Shown here piece by piece: positions 1 through 58,432 of a stretch of 58,432 bases of DNA. The notes beneath the pieces are model-generated. The model did no database searches and was not told the DNA's origin. It saw nothing but the letters and a program-made list of their open reading frames with translations. The position numbers and the translations under genes are program-made. The DNA comes from an uncultured archaeon. GTDB lineage: Archaea > Hadarchaeota > Hadarchaeia > Hadarchaeales > Hadarchaeaceae. The stretch's first letter is position 1. Every line of letters begins with the position of its first letter. The stretch spans positions 1 to 58,432 of the forward strand of contig CAKZTQ010000021.1 in NCBI GenBank assembly GCA_937921735.1. The letters are read 5' to 3'.

Positions 1-2
1 TT

Positions 3-968
3 TTAAAATGATATGAAGGTGCCCTCAAGCCGTCGGTTCAGCCCTTTGAGCTCGAGTTTCGCTTCTCTTTCCACCCTCTTCAGAACTTCCTTGCTCTTTT
101 CATCCTCCGCCACTTTAAGAGAGCTGCGAACGAACCTGAGCACGTCCTCGAGGTGACGCTCGGGCTTGAAGTTCCGGTCGCCCCAATCAAAGATCGCACA
201 CATGTTCCCCGCTAAAAAGCTCGTTTCGTAATCACCGTATAGCTTGCTCACTCGCTGCTTGGTTTCATCTGGCAGGATCGCCTCCCCCTCCCTCCTGAAG
301 AGCAAGTCGGTGCCGTTGTCTGCCAGCCCGAACAGGGCCTCGGCGACGAACACGTACATCTTAAACTCCGGCCACCACTCCTTGAAGCGCTGTTCCCACT
401 CGAGCAAACGAGAGCAGCCTTTAAAGGATGCGGCGATGCTGAAGATGAGCAGCTTTTGCACGCCGTAGTCGCGCCTTCGGAGCTCATCGCGGACCTCCGC
501 AAGCGTACGGCTCAACGAGACACCGGTCGCTATCGTGTCGCCCGTCAGCAACACGCCGTTGTTCGGCAACGGGTCGAAGTTGCGATAGTTGATCTCCGCC
601 CCGAACTCTCCACCGGAGATCCTGAACCTCCTCGCGCCGACGAAACACCTGGGCAAATAGCTCCCGAAGAGCTTCTCGAAGGCCTCGTCGAAGCAATAGC
701 CGAGGCTCCCCCGAAGCACCACGATCTCGCACACATCGCGTGAGCGAATTTTTCTCAAGGACGGTAAAAGGGTCCACGCCACCTTTAGGAAGACCTTGCT
801 GCACTCGAGCGAGAGCTTTTTAAGTCTATCGCCGCACACTACCGGGTTGAACAGGATCTTCCTCGCTTCGGGCATGCAGACGATGTAGGTATTTTTTGGC
901 AGCTCGGGATGATCAACTTTATAAATGCTTTCTTTCAGCGGGAGGTCGAGTTTCCTGAGGGCATCCAC
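3..968 (-). CDS. Type I phosphoribosyltransferase-fold protein (UPRTase-like, function uncertain)
   Basis: PRPP-binding-like motif VLLTGDTIATGVSL and upstream VVLRGSL (cf. ILRAG of UPRTases). Confidence 0.55.
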   Translation of the reverse strand: MDALRKLDLPLKESIYKVDHPELPKNTYIVCMPEARKILFNPVVCGDRLKKLSLECSKVFLKVAWTLLPSLRKIRSRDVCEIVVLRGSLGYCFDEAFEKLFGSYLPRCFVGARRFRISGGEFGAEINYRNFDPLPNNGVLLTGDTIATGVSLSRTLAEVRDELRRRDYGVQKLLIFSIAASFKGCSRLLEWEQRFKEWWPEFKMYVFVAEALFGLADNGTDLLFRREGEAILPDETKQRVSKLYGDYETSFLAGNMCAIFDWGDRNFKPERHLEDVLRFVRSSLKVAEDEKSKEVLKRVEREAKLELKGLNRRLEGTFISF

Positions 969-1087
969 GCCAACACCGTAAAGCCTTAACGTCCACGGTT
1001 TATAAGCCCTCTGAAGGAGCTGGCGATATCACGCAATTTTTGAACATCGGGGATATCTCTAATAGACTTTGACCCGAATTTTAAAAT

Positions 1088-3979
1088 GTGGTCGAATTGG
1101 AAGCCCCCAGCGTCTTGGAGCTCTTCTCAAAGCCCATGAGGGAAGCCATAAACCGAAGGGGATTTTTGGCCCTGACGGATCCCCAGAAGGAGGCCATACC
1201 CCACATCCTAAGGGGCGAAAACGTGCTGCTGATCGCTCCCTCGGGCACGGGAAAGACGGAAGCGGCGATGTTGCCCATCTTCGATTTGTTGCTTCGCTCC
1301 GAGAGGCCGCCTGGAATCAAGCTCCTCTACATAACCCCGCTCCGCGCCCTCAACCGGGACCTGCTCGAGAGACTGGAATGGTGGTGCAAAGCGCTCGACC
1401 TCCGCATAGCCATCAGACATGGCGACACCGAGATCAGGGAGAGGGCAAAACAGGCGCTGGCGCCACCTGACATCCTGATCACGACGCCCGAGACGCTTCA
1501 AGCGATCTTGGTGGGCAGGGTGCTCCAGCGCCACCTGAGGGCGTTGCGATGGGTGGTCGTCGACGAGGTGCACGAGCTTGTAAACAACAAACGAGGGAGC
1601 CAGCTCGCGGTATCGCTTGAGAGGCTCAGGATGGTGGCGGGCCAAGATTTCCAAATCGTCGGGCTCTCCGCGACCGTGGGCTCGCCGGAGGAAGTGGCGA
1701 GGGCACTCGTGGGCGAAGGGAGGAAGTGCGTCGTCTTGAGGGTCCCCGTCGCGAGGATGATGCGCCTGCAGATCCTGTACCCGAAACCTAAGAAAGGGGA
1801 TATGGAGCTCGCGGCCAGGCTCTACACGTATCCCGACGTCGCCGCCCGTTTGCGCGTGATGAGGGAGCTCATCGAAAGCCACCGTTCGACGCTTCTCTTC
1901 ACCAACACCCGCTCCATCGCCGAGATACTGGCCAGTCGCTTCAGGACCTGGGACTTAAGCGTGCCTATCAGCATCCATCATGGCAGCCTATCCAAGCCCT
2001 CGAGGCTTCAAGCCGAGGGTGGGCTCAAGGGGGGCACGTTGAGAGGGGTCGTCTGCACCTCCTCGCTCGAGCTGGGGATAGACGTGGGCTCCATAGAGCT
2101 CGTGATCCAGTACAACTCGCCTAGGCAAGTCAGCAGGCTGGTGCAGAGGGTGGGGAGGAGCGGTCACTGGCTAGAGTGGGTAGCGAAGGGAGCGATCGTC
2201 TGCATGGACTCCGACGACCTCTGGGAGGCTGCGGTCATAGCGAGACGAAGCCTGCAGGAGGACCTCGAGCCCATCAGGATACCAGAGAAGCCCCTCGACG
2301 TCCTAGCCCAGCAGATCGCCGGCTTGTTGATTCAACGGGAGACCTGGTCCACCAAGGAGATGCTTGAGCTCATCAGGAGAGCGTATCCATATCGCGACCT
2401 AGACGAGCGCGAGCTGAGGGAAGTCTTAACCTACATGAGCGGCAGAAGTCCACGCCTCGCCAACCTCTCCCGCGACGGGAGGATCGTCTCAAGGCCGCTA
2501 GGAAAAAAGCCGCTCTACGATTACTATTTCTCGAGGCTCTCCATGATCCCCGAGGAGAGACAATATCTGGCCGTGGACGAGGCGACGAACATGCCGGTTG
2601 GGCTGCTAGACGAGGTCTTCCTCGCCGAACACGGCGAGCCGGGGACGAGGCTCATCCTGGCGGGCTCGGCCTGGAAGATCCTCCACATCCATGAAAACGT
2701 GGTCTACCTGAAGCCTGAAGAGGACCCCACGGGAGCGATCCCAAGTTGGGCAGGAGAGGAGATCCCCGTGCCGCTAGAGGTGGCGATGGAGGTCGGGGCC
2801 ATCAGGAGGAAGGTGAATGAAGCGATCGCGAGCCATAAGCCGATATCCGAAATCGTGGGGGAGTTGACCTCGAGGTACCCCGTGGGGGAGGAAGAGGCCG
2901 AGCTGGGGATTTCCGAGATGTTGGAGCAATTGAAGCGTGGGCTGCCCCTGCCCACGGATCGAAGGGTGACGGTCGAAGGATGGGAGGAAATGGTGATCGT
3001 GAACTGCACGTTTGGTTTGTTGGTCAACAGGACCGTCGCCAGGCTTTTGGCCCACCTCCTCAGCGAACGCATCGGGGCATCCGTCGGCGTACATCAGGAC
3101 CCGTACAGGATCGTGCTGAAAAGTCCGGACATCAGCCCACAGGAGGTGATGTCCACGATGCGACAACTGGCCGCCTTGCCCATCGAACCCCTGCTCCGTC
3201 AAGCCGCGGCGAAGACCGGGCTATTCAAGCGCAGGTTCGTTCATGTCGCCAGGCGCTTTGGGGCCATAGAGGAGGGGGCAGAACTAAGCTCCGTGAGGAT
3301 GTCCAAGTTACTGAAGGCGTTTGAGGGTACCGTAGTTTACGAGGAAGCGCTGAAGGAGACGCTCTTCAACGACTTCGACCTCGAGGGAGCGAAAAAGGTG
3401 ATGAACATGATAAATCGTGGCGAGATAACGATCGAGCAAGTGGAAAACCACGGCGAGCTGACCCCCATCTCCAGAATAGGGATAATCGAGCTCACTTGGA
3501 AGAGCGACATAGTGCCGCCGGAGCGCATGAAGAAGGTGCTAATCGAATCCATGCGCGCTAGGATAATGGGTGAAAGCAAGGTCCTCGCGTGCGCCGAGTG
3601 TTGGAAATATTGTGAGCTCAAGGCAATCAAGGATATACCGCGCGAGCTTAAATGCCCCGCCTGCGGCTCGCGTTTGATAGGCGCCGTCGACGAGGATCAG
3701 GAGTTGGTCAAAGAAGTGTTGGAGAAGGTCTCGTGCGGCAAGAAGTTGGCCCCAGTTGAGGCGAGGATAAGGGGCGAGATATCCAAAACATCTAAATTAG
3801 TCGCAAAATATGGCTTAGCGGCGCTCGCGGCGCTCTCGGCGCGCGGTTTGGCGGCGAGCGAGGTCGAGTCCATCCTACATGAGGGGGGAAAGCTGAACCA
3901 GCGCTTCTTCGAGCTGCTCCTAGAGGCTGAAAGACAAGCGTTGAGAAGGAGGTTTTTATTCAGACCGAGGCGTCGATGA
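1088..3979 (+). CDS. lhr: Lhr-family SF2 ATP-dependent helicase with C-terminal Zn ribbon
   Basis: APSGTGKT, ITPLRAL, TTPETL, DEVH, SAT, TSSLELGID, QRVGRSGH, IPSWAGE; CxxC...CPxC near C-terminus. Confidence 0.93.
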   Translation: MVELEAPSVLELFSKPMREAINRRGFLALTDPQKEAIPHILRGENVLLIAPSGTGKTEAAMLPIFDLLLRSERPPGIKLLYITPLRALNRDLLERLEWWCKALDLRIAIRHGDTEIRERAKQALAPPDILITTPETLQAILVGRVLQRHLRALRWVVVDEVHELVNNKRGSQLAVSLERLRMVAGQDFQIVGLSATVGSPEEVARALVGEGRKCVVLRVPVARMMRLQILYPKPKKGDMELAARLYTYPDVAARLRVMRELIESHRSTLLFTNTRSIAEILASRFRTWDLSVPISIHHGSLSKPSRLQAEGGLKGGTLRGVVCTSSLELGIDVGSIELVIQYNSPRQVSRLVQRVGRSGHWLEWVAKGAIVCMDSDDLWEAAVIARRSLQEDLEPIRIPEKPLDVLAQQIAGLLIQRETWSTKEMLELIRRAYPYRDLDERELREVLTYMSGRSPRLANLSRDGRIVSRPLGKKPLYDYYFSRLSMIPEERQYLAVDEATNMPVGLLDEVFLAEHGEPGTRLILAGSAWKILHIHENVVYLKPEEDPTGAIPSWAGEEIPVPLEVAMEVGAIRRKVNEAIASHKPISEIVGELTSRYPVGEEEAELGISEMLEQLKRGLPLPTDRRVTVEGWEEMVIVNCTFGLLVNRTVARLLAHLLSERIGASVGVHQDPYRIVLKSPDISPQEVMSTMRQLAALPIEPLLRQAAAKTGLFKRRFVHVARRFGAIEEGAELSSVRMSKLLKAFEGTVVYEEALKETLFNDFDLEGAKKVMNMINRGEITIEQVENHGELTPISRIGIIELTWKSDIVPPERMKKVLIESMRARIMGESKVLACAECWKYCELKAIKDIPRELKCPACGSRLIGAVDEDQELVKEVLEKVSCGKKLAPVEARIRGEISKTSKLVAKYGLAALAALSARGLAASEVESILHEGGKLNQRFFELLLEAERQALRRRFLFRPRRR

Positions 3980-4030
3980 TCATGGGTAACGTCTTCTACC
4001 CTTGTCGCTGATGAGTTAAAAAAAACGCCA

Positions 4031-4594
4031 TCATAATTTTACCTCTTTCCCCATCACCTGCCGAAGCAGAAGTCTGCTATCTATCTCCGCCCTGGCTTTC
4101 CAGCCCGTGTAAAGCATATCCTGCTCGTCCTGCATCAGATAACCCCGCCTAATGAAGCGGTCGAGCGTCATGCCAACCGCCCATTCCGGAAACTTCTCCT
4201 TTAAAAGCTGTTCCACCTCCGCCCTAGGTACCTTGCCATGTTTGGAATGGATGTAGGCCAGTGCAACCGCAAGCATCGCCAGTTCGTCCACCCTCCATCC
4301 CGAGAGCTGAGCCTCCGTGGCGGTTATTGCCTCCTTTGCGACGACGTAGAACCTAGCGCGCTCAAGCTGTTCCTCCGTCGGCTTCGTGGGCTCCTCGGCT
4401 TGCTCGTACACCACCTTGATATCCAAACCCAGCTCGTCGAGATGTCTTCGCGTGAGCTCAATTATCTTCACGTAATCTTTCCCCAAGCACTTCCTCAATT
4501 CCCAACCACGCACGCCAGGCGAGCGATGCCTCTGGAAGAGCAATAGACGGACCGCTCGCCTTACCTTCTGAATCAACTCAGCTTCCTCGGCCAT
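4031..4594 (-). CDS. Tandem winged-helix KITE-like protein (Nse1/Nse3-MAGE-like)
   Basis: 187 aa, third gene of SMC operon; LDRFIRRGYL...YTGWKARAEID resembles the WH-B end of Nse1/MAGE proteins. Confidence 0.65.
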   Translation of the reverse strand: MAEEAELIQKVRRAVRLLLFQRHRSPGVRGWELRKCLGKDYVKIIELTRRHLDELGLDIKVVYEQAEEPTKPTEEQLERARFYVVAKEAITATEAQLSGWRVDELAMLAVALAYIHSKHGKVPRAEVEQLLKEKFPEWAVGMTLDRFIRRGYLMQDEQDMLYTGWKARAEIDSRLLLRQVMGKEVKL

Positions 4595-5375
4595 GTTCCC
4601 TTGACCTCCTTTCCTTCCACCGCTCGTAGGTGAGGGCGATGGGCACAGAGCTGGTGGCGGCCGCCTTTCCCTCTAAGGGCTTGAGGTAAATCTCCTCGCT
4701 GAGGGGATCTAGCTCCAGCGTCGCGAGCCCCTGGGAGATCATGAACGCGACGTAGTAGGCCCTTTCGACCGACTTCTCGTAAGTATCCTGCACGACGAAA
4801 TCCCAGTAATCCACCTTCCCCGACCTCGCCTCCTCCTTGAGCCTCCGATGGAGCTCCTCGATCCTTCCCTGCAGCTCGGCCGTGGAGACGAACTTAAACC
4901 TCAGCAACTCCGAGAACGACACCGTCCCTGGGGAAGCCTCGACGACCTCCTCCATCCGCATTCGCTCTCGAAGCGGCGGCAAGGTATTCCAGTAGTCTAT
5001 GGCCTCCTGAAGCCTTTGAGGCGTGACCTGCTCGAGGGACATTATCGGCCTCCAAGCCGCCAGCAGGCAACGCGCTAGCTCCGCCGGCTCGAGGAGCTTG
5101 AGCTTGGCCTCCACCAGCTCCGGGTCGACGTAAAGCATGGCCGCCTGGCGCTTCAACCAATCGCCCTGAAGTTTGATGACCGTCGAGAGCTCGTTGAAGG
5201 CCTCGGCATCCAAAAGCAGCTCGTCTATCGCCTTCCATTTAGGCAAGTATTTCCTCAGCACCTCAAGCTTTTTCCTGACGTCGATCTCAAAGGGATCTAG
5301 GCCCTTGAGCCTCACGCTTTGGCAAAGGCTAATTATCCTCATGAGCTCCGCCAGAGCCACCTTTCTGCCCGACAT
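4578..5375 (-). CDS. Kleisin-like protein (ScpA/Nse4-like)
   Basis: N-terminal LDPFEIDV (cf. ScpA DPWDID); C-terminal DYWDFVV..TYEKSVERAYYVAFMISQG...ALTYERW resembles the Nse4 C-terminal WH; coupled to the SMC gene (TGATG overlap). Confidence 0.7.
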   Translation of the reverse strand: MSGRKVALAELMRIISLCQSVRLKGLDPFEIDVRKKLEVLRKYLPKWKAIDELLLDAEAFNELSTVIKLQGDWLKRQAAMLYVDPELVEAKLKLLEPAELARCLLAAWRPIMSLEQVTPQRLQEAIDYWNTLPPLRERMRMEEVVEASPGTVSFSELLRFKFVSTAELQGRIEELHRRLKEEARSGKVDYWDFVVQDTYEKSVERAYYVAFMISQGLATLELDPLSEEIYLKPLEGKAAATSSVPIALTYERWKERRSREHGRGS

Positions 5376-7228
5376 CAGCTCACCACAGATACCTCGGATT
5401 TTCCTTGAACCTTCTGCACGAGTATCATGTTCGCTACCTCGCTGCTGAACACGACTTGGCTTGGGGTGATGAACACGTACTGGGCGTCGGAATCCGCGGC
5501 CGAGTCGATTATCAGCTTGGCCATCAGCTCGCGGTTGAGGGGATCCATGTGTATGTCGAACTCGTCCACCGCGCGGAAGGGGGAGCGCAGGTGTTGTTGA
5601 AGCGAGAGGAGAAAGGCCATCAGGGCGACGGTGCGCTCGCCGCCGCTTTGGGTATAGGCGTCCAGCACCAGCGGCTCGCCGCCCCTGTAGCCGACGAGCA
5701 GCTCAAGTCCAGCTCCCTCGATGTCTTCCATGTTCACCAGCCTGACGGAACCGGTTGCCCCCACCCTCGCGAGGTTAGCTTGATAAAGGGGGTTCACCTC
5801 GTCGATGAGCCTCTCGAGCGTCCTCCTCCACAGCGACTTCCTTAGCTCAACGTCCTCGAGCGCCCTCCGCCTGTTTTCTGAGACCTCCTTTATCCTATCG
5901 CTCAGCTTGCTGTAGATCTCCAAGTGATGGTTGTAGACCTCCTCCGCCTCCTCCGGCACCTCAGCTAGGGCGGCGAGCTGGGCGCTGACGTACTTGAGCT
6001 CCTCTAGCACTTCGCCGGGCGTCCTCTTCGTCTCTATCCTCACCCCCGCCTTCGCGCGCTCGGGCTCGAGCTGCCTCAGATCCTCCTCCTCTTCGGAAAG
6101 CCTCTTGTTGAGGTGGCGGATCTCCCTTTCCAACAACCCCTTCCGATATCTCGAGACCGCCTCGTCTACCTTAACGTCGACCACCTCGTCGAAAAGTTTG
6201 GAGATCTCCTTCTCCGACTCGGTTATCTGCCCCTCGATTTTTGCCTTGGCCCGTTGAAGCTTCCTCACCTCTTGGCGGACTTTAGATCGTTCGCCGGTGC
6301 TCTCGCCCGATGCCTCCAGCTGCGCCATTTGTCTCTCGATCGAGATCAGATCGTAGAAGAGTCCTCGGTACCTGAATCGCTCCTGCTCCAACCTTCGGGA
6401 GAGTGACTCATGGGCCAATCGCCTTTCGGATATCCTGCGCGCCAGCGACTCGAGCGTGGCCTCCATCCGTTTTATCCTTTCCTTAAGCTCCTCGATGTCC
6501 CTCTCGTGCTTTATTATCCTGGCCCAGATTTCCTCCCTCTCGAGCATGGCCTTGCGGGACCTGAGCTCTCGCTTCAACTTGAGCTTCTCGTATTGCTCCT
6601 TCCAGTAAGCTAGGGTTTGCTCGGCCGATTTCAGCAGGTTGGCCACCGCCTCCTCCTCGCCGACCAGCCTGTTCAGCTTCTCCTGCGCTTCCAGCACCCT
6701 GCGCCTGTAATCCTGAAACCCGACCGCCTCCTCGACGAGCTGCAGCCTCTCCTCCGGCGAGATGATGCCGAATTGCTCGATCATGTTTTGGTGCATTATG
6801 ACGAGCATGTTGTCGGGGTTCAAACCGATGCCCCTGAAGATGCGCTCGACCCTGCCCTTTGGCACCTGCTTGTAGTCCATCTCGTACCAGTAGGTGCCAT
6901 CGTCCTTGAGGTACCTAGACAGCGCGACGGAATCCGAACGGCTGAAGGGGAAAGGCCTTACCCCGTCGACGGGCGTATTATCGAACAGTAGAGTCACCCT
7001 CGCCGCCCTCTTGCCGTGCCTTATCAAATCTCGGAGCTTCCTGGCGCGCTCGGTGTAGCTTTGACCCATCGCGACGGATATCGCCACGAGGATCGCCGAT
7101 TTTCCGGCACCGTTGGGGCCACAGATGAGGTTGAGGCCCCGCTTGAAAGGTATCCTAGCGTACTCATAGGACATGAAGTTCTCCAGGATTACTTCCTGGA
7201 GGTAGGTCTTCGGAGCACGAATAGCCAT
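5375..7228 (-). CDS. Short SMC5/6-like ATPase (617 aa; no recognisable hinge or Zn hook)
   Basis: LENFMSY, Walker [10 protein letters not shown]-loop MHQN, central coiled coil, signature QSGGERT, Walker B/D-loop FRAVDEFDIHMD, QYVFITP. Confidence 0.9.
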   Translation of the reverse strand: MAIRAPKTYLQEVILENFMSYEYARIPFKRGLNLICGPNGAGKSAILVAISVAMGQSYTERARKLRDLIRHGKRAARVTLLFDNTPVDGVRPFPFSRSDSVALSRYLKDDGTYWYEMDYKQVPKGRVERIFRGIGLNPDNMLVIMHQNMIEQFGIISPEERLQLVEEAVGFQDYRRRVLEAQEKLNRLVGEEEAVANLLKSAEQTLAYWKEQYEKLKLKRELRSRKAMLEREEIWARIIKHERDIEELKERIKRMEATLESLARRISERRLAHESLSRRLEQERFRYRGLFYDLISIERQMAQLEASGESTGERSKVRQEVRKLQRAKAKIEGQITESEKEISKLFDEVVDVKVDEAVSRYRKGLLEREIRHLNKRLSEEEEDLRQLEPERAKAGVRIETKRTPGEVLEELKYVSAQLAALAEVPEEAEEVYNHHLEIYSKLSDRIKEVSENRRRALEDVELRKSLWRRTLERLIDEVNPLYQANLARVGATGSVRLVNMEDIEGAGLELLVGYRGGEPLVLDAYTQSGGERTVALMAFLLSLQQHLRSPFRAVDEFDIHMDPLNRELMAKLIIDSAADSDAQYVFITPSQVVFSSEVANMILVQKVQGKSEVSVVS

Positions 7229-7301
7229 AGCATCGCCATGCCTCGGTCTCTTTAATTATTTTAGTCCTCCAGCCTTAAGAGATATGAGCTCAGGTGGGGA
7301 A

Positions 7302-7991
7302 ATGGTCACCGCTGGAAAGATATTCACGCTCAGGGAGGAGATAGGGCTCAAGGCGATGGCGGCGAAGCTCAAGGGCTACAGGGAGGAGAGAGTTCAACCC
7401 CTCGAGGGGGGAGGAGAAGCCACGCTTTTAACCGAGATCTCCGACCTCACCCTTACGACGGACGAGCTGAAGGGCATCTTCTCCCAAGATAACGTCGTGG
7501 ACATCTACCAGCGAGGAAAGTTCATCCAACAGGTGAGGACGAGGGAGACGCCCTTCGTGTTTTCGCTTTACCGGGGACGCGTGCTCCTAACCGTGCTCGA
7601 GAGGAAGTTTCAAGCGAACAACATAGCCAACCAGCTCAGCAGGGCCCTGTTCGTCACCTCCGGACAAATAGTCGAGGCCAAGATCCCGCCGGAAACGCTC
7701 AAGGCATTTCACGAACGAAACCCCGAGGATACGAAGGTGATATTCTTCGACGAGGTCGACATGCCGAACATCAGCAAGCTCTCGCTCTACGGCTCTAGCT
7801 TGATAAACACCTCGCTGTACGAGAATTACTGCAGCCATGGAAAGATTTGGTACCTAGTTTTCAAGTCGAAGAAGCACGGGTATGTCGTGGGCGTGACGCG
7901 GAATGCTATTGTGACGATATTTAACAACGTCTCCGAGGAGGAATTCATGGATTACGTAAGGGGCGAGGTCTTTCCATTGTTATCTCTTTAG
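7302..7991 (+). CDS. Hypothetical protein divergent from the SMC operon
   Basis: Long ORF with host-like codon usage; GGTGGGG SD before ATG 7302 (alternative start 7284); no motif recognised. Confidence 0.75.
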   Translation: MVTAGKIFTLREEIGLKAMAAKLKGYREERVQPLEGGGEATLLTEISDLTLTTDELKGIFSQDNVVDIYQRGKFIQQVRTRETPFVFSLYRGRVLLTVLERKFQANNIANQLSRALFVTSGQIVEAKIPPETLKAFHERNPEDTKVIFFDEVDMPNISKLSLYGSSLINTSLYENYCSHGKIWYLVFKSKKHGYVVGVTRNAIVTIFNNVSEEEFMDYVRGEVFPLLSL

Positions 7992-8072
7992 GCCACCTTT
8001 TGGTATGCATATTTTCACTAACATCAAGGAAGTCGAGGGTGCAGCCCAGCCCTAGGACTCGCTTAAAGTTAG

Positions 8073-8085
8073 GTGGACCGGGCGG
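8073..8085. repeat. 13-bp direct repeat of the tRNA-Ala 3' end (att-like), partner at 8614-8626
   Basis: GTGGACCGGGCGG occurs exactly at 8073-8085 and 8614-8626. Confidence 0.75.
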
Positions 8086-8134
8086 TATGATAAATAAATC
8101 CTGAAAAATATTTTTTGGTATGGGTGGGGTTAAA

Positions 8135-8554
8135 GTGAGGCTGTGGTTAATTCATCCTAAATATCTCGATTGTAAGGGTTTGATTGCTGTTTGGAGGGAA
8201 GGCCTTTTGGCAAAGAAGGTTCTGGAGGGAAAAACTAGGGGCTATACGAATCACCCACAACTCAAAATTTTTAAAGAGCACGAGAAGCCTGTTGATCTGA
8301 TTAACGCTTATTTATTTCAAATTTACCTCGAAGCCCAGAGGAGAGGCTATTCTTTTAATTTTTCAAAGATAGAGCCCTTGAACTTGAAAGAGGTTGTAAC
8401 TGTTGCAAGAGGACAATTGAAAGACGAGTTTCGGTTGTTACTGGAAAAGTTAAAAACAAGAGACAAAAAGAAGTTTGAAGAAATAAAGAACTTGGAACTT
8501 GATAGCGTAGAGCCAAATCCAATTTTCAGAGTGGCGGAGAAACAAAGGTTTTAA
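8135..8554 (+). CDS. Pyrimidine-dimer DNA glycosylase (T4 endonuclease V/DenV-like)
   Basis: (M)RLWLIHPKYLDCKGLIAVWREGLLA...GYTNHPQL; GTG start after GGTGGGGT (ORF track start 8120); AT-rich. Confidence 0.85.
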   Translation: MRLWLIHPKYLDCKGLIAVWREGLLAKKVLEGKTRGYTNHPQLKIFKEHEKPVDLINAYLFQIYLEAQRRGYSFNFSKIEPLNLKEVVTVARGQLKDEFRLLLEKLKTRDKKKFEEIKNLELDSVEPNPIFRVAEKQRF

Positions 8555-8614
8555 AATTATGTTATGATGTGGTAGAACCCTTTATGGTTTAATCATTATT
8601 AATAAAAAATTAAG

Positions 8615-8700
8615 TGGACCGGGCGGGATTCGAACCCGCGGCCTCCCGCTTTCTCGGGCACCATGCGAAGCGGGCGTTCATACCGCTGAACTACCGGCCC
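8615..8700 (-). tRNA. tRNA-Ala(CGC) with 13-nt intron at 37/38
   Basis: Cloverleaf GGGCCGG...CCGGTCCA, G3:U70 Ala identity pair, anticodon CGC, intron TGGTGCCCGAGAA forming a BHB, T-loop TTCGAAT. Confidence 0.95.
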
Positions 8701-8749
8701 AAAATTAATTTTGACCGATGACTTAAATTTATGCCCCCCATTTGAACAA

Positions 8750-9076
8750 GAGAAATCCCAACCCGTGAAGCCTGCCAAAATAAGTCAAGTTCTCGCGGGC
8801 CGTTAGATCATCGTAGGGGGTCGAATCCTTGCGGTACTACGCCTATTTTCTTTCTGACCTCCCTCGGATGTCGCCTGATATCATGGCCGCCGACCCACGC
8901 GGTCCCCGCGTAGGCGTAAGGACCGTTGCCAGCATCGCCACCCGTGGTGCTCTTGCCAGCGCCGTTGGGGCCGAGCAGACCGAAGATTTCCCCTTCCTCG
9001 ACCATCAGGTTTAGGCGATCCAACCGCCTTCCGTCCATCGAAACCTTGGTGAGCTCACGGTTTCTACGATTGCCAT
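8750..9076 (-). pseudogene. Degenerate ABC transporter ATPase (drug-export type), N-terminal part only
   Basis: Segments MAIVE / RELTK / [17 protein letters not shown] / [11 protein letters not shown] / [16 protein letters not shown] / [19 protein letters not shown] lie in shifting frames; no signature or Walker B follows. Confidence 0.8.
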
Positions 9077-9252
9077 AATGACCGATAGGTATCCCTTTTC
9101 GCTCAAAAAGTAAAAACATTGGGGCACCCAAACCGCACATTTATAAGCAACCTTGGAGCAGTCAAAGCGGATACAACGGGGTAAAAACCCTTAGGAAAAC
9201 AGCTGGGCTGTTTTTCTTGAGTTGTATCCAGAAAAGAAAGAGGAGAGTAGGA

Positions 9253-9423
9253 ATGGCGTACAGACAGTTTGGGCGCAGGGAAGGTTTCAAGCGAGAGATG
9301 TACAAAGCGATCTGCTCCGATTGCGGGGCCGAAACCGAGGTCCCATTTAAGCCGACCGAGGGCAGACCGGTGTACTGTAGGGCTTGCTTCCAAAAGCGCC
9401 GAGGGTCAAGGGGCCGGTACTAG
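9253..9423 (+). CDS. CxxC-x17-CxxC zinc-ribbon protein
   Basis: REMYKAICSDCG..TEVPFKPTEGRPVYCRACF; AGGAG upstream of ATG 9253. Confidence 0.9.
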   Translation: MAYRQFGRREGFKREMYKAICSDCGAETEVPFKPTEGRPVYCRACFQKRRGSRGRY

Positions 9424-9552
9424 GGCTATTTAAAGAGCTTTAGTTCTGGGCGCTGAGCGCTGGACTAGTGGTGGATATCTTTCAAAGTGGCGAACGTTCG
9501 CCAGCTCCAACCCGGAATCGATTTTAAATAGAACAACGAAAATTCTCGTGGT

Positions 9553-9628
9553 GGGCCCGTAGCTCAGCTTGGCTCGGAGCGCTCGGCTGATAACCGGGAG
9601 GTCCGGGGTTCGAATCCCCGCGGGCCCA
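9553..9628 (+). tRNA. tRNA-Ile(GAT)
   Basis: GGGCCCG...CGGGCCCA acceptor, CT-GAT-AA anticodon loop, TTCGAAT T-loop. Confidence 0.96.
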
Positions 9629-9757
9629 CTCTTCGAGCAACTTGCTGTCGATAAGCGAGCTTTAAACACCAAATGGGGCTATTTGAATCTTTTAAAGAGA
9701 AGCTTCTATCCACAAATCTTTTAAATATACAACATAAAGAGGGATGGAGGGTGAAAA

Positions 9758-10282
9758 ATGGCCAGAAAATTTGGGATGTTAGACGTTGTCCTCACCATTG
9801 TCGGCGCAGTGATCTATGGACTAGGATGCTACGCTACAATGGGCATCGCAATCGGTTTCATCACCCTCAGACCAGCTTCGTTCATAGCCTGCCTTTGGGG
9901 AGTGCTCTTCGGTCCATGGGTCGGTGGTTTAGCTGCTGGAATAGGTAATACCTTTATCTCGGATATCCTCGCTGGCTGGTTCGGAGTTGGCGGAGTAGGG
10001 GGCTTCGTCGGAAACTTCATGATGGGATTCATCCCGGGACTACTAGTTAGGGACGCTCGAAACTGGAAAGCGGTGGCCCTTTGGTCCGGTGTGTCGGCGG
10101 TGGTCTGTGCCTTCTTCGTTGGGGGTTGGATTGCCCTCATGGGCTACGCTCCCTTCTGGGTACTCTTCTGGACGGTGATCCTCGTCGATGTACCACCCAA
10201 CGTCATAGCGACGCCGATTGCCGTTAACTATCTGCTGGAGCCCATAAGGAAAAGAGGCTTATACTGGAGAGAGAGGAAATAG
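9758..10282 (+). CDS. ECF transporter substrate-specific S component
   Basis: 174 aa, ~6 TM helices, LRPA...GVLFGPWVGGLAAGIGN..SD motif. Confidence 0.85.
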   Translation: MARKFGMLDVVLTIVGAVIYGLGCYATMGIAIGFITLRPASFIACLWGVLFGPWVGGLAAGIGNTFISDILAGWFGVGGVGGFVGNFMMGFIPGLLVRDARNWKAVALWSGVSAVVCAFFVGGWIALMGYAPFWVLFWTVILVDVPPNVIATPIAVNYLLEPIRKRGLYWRERK

Positions 10283-10304
10283 CCCCGTAAAGCTCCATAC
10301 TAGC

Positions 10305-10327
10305 TATGTTATTTTTTATTTTTTTTA
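10305..10327 (+). terminator. Oligo-T archaeal terminator candidate
   Basis: Long T tract ~25 nt after the S-component stop. Confidence 0.45.
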
Positions 10328-10426
10328 AAGTGAAGAGATTTTTCTCTATCAAAATAAAAATCGTCTAAAATAAATGACTCTAAATGACTCACAGCCTTGA
10401 TGGAACTTTGCTATGGTTTTAAAAAT

Positions 10427-10519
10427 CTAAGCAATAGAAGCAAGCCAAGCCACTAAAGCGCTCACAACGAAAGCAGCTATTATTGCACCTATAATCCCAG
10501 CTACTACTTTCCAGGACAT
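10427..10519 (-). CDS. 30-aa single-pass membrane microprotein
   Basis: MSWKVVAGIIGAIIAAFVVSALVAWLASIA*, preceded by a perfect AGGAGGT SD; not in the ORF track. Confidence 0.6.
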   Translation of the reverse strand: MSWKVVAGIIGAIIAAFVVSALVAWLASIA

Positions 10520-10634
10520 TTTTACCTCCTTACACCCCTTAAATTCTCCATATAAAAATGTTTTCTTTTTTGAAAAGAAGGAGATAAGGAGATAAAATCT
10601 TTATATTCCGAAATTTCAATTAATCAAAGATAAC

Positions 10635-12569
10635 ATGTACGGATGGGCAGGAAACGTTCTTTGGGTAAATCTTTCGTCGGAGAAAATTATAAAAAAACCG
10701 TTAGATGAGAAGATTGCCCACGATTTTTTGGGGGGAAGAGGATTCAACTCGAAGGTACTTTTTGACAATGTTGGGTCAAAAACCGACCCCCTCTCTCCTG
10801 AAAACGTTCTCTGTTTCGGAGTCGGTCCCATAACTGGTACCCCTTTTCCGAATAATGGAAGAATTCAAGTCAGCACCTTATCTCCCCTTTCCGGAATACT
10901 GGGAGATGGGAGCGCGGGGGGGTTCTTTCCCGCCTCCCTGAAGTTCGCAGGCTATGATCAAATAGTTGTAATTGGAAAAGCTGTTAAACCCAAATACTTG
11001 CTGATCGATGATGACCACGTGGAGTTAAGAGATGCTGGAGATCTGTGGGAAAGAAACGTGTGGGAAACTACGGATATGCTGCAGGAGGAACACGGCGATG
11101 ACTTTTGCGTCGCTGCAATCGGGCAAGCTGGCGAACATCTCGTGAGATTTGCATCGGTGATGTTCGATAAATATAGCTCCGCGGCTAGGGGGAGCGGGGC
11201 GGTCGCGGGCTCGAAGAACTTAAAGGCAATTGCCGTTCGTGGCACAAAAGAAGTGAAAATAGCTAGACCAGAAGAATTTGATACGATGGTGGAAGAGTCC
11301 AAGGAATTTTTCCTGAACGATGAGTTGCAGAAAGAAATAGCAACCTATGGATCTCATCTGGGGATGGTCCGATGGTGGCCCGGTTACAAATATTTTAAAA
11401 AACGCCTTGCACCGGACGAAGTTCCTTCCCCGCTTAAACCCGAAAGCTGGAAAAAATATGAAGTGGGTAGGATTAAGTGCTATGGATGTGTTGTTCCTTG
11501 CAAAAATGTTTACAAAATCCCAGATGAAAAGTATAATAACGAAATCGGTAAGGGCCTTCAGTTCGAGACCATCTATTGCTTAGGGACAAATTGTGGAGTA
11601 GTTGACCCAGTAGCTATCATGATCATGGGGAACTTAGCTGATAAATATGGGATGGATGCTATTGCTCTCGGAAATGCTATAGCGTTTGCCAAACAGCTTT
11701 ACGAACTTGGTATAATAACAAAAGAACATACCGGCGGACTCTCGCTCGAATGGGATGCGAAAGACGATCAAATAGAGCTCATCCATCAGATTGCAATGAG
11801 AGAGGGTTTTGGAAATATCGTTGCAGAGGGCATGTATTATATCGCGAAGAAATTCGGGGAAAAAGCCATGGAGTACTGTTATCATGTTAAGGGATTATGT
11901 CGAGGCCCTGGCAACGATATGCCGCCCTTATGGGGGCTGGGGAACGCCACTTCAACTCGGGGTGCAGATCACCTTCGTGGACGGACGCTAGCGATATCGC
12001 CGAACGACAAACACATTTTTTCAAAGCTGATACAAGCTGGGCATTTACCTCGAGATCCGGTCCCTCTGTTGATTACCGCGGAGAATGCTAGCACGCTCGC
12101 AGATTCGCTGGGATGCTGTAAGGGTTCCGTTATAACGTGGTCAAGTACCCTCCCGCTAATCTACAAATATCCACTTTGGGAAGGGGTAGTGAAACTTTTG
12201 GCGGTTGTTACCGGTGTAGAATTTAGTATTCATGCCATCGTTGATTGTTTAGAAAGGATATATGCCATAGAAAGAGCACTGTTGGTAAAAAGAGGGATAA
12301 AGCGAAAACATGATAGGCTCCCACTACATCCTTCGGTTAGCAAAACAGAGGGAAAAAATCTCCAAATAGAACACGAAAAACTCCTAACCGAGTATTATAC
12401 GCTTCGAGGTTGGGATCCGCACTCTGGCGCCCCTACAAGGGAAAATCTTGAAAGGCTTGGTTTGAAATATGTTGCGGACGAGCTAGAGTCTCACGGGCCA
12501 TATCCTGACTGGGACGGTCCACCCTATTGGCCCCTCGAGAAGTATCCTACCGGTGGCGCTAGAGCTTAG
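10635..12569 (+). CDS. Tungsten aldehyde:ferredoxin oxidoreductase-family protein (divergent)
   Basis: GWAGNVLWVNLS, LGGRG, SPLSG, GSKNLKAI, CYGCVVPC, YGMDAI, RGADHL, EYYTLRGWD. Confidence 0.92.
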   Translation: MYGWAGNVLWVNLSSEKIIKKPLDEKIAHDFLGGRGFNSKVLFDNVGSKTDPLSPENVLCFGVGPITGTPFPNNGRIQVSTLSPLSGILGDGSAGGFFPASLKFAGYDQIVVIGKAVKPKYLLIDDDHVELRDAGDLWERNVWETTDMLQEEHGDDFCVAAIGQAGEHLVRFASVMFDKYSSAARGSGAVAGSKNLKAIAVRGTKEVKIARPEEFDTMVEESKEFFLNDELQKEIATYGSHLGMVRWWPGYKYFKKRLAPDEVPSPLKPESWKKYEVGRIKCYGCVVPCKNVYKIPDEKYNNEIGKGLQFETIYCLGTNCGVVDPVAIMIMGNLADKYGMDAIALGNAIAFAKQLYELGIITKEHTGGLSLEWDAKDDQIELIHQIAMREGFGNIVAEGMYYIAKKFGEKAMEYCYHVKGLCRGPGNDMPPLWGLGNATSTRGADHLRGRTLAISPNDKHIFSKLIQAGHLPRDPVPLLITAENASTLADSLGCCKGSVITWSSTLPLIYKYPLWEGVVKLLAVVTGVEFSIHAIVDCLERIYAIERALLVKRGIKRKHDRLPLHPSVSKTEGKNLQIEHEKLLTEYYTLRGWDPHSGAPTRENLERLGLKYVADELESHGPYPDWDGPPYWPLEKYPTGGARA

Positions 12570-12590
12570 TTTTATTTGAGGTGCACAATA

Positions 12591-13586
12591 TTGAAGGGGG
12601 AATACTTGAACTACAAATACAGGAAATCGATGGACGAATTCGAGAAACTTTTGGTACCTACAATAAATGGGCGCACACCCACATTTCTCGGCGTGCCACG
12701 GGCAAAAAACAAGGAAGATCTAAAAAGTGCTGATGCCGCAATAATTGGTATCCCATTTTTGCGTTCCCCCCCAGTCGGTAGAGAACTTCAACCTTCAATA
12801 CTTGACGTTTACAATCTGCGACGAGCGTCTTTGAAGTATGGGGGATATTTACCTGAGCTAGATCTAGAAGTATTCGAATACGTAAAACTCGTGGACTATG
12901 GAAACATCGAAGTCATACAAGGGAACGTCGAAAAATCTATCGACCAAACGGCGAACAAAATCTGTGAAATATTGGAGGCGGGATGTGTTCCGATCACCAT
13001 AGGCACCCCTCCCGCTGGATGTTATCCAGTAGCCAAAGCGATGGTAGAGAAACTAAACAAGGTTGGCATAGTCCATTTGGATGCCCATTGCGATAACCTA
13101 GAAGAGCACGCCGGGGGCAAATGGTCCGGAGCATGTTGGGTCGCTAGGCTTTCTGAACTTGAGAACTTTGATATGAAAAATTTCGTCCAGATCGGCATCA
13201 GAGGGCCTAGGATCTCCAAAGAACAAATAGACTGGCATAAAAAGAAAGGCAGCCATTTTTTTACCATTCGAGACATCAGAGAAAAAGGCGTTGAGGAAAT
13301 TCTAGATGACACATTACGTCACATCTCCGGTAACAAAGTTCTCCTTGCTATCGATTTCGATGTTTTGGATTTGGGCGCCGGACCTGGTCTCGACGAGCCC
13401 GCCGGAATTTCAACATGGGAGTTGCTAAAAATTTCCTATGAAATTGGAAAAAGTAACTTTGGCGGATTATGTGTGGAGTGGATACCTTCTTCCATCACTC
13501 CCTTGTACTGGATAGTTACATGGACTATTTTATATACGTTGGCCGGGATGGCTATGGGAAAGATCGGGATCTCTCAAAGTCCTTAG
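12591..13586 (+). CDS. Ureohydrolase (arginase/agmatinase family), atypical metal site
   Basis: PTFLG, DYGN, HLDAHCD, QIGIRG, IDFDVLD..PG; TTG start after GAGGTG (start uncertain). Confidence 0.85.
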   Translation: MKGEYLNYKYRKSMDEFEKLLVPTINGRTPTFLGVPRAKNKEDLKSADAAIIGIPFLRSPPVGRELQPSILDVYNLRRASLKYGGYLPELDLEVFEYVKLVDYGNIEVIQGNVEKSIDQTANKICEILEAGCVPITIGTPPAGCYPVAKAMVEKLNKVGIVHLDAHCDNLEEHAGGKWSGACWVARLSELENFDMKNFVQIGIRGPRISKEQIDWHKKKGSHFFTIRDIREKGVEEILDDTLRHISGNKVLLAIDFDVLDLGAGPGLDEPAGISTWELLKISYEIGKSNFGGLCVEWIPSSITPLYWIVTWTILYTLAGMAMGKIGISQSP

Positions 13587-13622
13587 ACCAAAAATCGTAA
13601 TCGTGCGAAGGAAAACGGGACC

Positions 13623-14996
13623 GTGATGAAGGTAGACATGGTAATAGAAAATGGCAAGATTTTCGTTGATGGGAAAATAGTAAAAGCAGCGATCGGCATA
13701 AATGAAGGCAAAATAGTTGCTATAAAGAAAGACCTAAATCAATTCGTGCCCAATCAAACTGTGAACGCTGGCGGAAATCTGGTCATACCAGGTCCAATAG
13801 ATGCGCACGTCCATGCCCATATTTTTGGTCTACTTCACCGAGATGATTTCAAAACAGTGACGGAAGCAGCGGCGGCCGGCGGGACTACTACAATTGTGGA
13901 TTTTGTTAACCCTACAAATAGAACGCTCAGAAAAGCTTTTCTCAAGAAAAAGGCGGCTGGTGAGAAAAAATGTCTTATCGACTTTGGCTTACATGCTTAC
14001 GTTTGTAGTGAAAGAAACCTAGCCGAGATAGGGGAACTAACAAAATTAGGAGTGTTTTCATTTAAACACTTCATGGCAAGCCCTGATGGCGTTCCAGCTG
14101 TAAATGATGACCTTTTATTGCGATCCTTTGAGGTAATAAAAAAATATAGGGCCATGGCCTCTGTACATGCTGAAGATGAAGACCTTTGTTCAAAACTAAA
14201 ACAAAAATTTATCGAGATCGGTAGAAGAGATCCATTATCTCACTGCTTATCCAGACCGCCAATAACGGAAACTAGGGCGATCTCGAAAGCTATCGCTTTC
14301 GCAATTAAAGTAGGGGTTCCACTTCATGTCTTCCACGTAAGTACTGGAAAAGGATCAGCGCTAATAGGCGAAGCCAAGAGAAAGGGAAGACCCATTACTG
14401 CGGAGACTTGTCCTCATTATTTAATTTTTACCCGCAATGACTTAAAAAAACTCGGCCCTTTTCTACAGGTGACACCGCCATTAAGATCCTCAAAAGATAA
14501 AGCTAAGCTCTGGCAAGCCCTTACAAATGGGACTATAGATTTTGTTACTTCTGATCATTATGCCCCGCTCTTTGATGAAAAGAAAAAGGGCTGGGAAAAT
14601 ATTTGGGAAGTCGAAGCTGGCATTCCAGGTGTTGAAACAAGAGTTCCACTGATTTTTGGAGAAGGATTCCATAAACGTGGGGTTCCAATAAAAAGAATAA
14701 TAGAGATGCTTTCAACTTCCCCGGCGAAAGTTTTTGGCATTTACCCAAAAAAAGGTACGATCAGATCTGGTTCTGATGCCGATTTGGTGATAATAGACCT
14801 TAAAAGAAAGCTCAAAATAGAGGCCACTAAACTGCATCAACAAGCGAATTGGACCCCATTTGAGGGAATGGAGGTGAGGGGGATCCCAATTCGGACTATA
14901 GTAAGGGGAGAAATGATCGCGGTAGAGGGAGAAGTGATAGGGAAGCCTGGTTATGGGAGATTCATCAAAAAGTCAGATATTAACATAACTATTTGA
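13623..14996 (+). CDS. Cyclic amidohydrolase (allantoinase/hydantoinase/dihydroorotase family)
   Basis: DAHVH, AAAGGTTT, SFKHFM, VHAED, HVFHVS, ETCPHYL, PPLR, SDHYAP, GSDADLV. Confidence 0.9.
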   Translation: MMKVDMVIENGKIFVDGKIVKAAIGINEGKIVAIKKDLNQFVPNQTVNAGGNLVIPGPIDAHVHAHIFGLLHRDDFKTVTEAAAAGGTTTIVDFVNPTNRTLRKAFLKKKAAGEKKCLIDFGLHAYVCSERNLAEIGELTKLGVFSFKHFMASPDGVPAVNDDLLLRSFEVIKKYRAMASVHAEDEDLCSKLKQKFIEIGRRDPLSHCLSRPPITETRAISKAIAFAIKVGVPLHVFHVSTGKGSALIGEAKRKGRPITAETCPHYLIFTRNDLKKLGPFLQVTPPLRSSKDKAKLWQALTNGTIDFVTSDHYAPLFDEKKKGWENIWEVEAGIPGVETRVPLIFGEGFHKRGVPIKRIIEMLSTSPAKVFGIYPKKGTIRSGSDADLVIIDLKRKLKIEATKLHQQANWTPFEGMEVRGIPIRTIVRGEMIAVEGEVIGKPGYGRFIKKSDINITI

Positions 14997-15948
14997 GGAT
15001 CCTTACGAAATGTTTGTACCTCGATTCAGGAAATATACCCATTTTTAGAAGGATCGTTTCTGCTTCTTGAATAGAAGTCGTTGAAGATAATTTGTTTGCG
15101 ATCCCCATTTCAGCCACTACATTTGGATCGAAAAAGAGGATGACCGCCGCTAGAGGATTTGGCTTAACTATTCTCGATCCTAGCACTCGATATGTTCGAT
15201 GATCGCCCTTGGCAGCGGCAATTATTAGAGGATTGATCGGATCCGAGACCACGGAATGAGCTTTTTCTAAGTCGAGAACGTCTTTTTGCGTGAGTCCATA
15301 TGCCCCGAGAAAGCCTCCCAGTTTCATTATTTTTGACACTATTGAGTCCAGCTCCTCTACTGAAAGCTCCCCGTCCATGGCATAGTTGCTGAGCGCAAGA
15401 AATGAAGGTATGTTGGTTTGAACTATCGCCGATAAAAGCAATGAATCATGGAGGGGGGTCTGAACGGCGCCCGTTTTTCCGTCATATAGAGAGTCTGATC
15501 CCGAATCGATGTCAATGAGTATATCCAAATTCAGTTTTTTGATCACTTCTCGTAAACCGCTAACAATTCCCATGACACCTTGTCGGGCCGAGATGACCAA
15601 ACAGCGAATGCCAAAGAGTTTGGAGATCTTAGCTTCGGGCGGTACTCCCTCAAAAACGCGCGTTTTTATCCACGTTTTTTCTGATACAAAAGCCACAGTA
15701 TCCGACAATATTTCCACATTTTTCATGTGTTTTATCGAATAAAATTCCGGCCCAAAAGTTTCGTAATTTTTTTTCTTCCACCACTGACAGGCCAAGTTGC
15801 CTAAATAAATATTTTCAACCCCTAGACGACGGAGATAATTCACCAACGGAATGCCATTAACAAAGTCGGTCGCTCCCGCACCTATTATCAATGCGCTTCT
15901 AGACTTGAGCGCAACCTCATCTAAGCTAGCTTTTGGTATTTTAGCCAT
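14989..15948 (-). CDS. DUF1152-like protein
   Basis: GAGATD, DIDSGSDSL...TPLHD, DGEL motifs resemble the DUF1152 family. Confidence 0.6.
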   Translation of the reverse strand: MAKIPKASLDEVALKSRSALIIGAGATDFVNGIPLVNYLRRLGVENIYLGNLACQWWKKKNYETFGPEFYSIKHMKNVEILSDTVAFVSEKTWIKTRVFEGVPPEAKISKLFGIRCLVISARQGVMGIVSGLREVIKKLNLDILIDIDSGSDSLYDGKTGAVQTPLHDSLLLSAIVQTNIPSFLALSNYAMDGELSVEELDSIVSKIMKLGGFLGAYGLTQKDVLDLEKAHSVVSDPINPLIIAAAKGDHRTYRVLGSRIVKPNPLAAVILFFDPNVVAEMGIANKLSSTTSIQEAETILLKMGIFPESRYKHFVRILK

Positions 15949-16020
15949 GGACCCGCCGCCTTTTTCATTTCAATCTAAGATTTATATACCGTATCGTAAC
16001 TTCAGTAAAAGGGGAAAAAT

Positions 16021-17022
16021 TTGACCAAAGTGTACTACGACAAACATGCGGACATCTCAATTTTGAAAGATAAGCGGATAGCGGTTATCGGATATGGAAA
16101 CCAGGGAAGATCACAAGCATTAAATATGCGGGATAGTGGGCTCGATGTAATCGTGGGAGGAATTAGAGATAAGAGCTGGAGGATTGCTAAAAAAGATGGT
16201 TTTGAAACCTATCCGATCAAAAAAGCATCGGAAATAGCAGATATCATTTGCTTGTTAATCCCGGATGAGGTACAACCGGCAGTTTATGAGAAGGAAATTA
16301 AGGATAAACTTCAGGAGGAGGATGTTCTGTATTTCTCCCATGGATACAATATTTACTACGGATTCATTAAACCTCCGTCCTTCGTTGATGTCATAATGGT
16401 TGCCCCAAAAATGATTGGGGTGGGAGTAAGGGAACTATTTGTCAAAGGTTTGGGTGTACCCGCTATGATGGCGGTTCATCAGGATTTTTCCGGGAAGGCC
16501 AAAAAGATAGCTTTAGCCATAGCAAAAGCAATAGGGGCCACTAGGGTCGGAGTCATTGAGTCCTCTTTTGAAGAAGAAACGGTTTTGGATATTTTTGGTG
16601 AACAAATGATGGCCGGCGGTTCTCTCTTTATGACAAAGCTGGCCTTTGAAGTTTTAGTAAATGCTGGATACGATCCACTTACAGTTATTTTTAATCTTTA
16701 CTTATCGGGGGAGAGCATCGAGGAAGCTAAATTGCGAGCAAAACACGGTTTATTTAAACAACTAAAGTTTCACTCCACTACAAGTCAATACGGACAACTT
16801 ACTCGAGGTGCTTCCTTGGTTTCCGAGGAATTGAAAAAGAAGCTCCAAGATACTATCGATGAAATCAAGTCGGGGAAATTTGCGAAGGAATGGGCAAAAG
16901 AAATACATAACAATTACTCGTACTTCAACAAGCTGTGGGAGGATGTGTTGAAACATCCGATAAATAAACTTGAAGAAGAGGCCAAAAAGAGGATAAAAAT
17001 GGAGTACTTGTTAGGGTCCTAA
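16021..17022 (+). CDS. Ketol-acid reductoisomerase-like oxidoreductase (divergent IlvC paralog)
   Basis: IGYGNQG, LIPDE, FSHGYN, MVAPK, DIFGEQ, STTSQYG. Confidence 0.85.
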   Translation: MTKVYYDKHADISILKDKRIAVIGYGNQGRSQALNMRDSGLDVIVGGIRDKSWRIAKKDGFETYPIKKASEIADIICLLIPDEVQPAVYEKEIKDKLQEEDVLYFSHGYNIYYGFIKPPSFVDVIMVAPKMIGVGVRELFVKGLGVPAMMAVHQDFSGKAKKIALAIAKAIGATRVGVIESSFEEETVLDIFGEQMMAGGSLFMTKLAFEVLVNAGYDPLTVIFNLYLSGESIEEAKLRAKHGLFKQLKFHSTTSQYGQLTRGASLVSEELKKKLQDTIDEIKSGKFAKEWAKEIHNNYSYFNKLWEDVLKHPINKLEEEAKKRIKMEYLLGS

Positions 17023-17032
17023 ACTATGGGCC

Positions 17033-18880
17033 TCAAAGTTCAGATAATTCTAGCTCAGAAAGTTTTTCAGCCTTGGGCATACCTGTCTGCGCATCCCAGC
17101 CACGAAGTCTATAATATTCAGACAGCATTTCGTCCAATTTTACCACGACGTTCGCTACCGGACCTTGTTTTAAAGGTTCGCGGAGCAGGCGTGTAGGAAG
17201 TGTATCCTCAGAGGGTAGACAGCCGTGTTTTAAATTGAAAATTCTTTTAAGATTAAATATCCGTTCCCCTACTTTCATGAACTCGTCAACATCCATTGAT
17301 ATTCCGGTAACATGTTTAAATAGGTTGAGATTGTCGGCCACCGTAAACCATCCAATTTCCATGAATTGACAGAATCCCATGGCACTAAAGCCGGCGACAT
17401 AATTTTGTCTTTTTATGACCACTTCAGCTTTCCCCTCGGTAGAAAATCTGTCCATGGGTTTTATCCCCAGTTCAGGCGGGCCCCCGAACCACTCCCAAAA
17501 TGAAGGTAGCCCCTCCGTATGCCTTCCCCCTGTGTTTGCGGTAGCATAGTGGAGTCCCGCTCCCTGTGCTGCCAGAGGGCTATGCATCGCAATTTCTATA
17601 CCCTTAACGTGGATCGCGAATTCTTCGCCACCTAAAACTTTTGATGCTCCCCTAACCCCTTCAGCAAGGATGTTTCCTATTCCCTCCCTTAGTGATATCT
17701 TTCGAAGCATTTCGATGGCTGCCTCAGCATTGCCAAACATCAGTTTTACATCGCCAACATCTTTCTTGGTGATTAACCCCCGTTCATAGCATTCCATTGC
17801 CCAGGCTATCACAGATCCGGTGGAAATCGTGTCCAGACCCAACACGTTGCAAAGGTCGTTGATCTTTGCGATGGCTTCGATATCGGTTATTCCACAATTA
17901 GCACCAAAAACAGCTACGGTCTCATATTCCGGTCCTTCCACTTCCCCATCTATTTTATAAGGACCCGAAGTTACTTTTACTACTCTCCGGCAGCCGATTG
18001 GACAGCTGTAGCAAGCTCTCTTCCCTGAAAATATTTTCTCATAACCCCCTGGCATACATAGGTTTTCGTACCCATTCAAAATTCCTTTCGACCAGTTGTG
18101 TATTGGGACATCGCCGAGCTCATAAACTGAAGCGAAATCACCCGGAGTTCCATATTTGCTGAAATTCTGAGAAAGTTCATTTTCTTTCCATCGGGAGAGA
18201 AGTTTTCTTACGTACTCTCTCAAACTATCCTCATCTGCTACGGGCACCTTCTTCTCACCATTTATAGCGACGGCCTTGAGTTTTTTTGAGCCCATCACGG
18301 CGCCTAAGCCACACCTTCCTGCAAATCTTTCTGCATTGTCATTTGTTATGCAGGCAAATTTAACGAGATTTTCTCCTGCGAGGCCTATTGTCGCCACTTT
18401 AGTGTTTTTTTCACCATGATCCTGTCTGATGATTCGATCGGTTTCTCTGGCGTCTTTTCCCCATAAATGGCTAGCATCTAATATCTCTATTTCGTCTTCA
18501 TTGATCCAAAGGTATACGGGCTTCTCAGCACGACCGCTGATAATAATCATATCATAACCAGCAAATTTGATGGTGGGGCCGAAGAAACCACCACCATTTG
18601 CATCACCAAAATATCCAGTTTGCGGAGATTTTGCGACCACCGTATAGCGAGAAGCGGCCGGAGATTGAGTTCCTGTGACGGGCCCTGTACTGAATATCAG
18701 CAAGTTTTGGGGATCAAAGGGTTTCACTTCCGGTAAAACCTCCTTGTATAGAATTTCTCCAGCAGTTCCATAACCGCCTATGAACTTTTTGATAGACTTC
18801 GCATTAAGTTCCTCTTTTCTAATCATGCCGCTACTTAAATCCACTCTAAGGATTTTCCCCATGTATCCTCCTTTAAACAT
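17033..18880 (-). CDS. Tungsten aldehyde:ferredoxin oxidoreductase
   Basis: GYMGKILRVDLS, KSPQTG, AGRCGLGAVMGSKKLKA, CYSCPIGC, GPEYET, LDTIS, YYRLRGWD. Confidence 0.93.
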   Translation of the reverse strand: MFKGGYMGKILRVDLSSGMIRKEELNAKSIKKFIGGYGTAGEILYKEVLPEVKPFDPQNLLIFSTGPVTGTQSPAASRYTVVAKSPQTGYFGDANGGGFFGPTIKFAGYDMIIISGRAEKPVYLWINEDEIEILDASHLWGKDARETDRIIRQDHGEKNTKVATIGLAGENLVKFACITNDNAERFAGRCGLGAVMGSKKLKAVAINGEKKVPVADEDSLREYVRKLLSRWKENELSQNFSKYGTPGDFASVYELGDVPIHNWSKGILNGYENLCMPGGYEKIFSGKRACYSCPIGCRRVVKVTSGPYKIDGEVEGPEYETVAVFGANCGITDIEAIAKINDLCNVLGLDTISTGSVIAWAMECYERGLITKKDVGDVKLMFGNAEAAIEMLRKISLREGIGNILAEGVRGASKVLGGEEFAIHVKGIEIAMHSPLAAQGAGLHYATANTGGRHTEGLPSFWEWFGGPPELGIKPMDRFSTEGKAEVVIKRQNYVAGFSAMGFCQFMEIGWFTVADNLNLFKHVTGISMDVDEFMKVGERIFNLKRIFNLKHGCLPSEDTLPTRLLREPLKQGPVANVVVKLDEMLSEYYRLRGWDAQTGMPKAEKLSELELSEL

Positions 18881-18882
18881 GG

Positions 18883-20211
18883 CTAACCTCCGGATTTTGC
18901 CCTTTCATATAAATCCTGAGCCGCCTTCTCAGCCTTTCGCAGAACCTCCTCTTCACGTAAACTTTTAACTTTTCTATCCTCCATTAGAATCCTTCCATCC
19001 ACAATAGTCGTATCAACATCTCCAGCGTTTGCAGAATACACTAAATTTTCCACTAAGTTGGTAGGACCCCTTAGAAAAAGTGGATAGAGATGGGGAGAAC
19101 TTAAATTTACCAGGATTATATCGGCTTTTTTACCCACTTCTAGACTCCCGATTTCTTTGTCCATATCCAAACATGCAGCACTCCCCAACGTCGCCATTTT
19201 TAGCATTTCTCTACAAGGCAATGCAGAAGCGCTAGTTTGGTATAACTTTTGAAGATACGAACCGATCCTCATTTCCTCAAACATGTCTAAATTATTGTTG
19301 CTGAGAAAGGAGTCTGTCCCCAAACCGATGATTATCCCATTTGCCTGCATTTTTAAAATGGGAGCTACACCTGAGGCCAACTTCATATTACTCGTCGGGT
19401 TATACGCAACTGTTACCCTTCTTTTTTTGAGTATAGCTATATCTTTCGCGGTTAAATGTACGCAATGAGCTGCGTGGACTCTGCTCTTTAAAAAATCTAT
19501 TTTATCGAGATATTCGACTGGCGTGACCCCATGCTCTTTTTTAATCCTTTTAACTTCATCACGAGTTTCAGCGATATGGATGTGTATCCCCACGCGATAT
19601 CTCTCCGCCATCTCTTTTACCCTCAGAAGAGTTTCCTCGGAGCAAGTATATGGTGAATGTGCTCCGAACCATGTTATAATTCTCCCGTTTGCCTTGCCGT
19701 TCCATTCTTTTACCAGCCTCTCATTTGTAACGATGGTTTCAGTTCGATAAGATTCGTCCATAATCTGGCAACTCAAAACAGCGCGAAGCCCTGAAATTTT
19801 AACCACTTTTGCGACCTCTTCCTGAAATCTAAAAATGTCTATAAAAGTGGTGGTGCCTGATTTTATCATCTCCAACTGATTCAAAAGCGCGGCAGCCCGC
19901 ATATGCTCTCGTCGGAGCGCTCGCTCCGCTGGTAAACATATCTTACTTAACCAACTCATCAAAGGGAGGTCTTCGCACAGACCGCGAAGCAGACATTCGT
20001 GCATGTGGGCATTTACTAAACCGGGCAAGACAGCTTTTCCTTTTGCATTTAAATATTTTTCAGCCTTAAATGTCCGGGAAATTCGTGAAGGTCGACCTAT
20101 AGCAACTATTTTGTTACCCTTTATGCATACGCTGCCCTCGAATGGCTCTGAATCGTATTTTGTTAGAAGAATCCCGTCGCAAATCATTAGGTCCACTTTT
20201 TCCTTTTCCAT
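18883..20211 (-). CDS. Metal-dependent deaminase (MtaD/SAH-MTA deaminase family)
   Basis: PGLVNAHMH, GTTTFID, HSPYTCS, HIHIAET, AHCVH, NPTSNMKLASG, LGTD. Confidence 0.9.
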   Translation of the reverse strand: MEKEKVDLMICDGILLTKYDSEPFEGSVCIKGNKIVAIGRPSRISRTFKAEKYLNAKGKAVLPGLVNAHMHECLLRGLCEDLPLMSWLSKICLPAERALRREHMRAAALLNQLEMIKSGTTTFIDIFRFQEEVAKVVKISGLRAVLSCQIMDESYRTETIVTNERLVKEWNGKANGRIITWFGAHSPYTCSEETLLRVKEMAERYRVGIHIHIAETRDEVKRIKKEHGVTPVEYLDKIDFLKSRVHAAHCVHLTAKDIAILKKRRVTVAYNPTSNMKLASGVAPILKMQANGIIIGLGTDSFLSNNNLDMFEEMRIGSYLQKLYQTSASALPCREMLKMATLGSAACLDMDKEIGSLEVGKKADIILVNLSSPHLYPLFLRGPTNLVENLVYSANAGDVDTTIVDGRILMEDRKVKSLREEEVLRKAEKAAQDLYERAKSGG

Positions 20212-21108
20212 TTAGCCCCTCCTCTTATGTTGTCTAAAGGCTAACCCGGTTAGCTCCCTTATCTCAGTAAAGCCTTTCCGATGCATAAAGGTTAGTATCT
20301 CGTCCACTATGTTACCAAAAATGTTTCTATTACTTATCGCAGCGGTATGTAAACTGATGAGCGTGGCCCCCGCCATCAGCATTTCGATCGCATCTTTTCC
20401 GCTTGCTATGCCTCCTCCTCCGAATATCGGACAATCGGTATTCATGTATACCTTGGCTACGCATGCTAAGGCCACCGGTTTAATCGCCGGCCCTGAAAGA
20501 TACCCAAATCCATATTCTCCACCTAACAAAGGTTTCCCTAATTCGATGTCGATCGCCAAGGCTGGACCAATAGTATTGATGCAAGAAAAGGCATCAGCGC
20601 CTGCTTGTTGGAATTTTCGAAGAAAAATGGGTAAGTCTAGGAGATTTGGACCAAATTTAACTACTAGAGGAATACCGATCCTCTTTTTCACGGTTTTAAT
20701 GAGCCTCACTAACGATGGAAGGGAGGCAGATGGGACAGGTACCTCTATCATCGAAGCTCCCGCATCTTGGAACGATTTGGCTAGCTCCGAAGTTTCCTTG
20801 GGCGTTTTTCCTTTTACGCTCGCTATTATTGGTAAATTACATTTTTTAGCTATTTCAAATTCTTGGAGCCATCTTTCTCTACCTATATCAGACCAGTCTA
20901 TGTTGAGGAGCCCGTGATTAACTTTGATAATGGAAGGTTTGGGAGCTTCTGCTGGCTCAGGATAAATAGTCTTGGTTACTACGCCACCCACTCCCCTTTG
21001 TGAAGCTATTGCTAGAATTGATTTCCCATCTTTAGTCAACGGGCCCGCTGAGATCACTGTTGGATACCTGAAATTAACTCCTGCCACCTCGACTTGGAGC
21101 TTGGACAT
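20212..21108 (-). CDS. Dihydroorotate/dihydropyrimidine dehydrogenase-like FMN protein
   Basis: SAGP, VTKT, VVKFGP, INTI, GYLSGPAIKP, GGGGI; usual NxSCP loop replaced by EVPVPS. Confidence 0.85.
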   Translation of the reverse strand: MSKLQVEVAGVNFRYPTVISAGPLTKDGKSILAIASQRGVGGVVTKTIYPEPAEAPKPSIIKVNHGLLNIDWSDIGRERWLQEFEIAKKCNLPIIASVKGKTPKETSELAKSFQDAGASMIEVPVPSASLPSLVRLIKTVKKRIGIPLVVKFGPNLLDLPIFLRKFQQAGADAFSCINTIGPALAIDIELGKPLLGGEYGFGYLSGPAIKPVALACVAKVYMNTDCPIFGGGGIASGKDAIEMLMAGATLISLHTAAISNRNIFGNIVDEILTFMHRKGFTEIRELTGLAFRQHKRRG

Positions 21109-21118
21109 TCGACTTCAC

Positions 21119-22510
21119 CTACATAGGGAGAGACCAGGGGGGAGCAATGGGTTTTGCGATGGCTCGCTCTTGATATTTTTCCGCACATTCGATAGCTCTG
21201 TTGATCACTTCCTGCTCATCAACCGTGAGCACTTTCCCTTTCCTAGCTACAATGTTCCCATCGACCATCACGATTTCAACGTCGGATGCCCTTGCTCCAA
21301 ATGCCAGAACGCTCATTTTATCGAATGCTGGGGTCAGATGGGATTTTCCTGAAATATCTACTACAATAATATCAGCTTTTTTCCCGACTTCTAACGAACC
21401 AATTTCTTTTTCTAGCCTCAAAGCTTTTGCACCCCCTAAAGTAGCAAGTTCAAGAACTTGGGAGGGCGGCAAAATCGTGCGATCGAGGTGATGAACCCGG
21501 AGAAGGGCAGCAGCTAGAAGCATGAGTTCAAACATGTCAAAAACGTTAACTCCATCAATACCCAAGCCTACCGTGCATCCTCTCCGAAGCAACTCCACAA
21601 CAGGAGCGACGCCATTTCCTCCGAGCATATTGCTTTTGACGTTAAAAGCCAACTTAATATCATTTCTCTGCCATATGTCGAGTTCCTTCTTTGAGATGTA
21701 AATTCCATGAGCTGCAACCAAATCCGGACCTAAAAAGTTTAAACTGTCCAAGTATTCTATGGGGCCATTAAATCCTCGATGCCGTTTAATGAATTCTACT
21801 TCAAATGGTCCTTGGGCCACGTGTAGCTGGATACCGCATCCGTACTTGTTCGCGATTTCCCTAGTTTTAATAAGCGTTTCTGGATGACATGAGAAAGCCG
21901 TATGGACACACATCATTCCTTTTATTCTGGAATCTTTTCTCATATTCATTTTTCTCACGAAATTTTCATTTTCTTTTACCCCGAGCTCCCCGTTTTCTCT
22001 GCTTATCCTATCCGTTGCTTCAAAAGAACACACCGCACGAATGCCTACTTCCTCAACTGCCTTAGCAACATGATCCAATACTCCTGGCAGAGCATTCGGT
22101 GCTTCAATGATATCCGCCGTGCAAGTGATGCCACGTTTTAGCATTTCAACCGCAGCGAGAAGTGTTCCAACATAAGCGTCTTCCTTGGTACATGTCTCCT
22201 CTATCTTTGGCCACCACCACCGAGTCAATCGCTCGCCGAAGTCGGAGAAGTTTATTTCAGATGGAATGGGCAACTGCATATATCTCGTTAAGGAATTGTA
22301 CATGTGGTTATGGCAGGAAACAAATCCAGGTAATATAGCCCTTCCAGTTGCATCGATATGCTCATCTGCCCTCCACTCCTTTTTGATTTGTGATGTTTCA
22401 CCAACCGCTACTATCCTATTTTCCTCCACCACGACAGCGCCCTTTTCTATGATCCTCCTTTTTTCATCCATTGTGACAACATATCCATTCTCGAGAATGA
22501 CTGAAGCCAT
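21119..22510 (-). CDS. Amidohydrolase/deaminase (SsnA/chlorohydrolase-like)
   Basis: PGFVSCHNHMY, GITCTAD, HTAFSC, QLHVAQ, AAHG, LGID, GSLEVGKKADI. Confidence 0.88.
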   Translation of the reverse strand: MASVILENGYVVTMDEKRRIIEKGAVVVEENRIVAVGETSQIKKEWRADEHIDATGRAILPGFVSCHNHMYNSLTRYMQLPIPSEINFSDFGERLTRWWWPKIEETCTKEDAYVGTLLAAVEMLKRGITCTADIIEAPNALPGVLDHVAKAVEEVGIRAVCSFEATDRISRENGELGVKENENFVRKMNMRKDSRIKGMMCVHTAFSCHPETLIKTREIANKYGCGIQLHVAQGPFEVEFIKRHRGFNGPIEYLDSLNFLGPDLVAAHGIYISKKELDIWQRNDIKLAFNVKSNMLGGNGVAPVVELLRRGCTVGLGIDGVNVFDMFELMLLAAALLRVHHLDRTILPPSQVLELATLGGAKALRLEKEIGSLEVGKKADIIVVDISGKSHLTPAFDKMSVLAFGARASDVEIVMVDGNIVARKGKVLTVDEQEVINRAIECAEKYQERAIAKPIAPPWSLPM

Positions 22511-22542
22511 CAGCAAAAGCAAAGCAATACGACAATAAAAAG

Positions 22543-22561
22543 ATTGTGCTTAAAGCACAAT
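22543..22561. promoter_or_regulatory. Perfect inverted repeat, candidate operator
   Basis: ATTGTGCTT-A-AAGCACAAT between the LLM and amidohydrolase genes. Confidence 0.45.
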
Positions 22562-22583
22562 AGTAAGAAAAACTAATGCTTGA

Positions 22584-23570
22584 TCACGTTTCTCTGAGCC
22601 TCTGGAAAGTTCTCCCCAGAATCCCGATAGCCCTTTCTGGGTCTTTACCAATAGGGGCCGAACAAACAAGCTGAGTTACTCCGGCAGATATATGTTCCTT
22701 AACTTTTTTTAAACACTCATCAGGCGTGCCTGCTATAGCAAAGTTTTCAATCATTTCATCCGTCACGTGCTCTGAAGCTTTTTTCTCATCGGGTAAAGCG
22801 TCGATAATAGGTTTAATATCCTGCGCCGACATGTCAACACTTTTCAATACATACTGGGGCGTCACGGCCATACTGTAAACCAAGTAGGGGCGAGCCATTT
22901 GGAAAGCCTCTTCACGTGTATCAGCGACCGAAAAGATTACGGAGTTGGCAACATCGAAATTCGTTTTCTCCCGAGCCGAAGTTTCCAGACCTTTTTCGAT
23001 ATATTCGCGCGCGATCTCCACATACTTTGGTGGAACACTGCCAAGTAGCACACCATCTGCAATTTCACCAGCGAGTTTTAACATCTGGGGGCCCCTGCAT
23101 GCCAGATAAACTGGAATCTGCACGGGAGGAAAAGATAAACGAACATTTTCTATATTTATCATCTCTCCTTTAAAGCTTGTTTCATGTCCACTTATAACGG
23201 ATCTAAATACGTGCACAAATTCTCTTAAAACTTTCAAAGGTTTTCGAACGGCAAACTGAAGTGGGTTGAGTAAGTTTAATCCACCGATTCCCACCGCGAA
23301 AACCGCTCGTCCCCTCGCCAATTCTTGTAAAGAGGCCATAGCGATGGCGGTGATAACTGGGTGTCGCGTATAAGGATTTGTACATCCTGGGCCGACCAAC
23401 ACTTTGGAAGTCCGGAGTACGATCGCGCTCATCGTCACATAAACATCTCTATAAAAATCCTCGTCTGCAATCCAAATGTATTTAAAACCATTTTCTTCTG
23501 CAACTTGAGAAAGACGAACGAGATTTGTTATCTCCATATTTGGGATAAATAACAAACCAAACTCGACCAT
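22584..23570 (-). CDS. LLM-class, probably F420-dependent oxidoreductase (Mer-like)
   Basis: AEENGF..IWIAD, GPGCTNPYTRHP, GRAVFAVGIG, ACRGPQMLKLAGEIADGVLL, IAGTPDEC. Confidence 0.88.
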   Translation of the reverse strand: MVEFGLLFIPNMEITNLVRLSQVAEENGFKYIWIADEDFYRDVYVTMSAIVLRTSKVLVGPGCTNPYTRHPVITAIAMASLQELARGRAVFAVGIGGLNLLNPLQFAVRKPLKVLREFVHVFRSVISGHETSFKGEMINIENVRLSFPPVQIPVYLACRGPQMLKLAGEIADGVLLGSVPPKYVEIAREYIEKGLETSAREKTNFDVANSVIFSVADTREEAFQMARPYLVYSMAVTPQYVLKSVDMSAQDIKPIIDALPDEKKASEHVTDEMIENFAIAGTPDECLKKVKEHISAGVTQLVCSAPIGKDPERAIGILGRTFQRLRET

Positions 23571-23582
23571 GACAGTCCCTGA

Positions 23583-24401
23583 TTACAAATATCGCCAGAA
23601 GAAAACTCCTGACAAATTCGTTCGCACCTTGAAATAAATAGCGACCGCTAGAATGAAAATACCCGTGATCATGAAAAGGTAATCTTTCCAAGTATATACA
23701 TTCGGTTTTAAAAAGGTTCTCCTTTTTTCGGCGCCGAACCCTTTTAGTTGTAAGGCTATTGCCATCTGTCTAGCTTTATCGAGAAAAGTAAGAATAAGCG
23801 GAATGAAAATTGGCACGTATGCCTTGATCCTTTGAACTAGTCCACCTGTATCAAATTTTTGACCCCTGCATGCGAAGGAATCCTTTATGTTAGAAAAGTG
23901 TGCAAATGATTCCGGCAAGAACTTAAAGCTAGAAATCACCATAAATGGCCCGGTATAAGAAAAGCCTAAGTGCTCTTGGGCAAACTGTCCAACTGAGCAA
24001 GCCAAATCAGTCATATCCGTTACCATAACGAAAAACAAACAAATCGTAACTGACGTTATTATCCGGAGACCCATAGCTAGAGCATAAATAACGCCATCTA
24101 CAGTTATAAGGCCGCCCAATATTGGTGTGCCGGTTCTATAGAAGAATGGCCAAACGACTATGATAAACGCTACCAGGAGTGGGTACGCTATCTTTACTAC
24201 TTTAGCGAATTCCCTCCCAATCCTAGCCATTTTAGTCATGCTAAGAACCAAAATTAGGACGGCCGATAGGAAAATGGGGTTAGTAATGATAATGGGTACA
24301 ATGATAAGACAAATCCACCAAATTGCCTTCACGAGCGGATTAAGGAGGTGGAAGGGAGAATCCCTTTTTGCTGCATCAACTACGATGTCAACTATTCGCA
24401 T
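23583..24401 (-). CDS. ecfT: ECF transporter transmembrane T component
   Basis: LNPLVK, several TM helices, ACRG and LQLKGF variants of the conserved Arg motifs. Confidence 0.88.
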   Translation of the reverse strand: MRIVDIVVDAAKRDSPFHLLNPLVKAIWWICLIIVPIIITNPIFLSAVLILVLSMTKMARIGREFAKVVKIAYPLLVAFIIVVWPFFYRTGTPILGGLITVDGVIYALAMGLRIITSVTICLFFVMVTDMTDLACSVGQFAQEHLGFSYTGPFMVISSFKFLPESFAHFSNIKDSFACRGQKFDTGGLVQRIKAYVPIFIPLILTFLDKARQMAIALQLKGFGAEKRRTFLKPNVYTWKDYLFMITGIFILAVAIYFKVRTNLSGVFFWRYL

Positions 24402-25221
24402 GTTTCTCTCTCCTCAATTTTTTGATTAGCTCGGCGGATATTTTTTCAATTGTAAAGTCGTCTACATTGATAAATTTAGATAAATAAGGCTGTAACAAGT
24501 AGCTCGTCGGAGGAATTATATGTGCGTTTTTCAGCGTTTCAAATTTAAGAAACGCCTCACGGGTCTGGCCGTCTATCAGGATCTGCCCTCTCGCCATAAC
24601 TACCACCCGTTCAACAAATTGGGCAACTACTTTCATGTTGTGGGTAATTACTATTACTGTCTTTCCCTCTTTTTGCAGCTTTTTAAGAAGCTCCATCATT
24701 TGGATGCTCTCCCTCCAGTCAAGTCCAGTGGTTGGTTCGTCCACTATTAGCACGGAAGGTTGCATCGTCAGAATTGAAGCGACTGCTACCTTCTGTCTTT
24801 GGCCCCTACTTAGGTTATAGGGTGCCTCATCTAGGAACTCGTATAATCCAAGTGTTTTTGCCACCTCTTCAACTACCTCTTTTATTCTTTTCTCAGAGAA
24901 TCCTAAGTTCCGAGGACCAAAGCTCATCTCCTCTCTAACCGACTCAGCGAAAATTTGATGATCAGGATTTTGAAATACGTATCCTATCCGCCCCGCCAAC
25001 TGTGAGATCTTATATTCCCTTATATCACGCCCGTCGATCAAAACTTGTCCTTTAGTGGGCTTTAATAAGCCAACAAAATGTTTCACGAGGGTGGTTTTAC
25101 CCGAACCATTGTGCCCTACTATTGCTAAAAACTCCCCATCTCTAATCTTAAGATTGACATCGCGAAGGGCGACGACACCCGATGGTTGATATACATACCA
25201 TAAATTTTTTACTTCAATCAT
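24388..25221 (-). CDS. ecfA: ECF transporter ATPase
   Basis: GHNGSGKT, FQNPDHQIF, LSRGQ, DEPT, ITH. Confidence 0.92.
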   Translation of the reverse strand: MIEVKNLWYVYQPSGVVALRDVNLKIRDGEFLAIVGHNGSGKTTLVKHFVGLLKPTKGQVLIDGRDIREYKISQLAGRIGYVFQNPDHQIFAESVREEMSFGPRNLGFSEKRIKEVVEEVAKTLGLYEFLDEAPYNLSRGQRQKVAVASILTMQPSVLIVDEPTTGLDWRESIQMMELLKKLQKEGKTVIVITHNMKVVAQFVERVVVMARGQILIDGQTREAFLKFETLKNAHIIPPTSYLLQPYLSKFINVDDFTIEKISAELIKKLRREKHANS

Positions 25222-26072
25222 TTTTTCGCCTTTATAAGTTTTGTAAACAACTCTACCCCTTCCTCAAATCTAACGGGAATTTTAGGAAGGCGGACGCCCG
25301 CCTTTAACAAATTATAGGCTATTTGGGCAACTGCAGGAGGATCTAATCCATGCTTTTTTAAGAAGTCAACTTGAGATAATACCTCGTCCGGAGAACCCAT
25401 CGCAACTATCTTACCCTCACTTATCACCACAATTTTGTCTGCAAACTCAGCGAGTATCTCTATGTTGTGATCCACCATCACTATTGTTTTACCTTCCTTT
25501 TTAAGACGCGCAACTACTTCCATTACTTCCTCGACACCTAACGGATCCAAATCGGATAGGGTCTCATCTAAAACCAGTACTTCTGGGCGAAAAGCTAAGA
25601 TTGTAGCTATTACTACCCTTTGTTTTTCTCCCCCGGAGAGAAAGAAAGGATGTCTTTTTCGATATCCCTCTAAGCGCGTAATTTTAAGGGCTTCGTCTAC
25701 CCTTTTCTGGATTTCTTCCCGTGGATATGCAAAGTTTTCTAATTGGAAAGCTACTTCTTTTTCCACATCCGTCATAAAGAGCTGAGATTCTGCATCTTGT
25801 AAACATATCCCCACGGTTTTCAATATTTCCTTAAGAGAGAGTTCTTTGGTATCTTTTCCCTTAATCAGAATTTTGCCGCTCAACTCACCTTCTACCGCAT
25901 GAGGTATAACACCAGCGAGACAATAGCATAATGTTGTCTTCCCAGCCCCTGATGCACCACATATCCCAACAAATTCTCCTTTTTTGATCTCTAGAGATAC
26001 CCGCTCAAGCGCTTTTTTGCTGCTTTGTTTGTACGTGAAACTTACGTCCTGAAGTTCGAGCAGTGCCCCCAT
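25218..26072 (-). CDS. ecfA: ECF transporter ATPase
   Basis: GASGAGKT, QDAESQLF, LSGGE, LDET, VDH. Confidence 0.92.
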   Translation of the reverse strand: MGALLELQDVSFTYKQSSKKALERVSLEIKKGEFVGICGASGAGKTTLCYCLAGVIPHAVEGELSGKILIKGKDTKELSLKEILKTVGICLQDAESQLFMTDVEKEVAFQLENFAYPREEIQKRVDEALKITRLEGYRKRHPFFLSGGEKQRVVIATILAFRPEVLVLDETLSDLDPLGVEEVMEVVARLKKEGKTIVMVDHNIEILAEFADKIVVISEGKIVAMGSPDEVLSQVDFLKKHGLDPPAVAQIAYNLLKAGVRLPKIPVRFEEGVELFTKLIKAKK

Positions 26073-26217
26073 CTTTATCTCACGACCATTGTTTTTCTGT
26101 ATTTTTATCTTTTTCCGATTCTAATTTGGTCAATTTGACAAACGGTCTTAAAATAGAAAGTGGAAGAAAAAAATATTTTTCATTTTGTCTCACATAATCT
26201 AATGGCAAGGGGTTAAC

Positions 26218-27582
26218 ATGATCGTAAAAAATGCGACGGAAATCATTGATAACGCAAAAAATAAAAAACTGCAAAAAGCGAGAAAAATCTTAGTAGAACT
26301 AGTCGATTATGTCATAAAAAATGTTGATCCTTACCTTGCGGTAAAGAAAAATGTGAAAGTAGAAGGCAGAAAACTTAAAGTGAAAAAACGTGTTTTTGAT
26401 CTATCCAAGATCGAAAGAGTTCTTGTCATAGGAGGAGGCAAGGCGAGCGTAAGAATGGCAGAAGCTTTAGAGGAGCTTTTAGATGAAAAAATTACCGATG
26501 GAATTATCGTTGCACCTAAGAGAAAATCTTTGAGAAAGATAGAAGTGGTTGAAGCCGGACATCCAATTCCTACGTTGGACGGAATAAAAGGAACCGAAAA
26601 AATGCTCTCTTTGCTGGAACAAGTGAATGAGAAAGATCTAGTTTTCTGTTTATTGAGTGGCGGTGGCTCCGCGCTAATATGCCTGCCCTCGACAGATCTA
26701 ACGCTAGAGGACCTAAGAGAAACCACCGATCTTTTATTAAAAAGCGGTGCTACGATCCATGAAATAAACATCGTTAGAAAACACTTATCCCAAGTAAAAG
26801 GAGGACAACTAGCGGCTAAAGCCCAACCTGCTCAAGTCGTTAGTTTAATCATCTCCGATGTTCTTGGAAACAGGATCGATACGATCGCTAGTGGCCCTAC
26901 CTCCCCAGATCCGAGCACGTATGCGGACGCCCTCCGCGTTTTAAAAAAACGTGAGATCCTCAAAAAAATTCCAAGCAGGGTTTTAACGCATTTGAGGAAA
27001 GGAGCTGATGGAAAAATTCCTGAGACCCCTAAGCCAAATGATCCCTTGTTCAAAAATGTGGTAAATTTAATCATTGCGGATAATTCCGACGCTCTCAAGG
27101 CAGCTGCTGAAGTTGGAAAAATCCATCGCTTAAACGTGCACGTATTTTCGAAAAACATGTCAGGAGAAGCTAGGAAATTCGGTGAGAGATTCGCTGGTGT
27201 AGCAAAAAATGTGATCGCATCGGGAGCTCCGGTGAAAAGACCTGCCCTCCTCTTATGTGGAGGAGAGACAACGGTCAAAGTCGAGGGAGAAGGAAAGGGT
27301 GGACGCAATCAAGAATTAGTACTGGGCGCAGCACTTCAGATCGACGGTTTAAACGTGGCGATCGCCTCATTTGGAACAGATGGAATAGATGGGCCAACCG
27401 ATGCTGCAGGAGCAGTGGCGGATGGGTTCACCCTTTGGAGAGCGAGGCATCTGGGATTAGATCCCGTCGCTTTCCTCGAAAGGAATGATTCATATAATTT
27501 CTTCAAACATCTAGACGACCTGATCATCACCGGGCCAACCGAGACCAATGTAATGGATGTCGCCTTAGCCATAATACCCTAA
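26218..27582 (+). CDS. Glycerate 2-kinase (GckA/TtuD, MOFRL family)
   Basis: GGGKA, AGHPIP, LSGGGSAL, RKHLS..KGG, SDV, ASGPT, GGETTV, GGRNQE, TDGIDG, TNVMD. Confidence 0.93.
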   Translation: MIVKNATEIIDNAKNKKLQKARKILVELVDYVIKNVDPYLAVKKNVKVEGRKLKVKKRVFDLSKIERVLVIGGGKASVRMAEALEELLDEKITDGIIVAPKRKSLRKIEVVEAGHPIPTLDGIKGTEKMLSLLEQVNEKDLVFCLLSGGGSALICLPSTDLTLEDLRETTDLLLKSGATIHEINIVRKHLSQVKGGQLAAKAQPAQVVSLIISDVLGNRIDTIASGPTSPDPSTYADALRVLKKREILKKIPSRVLTHLRKGADGKIPETPKPNDPLFKNVVNLIIADNSDALKAAAEVGKIHRLNVHVFSKNMSGEARKFGERFAGVAKNVIASGAPVKRPALLLCGGETTVKVEGEGKGGRNQELVLGAALQIDGLNVAIASFGTDGIDGPTDAAGAVADGFTLWRARHLGLDPVAFLERNDSYNFFKHLDDLIITGPTETNVMDVALAIIP

Positions 27583-27676
27583 AATCCAGAATAGTTCATA
27601 CATTGCTATTGTCATGTGCGGTTAGCGAAAATTTTATGTGACTTTTAAAGGATTTCCTAAGAGATTGGGAGTATCG

Positions 27677-29041
27677 ATGGAGGAGATCAGGGAAGCGCCT
27701 GAGGCCGTTAGGGAGTGGGAAAGGATCTCAGCCCACTCGCACATCACTGGGCTGGGACTAGAGGGCCTAAAGGCGAAACCAGTAGCTGGAGGCATGGTCG
27801 GCCAAGTCGAGGCGAGGGAAGCTGCTGGCATAATCGTCGACATGGTGAAGAAGGGAAAGTTCGCCGGCAGGGCGATACTGTTGGCCGGTCCCCCCGGCAC
27901 CGGCAAGACAGCGCTGGCGACGGCTATAGCAAAGGAATTGGGGCGAGATGTACCCTTCGTGCCGATAGCTGCGAGCGAGATCTACTCGGCGGAGATCAAG
28001 AAGACCGAGTTCCTCACACAAGCGTTGAGGAAGGCGATAGGCGTGCGCATACATGAGATGCGCAGGATCTACGAGGGTGAGGTCAAGGAGCTCTCGGTGA
28101 AGGAACAACCCCACCCATACAATCCTTACGTGAAGGTGCCCACGGGAGCGACGATAAAGCTCGCCACCACCGACGCCTCCCAGAAGCTAACCATGGATCA
28201 GTCCTTCGCCATCTCCCTAATCAGGCAAGGGGTCGAAACGGGCGACGTCGTGCAGATCGACGCGGACAGCGGGAGGATAGTCAAGCTCGGTAAGTCCAAA
28301 GAGGCGGCGGAGAGGGAGAAGCTCGACCTGAGCTCGGTCCAAGTTGTTGACGTCCCCAGCGGGCCGGTGTTGAAGCACAAGGAATTCGTCTACACCCTGA
28401 CGCTGCACAACCTCGACGTCGCTCAATCTCGTGCTGGCATGAGCATGTTCAGCCTCCTCTTCGGCGGCGAGGAGAGGAAGGAGATATCCGACGAAACTAG
28501 AAGGAGCGTAGACGAAGCGGTCAAATCTTGGGTCGAGGAGGGGCGAGCGGAGATCATCCCTGGCGTGGTCTTCATCGACGAATGCTCGATGCTGGACATA
28601 GAAACTTTTTCCTTCTTGAATAGGGCGATGGAACAGGAGCTAGCGCCAATAATCATCTTCGCCACCAATCGCGGCGTCACGGTCGTTAGGGGAACCGACC
28701 TAAAAGCGCCCCATGGCATGCCGCTCGACCTCTTGGATCGAATGCTGATCATAAGCACCAAGCCCTACTCGCGCGACGAGATACTCGAGATCCTGAAGAT
28801 AAGGGCAAGGGCGGAGAAGATCGAGATCACAAAAGATGCGCTTGAGTACCTCGCGGACATAGGCGAGGAATCCTCGCTGAGGTATGCGGTTCAACTATTA
28901 GCGCCAGCCGCGAATTATGCGGAAGCGGAGGGATCGAAGAAGATAACCAAGGAGCATGTGGAGAGGGTTAAGCAACTTTTCGCGGACGTAAAGAGGTCAG
29001 TGACATATCTACAGGAATACGAGGAGAAAATGCTCAAGTGA
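27677..29041 (+). CDS. TIP49/RuvB-like AAA+ ATPase
   Basis: HSHITGLGL, GQVEAREA, GPPGTGKT, SEIYS, FIDE, ATNRG, PHGMPLDLLDR, SLRYAVQL. Confidence 0.95.
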   Translation: MEEIREAPEAVREWERISAHSHITGLGLEGLKAKPVAGGMVGQVEAREAAGIIVDMVKKGKFAGRAILLAGPPGTGKTALATAIAKELGRDVPFVPIAASEIYSAEIKKTEFLTQALRKAIGVRIHEMRRIYEGEVKELSVKEQPHPYNPYVKVPTGATIKLATTDASQKLTMDQSFAISLIRQGVETGDVVQIDADSGRIVKLGKSKEAAEREKLDLSSVQVVDVPSGPVLKHKEFVYTLTLHNLDVAQSRAGMSMFSLLFGGEERKEISDETRRSVDEAVKSWVEEGRAEIIPGVVFIDECSMLDIETFSFLNRAMEQELAPIIIFATNRGVTVVRGTDLKAPHGMPLDLLDRMLIISTKPYSRDEILEILKIRARAEKIEITKDALEYLADIGEESSLRYAVQLLAPAANYAEAEGSKKITKEHVERVKQLFADVKRSVTYLQEYEEKMLK

Positions 29042-29053
29042 ACTCATGAGCGG

Positions 29054-29803
29054 TCAACGGATCTGAATCCTCCTTATCAATTCCTCGCTTAGCCCTTCGG
29101 CGATTACCAACCTCGGCAAATCGCCCCAACTCCCGAGGTAAGCACCACATATGACTACAGCCGCTTTGACGCCGAATATCTTTTTCGCGTGCTCCAAGCC
29201 AGCCCTCACGGCTCGCTCAGGTTCGCCTCGCGTTTGGTTGCACACCGCCGTCGCAGCTGCGTCAGCCAATGCCCCGGAGTCAGCTAGCACCGTTGCCGCG
29301 TCCGCTTCCCCAAAGCTCAAGGACGGTCCCACCGTGGCTGAGCTCGTGCAAACCGCGATCGGAAGCTTTTCGGGAGGGATCTCCAATGCAAGTTTGTTCG
29401 ATAAGGGGCTTGTACCCGCATGAATTGCGACGACATAGTCTTGGTCTCCATGGATGAAGATATCCCCACCGTTGTCCACCAGCACGTTCTTTGCCCCGGC
29501 GGCGACGGCCTCTTCGACGGCGAGTTGCGCCAGCGCCCCCGCGACGGCAGCCATCGGCCCCACGCCGGCCAGACTAGCTGCCTCAGCCATTAGTTGTACT
29601 ACCTTTGGGGCATTCCCGTTTACCTCGATGGGCTCCAAAGATAGCTCAAAAAAGGGGTTGCGCGCGATGTACCGTTCCAATGCGCTTCGGTTCCTCAGGA
29701 TGGAGCGTTTTACCGCCTCGATCGCCTCTGAACTATCTGCCTTTATCAGGACGTCTGTCTGCCTGCACGTCCAGTGTTCCGAGAGTAAGGGCTTCGCGTG
29801 CAA
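29054..29803 (-). CDS. UPF0280 / ApbE-like protein (MA1715-like)
   Basis: VGPMAAVAG, VDNGGDI, VCTSSATVGPSLSFGEADA, ADAAATA. Confidence 0.9.
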   Translation of the reverse strand: MHAKPLLSEHWTCRQTDVLIKADSSEAIEAVKRSILRNRSALERYIARNPFFELSLEPIEVNGNAPKVVQLMAEAASLAGVGPMAAVAGALAQLAVEEAVAAGAKNVLVDNGGDIFIHGDQDYVVAIHAGTSPLSNKLALEIPPEKLPIAVCTSSATVGPSLSFGEADAATVLADSGALADAAATAVCNQTRGEPERAVRAGLEHAKKIFGVKAAVVICGAYLGSWGDLPRLVIAEGLSEELIRRIQIR

Positions 29804-29902
29804 GGATGACCCATATCTGTAATCGCTTGGGTAGGATAAACGCTTTAGCTATCCAACGAAACTTTCAAGTCGAATGGGCTATAGTTGTCAGGCGATGGTA
29901 AA

Positions 29903-30706
29903 ATGGCCCTGAACGAGAAGATGCGGCACCTTAAATCCATCGTGACCAACTGTGAAAGTGCAGTCGTAGCCTTTTCCGGAGGCGTCGATTCCTCTCTAGT
30001 TTGTGCGGTCGCACGTGAAACCTTGGGCGACCGAGCCATCGCCGTCACGGCGGTCTCTCCTACTTATCCCCCCGACGAGCTGGAGGTCGCCAAGAGCGTT
30101 GCCAAATTCATCGGCATCGACCACCGGATCATCGCCACGGATGAGCTCCGGAACCCGAAGTTCGTGGCGAATCCAGTGGAGCGATGCTACTTTTGCAAAA
30201 GCGAACTTTATAGGAAGCTAGATGGGATTCGAAGGGAACTGGGCTTCAAGAAGATCCTCGATGGAACGAACTACGACGATCTTTCGGATTTCAGGCCAGG
30301 GCTGAAGGCGGCTGAGGAGTTTGAAGTCGTGAGTCCCCTTGCCCTAGCAGAGCTTACCAAAGCGGAAGTGCGAGAGCTGGCCTCCATGTACGGCTTACCC
30401 AACGCCGATAAACCGGCAAACCCCTGCCTCGCCTCTAGGATACCCTTTGGCTGTACGATCACGGCCGAAAAACTCGAAAGGATCTCGAAGGGCGAAAGAT
30501 TCTTGCGCTCGCTCGGCTTCAGGATCGTGCGCCTCCGGGATCACGGCGATTTGGCTAAAATAGAAGTAGGGGAAGACGAGCTACCGAAAGTGCTAGAGCT
30601 AAAAGATGCGATCGTGGAAGAACTCAAAAAGTTGGGTTACACCTATGTCCTGCTTGACCTCGAGGGCTATCGCCCTGGAAGCTTGGTGAAAACTAAAAAG
30701 GTTTGA
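29903..30706 (+). CDS. larE: LarE-family PP-loop ATP-dependent sulfur transferase
   Basis: AFSGGVDS, RCYFCK, DGTNYDD, RPG, PCLASRIP, RLRDHG, DLEGYR; start 29885 or 29903. Confidence 0.88.
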   Translation: MALNEKMRHLKSIVTNCESAVVAFSGGVDSSLVCAVARETLGDRAIAVTAVSPTYPPDELEVAKSVAKFIGIDHRIIATDELRNPKFVANPVERCYFCKSELYRKLDGIRRELGFKKILDGTNYDDLSDFRPGLKAAEEFEVVSPLALAELTKAEVRELASMYGLPNADKPANPCLASRIPFGCTITAEKLERISKGERFLRSLGFRIVRLRDHGDLAKIEVGEDELPKVLELKDAIVEELKKLGYTYVLLDLEGYRPGSLVKTKKV

Positions 30707-31097
30707 AGACCTTGATGGCCCTCACCGGACAAGCTGGGACGCAAACCTCGCACATGATACATTTGCCCTCGTCCAACTTCACCGAATAGTCCTCCCCCAT
30801 GCTCAGCGCTCCGGTTGGACACAGCGAGAGACAAGCGCCGCAGTGCATGCACGTCTCCTCATCGAGCTCCACCGTGCGCTCTAGTCTTTGGGCATCGACC
30901 CCCCGCTCCTTGAATAGTTTTATCATCCTCTCGATCTCCCCTTCCTCGGCCTCCACGCCTATCAAGATCTCACCCTTCCTTGCGTTCAGCTCCGCATGCA
31001 AGATGTTTATCTCCGCCGACGTCTGCCTGATCACCTCGGCCAATATCGGTTTGTCAAGCGCCTCGGCCGAGTACTTCAGCAGCATCTTAACGTTCAC
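30693..31097 (-). CDS. NIL-domain 2[4Fe-4S] ferredoxin (MA1822-like subunit of aspartate-semialdehyde sulfurtransferase)
   Basis: INIL motif, two CxxCxxCxxxCP clusters, coupled to the upstream DUF39 gene. Confidence 0.9.
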   Translation of the reverse strand: MNVKMLLKYSAEALDKPILAEVIRQTSAEINILHAELNARKGEILIGVEAEEGEIERMIKLFKERGVDAQRLERTVELDEETCMHCGACLSLCPTGALSMGEDYSVKLDEGKCIMCEVCVPACPVRAIKVFKPF

Positions 31098-32593
31098 CTG
31101 ATCCTCCTCCCGATCAACTTCGAGATGTCTTGGCTGGTTATTATGCCTTTAACCAGGCCAGCTGCGTCCACCACGGGTAGGCCCGAGATATTGTGCTGCT
31201 CTAACTTCCTAGCCGCGGCCTCGATGGGCTCGTCCTCATGCGCTGTTATCACCCTCCGTGTCATTATCTCCTCCAGCTTTTCCTTTCCGGTGCCGAGCGC
31301 CACGGCGATATCCCAAGAAGTTACTATGCCTAGCAGCCTCCCTTGCTCGTCGACGATCGGCAGGTGGTTGAACTCCCTTTCAGCGAAGATCTTGGCGGCA
31401 TGCGCTATCGTATCGTCAGGCTTAGCTGTCGTTGCTGGCCTCGTCATCACGTCCTTTACGAGCACCACCTCGACGACCTGCCTCATCGGTTTAAACGTGG
31501 TATCACGGGACAGGAGCTCAACTGGGGAGCTGAGGAAGAACTCGCCTCGTTCGATCCATCGCTTCAACTTCTCCGCGATCTCCCTAGCCATCTTAAAGCT
31601 GCTGAGGGGACTGACCGGCACCTCCTTGCCCATGACCTCTATCCTGCCCGACCTGAGCTCGGCATAGGTGACCTCTCGCACGACCGGCCTCTCGCGTCGG
31701 GCGACGCCGTAATCGAGCAGATCGATTTTTATTTGGTCTTCGTCTAGGCTTACGCTCCGCGCGACCCTTTCGTTGAGGATCGGTATGGGTATCCCCAAAC
31801 CTACGTAAAGGGAAGTCCCGTAGGCTTGGATGGTACAACCGCGGAGGTAGCGGGGATCCATCTCCTTTAGGTTGCCTATCGCCATTATCGTGCCCATTCC
31901 TTTGACTGGGTTGTGTTGGGTACCCTCCCAAATGATGTAGCCCTGGGCACCGGCCAAAAATATCCGCGTCCCGACGCCGATCGTCTCGTAATTCGGATCC
32001 CTTTGAAGCGGGCTGAGCACCCCCGTGCCGGAGAACGTGACGTTGCCGTAGTTTGGCAATAACGTGCCCATGTAGGTGTGGATGGTCTCGTCTCGGGAAT
32101 TCGTCGCCGCCACGTAGCGCTGGTATGCGTTTCGCGGGTTACATAGTACCGCTTGGTTCAAGTCGTCTATGGTGATGGTCGTCTTGATCTCCTTCCTCGG
32201 GTAGCAATCCGTACCGTACGCGGTCGCACGGAGCTCGATTTCCTTCCCTCGCACCAAGTCCTCAATAACATGACCGCCGCCGTACTCCATGCCCCTCGTC
32301 TCGCTGAGCTGCGTTGCGCCGATGTAGGCGTCGACTGCTGCTACGCCAGTGTAAGCCTCCACGTCGTTGAGCCAGACGCGCTGCATTTTTATCGGGGGAT
32401 CGGCATGTCCGAAGTTCAGCCAGGCGCCGGAACTACACATCGCGCCAAAGGTGCCCGTGGTGACGACGTCGACCTCTTTAGCCACGGCTTCCGGTCCCTT
32501 TTCCCGTGCTAGCTTTACGACCTCTTCGGCCGTTAGCACCACCACATCGCCGTCGCGGATCTTTTGGTTGATCTCCTCGTACGTTCGAAGCAT
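31094..32593 (-). CDS. L-aspartate semialdehyde sulfurtransferase (DUF39 + CBS; MA1821-like homocysteine biosynthesis)
   Basis: RTYEEIN, VDVVTTGTFGAMCSSG, YGGGHVIEDL, TDCYPR, NPRNAYQ; C-terminal CBS pair. Confidence 0.92.
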   Translation of the reverse strand: MLRTYEEINQKIRDGDVVVLTAEEVVKLAREKGPEAVAKEVDVVTTGTFGAMCSSGAWLNFGHADPPIKMQRVWLNDVEAYTGVAAVDAYIGATQLSETRGMEYGGGHVIEDLVRGKEIELRATAYGTDCYPRKEIKTTITIDDLNQAVLCNPRNAYQRYVAATNSRDETIHTYMGTLLPNYGNVTFSGTGVLSPLQRDPNYETIGVGTRIFLAGAQGYIIWEGTQHNPVKGMGTIMAIGNLKEMDPRYLRGCTIQAYGTSLYVGLGIPIPILNERVARSVSLDEDQIKIDLLDYGVARRERPVVREVTYAELRSGRIEVMGKEVPVSPLSSFKMAREIAEKLKRWIERGEFFLSSPVELLSRDTTFKPMRQVVEVVLVKDVMTRPATTAKPDDTIAHAAKIFAEREFNHLPIVDEQGRLLGIVTSWDIAVALGTGKEKLEEIMTRRVITAHEDEPIEAAARKLEQHNISGLPVVDAAGLVKGIITSQDISKLIGRRIR

Positions 32594-32715
32594 CTCCAAG
32601 GTTACCCCGATGCAAGGGGGTTTCATCTTTATTTATATTTTTCGCTAAAAAATATTCCTATTAGTAATTTCAGCGCGCCGGAAACCATTTTAAATCGCGA
32701 CGATGAGCTTAAAGC

Positions 32716-33258
32716 ATGGACGAATTCACGCTTCGGGTGACCTACTGCGCGTATTCAGCGATCTTGGTTGCGCTCCTTCTATTCCTGTTATCCAAAGGGC
32801 TCAAAAGAGGGCTCCTCCTACGGCCCGTGCTGCTGGGGTTTTTGGCGGGCATGGGTTGTTACATGCTACTCGGGGCAGGTACGTTCGCCCTCCTAGTGAG
32901 CGGGCTGATCACGGGCTATCTCTTCTCGGATAAGGTTGAGGGGTGGGGCAAGCACATGCGCGCCGGGGGATTAACTGGCATGCTGTTCCTTCCAAACCTC
33001 TCGCTAGTCCCGATCGCCTATGTGCTCTTTAGGTATAGCATCGCGGAAATAGCGAAAAAGCTCGAGCGGGCGGTGGGCGGTGGGGAGCTGCTGACAAACC
33101 TATGTGGGCGGACGTTGCTAGATGCCCTTTTCCTGATCGCCCTTGTGGGGCTGAGCGCGGTTTTAGGCGGATTTCTGCGTAAAACATTAAAGCCGAGGTA
33201 CCCAACTAAAAATGGTAGCGGGGTAGGGCAGATAGGAGTGCCCGCCGGTCGTGGGTAA
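32716..33258 (+). CDS. Hypothetical membrane protein
   Basis: Several hydrophobic segments; 3' end runs into the tRNA-iMet gene. Confidence 0.6.
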   Translation: MDEFTLRVTYCAYSAILVALLLFLLSKGLKRGLLLRPVLLGFLAGMGCYMLLGAGTFALLVSGLITGYLFSDKVEGWGKHMRAGGLTGMLFLPNLSLVPIAYVLFRYSIAEIAKKLERAVGGGELLTNLCGRTLLDALFLIALVGLSAVLGGFLRKTLKPRYPTKNGSGVGQIGVPAGRG

Positions 33259-33377
33259 CCACGGGCGAAGCTCATAAGGCGTCGAGCCGTGAGTTCGGCG
33301 CTCCTGTGAGACCCGGAGGTCGGTGGTTCAAGGGAGGGATGGTAAACCTTCCTCTGAGATTCCACCCCCCGCTACCA
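33217..33377 (+). tRNA. Initiator tRNA-Met(CAT) with three introns and encoded CCA
   Basis: Removing 33249-33269, 33278-33311 (or 33277-33310) and 33333-33360 gives AGCGGGG-TA-GGGC..GCCC-G-CCGGG-CTCATAA-CCCGG-AGGTC-GGTGG-TTCAAGT-CCACC-CCCCGCT-A-CCA; A1:U72 and three consecutive G:C pairs mark the initiator. Confidence 0.92.
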
Positions 33378-33380
33378 CAC

Positions 33381-35498
33381 TCATAGGATCGACGAATCGA
33401 ACTTGCTCCTCAGGCGGAACTCCTCCTGTTTTCCTGCGTTCCACCGCCTGACGGGACGGTAATATCCAACCACGCGGGAGTAAACCTCGCACTCCTTACC
33501 GCACACTGGGCAGTTGAAATGCTCACCGGACATGTAACCGTGATTTTCGCAAAGCGAGAAAGTCGGCGTTAAGGTGAAGTACGGTACCCTAAAACCACCG
33601 ACGATTTTTCGGACCACGTCTGAACAGCCTCGGGGAGACGATATAAGGTCTCCCACCATAACTGGTACCTTCAAATCGGGCAACCTCTCAAATGCCCCCG
33701 AAAGGTAAACATGAAAGACCGTCCCGCCGCTGTAGAGGCACTGAAGCTCCTCCTGGTGCCGGAGCGCTTCCCTAAGGCTTAGGTCATGGTTCACTGGAAG
33801 GCAGGTCGAGTTTGTATAAAATGGTTCGCGCTCACCAGCGGTGATTATTTCCGGATATTTTCGCTTGTCTATCCTAGCCAGTCTGTAGCTCGTCCCCTCA
33901 GCGGGTGTCGCCTCGAGGTTATAGAGGTTTCCGGTCTCCTCCTGAAATTCGCGCAACTTTTCACGCATGAACTTAAGGACTTTAACCGCAAATCTACGTC
34001 CATCCTCGCCCACGATACCTCGATCGATATCCATGTTCAAAAGCGCCTCGTGCATTCCGACTAGGCCCACCGTGGAGAAGTGGTTCCTGAGCGTCCCCAA
34101 GTAGCGCTTCGTGTAGGGCAGCAACCCGTTTTGAATGTTTCTCTCCACCAACTTACGCTTGATCTCCAGTGCCTCCTTTGCTAGCTGCATGAGCCATTCC
34201 AAGCGCTCGAAGAACTCGTCTTCGTCCTTCGAAAGATGCCCCAGGCGGGGCATGTTCAACGTCACCACTCCCACGCTGCCCGTGGCATCAGACGAGCCAA
34301 AGAGCCCTCCTGTGACATTTCGACGAAGCTCCCTCAAGTCAAGCTGTAGCCGGCAGCACATGGCGCGGACGTCGCTTGGCTTCATATCGCTGTTGACGAA
34401 GTTCTGGAAATAAGGCGATCCGTACTTCGCGGTGAGTTTGAAGAGGGCAGCCGCCAGCTCCGAGTCCCAAGGAAACTCTTTTGTTATACCATAGGTCGGG
34501 ATTGGGAAGGTAAAGACGCGCCCTGCGGGATCGCCCTCCAACATGACCTCTATGAACGCCTTGTTGAGCATTTCGATTTCCTCCGAGAATTCTGAGTATG
34601 TCCTGTCCTGAGGCTTTCCTCCGACGATGGCGGGCTTATCCGCTAAATCCTCCGGGCAGGTCAGGGCAAAGGTTAAGTTCGTGAAGGGGGTCTGCCCGCC
34701 CCACCGCGAGCTGATGTTGAGGTTGAACACAAACATCTGTACGGCCTGTTTTACCTCCTCGTAGCTGAGCCCATCTGCCCGGATGAATGGAGCGAGCAAG
34801 ACGTCCATGTGATTGAAGGCCTGTGCTCCCGCCCATTCGTTTTGGAGTGAGCCTATGAAATTGACCATCTGCATGAGCGCGGTATCGAGGTGCTTGGGCG
34901 GATTGCAGTGTATTTTGCCCGGAGCATTGAAGCCCTCCGCGAGCAACATCTCAAGCGACCAGCCCGCGCAGTAGCCGCATAGCGACATTTGAAGATCGTG
35001 GATGTGTAGATCGCCGTTAACGTGGGCATCCGCAACCTCGGGCGGATATACTTTCACCAACGCATAGTTCGCCAACACGGCGTTGGAGGCGTGAAACATC
35101 AGCCCTGGGACGGTCTGCCCGTTGATGTTTGCGTTCTCGCGGACTCGCCAGTCAAGACCATTGAGGTAGGAGTCCACAAGCCCGACGACCGACAATTCCG
35201 CATCGCGCAGTTTTCTCAGCTCTTCCCTTTGCCTTCTGTATAAGATGAAAGCCTTTGCGGTTTTAGCATGACCATGATCAATCAGGACCTTTTCGATCAC
35301 ATCTTGGATGTCCTCGACGCTCGGTATCTTGTCGGCGAACCTTTGCTCGAGAATCCTCGCGACCTCGTCCGCAAGCCTTTCGGCGATCCTCCTATCTTTC
35401 CCACCCACGGCCTGTGCCGCCCTGAAAATTGCGTTGGTTATGCGGTTTTTATCGAAATCAACTAAGCTGCCATCGCGCTTTCGCACTTTCTCGATCAT
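33381..35498 (-). CDS. nrdD: Anaerobic (class III) ribonucleoside-triphosphate reductase with ATP cone
   Basis: KVRKRDG ATP cone, HIHDL, YCAGWS, MCCRL, NLEATPAEG, YSRVVGYYRPV glycyl-radical motif. Confidence 0.95.
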   Translation of the reverse strand: MIEKVRKRDGSLVDFDKNRITNAIFRAAQAVGGKDRRIAERLADEVARILEQRFADKIPSVEDIQDVIEKVLIDHGHAKTAKAFILYRRQREELRKLRDAELSVVGLVDSYLNGLDWRVRENANINGQTVPGLMFHASNAVLANYALVKVYPPEVADAHVNGDLHIHDLQMSLCGYCAGWSLEMLLAEGFNAPGKIHCNPPKHLDTALMQMVNFIGSLQNEWAGAQAFNHMDVLLAPFIRADGLSYEEVKQAVQMFVFNLNISSRWGGQTPFTNLTFALTCPEDLADKPAIVGGKPQDRTYSEFSEEIEMLNKAFIEVMLEGDPAGRVFTFPIPTYGITKEFPWDSELAAALFKLTAKYGSPYFQNFVNSDMKPSDVRAMCCRLQLDLRELRRNVTGGLFGSSDATGSVGVVTLNMPRLGHLSKDEDEFFERLEWLMQLAKEALEIKRKLVERNIQNGLLPYTKRYLGTLRNHFSTVGLVGMHEALLNMDIDRGIVGEDGRRFAVKVLKFMREKLREFQEETGNLYNLEATPAEGTSYRLARIDKRKYPEIITAGEREPFYTNSTCLPVNHDLSLREALRHQEELQCLYSGGTVFHVYLSGAFERLPDLKVPVMVGDLISSPRGCSDVVRKIVGGFRVPYFTLTPTFSLCENHGYMSGEHFNCPVCGKECEVYSRVVGYYRPVRRWNAGKQEEFRLRSKFDSSIL

Positions 35499-35607
35499 TT
35501 ATACCGCTCTCGGTTTACTCTCCTTGTGCTCATTTAACCCTTTTTAGGAGAGATCACCGAAAATGACTTCCACATCAGAAACTATGAGAAGATCGTCCGA
35601 GCTACGG

Positions 35608-36675
35608 TTACTTCAAGTAACCCCTCGCCCTCAGCAGCTCAGCGTTGAGCACTGCTGCCCCCGCCGCCCCGCGGATCACGTTGTGGCTACAGCACACGAA
35701 CTTAATGCCGTTGGGGAGGGCTCGATCGCCGCGGACCCTGCCCACGACCACCGCCATACCCGGCACGGAGCCGGCGTTCCTCGCGTACCTAGGCTGTGGC
35801 ATGTCCTCCTCCGGCGACACGATGACGGGTTGCCTAGGCGCCGTCGGCAGCTCCAACTCCTGCGGCAGGCCCCTGAAGTTGCTCAATACCTCTACTACCT
35901 CAGCGGGCGTAGCTTCTCGCCCCAGCTCCACGAACACCGCTATCGTGTGCCCGTCGAGCACTGGGACGCGATGGCAACTCGCGCTCACCCGAATGGGCGC
36001 GAGCTCGACGCGACCATCCCTAAGCGAGCCGAGGAGTTTGAGCGGCTCCTCCTCGCACTTGTCCTCCTCCTTGGCGATGAATGGGATGATGTTGTCCTCT
36101 ATCGCCATGGAGGGCACGCCCGCCCATCCGGCGCCCGATAAGGCCTGCATCGAGGAGATGAAGACCCGACGGATGCCGAATTCATCGTACAGGGGCTTGA
36201 GCGGCAACACGAAGGTGATGGTGGTGCAGTTGGGGTTCTTCACTATGTAGCCATCCCAGCCTCGTCTTTCCCTCTGCACGTCGATGAGCGCGAGGTGATC
36301 GGGGTTGACTTCTGGAATTATCAGAGGGATATCTGAGTCCATCCGGAAGTTGCTCGAGTTGGAGCTCACGACGAAGCCGGCCTCCGCGCAGGCCGGCTCG
36401 ACCCTTTGCGCCTCGTCGGCCGGCATGGCGGAAAACAGCAACTCCACATCCTCCACGGCCTTTGGGTCGGTGGGCCTCACCTCTATATCGGCCACCTCTC
36501 GAGGCACCTCTTCGCTGAGGTACCACTTCGCCACCTCGGCGTAGCGCTTGCCGGCGGAGCGCTCAGACGCGGTCAGCGCCGCGAGCTCGAACCAAGGGTG
36601 ATCTAACAACAATTTGACGAAGTGCTGTCCCACCGTGCCCGTGGCGCCCAACACGCCGACCGGGATCTTGGCCAT
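35608..36675 (-). CDS. asd: Aspartate-semialdehyde dehydrogenase
   Basis: LGATGTVGQ, IPEVN, NPNCTT, QALSGAG, RVPVLDGH, HNVIRGAAG. Confidence 0.95.
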   Translation of the reverse strand: MAKIPVGVLGATGTVGQHFVKLLLDHPWFELAALTASERSAGKRYAEVAKWYLSEEVPREVADIEVRPTDPKAVEDVELLFSAMPADEAQRVEPACAEAGFVVSSNSSNFRMDSDIPLIIPEVNPDHLALIDVQRERRGWDGYIVKNPNCTTITFVLPLKPLYDEFGIRRVFISSMQALSGAGWAGVPSMAIEDNIIPFIAKEEDKCEEEPLKLLGSLRDGRVELAPIRVSASCHRVPVLDGHTIAVFVELGREATPAEVVEVLSNFRGLPQELELPTAPRQPVIVSPEEDMPQPRYARNAGSVPGMAVVVGRVRGDRALPNGIKFVCCSHNVIRGAAGAAVLNAELLRARGYLK

Positions 36676-36745
36676 GGAAACCCCCGGCTACCTTCATACG
36701 TAAGTAGATTTATACCTCTCGGGACTTACTGAAGTCGGTGCCCCA

Positions 36746-36868
36746 TTGCCTAGGCGGAAGTATGGACGCATGGTGAAACCCTTACCCCAGCCACCACCCC
36801 CGGAAAAGTGCCGATTTTGCAAGCTGGGGAGGCCCTGCCCGATCCACGGGCGAAAGGATCGCGCTTGA
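36746..36868 (+). CDS. 40-aa CxxC-x5-CxxH zinc-finger microprotein
   Basis: (M)PRRKYGRMVKPLPQPPPPEKCRFCKLGRPCPIHGRKDRA*; TTTATA box and GGTG upstream; not in the ORF track. Confidence 0.5.
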   Translation: MPRRKYGRMVKPLPQPPPPEKCRFCKLGRPCPIHGRKDRA

Positions 36869-36884
36869 GCGAGATCTAAGGACA

Positions 36885-37712
36885 GTGAGCAACATGAGGA
36901 AAAAACGTGGGGCAAAAGCTCCGGTGATCGTGCTTTCGTTGGCCGTCGCGATATTGGCTTGCGCCTCCCTTTTTCTCTGGCTCAACGCGCGTCAACTCAG
37001 CCGAGAGCTCGAGCGGCGCGAGGAGGAGCTGCTCGAAATCAGCCGGGCGGTGGAGGAGGCCAGGGCGCTCATCGAGAGGCTGGCGGAGAACCTGAGGGCA
37101 AGCAAGGCAACGCTGGAGGTACTGCGTGGACGGGTGGATAAGCTCAGCGAGGAGATAGGGGAACTCGAGTCTAGGTTGGAGGCTCTCAGGCCCAAGGTCA
37201 CGGAGTACTTTGCCATCGGTATCTCGGAGGAGAACGTCGGGGAGGTCATTTCGGTGCGCGTGACGCTGATCGGGGAGGACAACTGGGTGTCGGTCGACCT
37301 CTCCTACGTCTCCTACGGTGAGGACCTCCAAAGGTCCGCGAGGGAGGCGGTGGTAGCCGTCGCCTTTCTGGAGAACAAAAGCTCGCTCGGCGTGGGGGTC
37401 GTGGTCAGGTTTGGAAGTCCAGGTAAGTCGATCAGGGTGGACGGACCTAGCGCGGGGGCAGCGATCGCGATCGCCATCTACGCCTGCCTGCACGGCAAGC
37501 AGGTGGACAACCGAGTGCTGATCACCGGAGCCATAAGGCCCAACGCTACTATAGGCTGGGTTGGCTCGGTCGAGGAGAAGGCGATCGCCGCTCGCGACTG
37601 GGGCGCCAAACTGCTGCTCGTCCCCCGAGGGCAGCACGTAGACGTGCAGGGGATCGAGATCGTCGAGGTCTCCGACCTGCGGGAGGCGCTCGCCTACGTG
37701 TTGAGGGATTGA
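36885..37712 (+). CDS. Membrane-anchored Lon-type (S16) protease domain protein without ATPase
   Basis: N-terminal TM helix, coiled coil, DGPSAG, ITGAI, VGSVEEK (Ser-Lys dyad). Confidence 0.85.
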   Translation: MSNMRKKRGAKAPVIVLSLAVAILACASLFLWLNARQLSRELERREEELLEISRAVEEARALIERLAENLRASKATLEVLRGRVDKLSEEIGELESRLEALRPKVTEYFAIGISEENVGEVISVRVTLIGEDNWVSVDLSYVSYGEDLQRSAREAVVAVAFLENKSSLGVGVVVRFGSPGKSIRVDGPSAGAAIAIAIYACLHGKQVDNRVLITGAIRPNATIGWVGSVEEKAIAARDWGAKLLLVPRGQHVDVQGIEIVEVSDLREALAYVLRD

Positions 37713-37717
37713 GGGGT

Positions 37718-38542
37718 TCATCGACGCAGGCCGAGCACGTCCTGCATGTCGTGCACCTCTCCAGCCCCGCACTTGACGACGTGACGTATCGCCAGCATCG
37801 CTCCCCTCGCGAAGGCCTCCCTGCTGTGGGCGCGGTGCACGAGCTCGAGGCGCTCGCCTGGGGCGGCGAAGGTCACGATGTGCTCGCCTACGATATCGCC
37901 GGCGCGGATGGAGTGGATGCAGATTTCCTCCTTGGTCCTGGGCTGCCTACCCTTCGGCCTGCCGCACCTTATGCTGTCCTTATCCAGCCCCAGCTTCTCG
38001 GCGATTATCTCCGCCGCCCTCAGCGCCGTCCCGCTTGGGGAGTCAACCTTGTGCGAGTGGTGTGCCTCCACGATCTCCACGTCGTAGCCCTTTCCCAGCA
38101 GTTCGGCGGCCACCTCCAGGAGCTTGAAGAAAACGTTCACGCCTATCGACATGTTGGGCGCCACTACCGCGGCGATGCCGGCCTCCCTTATCGTCCTTAA
38201 CATCTCCTCTCTCTGCTCCGGGGTGAAACCGGTGGTCCCCACGACGACCCTCACGCCGCTCTCGGCCGCTGCTCGAACGTTCTCGAGCGCCGCCTCTGGG
38301 TTCGTGAAGTCCACCAGCACATCCGGCCTCACCTCCGCAAGCACCTCCCTCAGCCTCTCCGCGCCCACCGTGCGCACGCCGAGTCCTTCGATGCCCGCGA
38401 GCTCACCGGCGTCCTTACCCGCAAGCGGGGTGTGGGGCGCATCCACGGCCGCGACGAGCTTCATATCAGGCTGTCCCGCGATTTCCCTAACTACTAGCTT
38501 ACCCATCCGCCCGCCCGCGCCACAGACCGCGACCCTAATCAC
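37718..38542 (-). CDS. dapB: 4-hydroxy-tetrahydrodipicolinate reductase
   Basis: GAGGRMG, DFT, GTTG, APNMSIG, EAHHSHKVDSPSGTA. Confidence 0.96.
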   Translation of the reverse strand: MIRVAVCGAGGRMGKLVVREIAGQPDMKLVAAVDAPHTPLAGKDAGELAGIEGLGVRTVGAERLREVLAEVRPDVLVDFTNPEAALENVRAAAESGVRVVVGTTGFTPEQREEMLRTIREAGIAAVVAPNMSIGVNVFFKLLEVAAELLGKGYDVEIVEAHHSHKVDSPSGTALRAAEIIAEKLGLDKDSIRCGRPKGRQPRTKEEICIHSIRAGDIVGEHIVTFAAPGERLELVHRAHSREAFARGAMLAIRHVVKCGAGEVHDMQDVLGLRR

Positions 38543-39428
38543 CCTTCATCAACCCCATGTCCATCAATACCCTGCGCAGCTTCTCCCTGTTCTCAGGCTG
38601 GAGCTCCACCAGCGGGAGCCTGGGCTTGCCGGCTGGCATGCCCATCATCTCCATCGCCGCCTTCACGGGCGAGGGGTTGGTCTCGATGAACAGCGCCTTG
38701 AACAAGGGCATCAGCTCGTAGTGGATTCGCCTGGCCTCCTCCAGCCTGCCCTCGAAGAAGGCGTCCACCAACCTCGCGACCCTCTCCGGCACCAGGTTGG
38801 ACGCCACAGAGATCACGCCCACCCCCCCGAGCGCCAGGATGGGGAAGGTCAGCGAGTCTTCGCCTGCGGTCACGAAGAACTCCCTGTCGTGGGTCAGCTG
38901 AATGATCCTCATCACCTGATCCAAGTTGCCGCTAGCCTCCTTCACGCCGACCACGTTTTTTAGCTCCGCTAGCTTGGCCATGGTCTCTGGCTCGATGTTG
39001 ACGCCGGTGCGGGATGGGATGTTGTACAGCACTTGCGGAATGTCCACCGTTTCCGCGATCTTCTTGAAGTGCTCGTAGAGGCCTCGCTGGGTGGGCTTGT
39101 TGTAGTAGGGCGCCACCAGCAGCGCTCCATCCGCGCCTATCTCCTTGGCGTGCTCGGTCAGCATTATCGCCTCCCAAGTGCTGTTGCTTCCCGTGCCCGC
39201 GAGGACGGGAACCCTACCCTTGGCGGCGTCCACGGTGATCTCTATCACCCTCTTGTGTTCCTCGTACGAGAGCGTCGCGCACTCGCCCGTCGTGCCAACT
39301 GGCACCAAGCCGTGGATGCCCTTCCTTATTTGAAACTCGACGTTCGCGCGCAGCCCCTCCTCATCAACCTCGCCCCTCGCGTCGAAGGGCGTAACCATGG
39401 CCGTGTAGGCCCCTCTAAACACCCTCAA
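38535..39428 (-). CDS. dapA: 4-hydroxy-tetrahydrodipicolinate synthase
   Basis: TPF, GTTGE, PYYNKP, LYNIPSRT, GVKEAS, ETNP. Confidence 0.96.
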   Translation of the reverse strand: MRVFRGAYTAMVTPFDARGEVDEEGLRANVEFQIRKGIHGLVPVGTTGECATLSYEEHKRVIEITVDAAKGRVPVLAGTGSNSTWEAIMLTEHAKEIGADGALLVAPYYNKPTQRGLYEHFKKIAETVDIPQVLYNIPSRTGVNIEPETMAKLAELKNVVGVKEASGNLDQVMRIIQLTHDREFFVTAGEDSLTFPILALGGVGVISVASNLVPERVARLVDAFFEGRLEEARRIHYELMPLFKALFIETNPSPVKAAMEMMGMPAGKPRLPLVELQPENREKLRRVLMDMGLMKGD

Positions 39429-40663
39429 CTACCCACCTCCTTCATGGCTTGCTCCAAGAGCTCGACCGCCCGCTCCCTATCGGCCCAATTCACGAAGAAG
39501 GTGATCGAGGCCCTGCTCGAGAAGATCTCGATGATGTTTATGCCTTCCTTGGCCAGCGGCTCCGTCAGCTTGGCGATGACCCCCGGGGTCTCGATGAACT
39601 TCTCGCTCTCCGCGATGATCATGGCGATGTCCTCCTCGCTCGTCACCGACTTCATCACCTTGTTCCTCACCACGACTCGATGCAGGAGCTCGATCGCGCG
39701 TTTGGCCTCGCGCTTGTTGACGTAGAGCGAGAAGGACCTGGGACCTATCGAGACGCCGAAGATGTTTATTTTTTCCCTGCTGAGCGGCTCCACCGCCCTC
39801 TTCAGCACACCCGGCGTCGATTGCATCTCCTCCCCTACCACCGTCAGCATCGCTAACGGCTTCTCGTACAGGCTCACCCCCATGCTACCACCCCTTGGCC
39901 CAGTTATCACCGTGCCGCGCGCCGAGAGGTCGCCGTGGCGGAAGTGTATCACCTTAGCATTTATCTTTGGGTCCTTATAATCCAGCGCACGCGGGTGAAG
40001 GACTTTGGCGCCATACCTCGCCAAGTCCCGCATTTCCTCCACGGAGATGCTCTCCAACAACCTCGGATCCTTGACCGTGTTCGGGTCGCCGCTCATCACC
40101 CCCTCCACGTCCTTGACCAAGATCACCTCGTCCGCGTCGAGGCAGGCGCCGATGAGGAATGCCGTGATATCGCTCCCTCCCCTGCCCAAAGTTGTGATGC
40201 GACCCTCGGCGTCCTTGCCCAAGAAACCGCAGATCACCGGGATCGCTCCCTCCTCTAGCAGGGGTAGGATGAACCTCCGCACCCTCCGCCGGGTTTCGGG
40301 CAAATCCACCCTCGCGTTGCCGAACGAGCTATCCGTGACCACCGGCCATTCCTCACGGGCGGGGTCTATGCAGCGCGCATCCGCGCCAAAGCTGCGAAGG
40401 GCGGAGGCGAATATTCTGGCGCTCGTTCGCTCGCCCATTGCCAAGATGTCGTCCAACTCCGCGGGGCTGATCCTATCGCCAGTGCTCGACCTGGCCGCCT
40501 CGAGCAACTCATCGGTGGCGTGGCCCATCGCCGACACTACCACCGCCACCTGTGCTCCCCTCTCGACCTCGCGCGCGACGGACCTCGCGGCCAAGCGTAC
40601 CCTCTCGCCGTCGCCCACGCTCATCCCGCCGAACTTCACTACGATCCGCCTCACGTCAACCAC
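39425..40663 (-). CDS. lysC: Aspartate kinase
   Basis: VVKFGG, VVSAMG..TD, GERTS, TLGRGGSD, KDVEG, GAKVLHP, ACT domains. Confidence 0.94.
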   Translation of the reverse strand: MVDVRRIVVKFGGMSVGDGERVRLAARSVAREVERGAQVAVVVSAMGHATDELLEAARSSTGDRISPAELDDILAMGERTSARIFASALRSFGADARCIDPAREEWPVVTDSSFGNARVDLPETRRRVRRFILPLLEEGAIPVICGFLGKDAEGRITTLGRGGSDITAFLIGACLDADEVILVKDVEGVMSGDPNTVKDPRLLESISVEEMRDLARYGAKVLHPRALDYKDPKINAKVIHFRHGDLSARGTVITGPRGGSMGVSLYEKPLAMLTVVGEEMQSTPGVLKRAVEPLSREKINIFGVSIGPRSFSLYVNKREAKRAIELLHRVVVRNKVMKSVTSEEDIAMIIAESEKFIETPGVIAKLTEPLAKEGINIIEIFSSRASITFFVNWADRERAVELLEQAMKEVGS

Positions 40664-41964
40664 CCAGGTATGCGATCCAAGCGGGTGAGGTCCTCGCAGG
40701 TCTCGCGCAGCCTCACCACCTCCGCCCTGCCAGAATTCACCAGCACCATCGCGGGGCGAGGTTGGGCCGTGTGCTGGTTGGACATCGCCAGCCCATAAGC
40801 CCCCACGTCGAAGATCGCGAGCAGGTCACCGGGCTCCACTCGCGGCAGCCTTCGCTCCTTGCCCAGGAAATCGCCGGACTCGCACAGGGGACCTGCGACG
40901 TTCACCACCTGCTCGGGCTCGGCGGTCATCTTGTTCGCGACCTCGATGTGATGGTAGGCCCCATAGAGCGCTGGCCTTATCAGCGCGTTCATGCCCGCAT
41001 CGACCGCCACCCAGCCGGGCATCCCTTGCCTCTCCTTACAGTAGCCGACCCTGGCGAGGAGCACGCCGGCATCGCCTACGATGTAGCGCCCCGGCTCGAA
41101 GGCGAGCGTGGGGGGCACCAGCCCGTGCTCGTCCACCTCCCGCTCGATTATCGGCACCACTCTGGAGGCCAGCTGCTCGGGATGCAATTCCACATCGCCT
41201 GGCTTGTAGGGGATGCCGAGGCCGCCGCCCATATCGAGGAAACGGATGTCCACGTCGAGCTCAGCCTTCAGCTGGGCGACGAGCGCCATTAGCCTCTCCG
41301 CCTCCTCCTCGAACGGCGCGGGGTCCAAGATCTGGGAGCCGATGTGGCAGTGGATGCCCACCACCTCCACGGTTTCCATCCCGGAGGCCATGCGGTACGC
41401 CTCAAGGGCTTGGCCGCTGGCGACGTCGAGGCCGAACTTGCTCTCCCTCAAGCCAGTGGCGATGTAGGGATGGGTGGGCGCGCTGATATCTGGGTTCACC
41501 CTAAAGCCGATGCGCGCGCGGCGTCCGAGCCTAGACGCGATGCGGTCGACGGTGTGGAGCTCCTGGAGGCTGTCGACGTTTACCAACACGTCCTCCGCTA
41601 TCGCCAGCTCCAGCTCGGCTGACGACTTGTTGTTGCCGTTGAAGACCGTCCGCTCGCCGGGCACGCCCACGCGGCGGGCTATGTTGAGCTCGCAGAGAGA
41701 GCTGACCTCCGCGCCGGCGCCCTCGCTCTGCAATATCTTGCAGATCGCGAGGTTGGAGTTCGCCTTGTAGGCGTAGCAGACCATGACGTCCCGCCAACGC
41801 CGAGCGAAGGCGCGGTAAAAGCGCCTGTAGTTCTCGCGGACCCGCTGCTCGTCGACGACGTAAAGTGGCGTGCCGAAGCGCTCCGCCAGCTCGACGGAGT
41901 CGCAGCCCCCGATTATCAGGTGTCCCTGCTCGTCGACCTCGAAATGGGATTTCAACATCAGCAT
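40651..41964 (-). CDS. lysA: Diaminopimelate decarboxylase
   Basis: [45 protein letters not shown]. Confidence 0.95.
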
Positions 41965-43331
41965 GCCCTCTCCACCTCCTCGAGCGCCCGCCCGAACAGG
42001 TCTAGCCCCAGCTCCAGCTCCTTCCTGCTTATGATCAGGGGAGGGGCTATGCGGATGGTCGAGCGCCCCCCGCGGAAGACTATCACCCCCCTGTTCAAGG
42101 CCTTGCGCACCACGGCGTCGCGCTCCTCCACCGCTGGCTGCTTACGCTCGCGATCCTTCACGAGCTCCACCGCCAGCAGCAGGCCCTTGCCCCTGACCTC
42201 GCCCACGAGCTTGCTTTTTTCAGCCATCTCCTGCAGCCTCGCCAGCGCCAGCCTGCCAAGCTTCTCCGCCCGCTCGACCAATTTTTGCCGCTTCAGGACC
42301 TTCAGGCCCGCGAGGGCCGCGGCGCAGGCGAGGAGGTTGCCGCCGAAGGTGCTGGCGTGGGCGCCAGGCGACCAATCCATGACGTCGGCGCGCGCTACGG
42401 TGGCGCCCATGGGCACCATTCCCCCCGCTAGGGCTTTAGCCAGGCAGATGATGTCCGGCGCCACGCGCCAGTGCTCCATCGCGAACATCTTGCCCGTCCT
42501 GCCCAGGCCCGTCTGGATCTCGTCCGCTATCAGCAGCCAGCCGTGCTCCTCGCACAGCTCCTTGAGCATGGGGTAGAACTCGGGCGGGGGGATGATGTAG
42601 CCCGCGTTGCCCTGGATGGGCTCGGTTATCACCGCCGCCACCTCCTCGGGGGGCGTGGTGGTGGCTAGCGAGCTTCGGAGGTACTCGAAGCACAGGAAGT
42701 CGCAGCCGGGGTAGCTCTGCCCGAACTGGCAGCGGTAGCAGTAGGGGAAAGGCGCAAAGCTCACGCCCGGCACCAAGGGCTCGAAGAACCTCCGGTGCGT
42801 CGCGCTGCTCGACGACAAGCTCATCGCGCCGAAGGTTCGGCCGTGAAAGGCGCCCGCGAACGCGATCATGCGTGGGCGGCGGGTGTGCCAGCGAGCGCAC
42901 TTGAACGCCGCCTCCACCGCCTCGGTGCCGCTGTTGGCGAAGAACACGCGCTTCTCGAAGCTGCCCGGCGCGAGCGAAACCAGCTCCTCCGCGAGCTCCA
43001 CCTGAAGCTCATAGTAGAAGTCGGTGCCCGCGAAGTGCGTCAGCCTGGCGGCCTGCCTCTGCACCGCTCGAACCAGCGCGGGGTGGGAATAACCGTAGTT
43101 GAGCACGAACATGCCGGACGAGAGATCGAGGAAGACATTGCCGTCGACGTCGCGCACGTAAACGCCCCAGCCCTCCTCCCCCACCAGCGGGTCGGCTCGC
43201 GTGTAGGAAGGCGAGATCACGCGCTCGTCGCGCTCGATGATCCTCCTCGCTCTTGGGCCTGGGATCTGTTTGATCACGCGCGGCCCACCCCTGACCCAAC
43301 TCGGCCTGGACAAGGAGATCACCGACGGCAT
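41958..43331 (-). CDS. Class-III PLP aminotransferase (ornithine/4-aminobutyrate AT-like), first gene of the lysine cluster
   Basis: [48 protein letters not shown]; TATA-like box ~25 nt above ATG 43331 (alternative GTG 43277). Confidence 0.9.
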
Positions 43332-43638
43332 TAATGAAAACGAGCAGGTATTTAATAAGCTCGATGAGGGCGGGCTAGCTAGCGACGAGCACCTTAAAGC
43401 CATCAGCCCTTAAAGCCCTCACCCATCTTCTGCCCCAGCTAGCTATTCGGCGCGGGTTTAAAAAAGCTTTCGTTGCGGCGATGATCATTCGTGGTGAAGC
43501 TCCTATCGCTTGGCCCGCCGGACGAGCTGATCGGCTGCTACTCCCGAGCGATTTCCTCGCCATCTACGGGGTCCGTGACGCCACTTCCCCTAGGCACCTA
43601 CCTTTTTTATACTGCAGGACAACTTGCTTTGGAGGCAA

Positions 43639-45159
43639 ATGATAACCCCGCAGCGCATGCGAGCGCTTGAGGCGAACGCCGCCTGGCTGGGCGTCCCCCG
43701 GCTGTTGCTGATGGAGAACGCGGGTGCAGCGGTGGCTAGGGAGGTGGCTAGGCGAGGCGTCGTCGGCAAGCGCGTGGTGGTGTTCGCAGGACTAGGCAAC
43801 AACGGCGGCGACGGCCTCGTGGCGGCGAGGCACCTGGCCAACGCGGGCGCAAGCGTCGAGGTTGTGCTCCTCGGCGACCCTAAGCTCATCGCCACCCCCG
43901 AGGCGAGGGCCAATTGGCAGGTGCTCCAGAACCTGCGGAGGAGCGTGAAGTGCCTCGTGGTCAAGGACTCGTCGGAGCTTCGGGCGCTCGGTGAGAAAAA
44001 GGCCGACGTGGTGATCGACGCGATGCTCGGCACCGGGGCGGCAGGGAGGCTGCGGGAGCCCATCGCCAGCGCCGCTAGGGCGATCAACTCCATGAGGGCC
44101 TACAAGGTGGCCGTCGACGTGCCCACCGGCGTGGATCCGCTGACCGGCGAGGCCTCGCCCGAAGCGGTAAAGTGCCATCTGACGGTCACCTTCCACGACG
44201 TGAAACCCGGGCTGAAGAAGGGCAAGCGCTACGCCGGCGAGGTGGTCATAGCCGACATAGGACTGCCTCGGGAGGCCGAGACCACCGCGGGCCCGGGCGA
44301 CGTGCTCATGGCGCTGCCCGAGCGGAGGCCGGAGTCGCACAAGGGCGAACACGGAAGGCTGCTGGTCGTGGGGGGGAGTTCGAGCTACACGGGCGCTCCC
44401 GCTCTCGTGGGGCTGGCGGCGCTTAGGGCTGGCGTCGACCTGGCGACGATAGCCGCACCCGCCGAGGTGGCGACGGTCATAAGCTCCTTCTCGCCAGACC
44501 TCATCGTGGCCAAGCTTCCGGGCAAGGACCTGACGCCGGAGGCCCTCCCAGCGCTGCGGGCGCAACTCGAGCGCTCCAGCGCCGTAGTGGTGGGGCCGGG
44601 CTTGGGCACCTCGAACGCCACGAGGGATGCCGTGGTCGAGCTGGCCCGCCTGCTATCGCAGAGGCATCCCGAGCTCCCGGCGTTGTTCGACGCCGACGGA
44701 CTGAAGGCAATCGCGTCCGAGCGAAAGCTGTTGCGCGGGCGGGGATGGGTGCTCACGCCCCACGCGAGGGAGTTCGAGCTGCTCACGGGCATCGACCTTC
44801 CCGCGGACGTCGAGGGCAGGCTCGAGCAGGTGAGGGCTGCCGCGAAGGAGCTCGATTGCGTGATGCTGCTGAAGGCTCACGTCGACGTCATCGCCTCCCC
44901 CAACGGCGAGTTCGCCCTCAACTACACCGGCAACCCTGGCATGACCGTGGGCGGCACGGGCGACGTGCTCGCGGGCATAGTAGGCGCCTTTCTATCGCAG
45001 GGGGTGGAACCCTTCCGCGCCGCCGTGGCAGGAGCCTTCGCCTGCGGCAGGGCGGGCGACCTTTGCAAGCTGGAGAAGGGATACGAGTTCACCGCCAGCG
45101 ACGTCATCGAGAAGCTGCCGGCGGTCTTCTCCGAGGCTAGGACAGCTGCAAATTTATAG
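43639..45159 (+). CDS. nnr: Bifunctional NAD(P)HX epimerase/dehydratase
   Basis: [47 protein letters not shown]. Confidence 0.95.
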
Positions 45160-45190
45160 CTCGGGCGAGATATCGATTCCGGGGTCTGCC

Positions 45191-45337
45191 ATGGCGAGGT
45201 TCGAGGTCGCCGAGAGGCGTCTGTTCAACGTCAAGATATGCAGGCGCTGCAACGCACGTAACCCTTGGAAGGCGACGAAGTGTAGGAAGTGCGGCTACGG
45301 TGCGTTGCGCCCGAAGGCTAAGGAGCCGAGGGGATGA
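45191..45337 (+). CDS. rpl40e: 50S ribosomal protein eL40
   Basis: [48 protein letters not shown]; not in the ORF track. Confidence 0.95.
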
Positions 45338-46113
45338 AGGTAGAGAAGTATTTGCTGAGGATCATCGAGCGCGAGGGGGCCGCGCACCTCTCGCTCATAG
45401 ACCCGGCAAAGCAGTCGCCGGAGGTCGCCGGGAGGATGGCCTCGAGCGTGGCCGAGGGGGGAAGCGATGGGATAATGGTTGGGGGCTCCACCGGCGCCGG
45501 CGGCGAGCTGCTCGACGAGACCGTGCTCGCGATAAAGGACGCGGTGGACCTGCCGGTGATACTCTTCCCCGCGAGCGAGCTCTGCATAAGCGGGCATGCG
45601 GACGCCATCTTTTTCATGAGCATGCTGAACTCGGCCGACCCCTACTACATAACCGGTGCTCAGAGGCTGGGCGCCCCACGCGTCAAGGAGTTCGGGCTGG
45701 AAGCGATACCCATGGCTTACTTGGTGGTGGAGCCGGGCGGCGCCGCTGGAAGGGTGGGGAAGGCGAACCTGATCCCCCGCGATGAGCCGGAGCTCGCGGC
45801 TTCGTATGCGCTCGCGGCGCAGTACCTAGGCATGAGGTTCATTTACTTGGAGGCGGGCTCGGGCGCCGAGGCACCTGTGCCGGTCGAGATGGTCCGAGCG
45901 GTCAGGCGGGCGGTGGACTCAACGCTACTCGTGGGAGGAGGCATAAGGACACCCGAGGCCGCGGCTGAGCGCGTCGAGGCGGGGGCTGATATCGTGGTGA
46001 CGGGGACCTTGGTGGAGGAGGTCAAAAACAGGGCCGAGAGGATAAGGGGGATCGTCAGGGCGATCAAATCAGGCCGCGGTGCTTCGCGCAGGAGATGCAA
46101 GCGTAGCCCTTGA
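45334..46113 (+). CDS. Geranylgeranylglyceryl phosphate synthase
   Basis: LIDP, MVGGST, ILFP, YLEAGSG, VGGGIR, VTGT; ATGA-coupled to rpl40e. Confidence 0.93.
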
Positions 46114-46282
46114 TGCCGGAGGTGAAGACGCGGCGCCTGTCTATGCCCGGGATCTTGGGATCGATCCTGAACCCCTTGTGGACGACGATCGCCTTGATGC
46201 GAGGCGTGAGGCGACCGCAGTAAATGCACGGCACCGGCTGACTTCGACCACCCGCCTTGTAGTGTCCCCACTTCTTGCCCAT
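46064..46282 (-). CDS. rps26e: 30S ribosomal protein eS26
   Basis: CIYCGRLTPRIKAI...[13 protein letters not shown], the eS26 zinc-finger pattern. Confidence 0.75.
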   Translation of the reverse strand: MGKKWGHYKAGGRSQPVPCIYCGRLTPRIKAIVVHKGFRIDPKIPGIDRRRVFTSGIKGYACISCAKHRGLI

Positions 46283-46300
46283 TCTCCCACCCTTCCGAGC

Positions 46301-46596
46301 GCCGACGAGTCGGCCGTAACCCGTCTTCTGTTTTCAGGCGGCATTCTGCTGAGCGGGCTACCACCCGCCTCAGGCGGGCGCTCATCGGCGGCGACTTGCC
46401 CTTGCATCTCGCGGATTGGCCGTTTCACCCTCGCTCGGCCCGACCTCAACGTCCCCGCATCATCGCGCGGGCCGGGAGGTGTCGTTTCTGTGCCAGGGTC
46501 TGGCCTCTCGGCCAGGTCCTCGCGGACCCGCGAGCCCGCCGGATGGACGGAGTTTCCTCAGGCCTTCGCCCGACGGCCGCCCACCGACTCGCCGGC
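46301..46596 (-). ncRNA. rnpB: RNase P RNA
   Basis: P1 GCCGGCGAGTCGG/CCGACTCGTCGGC; conserved regions GAGGAAACTCC, ACAGAAAC, TGAAAC and AACAGAAGACGGGTTA. Confidence 0.93.
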
Positions 46597-46719
46597 ATAC
46601 AACTTTAGCCTCAACTCGGTTAAGAAGGTTTCCCTTAGCGCTTCAGAGCAGCGCGGACATACCCCACGGGCATCTGCATGCCTTTTAAAAATCGCACGCA
46701 AAGGTTGAGCGGTGGTGAC

Positions 46720-47142
46720 TTGAAGATCTTCATCGCCGGGCCGCTCTTCTCACAAGCCGAGAGGGAGTTCAACCTCAAGGTCGACGAGCACCTTCGCGAG
46801 CAGGGCTTCGAGACCTTCCTGCCCCAGCGCGACGTGGGCGAGCTGGACGAGCTCCTCCGCAAGAAGGGCAGGCGGGCCTACCGCGAGGTCTTCGAGCGGG
46901 ACCTAGCCGGCATGGATCGGTCGGACGTCGTCGTCGCCATCCTCGATGGAGCGGACGTCGACAGCGGTACCGCCTTCGAGGTCGGCTACGCCTTCGCGAA
47001 GGGCAAGCCGGTGATCGGCCTCAAGACGGACATGAGGGTGTTCGCGAAGGGCGAGGAGCTCAACAACATGCTGGCCCAAGCCATACGTGCGCTGGCGAGG
47101 AACTTGGACGAGCTCGTCGAGGAGCTGAGGAGGCTTGGTTGA
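46720..47142 (+). CDS. Nucleoside 2-deoxyribosyltransferase-family protein
   Basis: IFIAGPLFS, FLPQ, DSGTAFEVGYA..GKPV, NNML. Confidence 0.88.
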   Translation: MKIFIAGPLFSQAEREFNLKVDEHLREQGFETFLPQRDVGELDELLRKKGRRAYREVFERDLAGMDRSDVVVAILDGADVDSGTAFEVGYAFAKGKPVIGLKTDMRVFAKGEELNNMLAQAIRALARNLDELVEELRRLG

Positions 47143-47425
47143 TCCCGCGTTCGCGAACGTCGAGCAGCGAGCGAACATGTTCCTCATCAGGCTCGCCCCT
47201 GGAAAATATGCGTACCTGAAGTACCACCTGGAGGGCGAGACCATGCACATCGATGCCACCTTCACGCCCGAGGAACATCGCGGCCGAGGCTTGGCGGAGA
47301 GGCTCACCAGGGCCGCCATCGAATACGCGAGGGAGAAGGGGTTCAAGGTCATGCCCAACTGCAGCTACGCTAAGCGCTACTTCGAGCGACACCCGGAGCT
47401 TCGAGAGATGCTCGCGAGCGAGTAG
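47135..47425 (+). CDS. Small GNAT acetyltransferase (YjdJ-like)
   Basis: TFTPEEHRGRGLA, KVMPNCSY...F..HPE. Confidence 0.85.
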   Translation: MVDPAFANVEQRANMFLIRLAPGKYAYLKYHLEGETMHIDATFTPEEHRGRGLAERLTRAAIEYAREKGFKVMPNCSYAKRYFERHPELREMLASE

Positions 47426-47515
47426 GCCTGCCTTGACATGAGCTGCGGCATGAAGGATAAGTCAACCAGATTTCTCGGGAAGCGAACGAGCCGCTGCGAA
47501 GCGAAGTTATTTTTA

Positions 47516-47531
47516 TGTTACATATGTAACA
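47516..47531. promoter_or_regulatory. Perfect 16-bp palindrome, candidate transcription-factor site
   Basis: TGTTACATATGTAACA immediately upstream of a TTTAAAAA TATA-like box. Confidence 0.6.
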
Positions 47532-47563
47532 AAAAATTTAAAAAAATCGCCGCGGTGGTAGCG

Positions 47564-47695
47564 ATGAAGTCGCTGTGCAAGAGGTGCTGGCGGAGGCAGG
47601 AGTGCAGACCCAACTACCCCCTCGTCGGCGGCGCCGGGGTGGTGGTCTGCGACAGGTTCAAGGGGGGAGAAGGCGCGGCGGATAAAAGCTTATAG
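47564..47695 (+). CDS. 43-aa Cys-rich microprotein
   Basis: MKSLCKRCWRRQEC...VVCDRF; GGTGG SD and TATA-like box upstream. Confidence 0.5.
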   Translation: MKSLCKRCWRRQECRPNYPLVGGAGVVVCDRFKGGEGAADKSL

Positions 47696-47721
47696 CCCGG
47701 CGATGAGTGTAAGATGGTCGC

Positions 47722-48255
47722 ATGATAGAGGTGAGGTTCCACGGCCGCGGTGGCCAGGGAGCGGTGACCGCCGCCAGGCTGCTGGTGGAGGCGGCCTTCC
47801 TCGAGGGCAAGTACGGCCAAGCGTTCCCCTTCTTCGGCGCCGAGCGCAGGGGGGCACCGATCGTGGCCTTCGCGCGGATCGACGACAAGCCCATAAGGAC
47901 GAGGACGCAGGTGTACGAGCCGAGCCACGTCGTCGTGCTAGACCCCACGTTGCTCGAGGTGACGAACGTCGCGGCTGGCTTGAAAGCTGGCGGCATCGTC
48001 GTGGTGAACGCCAAGGAAGCACCCACCGGCCTCCCCGCGGGGAGGCTCGCCGTCGTCGACGCCACGGGCATCGCCCTCGAGACCCTCGGCGCGCCCATAA
48101 CCAACACGGCGATCCTCGGGGCCCTCGCGAGGGCGACGAAGCTCGTGTCGCTGGACTCCCTCGTGAGGGCGGTCGGGAACTACTTCGGCGACAAGCTCGC
48201 GGAGAAGAACATAGCCGCCGTCAGGGTCGCGTACGAGCGGACGAAGCTTTTGTGA
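47722..48255 (+). CDS. porC: 2-oxoacid (pyruvate/ketoisovalerate):ferredoxin oxidoreductase gamma subunit
   Basis: [30 protein letters not shown]. Confidence 0.93.
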
Positions 48256-48313
48256 GAGGACCAACGCGGCTGAGCGCACAAAAAACTTTTTAGCGAGTTA
48301 CGTAGCCTCTTGG

Positions 48314-48592
48314 ATGGTTGAGGGCGATATATTGAAGATAATCGCCGGAGCCGTCATAACCGAGCCGGGCAACACCGCGCAGACCGAGACCGGGAGCTGG
48401 CGCAACTTCAGGCCCGTGATCGACGAGGCGAAGTGCACGGGCTGCGGCATGTGCTGGATGTTCTGCCCGGAGCCCGCGATCTCCAAGGGCAAGCCCGCGA
48501 GGGTAGACTACCGCTACTGCAAGGGCTGCGGCATTTGCGCCAACGAGTGTCCCTTCAAGGCCATAACCATGGTCCCGGAGGGGAGGGATTGA
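48314..48592 (+). CDS. porD: 2-oxoacid:ferredoxin oxidoreductase delta subunit
   Basis: TGSWR..RP, CTGCGMCWMFCPE, YCKGCGICANECP. Confidence 0.93.
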   Translation: MVEGDILKIIAGAVITEPGNTAQTETGSWRNFRPVIDEAKCTGCGMCWMFCPEPAISKGKPARVDYRYCKGCGICANECPFKAITMVPEGRD

Positions 48593-49773
48593 AGCAGGTG
48601 CTGACCGGCAACGAGGCGGCCGCGATCGCCGCGAAGCTGGCTCGCGTCAAGGTGATCTCCGCCTACCCGATAACCCCCCAGACGGCCATCGTGGAGAAGC
48701 TCGCGGAGTTCGTGGCCAACGGCGAGCTGGACGCGGAGTTCATGAAGGTCGAGTCGGAGCACAGCGCCATGAGCGCCTGCATAGGCGCCGCCGCCGTGGG
48801 GGCCAGAGCCTTTACCGCCACCTCCTCGCAGGGGCTAATGCTCATGAGCGAGATGCTCTACATCGCGGCCGGCCTGAGGCTGCCCATCGTCATGGCCAAC
48901 GCCAACCGGGCGCTTTCGGCACCGCTTAACATCTGGTGCGACCAGCAGGACTCCATGGCCGTGCGAGACAGCGGCTGGGTGCAGCTCTACTGCGAGGACA
49001 ATCAGGAGATCCTCGACTCGATACTGCAGGCCTATCGCGTGGCCGAGGAGCTGATGCTGCCCGTGATGGTGTGCTTCGACGGCTACATCCTATCGCACAC
49101 GGCCGAGCCCGTGGACGTGCCAGAGCAGGAGGAGGTCGACGACTTTCTGCCGCCCTACAGGCCTCGCCACCCCTTGGATCCAGCCATGCCCGTCACCATG
49201 GGGCCCGTGGGCGTGCCGGAGTACTACCAGGAGATAAGGTATATGCTGCACGAGGCGGTGCGTGCGGCGAGGGACAAGATAGTCGAGGTGGACAGGGAAT
49301 ACGGCAAGCGGTTCGGCAGGCGCTATGGCCTGGTCGAGTGCTACCGAAGCGATGACGCGGAGATAATCCTCCTCACGCTGGGCTCGCTGAGCGGCACCGC
49401 GAAGGACCTCATCGACCGCTCCCGCAAGCGGGGGGAGAGGGTGGGGCTGGTGAGGGTGCGCGCCTACAGGCCCTTCCCGCGAGAGGTGCTGGTGAAGGCT
49501 TTGGAGCACGCGAAGGTGGTCGCCGTGCTCGAGAAGGACATCTCGCTGGGCTGGGCCGGGGCGCTTTTCGCCGACGTCTCCTGTGCGCTGGCCAACGTCG
49601 AGGGGGCGCCCCTCCTCATGAACTTCATCTGCGGGCTCGGAGGGCGCGATGTATCGCCCCTCCAAATCAGGGAGGCGCTGCGCGCGGCGGCGAGGGCGGC
49701 GGAGGTGGGGGAGGTGAAGAGGCCCGTGCGCTGGCTTGGGCTCAGGGAGAAGCTCGTGGGGCTGGGGATATGA
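48589..49773 (+). CDS. porA: 2-oxoacid:ferredoxin oxidoreductase alpha subunit
   Basis: TGNEA, AYPITPQT, VESEHSA, TATSSQG; TTG start overlapping the porD stop. Confidence 0.93.
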   Translation: MKQVLTGNEAAAIAAKLARVKVISAYPITPQTAIVEKLAEFVANGELDAEFMKVESEHSAMSACIGAAAVGARAFTATSSQGLMLMSEMLYIAAGLRLPIVMANANRALSAPLNIWCDQQDSMAVRDSGWVQLYCEDNQEILDSILQAYRVAEELMLPVMVCFDGYILSHTAEPVDVPEQEEVDDFLPPYRPRHPLDPAMPVTMGPVGVPEYYQEIRYMLHEAVRAARDKIVEVDREYGKRFGRRYGLVECYRSDDAEIILLTLGSLSGTAKDLIDRSRKRGERVGLVRVRAYRPFPREVLVKALEHAKVVAVLEKDISLGWAGALFADVSCALANVEGAPLLMNFICGLGGRDVSPLQIREALRAAARAAEVGEVKRPVRWLGLREKLVGLGI

Positions 49774-50654
49774 CGGCAGCGCCGCCCGGCATTCCAGAGG
49801 AGGAGCTCCTAGCTCCTGGCCACCGCGCCTGCGCGGGCTGCGGTTGCGTGCTGGCGATGAGGTACCTGCTGAAGGCGCTGGGGAGGAACATCGTCGTCAG
49901 CATGGCGACGGGCTGCATGGAGGTGGTGACGACCCCCTACCCCGAGACGTCTTGGAGGGTGCCTTGGATCCACTCGGCCTTCGAGAACGCCGCGGCCACG
50001 GCGGCGGGCATAGCGGCTGGGTTGAAGGCGTTGGGGAAAAAGGGGGTAAAATCCGTGGCGATCGCCGGCGACGGCGGCACGGCGGACATAGGCCTGCAGG
50101 CGCTCTCGGGCGCGGTGGAGAGGGGGGACAACGTGTTGTTCTGCTGCTACGACAACGAGGCCTACCAGAACACGGGCATCCAGCGCAGCGGGGCCACGCC
50201 GTTCGGCGCGTGGACGACCACCACCCCCATAGGCAGGGTCAAGAGGGGGGAGGACAGGCCCAAGAAGGACGTGCCGGCGATCATCGCCGCCCACGGCGCC
50301 CCCTACGTGGCCACCGCCTCGGTCGCCTACCCTCTGGACTTCATCAACAAGCTCAGGAGGGCCGCCGCCATAGAGGGGCCCACCTACGTGCACGTGCACG
50401 CGCCCTGCGTGCCAGGTTGGCGCATAGAGACGAGCAAGACCATCGAGGTGGCTAGGCTGGCGGTGCTCACCGGCGCATGGGTGCTCTACGAGATCGAGCG
50501 GGGGCAGCTGAGGGTCACCTTCAAGCCCCCCAAGCGCAGGCCCGTCGCCGACTACCTCAAGCTCCAGGGGAGGTTCAGGCACCTCACCGAAGAGGAGATC
50601 GCCCAGATCCAGCGAATGGTGGACGAGCAGTGCAGGCGCTTCGGCATCGAGTGA
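49770..50654 (+). CDS. porB: 2-oxoacid:ferredoxin oxidoreductase beta subunit
   Basis: GHRACAGC, TGCMEV, FENAA, GDGG, YDNEAY.NTG.QRS. Confidence 0.93.
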   Translation: MTAAPPGIPEEELLAPGHRACAGCGCVLAMRYLLKALGRNIVVSMATGCMEVVTTPYPETSWRVPWIHSAFENAAATAAGIAAGLKALGKKGVKSVAIAGDGGTADIGLQALSGAVERGDNVLFCCYDNEAYQNTGIQRSGATPFGAWTTTTPIGRVKRGEDRPKKDVPAIIAAHGAPYVATASVAYPLDFINKLRRAAAIEGPTYVHVHAPCVPGWRIETSKTIEVARLAVLTGAWVLYEIERGQLRVTFKPPKRRPVADYLKLQGRFRHLTEEEIAQIQRMVDEQCRRFGIE

Positions 50655-50692
50655 ACCACCGAAGCACCTCGAAGCGGGCTGAGGCTGGCAAC

Positions 50693-53038
50693 ATGCGAGC
50701 GCGAGCGGAGATCGCGGTCACCGGCATCGTCCAAGGTGTCGGCTTCAGGCCCTTCGTCTACAGGCTTGCCACCCGCTACGGCCTCGTCGGCTTCGTCCGC
50801 AACATGGGCGACGCCGGCGTGCAGGTGGTGGTGGAGGGGGAGAGGGAGGCGATCGAGGGCTTCCTCAGCTCCTTGAGGGCGGAGCGGCCGCCCCTCTCCA
50901 GGGTGGACGACGTCCGCGTCCTCTGGGGGGAGGCGAAGGGCGAGTTCAAGCGCTTCGAGGTGGCGCCGAGCGAGCGCGGTGGGCTTGGGCTGCCCTCCGT
51001 GGTGCCCCCTGACCTGGCGCTGTGCGACGACTGCTTGAGGGAGATGCTCGACCCCCGCGACAGGCGCTACCGCTACCCCTTCATCACCTGCGTCAACTGC
51101 GGCCCCCGGTTCACCATCATAGAGGAGCTTCCCTACGACCGCTCGAGGACCTCGATGAGGGCCTTCCCGCTCTGCGCCGACTGCGAGAGGGAGTACCACG
51201 ACCCAGGCGACAGGCGCTACCGCGCGGAGCCGACGTGCTGCCCCGCCTGCGGGCCCAAGCTGCAGCTCTACTCGGCCAGCGGGGAGGCCCTCGAGAACGA
51301 GGAGCCGCTGCGGGAGGTGGCCGAGCTGCTAGACGAGGGGAACGTCGTGGCGATAAAGGGCATAGGGGGCATCCACGTGGCCGCCGACGCTACCGACGAC
51401 GGGGTGCTCGAGCGCCTCCGACGGTCCTTCAGCCGCCCGCAACAGCCGTTCGCGGTGATGTCCAGGGACTTGGAGGCGGTGCGAACGTTCGCCAGGGTCA
51501 GCGAGGCGGAGGCGGAGCTCCTGACCTCATACAGGAGGCCCATCGTGGTGCTCGAGCGCCTCCCGAGCTGCGAGCTCTCGGAGCTGGTGGCGCCGGGGCT
51601 CGACAGCGTGGGGGTGATGCTGCCTTACTCCGGCATCCACTACCTCATCCTTCGCCACGGCAGGAGGCCGGCCTACGTCATGACCAGCGCCAACCCGCCC
51701 GGCCTGCCGATGATCATCGACAACGCCCAGGCGCTCGCCGAGCTGCGGGACAAGGTGGACTACCTCCTCCTCCACGACCGCGAGATAGTGAACAGGTGCG
51801 ACGACTCCGTGGTGAAGGTGGTCGACGGCAGGGCGACTTTCCTCAGGCGCTCCCGCGGCTACGTGCCCGAGCCCATAAAGCTGGCGTTCGAGAGCGACGT
51901 CGTGGTGCTGGCGCTCGGCGCCGAGCTCAACGTCACCACCTGCCTACTCGTCGGCGACAGGTGCTTCGTGAGCCAGCACATAGGCGATGCCACGAAGGTG
52001 GAGACCCTTGAGTACCTTCGAGTCGCCGCGCAGCGGCTCATGCGCCTCTTGGGCATCGAACGCGTCGATGTGGTCGCGCATGACCTGCACCCGAGCTACT
52101 CGACGACGAGGCTAGCGCCAAAGCTGGCGGGGGAGCTGGGGGCGAGGATGGCGGCTGTTCAGCACCACCACGCCCACCTCTGTTCGCTGCTGGCGGAGCA
52201 GGGCCTAGACGAGCTCGTGGGGATAGCTGCGGACGGGGTGGGCTACGGCGAGGATGGCACGGTTTGGGGGGGAGAGGTGATGGTCGTCAGCTGCGGCTCC
52301 TACGCCCGCGTGGGAGGGCTGATGAGGCAGCCCATGCCCGGCGGCGACTTGGCGACGAGGTTCCCCGCGCGGATGGTGGCGGGCATGCTCTGGCAAGTGC
52401 TCTCGCCCGCTGAGGTGGAGGGGGTTTTGCGAGAGTTCTGCGCCGATGGCTTAAAGCGAGGCGAGATCGAGGTGCGGGCGATATTGAGGCAGCTGGAGCG
52501 CGGGCTCCTGGTGCACTGGACGAGCAGCTGCGGCAGGGTGCTCGACGCCGTCTCCTGCCTGCTCGGCTTCTGCCGCGAGCGCACGTACGAGGGCGAACCG
52601 GCGATCAAGCTCGAGGCGGCGGCGAACGGCGGAGACCCCTATCGGCTCGAGCTGAAGCCCATCGTGAGCGAGGTCGACGGGATGCGGGTGGTCGACACCT
52701 CGGAGCTCCTGCTTGGGGTGCTGGGGGCGCTTCGAGAGAGGGTGCCCCGCAGGCACATCGCCGCCGCCGCGCAGCGCGCGCTGGCGGAGGGGCTGGCGGA
52801 GGTGGCCATAGAAGCGGCGCTGGAGGAGGGGATAAAAGCGGTCGGCGCCTCGGGGGGCGTTTTCTACAATCGGGCGATCACAAAGGTCGTCAGGGAGGCG
52901 GTGGAGGGGGCCGGGCTGAGGTTTTTCTCGCACCGGCTCCTGCCGCCGGGCGACGGGGGGATCTCGGTGGGACAAGCCGTCGTCGCAGCCAAAGGAGCCC
53001 TGAGCGCGAGCTCGCCCGTGCGAGGCGTTAACCTTTAG
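50693..53038 (+). CDS. hypF: Hydrogenase maturation carbamoyltransferase HypF
   Basis: GIVQGVGFRPF, CxxC zinc fingers, KGIGG, RRSRGY, HDLHP, QHHHAH, PPGDGGISVGQ. Confidence 0.95.
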   Translation: MRARAEIAVTGIVQGVGFRPFVYRLATRYGLVGFVRNMGDAGVQVVVEGEREAIEGFLSSLRAERPPLSRVDDVRVLWGEAKGEFKRFEVAPSERGGLGLPSVVPPDLALCDDCLREMLDPRDRRYRYPFITCVNCGPRFTIIEELPYDRSRTSMRAFPLCADCEREYHDPGDRRYRAEPTCCPACGPKLQLYSASGEALENEEPLREVAELLDEGNVVAIKGIGGIHVAADATDDGVLERLRRSFSRPQQPFAVMSRDLEAVRTFARVSEAEAELLTSYRRPIVVLERLPSCELSELVAPGLDSVGVMLPYSGIHYLILRHGRRPAYVMTSANPPGLPMIIDNAQALAELRDKVDYLLLHDREIVNRCDDSVVKVVDGRATFLRRSRGYVPEPIKLAFESDVVVLALGAELNVTTCLLVGDRCFVSQHIGDATKVETLEYLRVAAQRLMRLLGIERVDVVAHDLHPSYSTTRLAPKLAGELGARMAAVQHHHAHLCSLLAEQGLDELVGIAADGVGYGEDGTVWGGEVMVVSCGSYARVGGLMRQPMPGGDLATRFPARMVAGMLWQVLSPAEVEGVLREFCADGLKRGEIEVRAILRQLERGLLVHWTSSCGRVLDAVSCLLGFCRERTYEGEPAIKLEAAANGGDPYRLELKPIVSEVDGMRVVDTSELLLGVLGALRERVPRRHIAAAAQRALAEGLAEVAIEAALEEGIKAVGASGGVFYNRAITKVVREAVEGAGLRFFSHRLLPPGDGGISVGQAVVAAKGALSASSPVRGVNL

Positions 53039-53070
53039 AAAGCCGGCGGCGTTGTGCTATTGGCGATGGG

Positions 53071-53925
53071 TTGTGGTTCACGCTCGCTACGCCTAGGCTC
53101 GAGCTCAAGCTGGGGCTCGAGGAGCTGGCCAAGGTCAAGATCCACGAGGAGATCATACCCGAGCTGCTCGACGCCCTCATGAGGGAGATAAGGTCAGACG
53201 GAGAGATGAGGCATCCCGTCATCGTCGACGCCTCGACCCTCGTGGTGCTGGACGGCATGCACCGCGTCGCCGCCCTCCGCGAGCTGGGCTGCGCCTACCT
53301 GCCCGTCTGCCTCGTGGACTATAGGAATCCCCACATCCACGTCGGCTCCTGGTATCGCTCGGTGCGCGGCGAGGCCGACGCCGCCGAACTTCTGGAGGCG
53401 ATGACCTCGCTGGGCCTAAAAGCGGCGCCATCCTCGTCGGAGGCGGCGCTTCAAGCCCTGGACGAGCGCTCCGCGAGCTTCGCCCTGCTGACGAAGGAGG
53501 GCTGCCACCTGCTCAAGGGGGAGGGGAGGAGCATCAGGGAGAGCTACGCTTGGGTCAAGAGGGCCGAGGATGTCCTCAGGGGTAAGGGGCTGGAGGTGCG
53601 CTACGAGGCGGAGAGGGACGCCAAGAGGATGGTGGACTCAGGCGAGGCGATCGCGGCCCTAGCGACGCCCAAGGCCAAGAAGGAGGAGGTGATAGCCGCT
53701 GCCCTGAGGGGCGAGCCCTTCGCGCATAAGACGACGAGGCACGTGGTGCCCGCCAGGCCCATGGGCGTGGATGTTCCGCTGGAGTGGCTGCTAGGCGGGA
53801 GGCCGCTGAGGGAGGCGAACGAGCTCCTGCTGAGGCGGCTCTCCGAGCGAAGGGTCAGGCGCTTACCCAAGGGGAGCGAGTTGGAGGGAAGGCGCTACGA
53901 GGAGGAGCTCTGGGTCTTCGAGTGA
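53071..53925 (+). CDS. serK: ParB/Srx-fold protein, SerK (ADP-dependent serine kinase)-like
   Basis: HEE, DGMHR, LVDY, SWY, KEEV...KTTRHV match my recollection of Thermococcus SerK. Confidence 0.7.
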   Translation: MWFTLATPRLELKLGLEELAKVKIHEEIIPELLDALMREIRSDGEMRHPVIVDASTLVVLDGMHRVAALRELGCAYLPVCLVDYRNPHIHVGSWYRSVRGEADAAELLEAMTSLGLKAAPSSSEAALQALDERSASFALLTKEGCHLLKGEGRSIRESYAWVKRAEDVLRGKGLEVRYEAERDAKRMVDSGEAIAALATPKAKKEEVIAAALRGEPFAHKTTRHVVPARPMGVDVPLEWLLGGRPLREANELLLRRLSERRVRRLPKGSELEGRRYEEELWVFE

Positions 53926-54097
53926 CCGCCCGACGGCTACCCCTTCAGCCGCGGCACTCGATGCCTCGTCCTGCGCGGCGACCGGCAATCGAATGATTTA
54001 AATACAAGTTCTGTATATGAAAAGCAAATCTCAGAAGCGGCGTTGGCCGCAATCTACGGCGATAGCAGCTACTATTCTGAGGTTTGAGGTGGTCAAG

Positions 54098-54193
54098 ATG
54101 AAGAGCATCTATCCTAGACTAGGTCGCATCGCGGGCAAGAACGCCCGCAAGAACTTGGATAGGCTGAAGAATCTTTCGCTCGTGTATCCTTAG
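54098..54193 (+). CDS. 31-aa basic microprotein (possibly extends to ATG 54017)
   Basis: MKSIYPRLGRIAGKNARKNLDRLKNLSLVYP*; GAGGTGG SD, upstream TTTAAATA, downstream T tract. Confidence 0.45.
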   Translation: MKSIYPRLGRIAGKNARKNLDRLKNLSLVYP

Positions 54194-54280
54194 CTGGGCC
54201 TCTCTCTCGAATTTTTCCACCTGCTCGCGCGCGGTCTTCTTCGGAGGACCCCTCGCCCCCTTGTCGGATATTCGACATCG

Positions 54281-55450
54281 TCACGCCCGACGCCGCTCCC
54301 TAAGCACCACGAGCAGAACAGCCGCAGCAGCGAACGACAGCGCCGCCCCGTACGCGAAGGCCGCGCCGGAGCTTACCTCCGCCCAGATGACGCCCGCGAT
54401 GAGGCTCGAGGGAAACGTCGCTAGCCCGACGAAGGTGTCGAACGCCCCCATCGCCGTCCCCCTGAGTTCGGGAGTTACCAGATCGGCGACGTACGCCTTC
54501 TGCACCCCCTCGACGATGCCCCTGGAGAGGCCATAGGCGGCGAAGAGCAGCAGGGCATGCCAGGCGCTGGAAGCGAGGGCGAAGCCGACGCAGGTCAGGG
54601 CGAAGGTGCAGTAGCCCAGCGCGATCACCGGACGCCTGCCCACGCGGTCGGAGAGCACGCCCGCCGGCAGCGAGGCGAACGCGTACACCACGTTGTGGAA
54701 CATGTAGAGCAGGACCGCGTGCGCGGCGGCGATGCCCAGCTCCCTCGCCCTAAGCATGAGGAAGGCCCAGCTGAAGTTGCCTAGCGCGAAAATCGTCGCC
54801 ACCGCCACGTAGAGCCTGAACTCGGGGCTCAGGGACCCGACGCCCAGCCCGAGCGAGGTGCCGACCGCCCGCCTCCGCACCTCCCCCACGAACAAAGCCA
54901 GCACGAGGACGGCCAGGGCGGCGGGCAGGACCGACGCGAGGAAGACGCGCCTGTAGCCGAGGATCGGCAGGAGGGCGAACGCCAGACCTGGCCCCAGCAC
55001 CGCGCCGAGGGTGTCGAGCGTACGGTGAAGGCCGAAGGCCTTGCCCCTCACGTGAGCTTCGCTGGAATCCGCGATCATGGCATCCCTCGGCGCGGTCCTC
55101 ATGCCCTTCCCCACGCGGTCAGCGAACCTCACGCCAAGCGCGTGGGGCCAGGAGGTGGCGAGCGCGAGCATCGGCTTCGCCGCCGTCGAGAGCCCGTAGC
55201 CAAAGAGCAGGAAGGGCTTCCGCCTGCCCACCTTGTCCGACCACCAGCCCGAGACCACCCTCAGCAGGCTGGCCGCGCTCTCCGCGAGCCCCTCCATCAG
55301 CCCCAGCAGGGCCGGACTGGCGAGGAGCACCTCGGTGACGAAGAGGGGAAAGAGGGGGAGGATCATCTCCGTGCTCACGTCGGTCAGGAAGCTGGCGACG
55401 CCCAGCACGAGGACGTTGAGGCCCAAGCCAGCAAGCAGGCCGCGGCGCAT
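54281..55450 (-). CDS. MFS transporter
   Basis: ~12 TM helices, SDKVGRRK and SDRVGRRP motif A, DRVGKGMRTAPRDA. Confidence 0.92.
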   Translation of the reverse strand: MRRGLLAGLGLNVLVLGVASFLTDVSTEMILPLFPLFVTEVLLASPALLGLMEGLAESAASLLRVVSGWWSDKVGRRKPFLLFGYGLSTAAKPMLALATSWPHALGVRFADRVGKGMRTAPRDAMIADSSEAHVRGKAFGLHRTLDTLGAVLGPGLAFALLPILGYRRVFLASVLPAALAVLVLALFVGEVRRRAVGTSLGLGVGSLSPEFRLYVAVATIFALGNFSWAFLMLRARELGIAAAHAVLLYMFHNVVYAFASLPAGVLSDRVGRRPVIALGYCTFALTCVGFALASSAWHALLLFAAYGLSRGIVEGVQKAYVADLVTPELRGTAMGAFDTFVGLATFPSSLIAGVIWAEVSSGAAFAYGAALSFAAAAVLLVVLRERRRA

Positions 55451-55470
55451 GATATCAGCTGCTCGTTTGC

Positions 55471-56160
55471 CTAACGGCCTTGACCCTCGGGCGAGGAGTA
55501 GATGTCCGGTTCCCTCCTCGCGCGGAGCAGGCGCTCGATCTCCTCGTCGCCCCGCAGCTTGCTAGCGTCGAGACGCTCGAGGTGGGTGAAGTCGCCCGTG
55601 GCCCTTCTAAACCTGGGCCTCGCCTCCTCCCCGGGGTAGCCCAGCTGGAGGACCTCCAGCACCCGTAAATGCTGGGGCAGGCCGAGGAGCCGGGCAAGCG
55701 CCCCCTCGCAGAGGCGGTCGACGGTGCCCCAGCTAAGCGCCAGCCCGCAAGCCCTCGCGGCGAGCATCATGTTCTGGATCGCCGCCGCCACGCTGACGTG
55801 CAATATCCTCTCCCTGTACCCCACCTTCGGGTAGGCCCTCTTGAAGCGTGAGTCGGCGCAGACCGCGATGAGCAAGGGCGCCTCGGTGAACCTCGCCCGC
55901 AGCCGCTCTTCCCCCTCGTAGGGGAAGCCCAAGTCGACCTCCCTCGCCTTCCGATGGGCGGCGGCGAAGATCCTCGCGACCTCGCGCTTGAGCTCAGGAG
56001 CCCCGATCACCACCAGCTCCCAGGGCTGGGTGTTGGCGCCCGAGGGGGCCCAACGAGCCGCCTCGAGAATCTTCTGCAGGCAATCGTCGGGCACTCGGTC
56101 TGGCCTGAAGCTCCTGACGGTGCCCTTGGCCATGAGCTCGAGGAGATCGTCGACCCGCAT
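55471..56160 (-). CDS. Nitroreductase-family protein
   Basis: VRSF, ARWAPSGANTQPW, AAIQNMMLAA..GL, LGYP. Confidence 0.9.
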   Translation of the reverse strand: MRVDDLLELMAKGTVRSFRPDRVPDDCLQKILEAARWAPSGANTQPWELVVIGAPELKREVARIFAAAHRKAREVDLGFPYEGEERLRARFTEAPLLIAVCADSRFKRAYPKVGYRERILHVSVAAAIQNMMLAARACGLALSWGTVDRLCEGALARLLGLPQHLRVLEVLQLGYPGEEARPRFRRATGDFTHLERLDASKLRGDEEIERLLRARREPDIYSSPEGQGR

Positions 56161-56176
56161 TGACCTCGCCACAGCG

Positions 56177-58027
56177 TTACCCCACGAAAGCCGGCCGCCT
56201 GGAGAGCAGCCTAGGCAGGGGCAGGGACCTGAAGGGGTAACCCTTGGTCCTCTCCTCGACGTAGCGGACGAGCTCCTGCAGCCCCATCTCCACCATCCTG
56301 CCCTCATCCCTGAGCCTCACCTGAAACCTGCCGGTCCCCCTCTCCCTCTCGCCCACCACGACGATGACGTTGATCCACTCCACCTCCGCGTCCCTCACCT
56401 TCCTCGCCACGCTCTCGTCCCTGTCGTCGATGTCCACGCGTATGCCGTGCGCCTCCAGCTTCGAGGCGACCTCCTCGGCGAAGGACACGAGCGACTCGTT
56501 GACGGGGCAGAGCCTAACTTGCGTGGGCGAGAGCCAGAGCGGCAGGCTCGGACGACCCCCGGCCTTCATGCGCTTGGCCGCCTCCTCCAAAAGGGCGTAG
56601 ATCCATCGCTCTATCGACCCCATCGAGGAGTGGAGGATGATGCAGCCCCTCCTCTCTCCGCGCTCGTCGACGTAGAAGATGCCGTAGCGCTCGGAGTCCT
56701 CGACGTCGAGCTGCACCGTCGCCAGCTGGGCGTTGCCGCCCACGGAGTCGATCGCCTGAAGCTCGTGCTTCATCACCCAGTAGTGCTTCCGCTCGGGGAG
56801 GAGCTCGATGAGCGCGGGCTTGCCCATGCGCCCGACTAGGCCGGCGATGAAGTCCTTGTTGCCCTCGTAGAACTCCTTGACCACGCGGAAGGCGACGACG
56901 TACTCCACCCCCATGGCGTCGACGAGCTCAGCGTACTTCAGGAAGAGCCTCTCGTATTCCTCCAGCCCCTGCTTTAAGTCGCGGCAGAAGCAGTGCACGT
57001 CGGGCATGGTGAAGGCACGAAGGCGTTTGAGGCCCACGCACTCGCCGCTCTGCTCCAGGCGATAGGACGGCGAGAGCTCGAACACCCTCAGGGGCAAGTG
57101 GCGGTAGCTGAGCACGGCGTCCCTCATCATCCGAAACAGCCCGAAGTCGCCGGCGAACCGCAGCAGCAGCGACCTGCCCGGCAGCTCGACCTTGTACTCC
57201 CGCTGGAGGAACCTCGAAGCCTGCTCGCCTATGTCGGGCTCGTCCGCCCGGTAGAGCGCCGGGGTCTCTATCCTCACCGCCCCCAGCTGCTCGGCGAACC
57301 TCGCCGCCAGGTCCTCGAGAAGGCCCTTCACGAGGGCCCCCTTGGGGTAGAAGCGGAGGTGGCCGACGTCGCTCGCCGGCTCGCGGTCGACCAACTCCAG
57401 GCGGCGCATCAGCTTGACGTGCGGCGGCTCCTCCCCCGGCCTCACGCCGAGCTCCTCGCTGAGCACGAACTGCTTGAGCAGGGGATGTTCGCGGAGCACC
57501 TCGCAGGCCTCGATGTTGCCCAAGTCGAGCCGGTGCTCCCCGCCGTCGGGCGTCAGCAGGAGGTACTCGCTCGGCGGCTTGGCCTCCCTAGGCGCCGGAG
57601 CCGCCTCCGCGGTTATCGTGCGGGAGAGCTCGCTCAGCGGGTGCCCCTTGCAGCTGAGCTTGAAGGCCTTGTACCAGCCGAACGGTAGGCGGAGCACCTC
57701 CAGCCCCCTAGCGAGAAGCCCCTCGCGGATCAGCTCGAGGACCCTCATCGCCGCCGCGGGAGAGGCGAGGGAGGGGCTGAGGTGGGCGTAGGGATAGAGC
57801 ACGACCCTCTCGGCGCCCACGCGCTCGCGGACGCTGGCTATCTCCTCCGCCGCCCTCTCCGCGACGCCCTCTGGGTTCGAGCCATCGGCCTCCTCGACCG
57901 CCACGAACGCGACCAGCGCCTCCTCCGCCCTCCCCCGCTTGAGCTCCTCCGGCAGGGGCTCCGCTGCAGGGGTGGGTTGCGTGGCCTCGAACTCCAGGTG
58001 ATCCACGTGGATCAACAACATGCGCAA
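56177..58027 (-). CDS. thrS: Threonyl-tRNA synthetase, archaeal type with N-terminal editing domain
   Basis: LLIHVD, YPYAHLS, PFGWYK, CKGHPLSELSR, RLRAFTMPDVH, GSIER, PLWLSPTQVR. Confidence 0.96.
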   Translation of the reverse strand: MRMLLIHVDHLEFEATQPTPAAEPLPEELKRGRAEEALVAFVAVEEADGSNPEGVAERAAEEIASVRERVGAERVVLYPYAHLSPSLASPAAAMRVLELIREGLLARGLEVLRLPFGWYKAFKLSCKGHPLSELSRTITAEAAPAPREAKPPSEYLLLTPDGGEHRLDLGNIEACEVLREHPLLKQFVLSEELGVRPGEEPPHVKLMRRLELVDREPASDVGHLRFYPKGALVKGLLEDLAARFAEQLGAVRIETPALYRADEPDIGEQASRFLQREYKVELPGRSLLLRFAGDFGLFRMMRDAVLSYRHLPLRVFELSPSYRLEQSGECVGLKRLRAFTMPDVHCFCRDLKQGLEEYERLFLKYAELVDAMGVEYVVAFRVVKEFYEGNKDFIAGLVGRMGKPALIELLPERKHYWVMKHELQAIDSVGGNAQLATVQLDVEDSERYGIFYVDERGERRGCIILHSSMGSIERWIYALLEEAAKRMKAGGRPSLPLWLSPTQVRLCPVNESLVSFAEEVASKLEAHGIRVDIDDRDESVARKVRDAEVEWINVIVVVGERERGTGRFQVRLRDEGRMVEMGLQELVRYVEERTKGYPFRSLPLPRLLSRRPAFVG

Positions 58028-58029
58028 GG

Positions 58030-58230
58030 CGCCACCGGGCGTACTTGGGCTGAAAGGCTAAAATAGGTTGCCCCCGCCTAAGTCGCCCATGCGCTATTTC
58101 GTCCCTGACAGGCACCGTCGGAAAAGTGATCGAATGCGCATAACCTGTCCAATTAACCTTTCAATTGTCACTTTCTGGGCACCCTCACTGAACCTAAGTT
58201 ATTGCAGTTAACGGTTCCCTTTACATCGCA
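58030..58230 (+). promoter_or_regulatory. Putative CRISPR leader (shared with the thrS upstream region)
   Basis: AT-richer non-coding stretch directly before repeat 1. Confidence 0.55.
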
Positions 58231-58432
58231 CTTTCAATCCTCACTTTACGAGGCCACCTACTGAAACCGGCCGGCTGGAGGTCAGCGGCAGCGGCCCCGA
58301 GCCTTTCAATCCTCACTTTACGAGGCCACCTACTGAAACCCTCAAGCTCGTGGGGGTGAGGTGGCGGTGGCTGTCTTTCAATCCTCACTTTACGAGGCCA
58401 CCTACTGAAACGTACTCGGCGAAGGTGACCGA
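58231..58432 (+). CRISPR. CRISPR array, truncated by the window end
   Basis: Three identical 37-bp repeats CTTTCAATCCTCACTTTACGAGGCCACCTACTGAAAC at 58231, 58303 and 58375; two 35-bp spacers and a partial third. Confidence 0.96.

Follow-up and report, generated by a model that had tools for sequence, protein, structure and literature searches.

This locus raises the question of whether a compact set of transport, hydrolase and oxidoreductase genes in an archaeon forms a single catabolic pathway and, if so, for what kind of compound. The window, by which we mean the whole stretch of 58,432 nucleotides that was analysed, is part of a Hadarchaeota chromosome: the flanks of the locus carry archaeal housekeeping genes and an archaeal RNase P RNA, and the best matches of ThrRS are Hadarchaeota proteins with 78%, 70% and 66% identity. 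All 15 genes listed in a sequence-only reading of this DNA were found at the positions it had assigned to them (open reading frames, Pfam, NCBIfam). The AT-rich block that it described is real and sharp-edged, with GC3 of 0.36-0.46 across the 14 genes from AOR1 to glycerate kinase (about 10.3-27.6 kb) against 0.59-0.93 in the flanking genes measured. The glycerate kinase gene (GC3 0.40) forms the right edge, and TIP49, 55 nt further to the right, has a GC3 of 0.72. The gene of the ECF S component, which had been counted into the block, has a host-like GC3 of 0.61 and thus lies outside the compositional island; it probably did not arrive with the acquired DNA. The features are:

9553..9629, + strand: tRNA-Ile(GAU); the GC drop follows about 0.7 kb to the right
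9758..10282, + strand: putative ECF S component, 174 aa (PF12822 30.9 bits, PF07155 30.4 bits)
10635..12569, + strand: AOR1, divergent AOR-family oxidoreductase, 644 aa (PF02730 243.5 bits, PF01314 289.5 bits)
12576..13586, + strand: arginase-fold protein of a small conserved subfamily, without GGDHS (PF00491 131.6 bits)
13623..14996, + strand: HyuA-like hydantoinase/dihydropyrimidinase-type cyclic amidohydrolase (TIGR02033 382.1 bits)
14989..15948, - strand: DUF1152 protein (PF06626 136.8 bits)
16021..17022, + strand: KARI, class I ketol-acid reductoisomerase, transcribed as a unit of its own
17033..18880, - strand: AOR2, canonical-type aldehyde:ferredoxin oxidoreductase, 615 aa (PF01314 443.4 bits, PF02730 264.8 bits)
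18883..20211, - strand: AmhA, deaminase-type amidohydrolase, a relative of the MTA/SAH and 5'-deoxyadenosine deaminases
20212..21108, - strand: UacX-like flavoprotein, DHODH/PydA-related, 298 aa (PF01180 126.7 bits)
21119..22522, - strand: AmhB, SsnA-like ring-opening-type amidohydrolase, HxxQ replacing HxxE
22584..23570, - strand: Mer-like luciferase-family oxidoreductase, LLM (PF00296 204.1 bits)
23583..26072, - strand: ECF T, A and A' (PF02361 85 bits; TIGR04521 279.9 bits, TIGR04520 252.6 bits)
26218..27582, + strand: glycerate 2-kinase-type protein, DUF4147 and MOFRL (PF13660 277.7 bits, PF05161 134 bits)

Eight co-directional genes spaced -14 to 61 nt apart make up an operon-like run, which is opened by the three ECF genes (A', A, T; overlaps of -14 and -4 nt), continues with LLM, AmhB, the flavoprotein and AmhA, and ends with AOR2. 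A second run holds AOR1, the arginase-fold gene and the hydantoinase gene (gaps of 6 and 36 nt), while KARI, glycerate kinase and DUF1152 are separate transcription units, glycerate kinase being divergent from the eight-gene run. A Pfam search detected no integrase in the window, and no direct repeat was seen to flank the block. That this block, foreign by composition, was acquired horizontally and also encodes an AOR-linked purine-type pathway is a joint reading to which we give an even chance.

The pathway with which the island compares is the reductive uric acid/2,8-dioxopurine (yanthine) route of E. coli and C. difficile, whose enzymes, according to two recent papers, are XdhD, YgfK or UacX, SsnA, HyuA, YgeW or UacY, YgeY, YgeX and YqeA (PMC12507026; Liu et al., 2025, bioRxiv 10.1101/2025.04.24.650524). 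In the first of these, YgfK or UacX (PF01180, PydA-like, probably ferredoxin-dependent) pairs with SsnA, with HyuA following; UacX derives from clostridial PydA, and a PF00296 reductase, putatively F420-dependent, occurs in a Chloroflexota variant (Li et al., 2025, PMC12507026). The island resembles this route in that its PF01180 reductase gene adjoins that of an SsnA-group amidohydrolase and is accompanied by a HyuA-type hydantoinase gene; a purine-type deaminase is close by, as guaD is in the E. coli locus, and the PF00296 luciferase-family protein recalls the Chloroflexota variant. All four types (SsnA-like, PF01180, hydantoinase, luciferase-family) lie within the one block. "Undescribed", as the pathway had been called, is therefore too strong a word, since its core matches a bacterial route published in 2025, including the PF01180 and F420 variants. 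The island differs in having an archaeal host, two AOR-family genes instead of XdhD, an AmhB that falls below the SsnA cut-offs and carries HxxQ, a flavoprotein without a ferredoxin domain, and an arginase-fold protein, DUF1152, KARI, glycerate kinase and an ECF importer as extras. BLASTP found no homologue of YgeW, YgeX, YgeY, YqeA, YgfK or XdhD among the island proteins. The words archaea, tungsten and aldehyde ferredoxin oxidoreductase do not occur in either paper (PMC12507026; bioRxiv 10.1101/2025.04.24.650524); AOR is the element missing from the published account.

The flavoprotein reaches no NCBIfam cut-off, and in the tree it falls into a 27-row UacX-like clade (support 98/96), separate from PyrD-like proteins and from a three-row PreA/DPD-like clade. 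It lacks the C-terminal 2x[4Fe-4S] domain that all ferredoxin-type relatives possess, as well as the catalytic NxSCPN Cys loop of DHODH, EVPVPSASLPSL aligning at ELNISCPNV... of DHODB. Only three relatives are 63-83% identical to it, the next tier having 36-49% identity and Fer4 domains. AmhB shares 26% identity with E. coli SsnA and stays under both SsnA cut-offs of NCBIfam (300.4 < 444; 288.2 < 455.5), but groups, with support of 100/100, in a clade of 13 rows that also holds E. coli SsnA, a genuine archaeal SsnA (locus L003, 11085-12419, 572 > 444) and amidohydrolases neighbouring UacX-like genes. Its motif is HVAQ, the Gln being shared with the orthologue in locus L001, whereas the other displayed alignment rows have the Glu of HxxE. 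AmhA keeps a HIAE motif, scores 464.4 bits on PRK06038 (< 609), 238 bits to 4f0r and 216 bits to TM0936, and forms a pair in the tree with the AmhA of L001 (100/99 support, 58% identity), away from the SsnA group. Of the two deaminase-type amidohydrolases previously proposed, only AmhA keeps its assignment, whereas AmhB moves to the ring-opening SsnA group. The hydantoinase shares 32% identity with E. coli HyuA across 456 columns and keeps all its metal and catalytic residues (HxH, Lys, His, His and Asp align); it scores 310 and 304 bits against L- and D-hydantoinases and lies below the TIGR02033 cut-off of 393.25.

In order to place this gene set, we considered the best 80 related loci from one peptide-pattern scan, all at most 43% identical to the island flavoprotein. 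In 8 of the 12 best, the DHODH-like homologue adjoins an SsnA-like amidohydrolase, and AOR, the hydantoinase, AmhA and DUF1152 also recur among the 80. A Bathyarchaeia locus (L001) carries DUF1152 (58%), AmhA (58%), AmhB (52%), AOR (44%) and a UacX-like protein (43%); a Heimdallarchaeota locus (L002) has AOR, two amidohydrolases and a UacX-like protein, and a Thorarchaeota locus (L007) AOR, a hydantoinase and a UacX-like protein. Two Spirochaetales loci (L011 and L012) combine SsnA-like, UacX-like and AOR genes with bona fide YgeY (434 and 388 > 321), and these two together with L013 contain YgeY and YgeW types. As the core recurs elsewhere, which is what the search for cluster conservation suggested earlier had asked, the island genes are no accidental set.

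Ferredoxin-type loci, defined by a ferredoxin-fused DHOD homologue of at least 355 aa, number 19 among the best 80. Five of them encode an AOR, six an XDH-family enzyme and none both, as compared to 1/54 with AOR and 0/54 with XDH among the PyrD-like loci of the same 80 (Fisher, p = 0.004 for AOR and p = 0.0002 for XDH); the absence of overlap in the 19 has a chance probability of p = 0.11. On the flavoprotein tree the AOR and XDH labels interleave, with at least four changes per label. This either-or pattern backs the earlier suggestion that AOR occupies the position of Xdh. The description of the island as self-contained is unsupported: none of the 19 ferredoxin-type loci among the best 80 has a match to LLM, KARI, glycerate kinase, ECF T or the arginase-fold gene, and the bacterial genes for the final C3/ureido steps (YgeW, YgeX, YgeY, carbamate kinase) are absent from the island.

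Both island AORs have the two-domain AFOR architecture with CxxCxxxC, at residue 282 in AOR1 and 290 in AOR2. AOR2 aligns along its whole length with P. furiosus AOR (1aor) at 489 bits and scores 531, 423, 412, 391 and 382 bits against the AORs of related loci; against 1aor, the AOR of L001 reaches 503 bits and that of L011 413 bits. Being equally close to the general enzyme and to its counterparts, AOR2 bears no mark of a specialised enzyme. What sets the island AORs apart from 1aor is their position within a heterocycle-hydrolase operon and the much greater divergence of AOR1 (304 bits), whose closest solved structures are nonetheless AORs (308 and 304 bits). Use of tungsten and F420 is suggested by family membership, and by nothing else. 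LLM, presumably F420-dependent, scores 232 bits against Mer structures and passes one NCBIfam Mer model (NF002619, 281.8 > 276), but fails TIGR03555 (277 < 348.7) and sits in a foreign catabolic operon rather than among C1-pathway genes.

The remaining genes are less firmly connected. The arginase-fold protein reaches no NCBIfam cut-off, has 7esr/7oi1 as closest structure (94.5 bits) and carries GTPPAG at the GGDHS site; its subfamily retains DAHxDN and DxDVLD, and 7 of 61 relatives (E <= 1e-20), all distant, keep GGDH. Its only tie to the module is a set of four exact "longest contig" values (256959, 38861, 32358 and 9424) that its relatives have in common with those of the flavoprotein. The closest DUF1152 homologue among the fetched loci (58%, L001 604-1566) adjoins an AmhA homologue (1572-2909); a search of 1.84 billion representative clusters matched 266 (E <= 0.001), and the predicted model (pLDDT 96.3) matches no PDB fold (top TM 0.41, normalised to the query). 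The reductase first read as KARI-like is present, and "like" proves too cautious, as it exceeds two IlvC equivalog cut-offs (NF004017, 344.2 > 336; TIGR00465, 316.7 > 226.15). Glycerate kinase remains under its cut-off (NF041176, 283.3 < 550). KARI and glycerate kinase may have a role in the pathway; glycerate as its end-point is a guess. TIGR04521 and TIGR04520 of the ECF module are both under the NCBIfam cut-offs, and the S component, a multi-pass protein with several hydrophobic segments, barely matches its family (PF12822, 30.9 against 30.7 bits) and no NCBIfam model.

We put at roughly even likelihood that the island specifies an AOR-linked version of the route by which purine-type N-heterocycles are reductively dearomatised and hydrolysed, with substrate, step order and cofactors (W, F420) being what we infer. 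The ECF module would take up the substrate and AmhA would deaminate an amino-substituted ring; next, the UacX-like flavoprotein, Mer-like LLM using F420H2, or the two together would reduce the ring by two electrons, whereupon AmhB would at once open the reduced ring hydrolytically. The hydantoinase would then open the remaining five- or six-membered ureide ring, and the unusual arginase-fold protein, perhaps with DUF1152, would strip ureido or guanidino groups. The AORs would be the module's ferredoxin-linked redox partner acting on carbon at the aldehyde level, perhaps a free aldehyde from ring opening or else a ring amidine carbon; by exchanging electrons with the dearomatising reductase they would fill the slot of the bacterial XdhD-type molybdenum enzymes. 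The general logic proposed earlier, from import through deamination, ring redox and ring opening to C-N hydrolysis, is supported, with a core that recurs elsewhere.

ECF transporters are best known as importers of vitamins and vitamin precursors. The substrate could accordingly be a cofactor-type heterocycle (pterin, flavin or 7-deazapurine) in a vitamin-like salvage or degradation rather than bulk purine, a possibility we regard as unlikely. In its favour are a weak hit of the S component to the riboflavin S-component family (PF07155), the fact that LLM comes closest to Mer, an enzyme with a pterin derivative as its substrate, and the presence of 8-oxoguanine deaminase among the closest structures of AmhB (153 bits); yet the S gene is host-like with a family match at threshold, the YgeY and YgeW types in L011, L012 and L013 are those of the purine route, and two AORs and nine enzymes are a large number for salvage.

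We find it distinctly unlikely that the island is a mosaic of merely co-transferred functions, in which AOR and glycerate 2-kinase serve in glyceraldehyde oxidation, KARI in making branched-chain amino acids, and AmhA salvages 5'-deoxyadenosine/MTA. The IlvC-level scores of KARI, the general character of AOR2, the proximity of AmhA to MTA/SAH deaminase, the separate units of KARI, glycerate kinase and DUF1152, and the lack of conservation of KARI, glycerate kinase, LLM and ECF genes in related loci among the best 80 would all fit; the two tight runs of eight and three genes and the recurrence of the AmhB/UacX-like/AOR/AmhA/DUF1152/hydantoinase combination across several phyla argue against it.

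PydAc is reportedly a ferredoxin-dependent clostridial dihydropyrimidine dehydrogenase of the reductive Pyd pathway, in which reduction of a heteroaromatic ring by an FMN protein of the DHODH fold precedes the action of a cyclic amidohydrolase, as proposed for the island. A reductive pyrimidine pathway (uracil, cytosine or thymine) with a ferredoxin- or F420-type dihydropyrimidine dehydrogenase, dihydropyrimidinase and cytosine-type deaminases, AOR oxidising malonate semialdehyde, nevertheless seems very improbable. The flavoprotein is a PydA/PreA relative (NF006183 PreA, 126 bits), the cyclic amidohydrolase comes near the dihydropyrimidinase cut-off, and PMC12507026 traces UacX to clostridial PydA; but the flavoprotein groups with UacX-like proteins and not with the PreT-paired PreA clade, is devoid of the Cys loop and of a ferredoxin domain, and has an SsnA-group amidohydrolase rather than PydB as conserved neighbour, and neither Pfam nor NCBIfam reveals a beta-ureidopropionase or beta-alanine aminotransferase gene in the island. 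Finally, an assembly chimera in place of a real insertion is scarcely credible: it would account for the abrupt composition change and the missing att repeat and integrase, but a tRNA-Ile gene stands at the left edge of the block, and the host-like sequence on both sides would require two independent false joins.

The sequence-only reading had assigned 15 genes to a catabolic island, and all of them were recovered with the positions given to them when open reading frames, Pfam and NCBIfam were analyzed. Its description of the island as an AT-rich block applies to 14 of these genes, from the first AOR-family gene (10635) through the glycerate 2-kinase gene (27582), with GC3 values of 0.36-0.46; it does not apply to the gene for the putative S component of the ECF importer, which at a GC3 of 0.61 lies outside the compositional block. 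The TIP49 gene, located 55 nt from the glycerate kinase end of the island, has a GC3 of 0.72, and the other flanking genes range from 0.59 to 0.93. The redox genes on which the argument below turns are located as follows:

10635-12569 (+), AOR1, first AOR-family gene
17033-18880 (-), AOR2, second AOR-family gene
20212-21108 (-), the flavoprotein, a DHODH-like and UacX-like protein of family PF01180

A tRNA-Ile gene lies about 0.7 kb to the left of the drop in GC content. Pfam detected no integrase domain in the proteins of the window, and no direct repeat joins the two island borders, the repeat pairs detected being short, two-copy and within genes. As host-like sequence flanks the island on both sides, insertion is far likelier than misassembly. 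Within the island, Rfam gives no riboswitch or other RNA apart from tRNA (gathering threshold for the whole window; E <= 0.1 over 9400-27700), and the archaeal RNase P RNA that it places at 46305-46592 marks the window as archaeal. The flanks carry housekeeping genes of an anaerobe, including those for NrdD, the HcyBio homocysteine enzyme, Asd, DapB, DapA, LysC, LysA, GGGP synthase, a 2-oxoacid:ferredoxin oxidoreductase, HypF and a threonyl-tRNA synthetase (ThrRS) with an archaeal editing domain. The proteins nearest to this ThrRS come from a Candidatus Hodarchaeaceae archaeon (78% identity), Candidatus Hadarchaeota (70%) and Hadesarchaea (66%), which places the host within the Hadarchaeota.

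The host flank at 27600-58432 is itself heterogeneous, with a GC content of about 0.53-0.56 and a GC3 of 0.64-0.76 between 27.6 and 36 kb, compared to 0.62-0.69 and 0.82-0.93, respectively, between 36 and 58 kb. On the other side, a 24-nt direct repeat (88% identical) of the tRNA-Arg 3' end brackets a 0.5-kb AT-rich segment (8065-8629; GC about 0.37-0.41), whose sole gene encodes a pyrimidine-dimer DNA glycosylase (8120-8554; PF03013, 73 bits), and this segment looks like a tiny element integrated at tRNA-Arg. The tRNA-Arg(UCG) gene itself (8614-8700, minus strand) measures 87 nt against the 71 positions of the Rfam tRNA model, suggesting that it carries an intron or long insertion. Between the two tRNA genes, a 110-aa open reading frame (8808-9140, minus strand) covers roughly the first half of an ABC ATPase domain (PF00005 positions 1-67 of 137) and is probably the remnant of a truncated gene. 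The AT-rich stretch of 352 nt that separates the S-component gene from AOR1 holds no small ferredoxin gene; its only open reading frame (10427-10519, minus strand) encodes 30 aa, all hydrophobic, and has GGAGGT 5 nt before its ATG.

Most island genes are arranged in two runs. The first, in which all genes read in the same direction and are spaced by -14 to 61 nt, comprises those for ECF A', A and T, the Mer-like luciferase-family protein (LLM), the amidohydrolase AmhB, the flavoprotein, a second amidohydrolase (AmhA) and AOR2; the other consists of AOR1, an arginase-fold gene and a hydantoinase gene with gaps of 6 and 36 nt. The genes for the DUF1152 protein, the ketol-acid reductoisomerase (KARI) and glycerate kinase are solitary and stand outside both runs. 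ECF A, A' and T are clearly recognized by Pfam, all of them under the NCBIfam equivalog cut-offs, and the S component, whose Pfam score lies right at the threshold, is matched by no NCBIfam model and has a different composition.

The gene content can be compared to the bacterial reductive route for uric acid. According to the main text of Li et al. (2025, PMC12507026), the pathway of E. coli and C. difficile starts with the reduction of uric acid by XdhD; the product, 2,8-dioxopurine, is dearomatised by YgfK or the PF01180 protein UacX only if this step is coupled to hydrolysis by SsnA; the second ring is opened by HyuA, and the pathway ends with YgeW or UacY followed by YgeY and YgeX. The same text mentions clusters of Chloroflexota in which a PF00296 protein is the putative F420-dependent reductase, and the preprint of Liu et al. 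(2025, bioRxiv 10.1101/2025.04.24.650524) describes the same pathway. Because it matches the steps laid out in the main text of Li et al., the island core can be regarded as a variant of this described scheme.

One point of comparison is the reductase-hydrolase pair. AmhB groups with E. coli SsnA, bona fide archaeal SsnA and amidohydrolases adjoining UacX-like genes in a clade with 100/100 support, yet it scores below both SsnA cut-offs (TIGR03314/IPR017700; 288.2 against 455.5 and 300.4 against 444), shares only 26% identity with E. coli SsnA and, like its orthologue from Bathyarchaeia, has HxxQ in place of HxxE, which makes it SsnA-like rather than SsnA. Its gene lies 10 nt from that of the flavoprotein (PF01180, 126.7 bits) and 61 nt from that of the LLM (PF00296, 204.1 bits), so that genes for putative dearomatising reductases of both families adjoin an SsnA-like gene, as in the uric acid clusters. 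The flavoprotein falls into a UacX-like clade of 27 rows (support 98/96) in a 35-row tree built from 19 locus proteins, the window protein, 10 of its 26 closest database relatives and five PyrD-like outgroup rows, the remaining PyrD-like loci being omitted. A search of 5.8 billion proteins returned only three relatives at 63-83% identity, all of 295-298 aa; the relatives that follow, at 36-49%, have a 2x[4Fe-4S] domain at the C-terminus, which is missing from the window protein. The catalytic Cys/Ser loop of DHODH and dihydropyrimidine dehydrogenase (PyrD, PreA/PydA), NxSCPN, is missing as well: the window protein shows EVPVPSASLPSL where DHODB shows ELNISCPNVKHGG, and the alignment has a gap at the Cys-loop position in this protein and its closest relatives. 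The LLM is closest to Mer (232 bits) and passes one Mer equivalog (NF002619, 281.8 against 276) but not the other (TIGR03555, 277 against 348.7).

AmhA resembles deaminases, scoring 238 bits against 4f0r, an MTA/SAH deaminase, and retains HxxE. The hydantoinase is 32% identical to E. coli HyuA with every catalytic residue aligned and kept, and its TIGR02033 score of 382.1 is below the cut-off of 393.25. In the arginase-fold protein, the histidine of the GGDHS motif is missing (GTPPAG instead) and DAHCD and DFDVLD are kept, leaving the six-ligand binuclear metal site incomplete. Its subfamily is small (61 relatives at E <= 1e-20, the closest at 66-90% identity) and the GGDHS histidine is lost in all but seven distant members; as only this first motif is lost and the other two are invariant, we regard the protein as a conserved variant and not as a decaying gene. 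For the DUF1152 protein, a high-confidence structure model gave only weak Rossmann-like matches in the PDB fold search (best query-normalised TM 0.41, to MshB) and no usable match in the Atlas fold search, and the literature search returned no papers. The KARI scores above two IlvC cut-offs.

Two of the differences from the described clusters concern gene content. First, no gene for the ureido and C3 steps was recognized: in BLASTP comparisons with E. coli proteins, none of the 15 proteins encoded by the island gave a match for YgeW or UacY, YgeY, YgeX or carbamate kinase (E <= 1e-3), and Pfam found no match to PF00185, PF01546, PF00291 or PF00696 in the island. Second, where the uric acid cluster has XdhD, the island has two AOR genes instead. 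Domains of the xanthine-dehydrogenase (XDH) family are absent from the 50 window proteins scanned, and E. coli XdhA and XdhD have no BLASTP match among the 15 island proteins. Both AOR1 and AOR2 contain the AFOR_N and AFOR_C domains and the [4Fe-4S] cysteine motif of the AOR family. By bit score, AOR2 is close to P. furiosus AOR (489 bits), from which AOR1, at 304 bits, has diverged much further. Their family membership would imply tungsten as the metal; Pfam found no tungstate transporter or cofactor gene in the window.

The sequence-only reading had proposed an undescribed tungsten/F420-based pathway for nucleobases or N-heterocycles. Its observation is confirmed, and its interpretation is supported in part, but a pathway of this type has been known since 2025 from the texts of Li et al. 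and Liu et al. What appears to be new is the form seen here, which belongs to an archaeon, is linked to AOR, lacks YgeW, YgeX and YgeY and includes several atypical enzymes. The words archaea, tungsten and aldehyde ferredoxin oxidoreductase occur in neither main text, and our literature searches gave no paper linking AOR to such clusters: AOR with amidohydrolase and purine degradation returned no paper, AOR with xanthine dehydrogenase, tungsten, purine and archaea only general papers, judging by the listing, and ssnA together with AOR none among the matches listed.

In the reading with the best support, import would be followed by deamination by AmhA, two-electron ring reduction by the flavoprotein and/or the LLM, ring hydrolysis by AmhB coupled to this reduction and opening of the second ring by the hydantoinase. 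The arginase-fold protein, and perhaps DUF1152, would remove C-N groups, and a carbon at the aldehyde level would be the target of the AORs, as the ferredoxin-linked redox partner. General enzymology makes it plausible that KARI and glycerate kinase might have roles such as reducing a keto or aldehyde acid with three carbons to glycerate and then phosphorylating it.

The sequence-only reading had also called for a search for conservation of the cluster. We scanned 185,579 species genomes with an alignment of flavoprotein relatives, which matched at least 601 stretches; the best 80 loci were kept, none of them more than 43% identical to the window flavoprotein, and the open reading frames of all 80 were compared to the island and E. 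coli proteins. The 73 loci with a classified match comprise 19 ferredoxin-fused loci (DHOD homologue of at least 355 aa) and 54 PyrD-like loci. Among the best 80 the core recurs, for example in L001 (Bathyarchaeia), L002 (Heimdallarchaeota), L007 (Thorarchaeota) and L011 and L012 (both Spirochaetales), which are the five of the 19 ferredoxin-fused loci with an AOR. An amidohydrolase of the AmhA, AmhB or SsnA type occurs in 11 of these 19, an XDH-family enzyme in six (L004, L006, L013, L018, L036, L067), and AOR and XDH together in none. The PyrD-like loci among the best 80 have an AOR in one of 54 cases and an XDH in none (Fisher p = 0.004 and 0.0002, respectively, versus ferredoxin-fused). 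The best match among the 80, L001, encodes DUF1152 (58%), AmhA (58%), AmhB (52%), AOR (44%) and the flavoprotein (43%), with DUF1152 immediately adjoining AmhA. In L011 and L012, a bona fide YgeY (434 and 388 against a cut-off of 321) adjoins the SsnA-like and UacX-like genes and occurs with an AOR, providing a link to the purine route. The substrate class is most likely purine-type; a cofactor-type heterocycle may be the substrate instead. None of the 19 ferredoxin-fused loci among the best 80 contains a counterpart of the genes for LLM, KARI, glycerate kinase, ECF T or the arginase-fold protein. Indirect evidence that the arginase-fold gene travels with the flavoprotein in closer relatives comes from four identical "longest contig" lengths shared by the relatives of both.

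The lack of overlap between five AOR and six XDH loci among these 19 of the best 80 has a chance probability of p = 0.11, and the exclusivity alone is thus not significant. On the 35-row flavoprotein tree, the AOR and XDH neighbour labels each change at least four times, and the two enzymes therefore repeatedly replaced each other beside the same module. These swaps favour a role in which AOR, like XdhD, might work directly on an amidine or lactam carbon of the ring; the closeness of AOR2 to the general P. furiosus enzyme favours one in which a free aldehyde could be the substrate, its electrons being fed to the reductase. It is conceivable, if rather improbable, that an AOR-family tungstoenzyme in place of an XDH-family molybdo- or seleno-enzyme carries out ferredoxin-linked oxygen removal or addition on a carbon of the purine ring (interconverting amidine C-H and lactam C=O, the task of XdhD in converting uric acid to 2,8-dioxopurine). 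If so, anaerobic archaea (Hadarchaeota, Bathyarchaeia, Asgard) and some spirochaetes would degrade purines independently of molybdenum and selenium, and N-heterocycle chemistry would be added to the AOR family. To our knowledge, anaerobic purine breakdown was solved only in 2025 and only for bacteria with selenium-dependent molybdenum hydroxylases. Should the AOR-linked version work, archaea that are widespread in sediments and hot springs could reuse nucleobases with no need for either element and the AOR family would gain a role in heterocycle catabolism; the repeated swaps beside the same reductase-hydrolase pair would represent a clear non-orthologous displacement between two pterin-enzyme families. 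Candidates for enzymology are the HxxQ relative of SsnA, the DHODH-fold reductase without Cys loop, the arginase-fold subfamily without the first metal histidine and DUF1152 without a fold relative in the PDB.

Several of the related loci show further peculiarities. ThiS/MoaD-family small proteins adjoin the AOR genes in L001 (two), L002 (one) and L007 (one), which fits the MoaD-AOR association reported for archaea in PMC2948915, and in L002 and L007 the AOR is accompanied, in addition, by a polyferredoxin some 160 aa long; neither protein was found in the window island. Locus L003 (Hadesarchaea, JAUWYN010000004.1, 6966-15425) contains two parallel reductase-hydrolase modules side by side, one with a hydantoinase, an SsnA-like protein (410 bits, below the cut-off) and a UacX-like protein, the other with a bona fide SsnA (572 bits), a 406-aa PreA-like and a GltD/PreT-like protein, which suggests two related substrates or two successive steps. 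In L008 (Chloroflexia, counted as PyrD-like, 5862-9932), a single 1356-aa frame just upstream of the DHOD homologue combines XDH-family domains (2Fe-2S, hammerhead, MoCo-binding) with an amidohydrolase domain; either the fusion is genuine or simple open reading frame calling has produced it. L057 (Actinomycetota, 384-3519), in which genes for a ring-opening amidohydrolase of the AtzD/TrzD type (515 bits) and for a nitroreductase directly precede a ferredoxin-fused PreA-like gene, is possibly another heterocycle module of a different kind.
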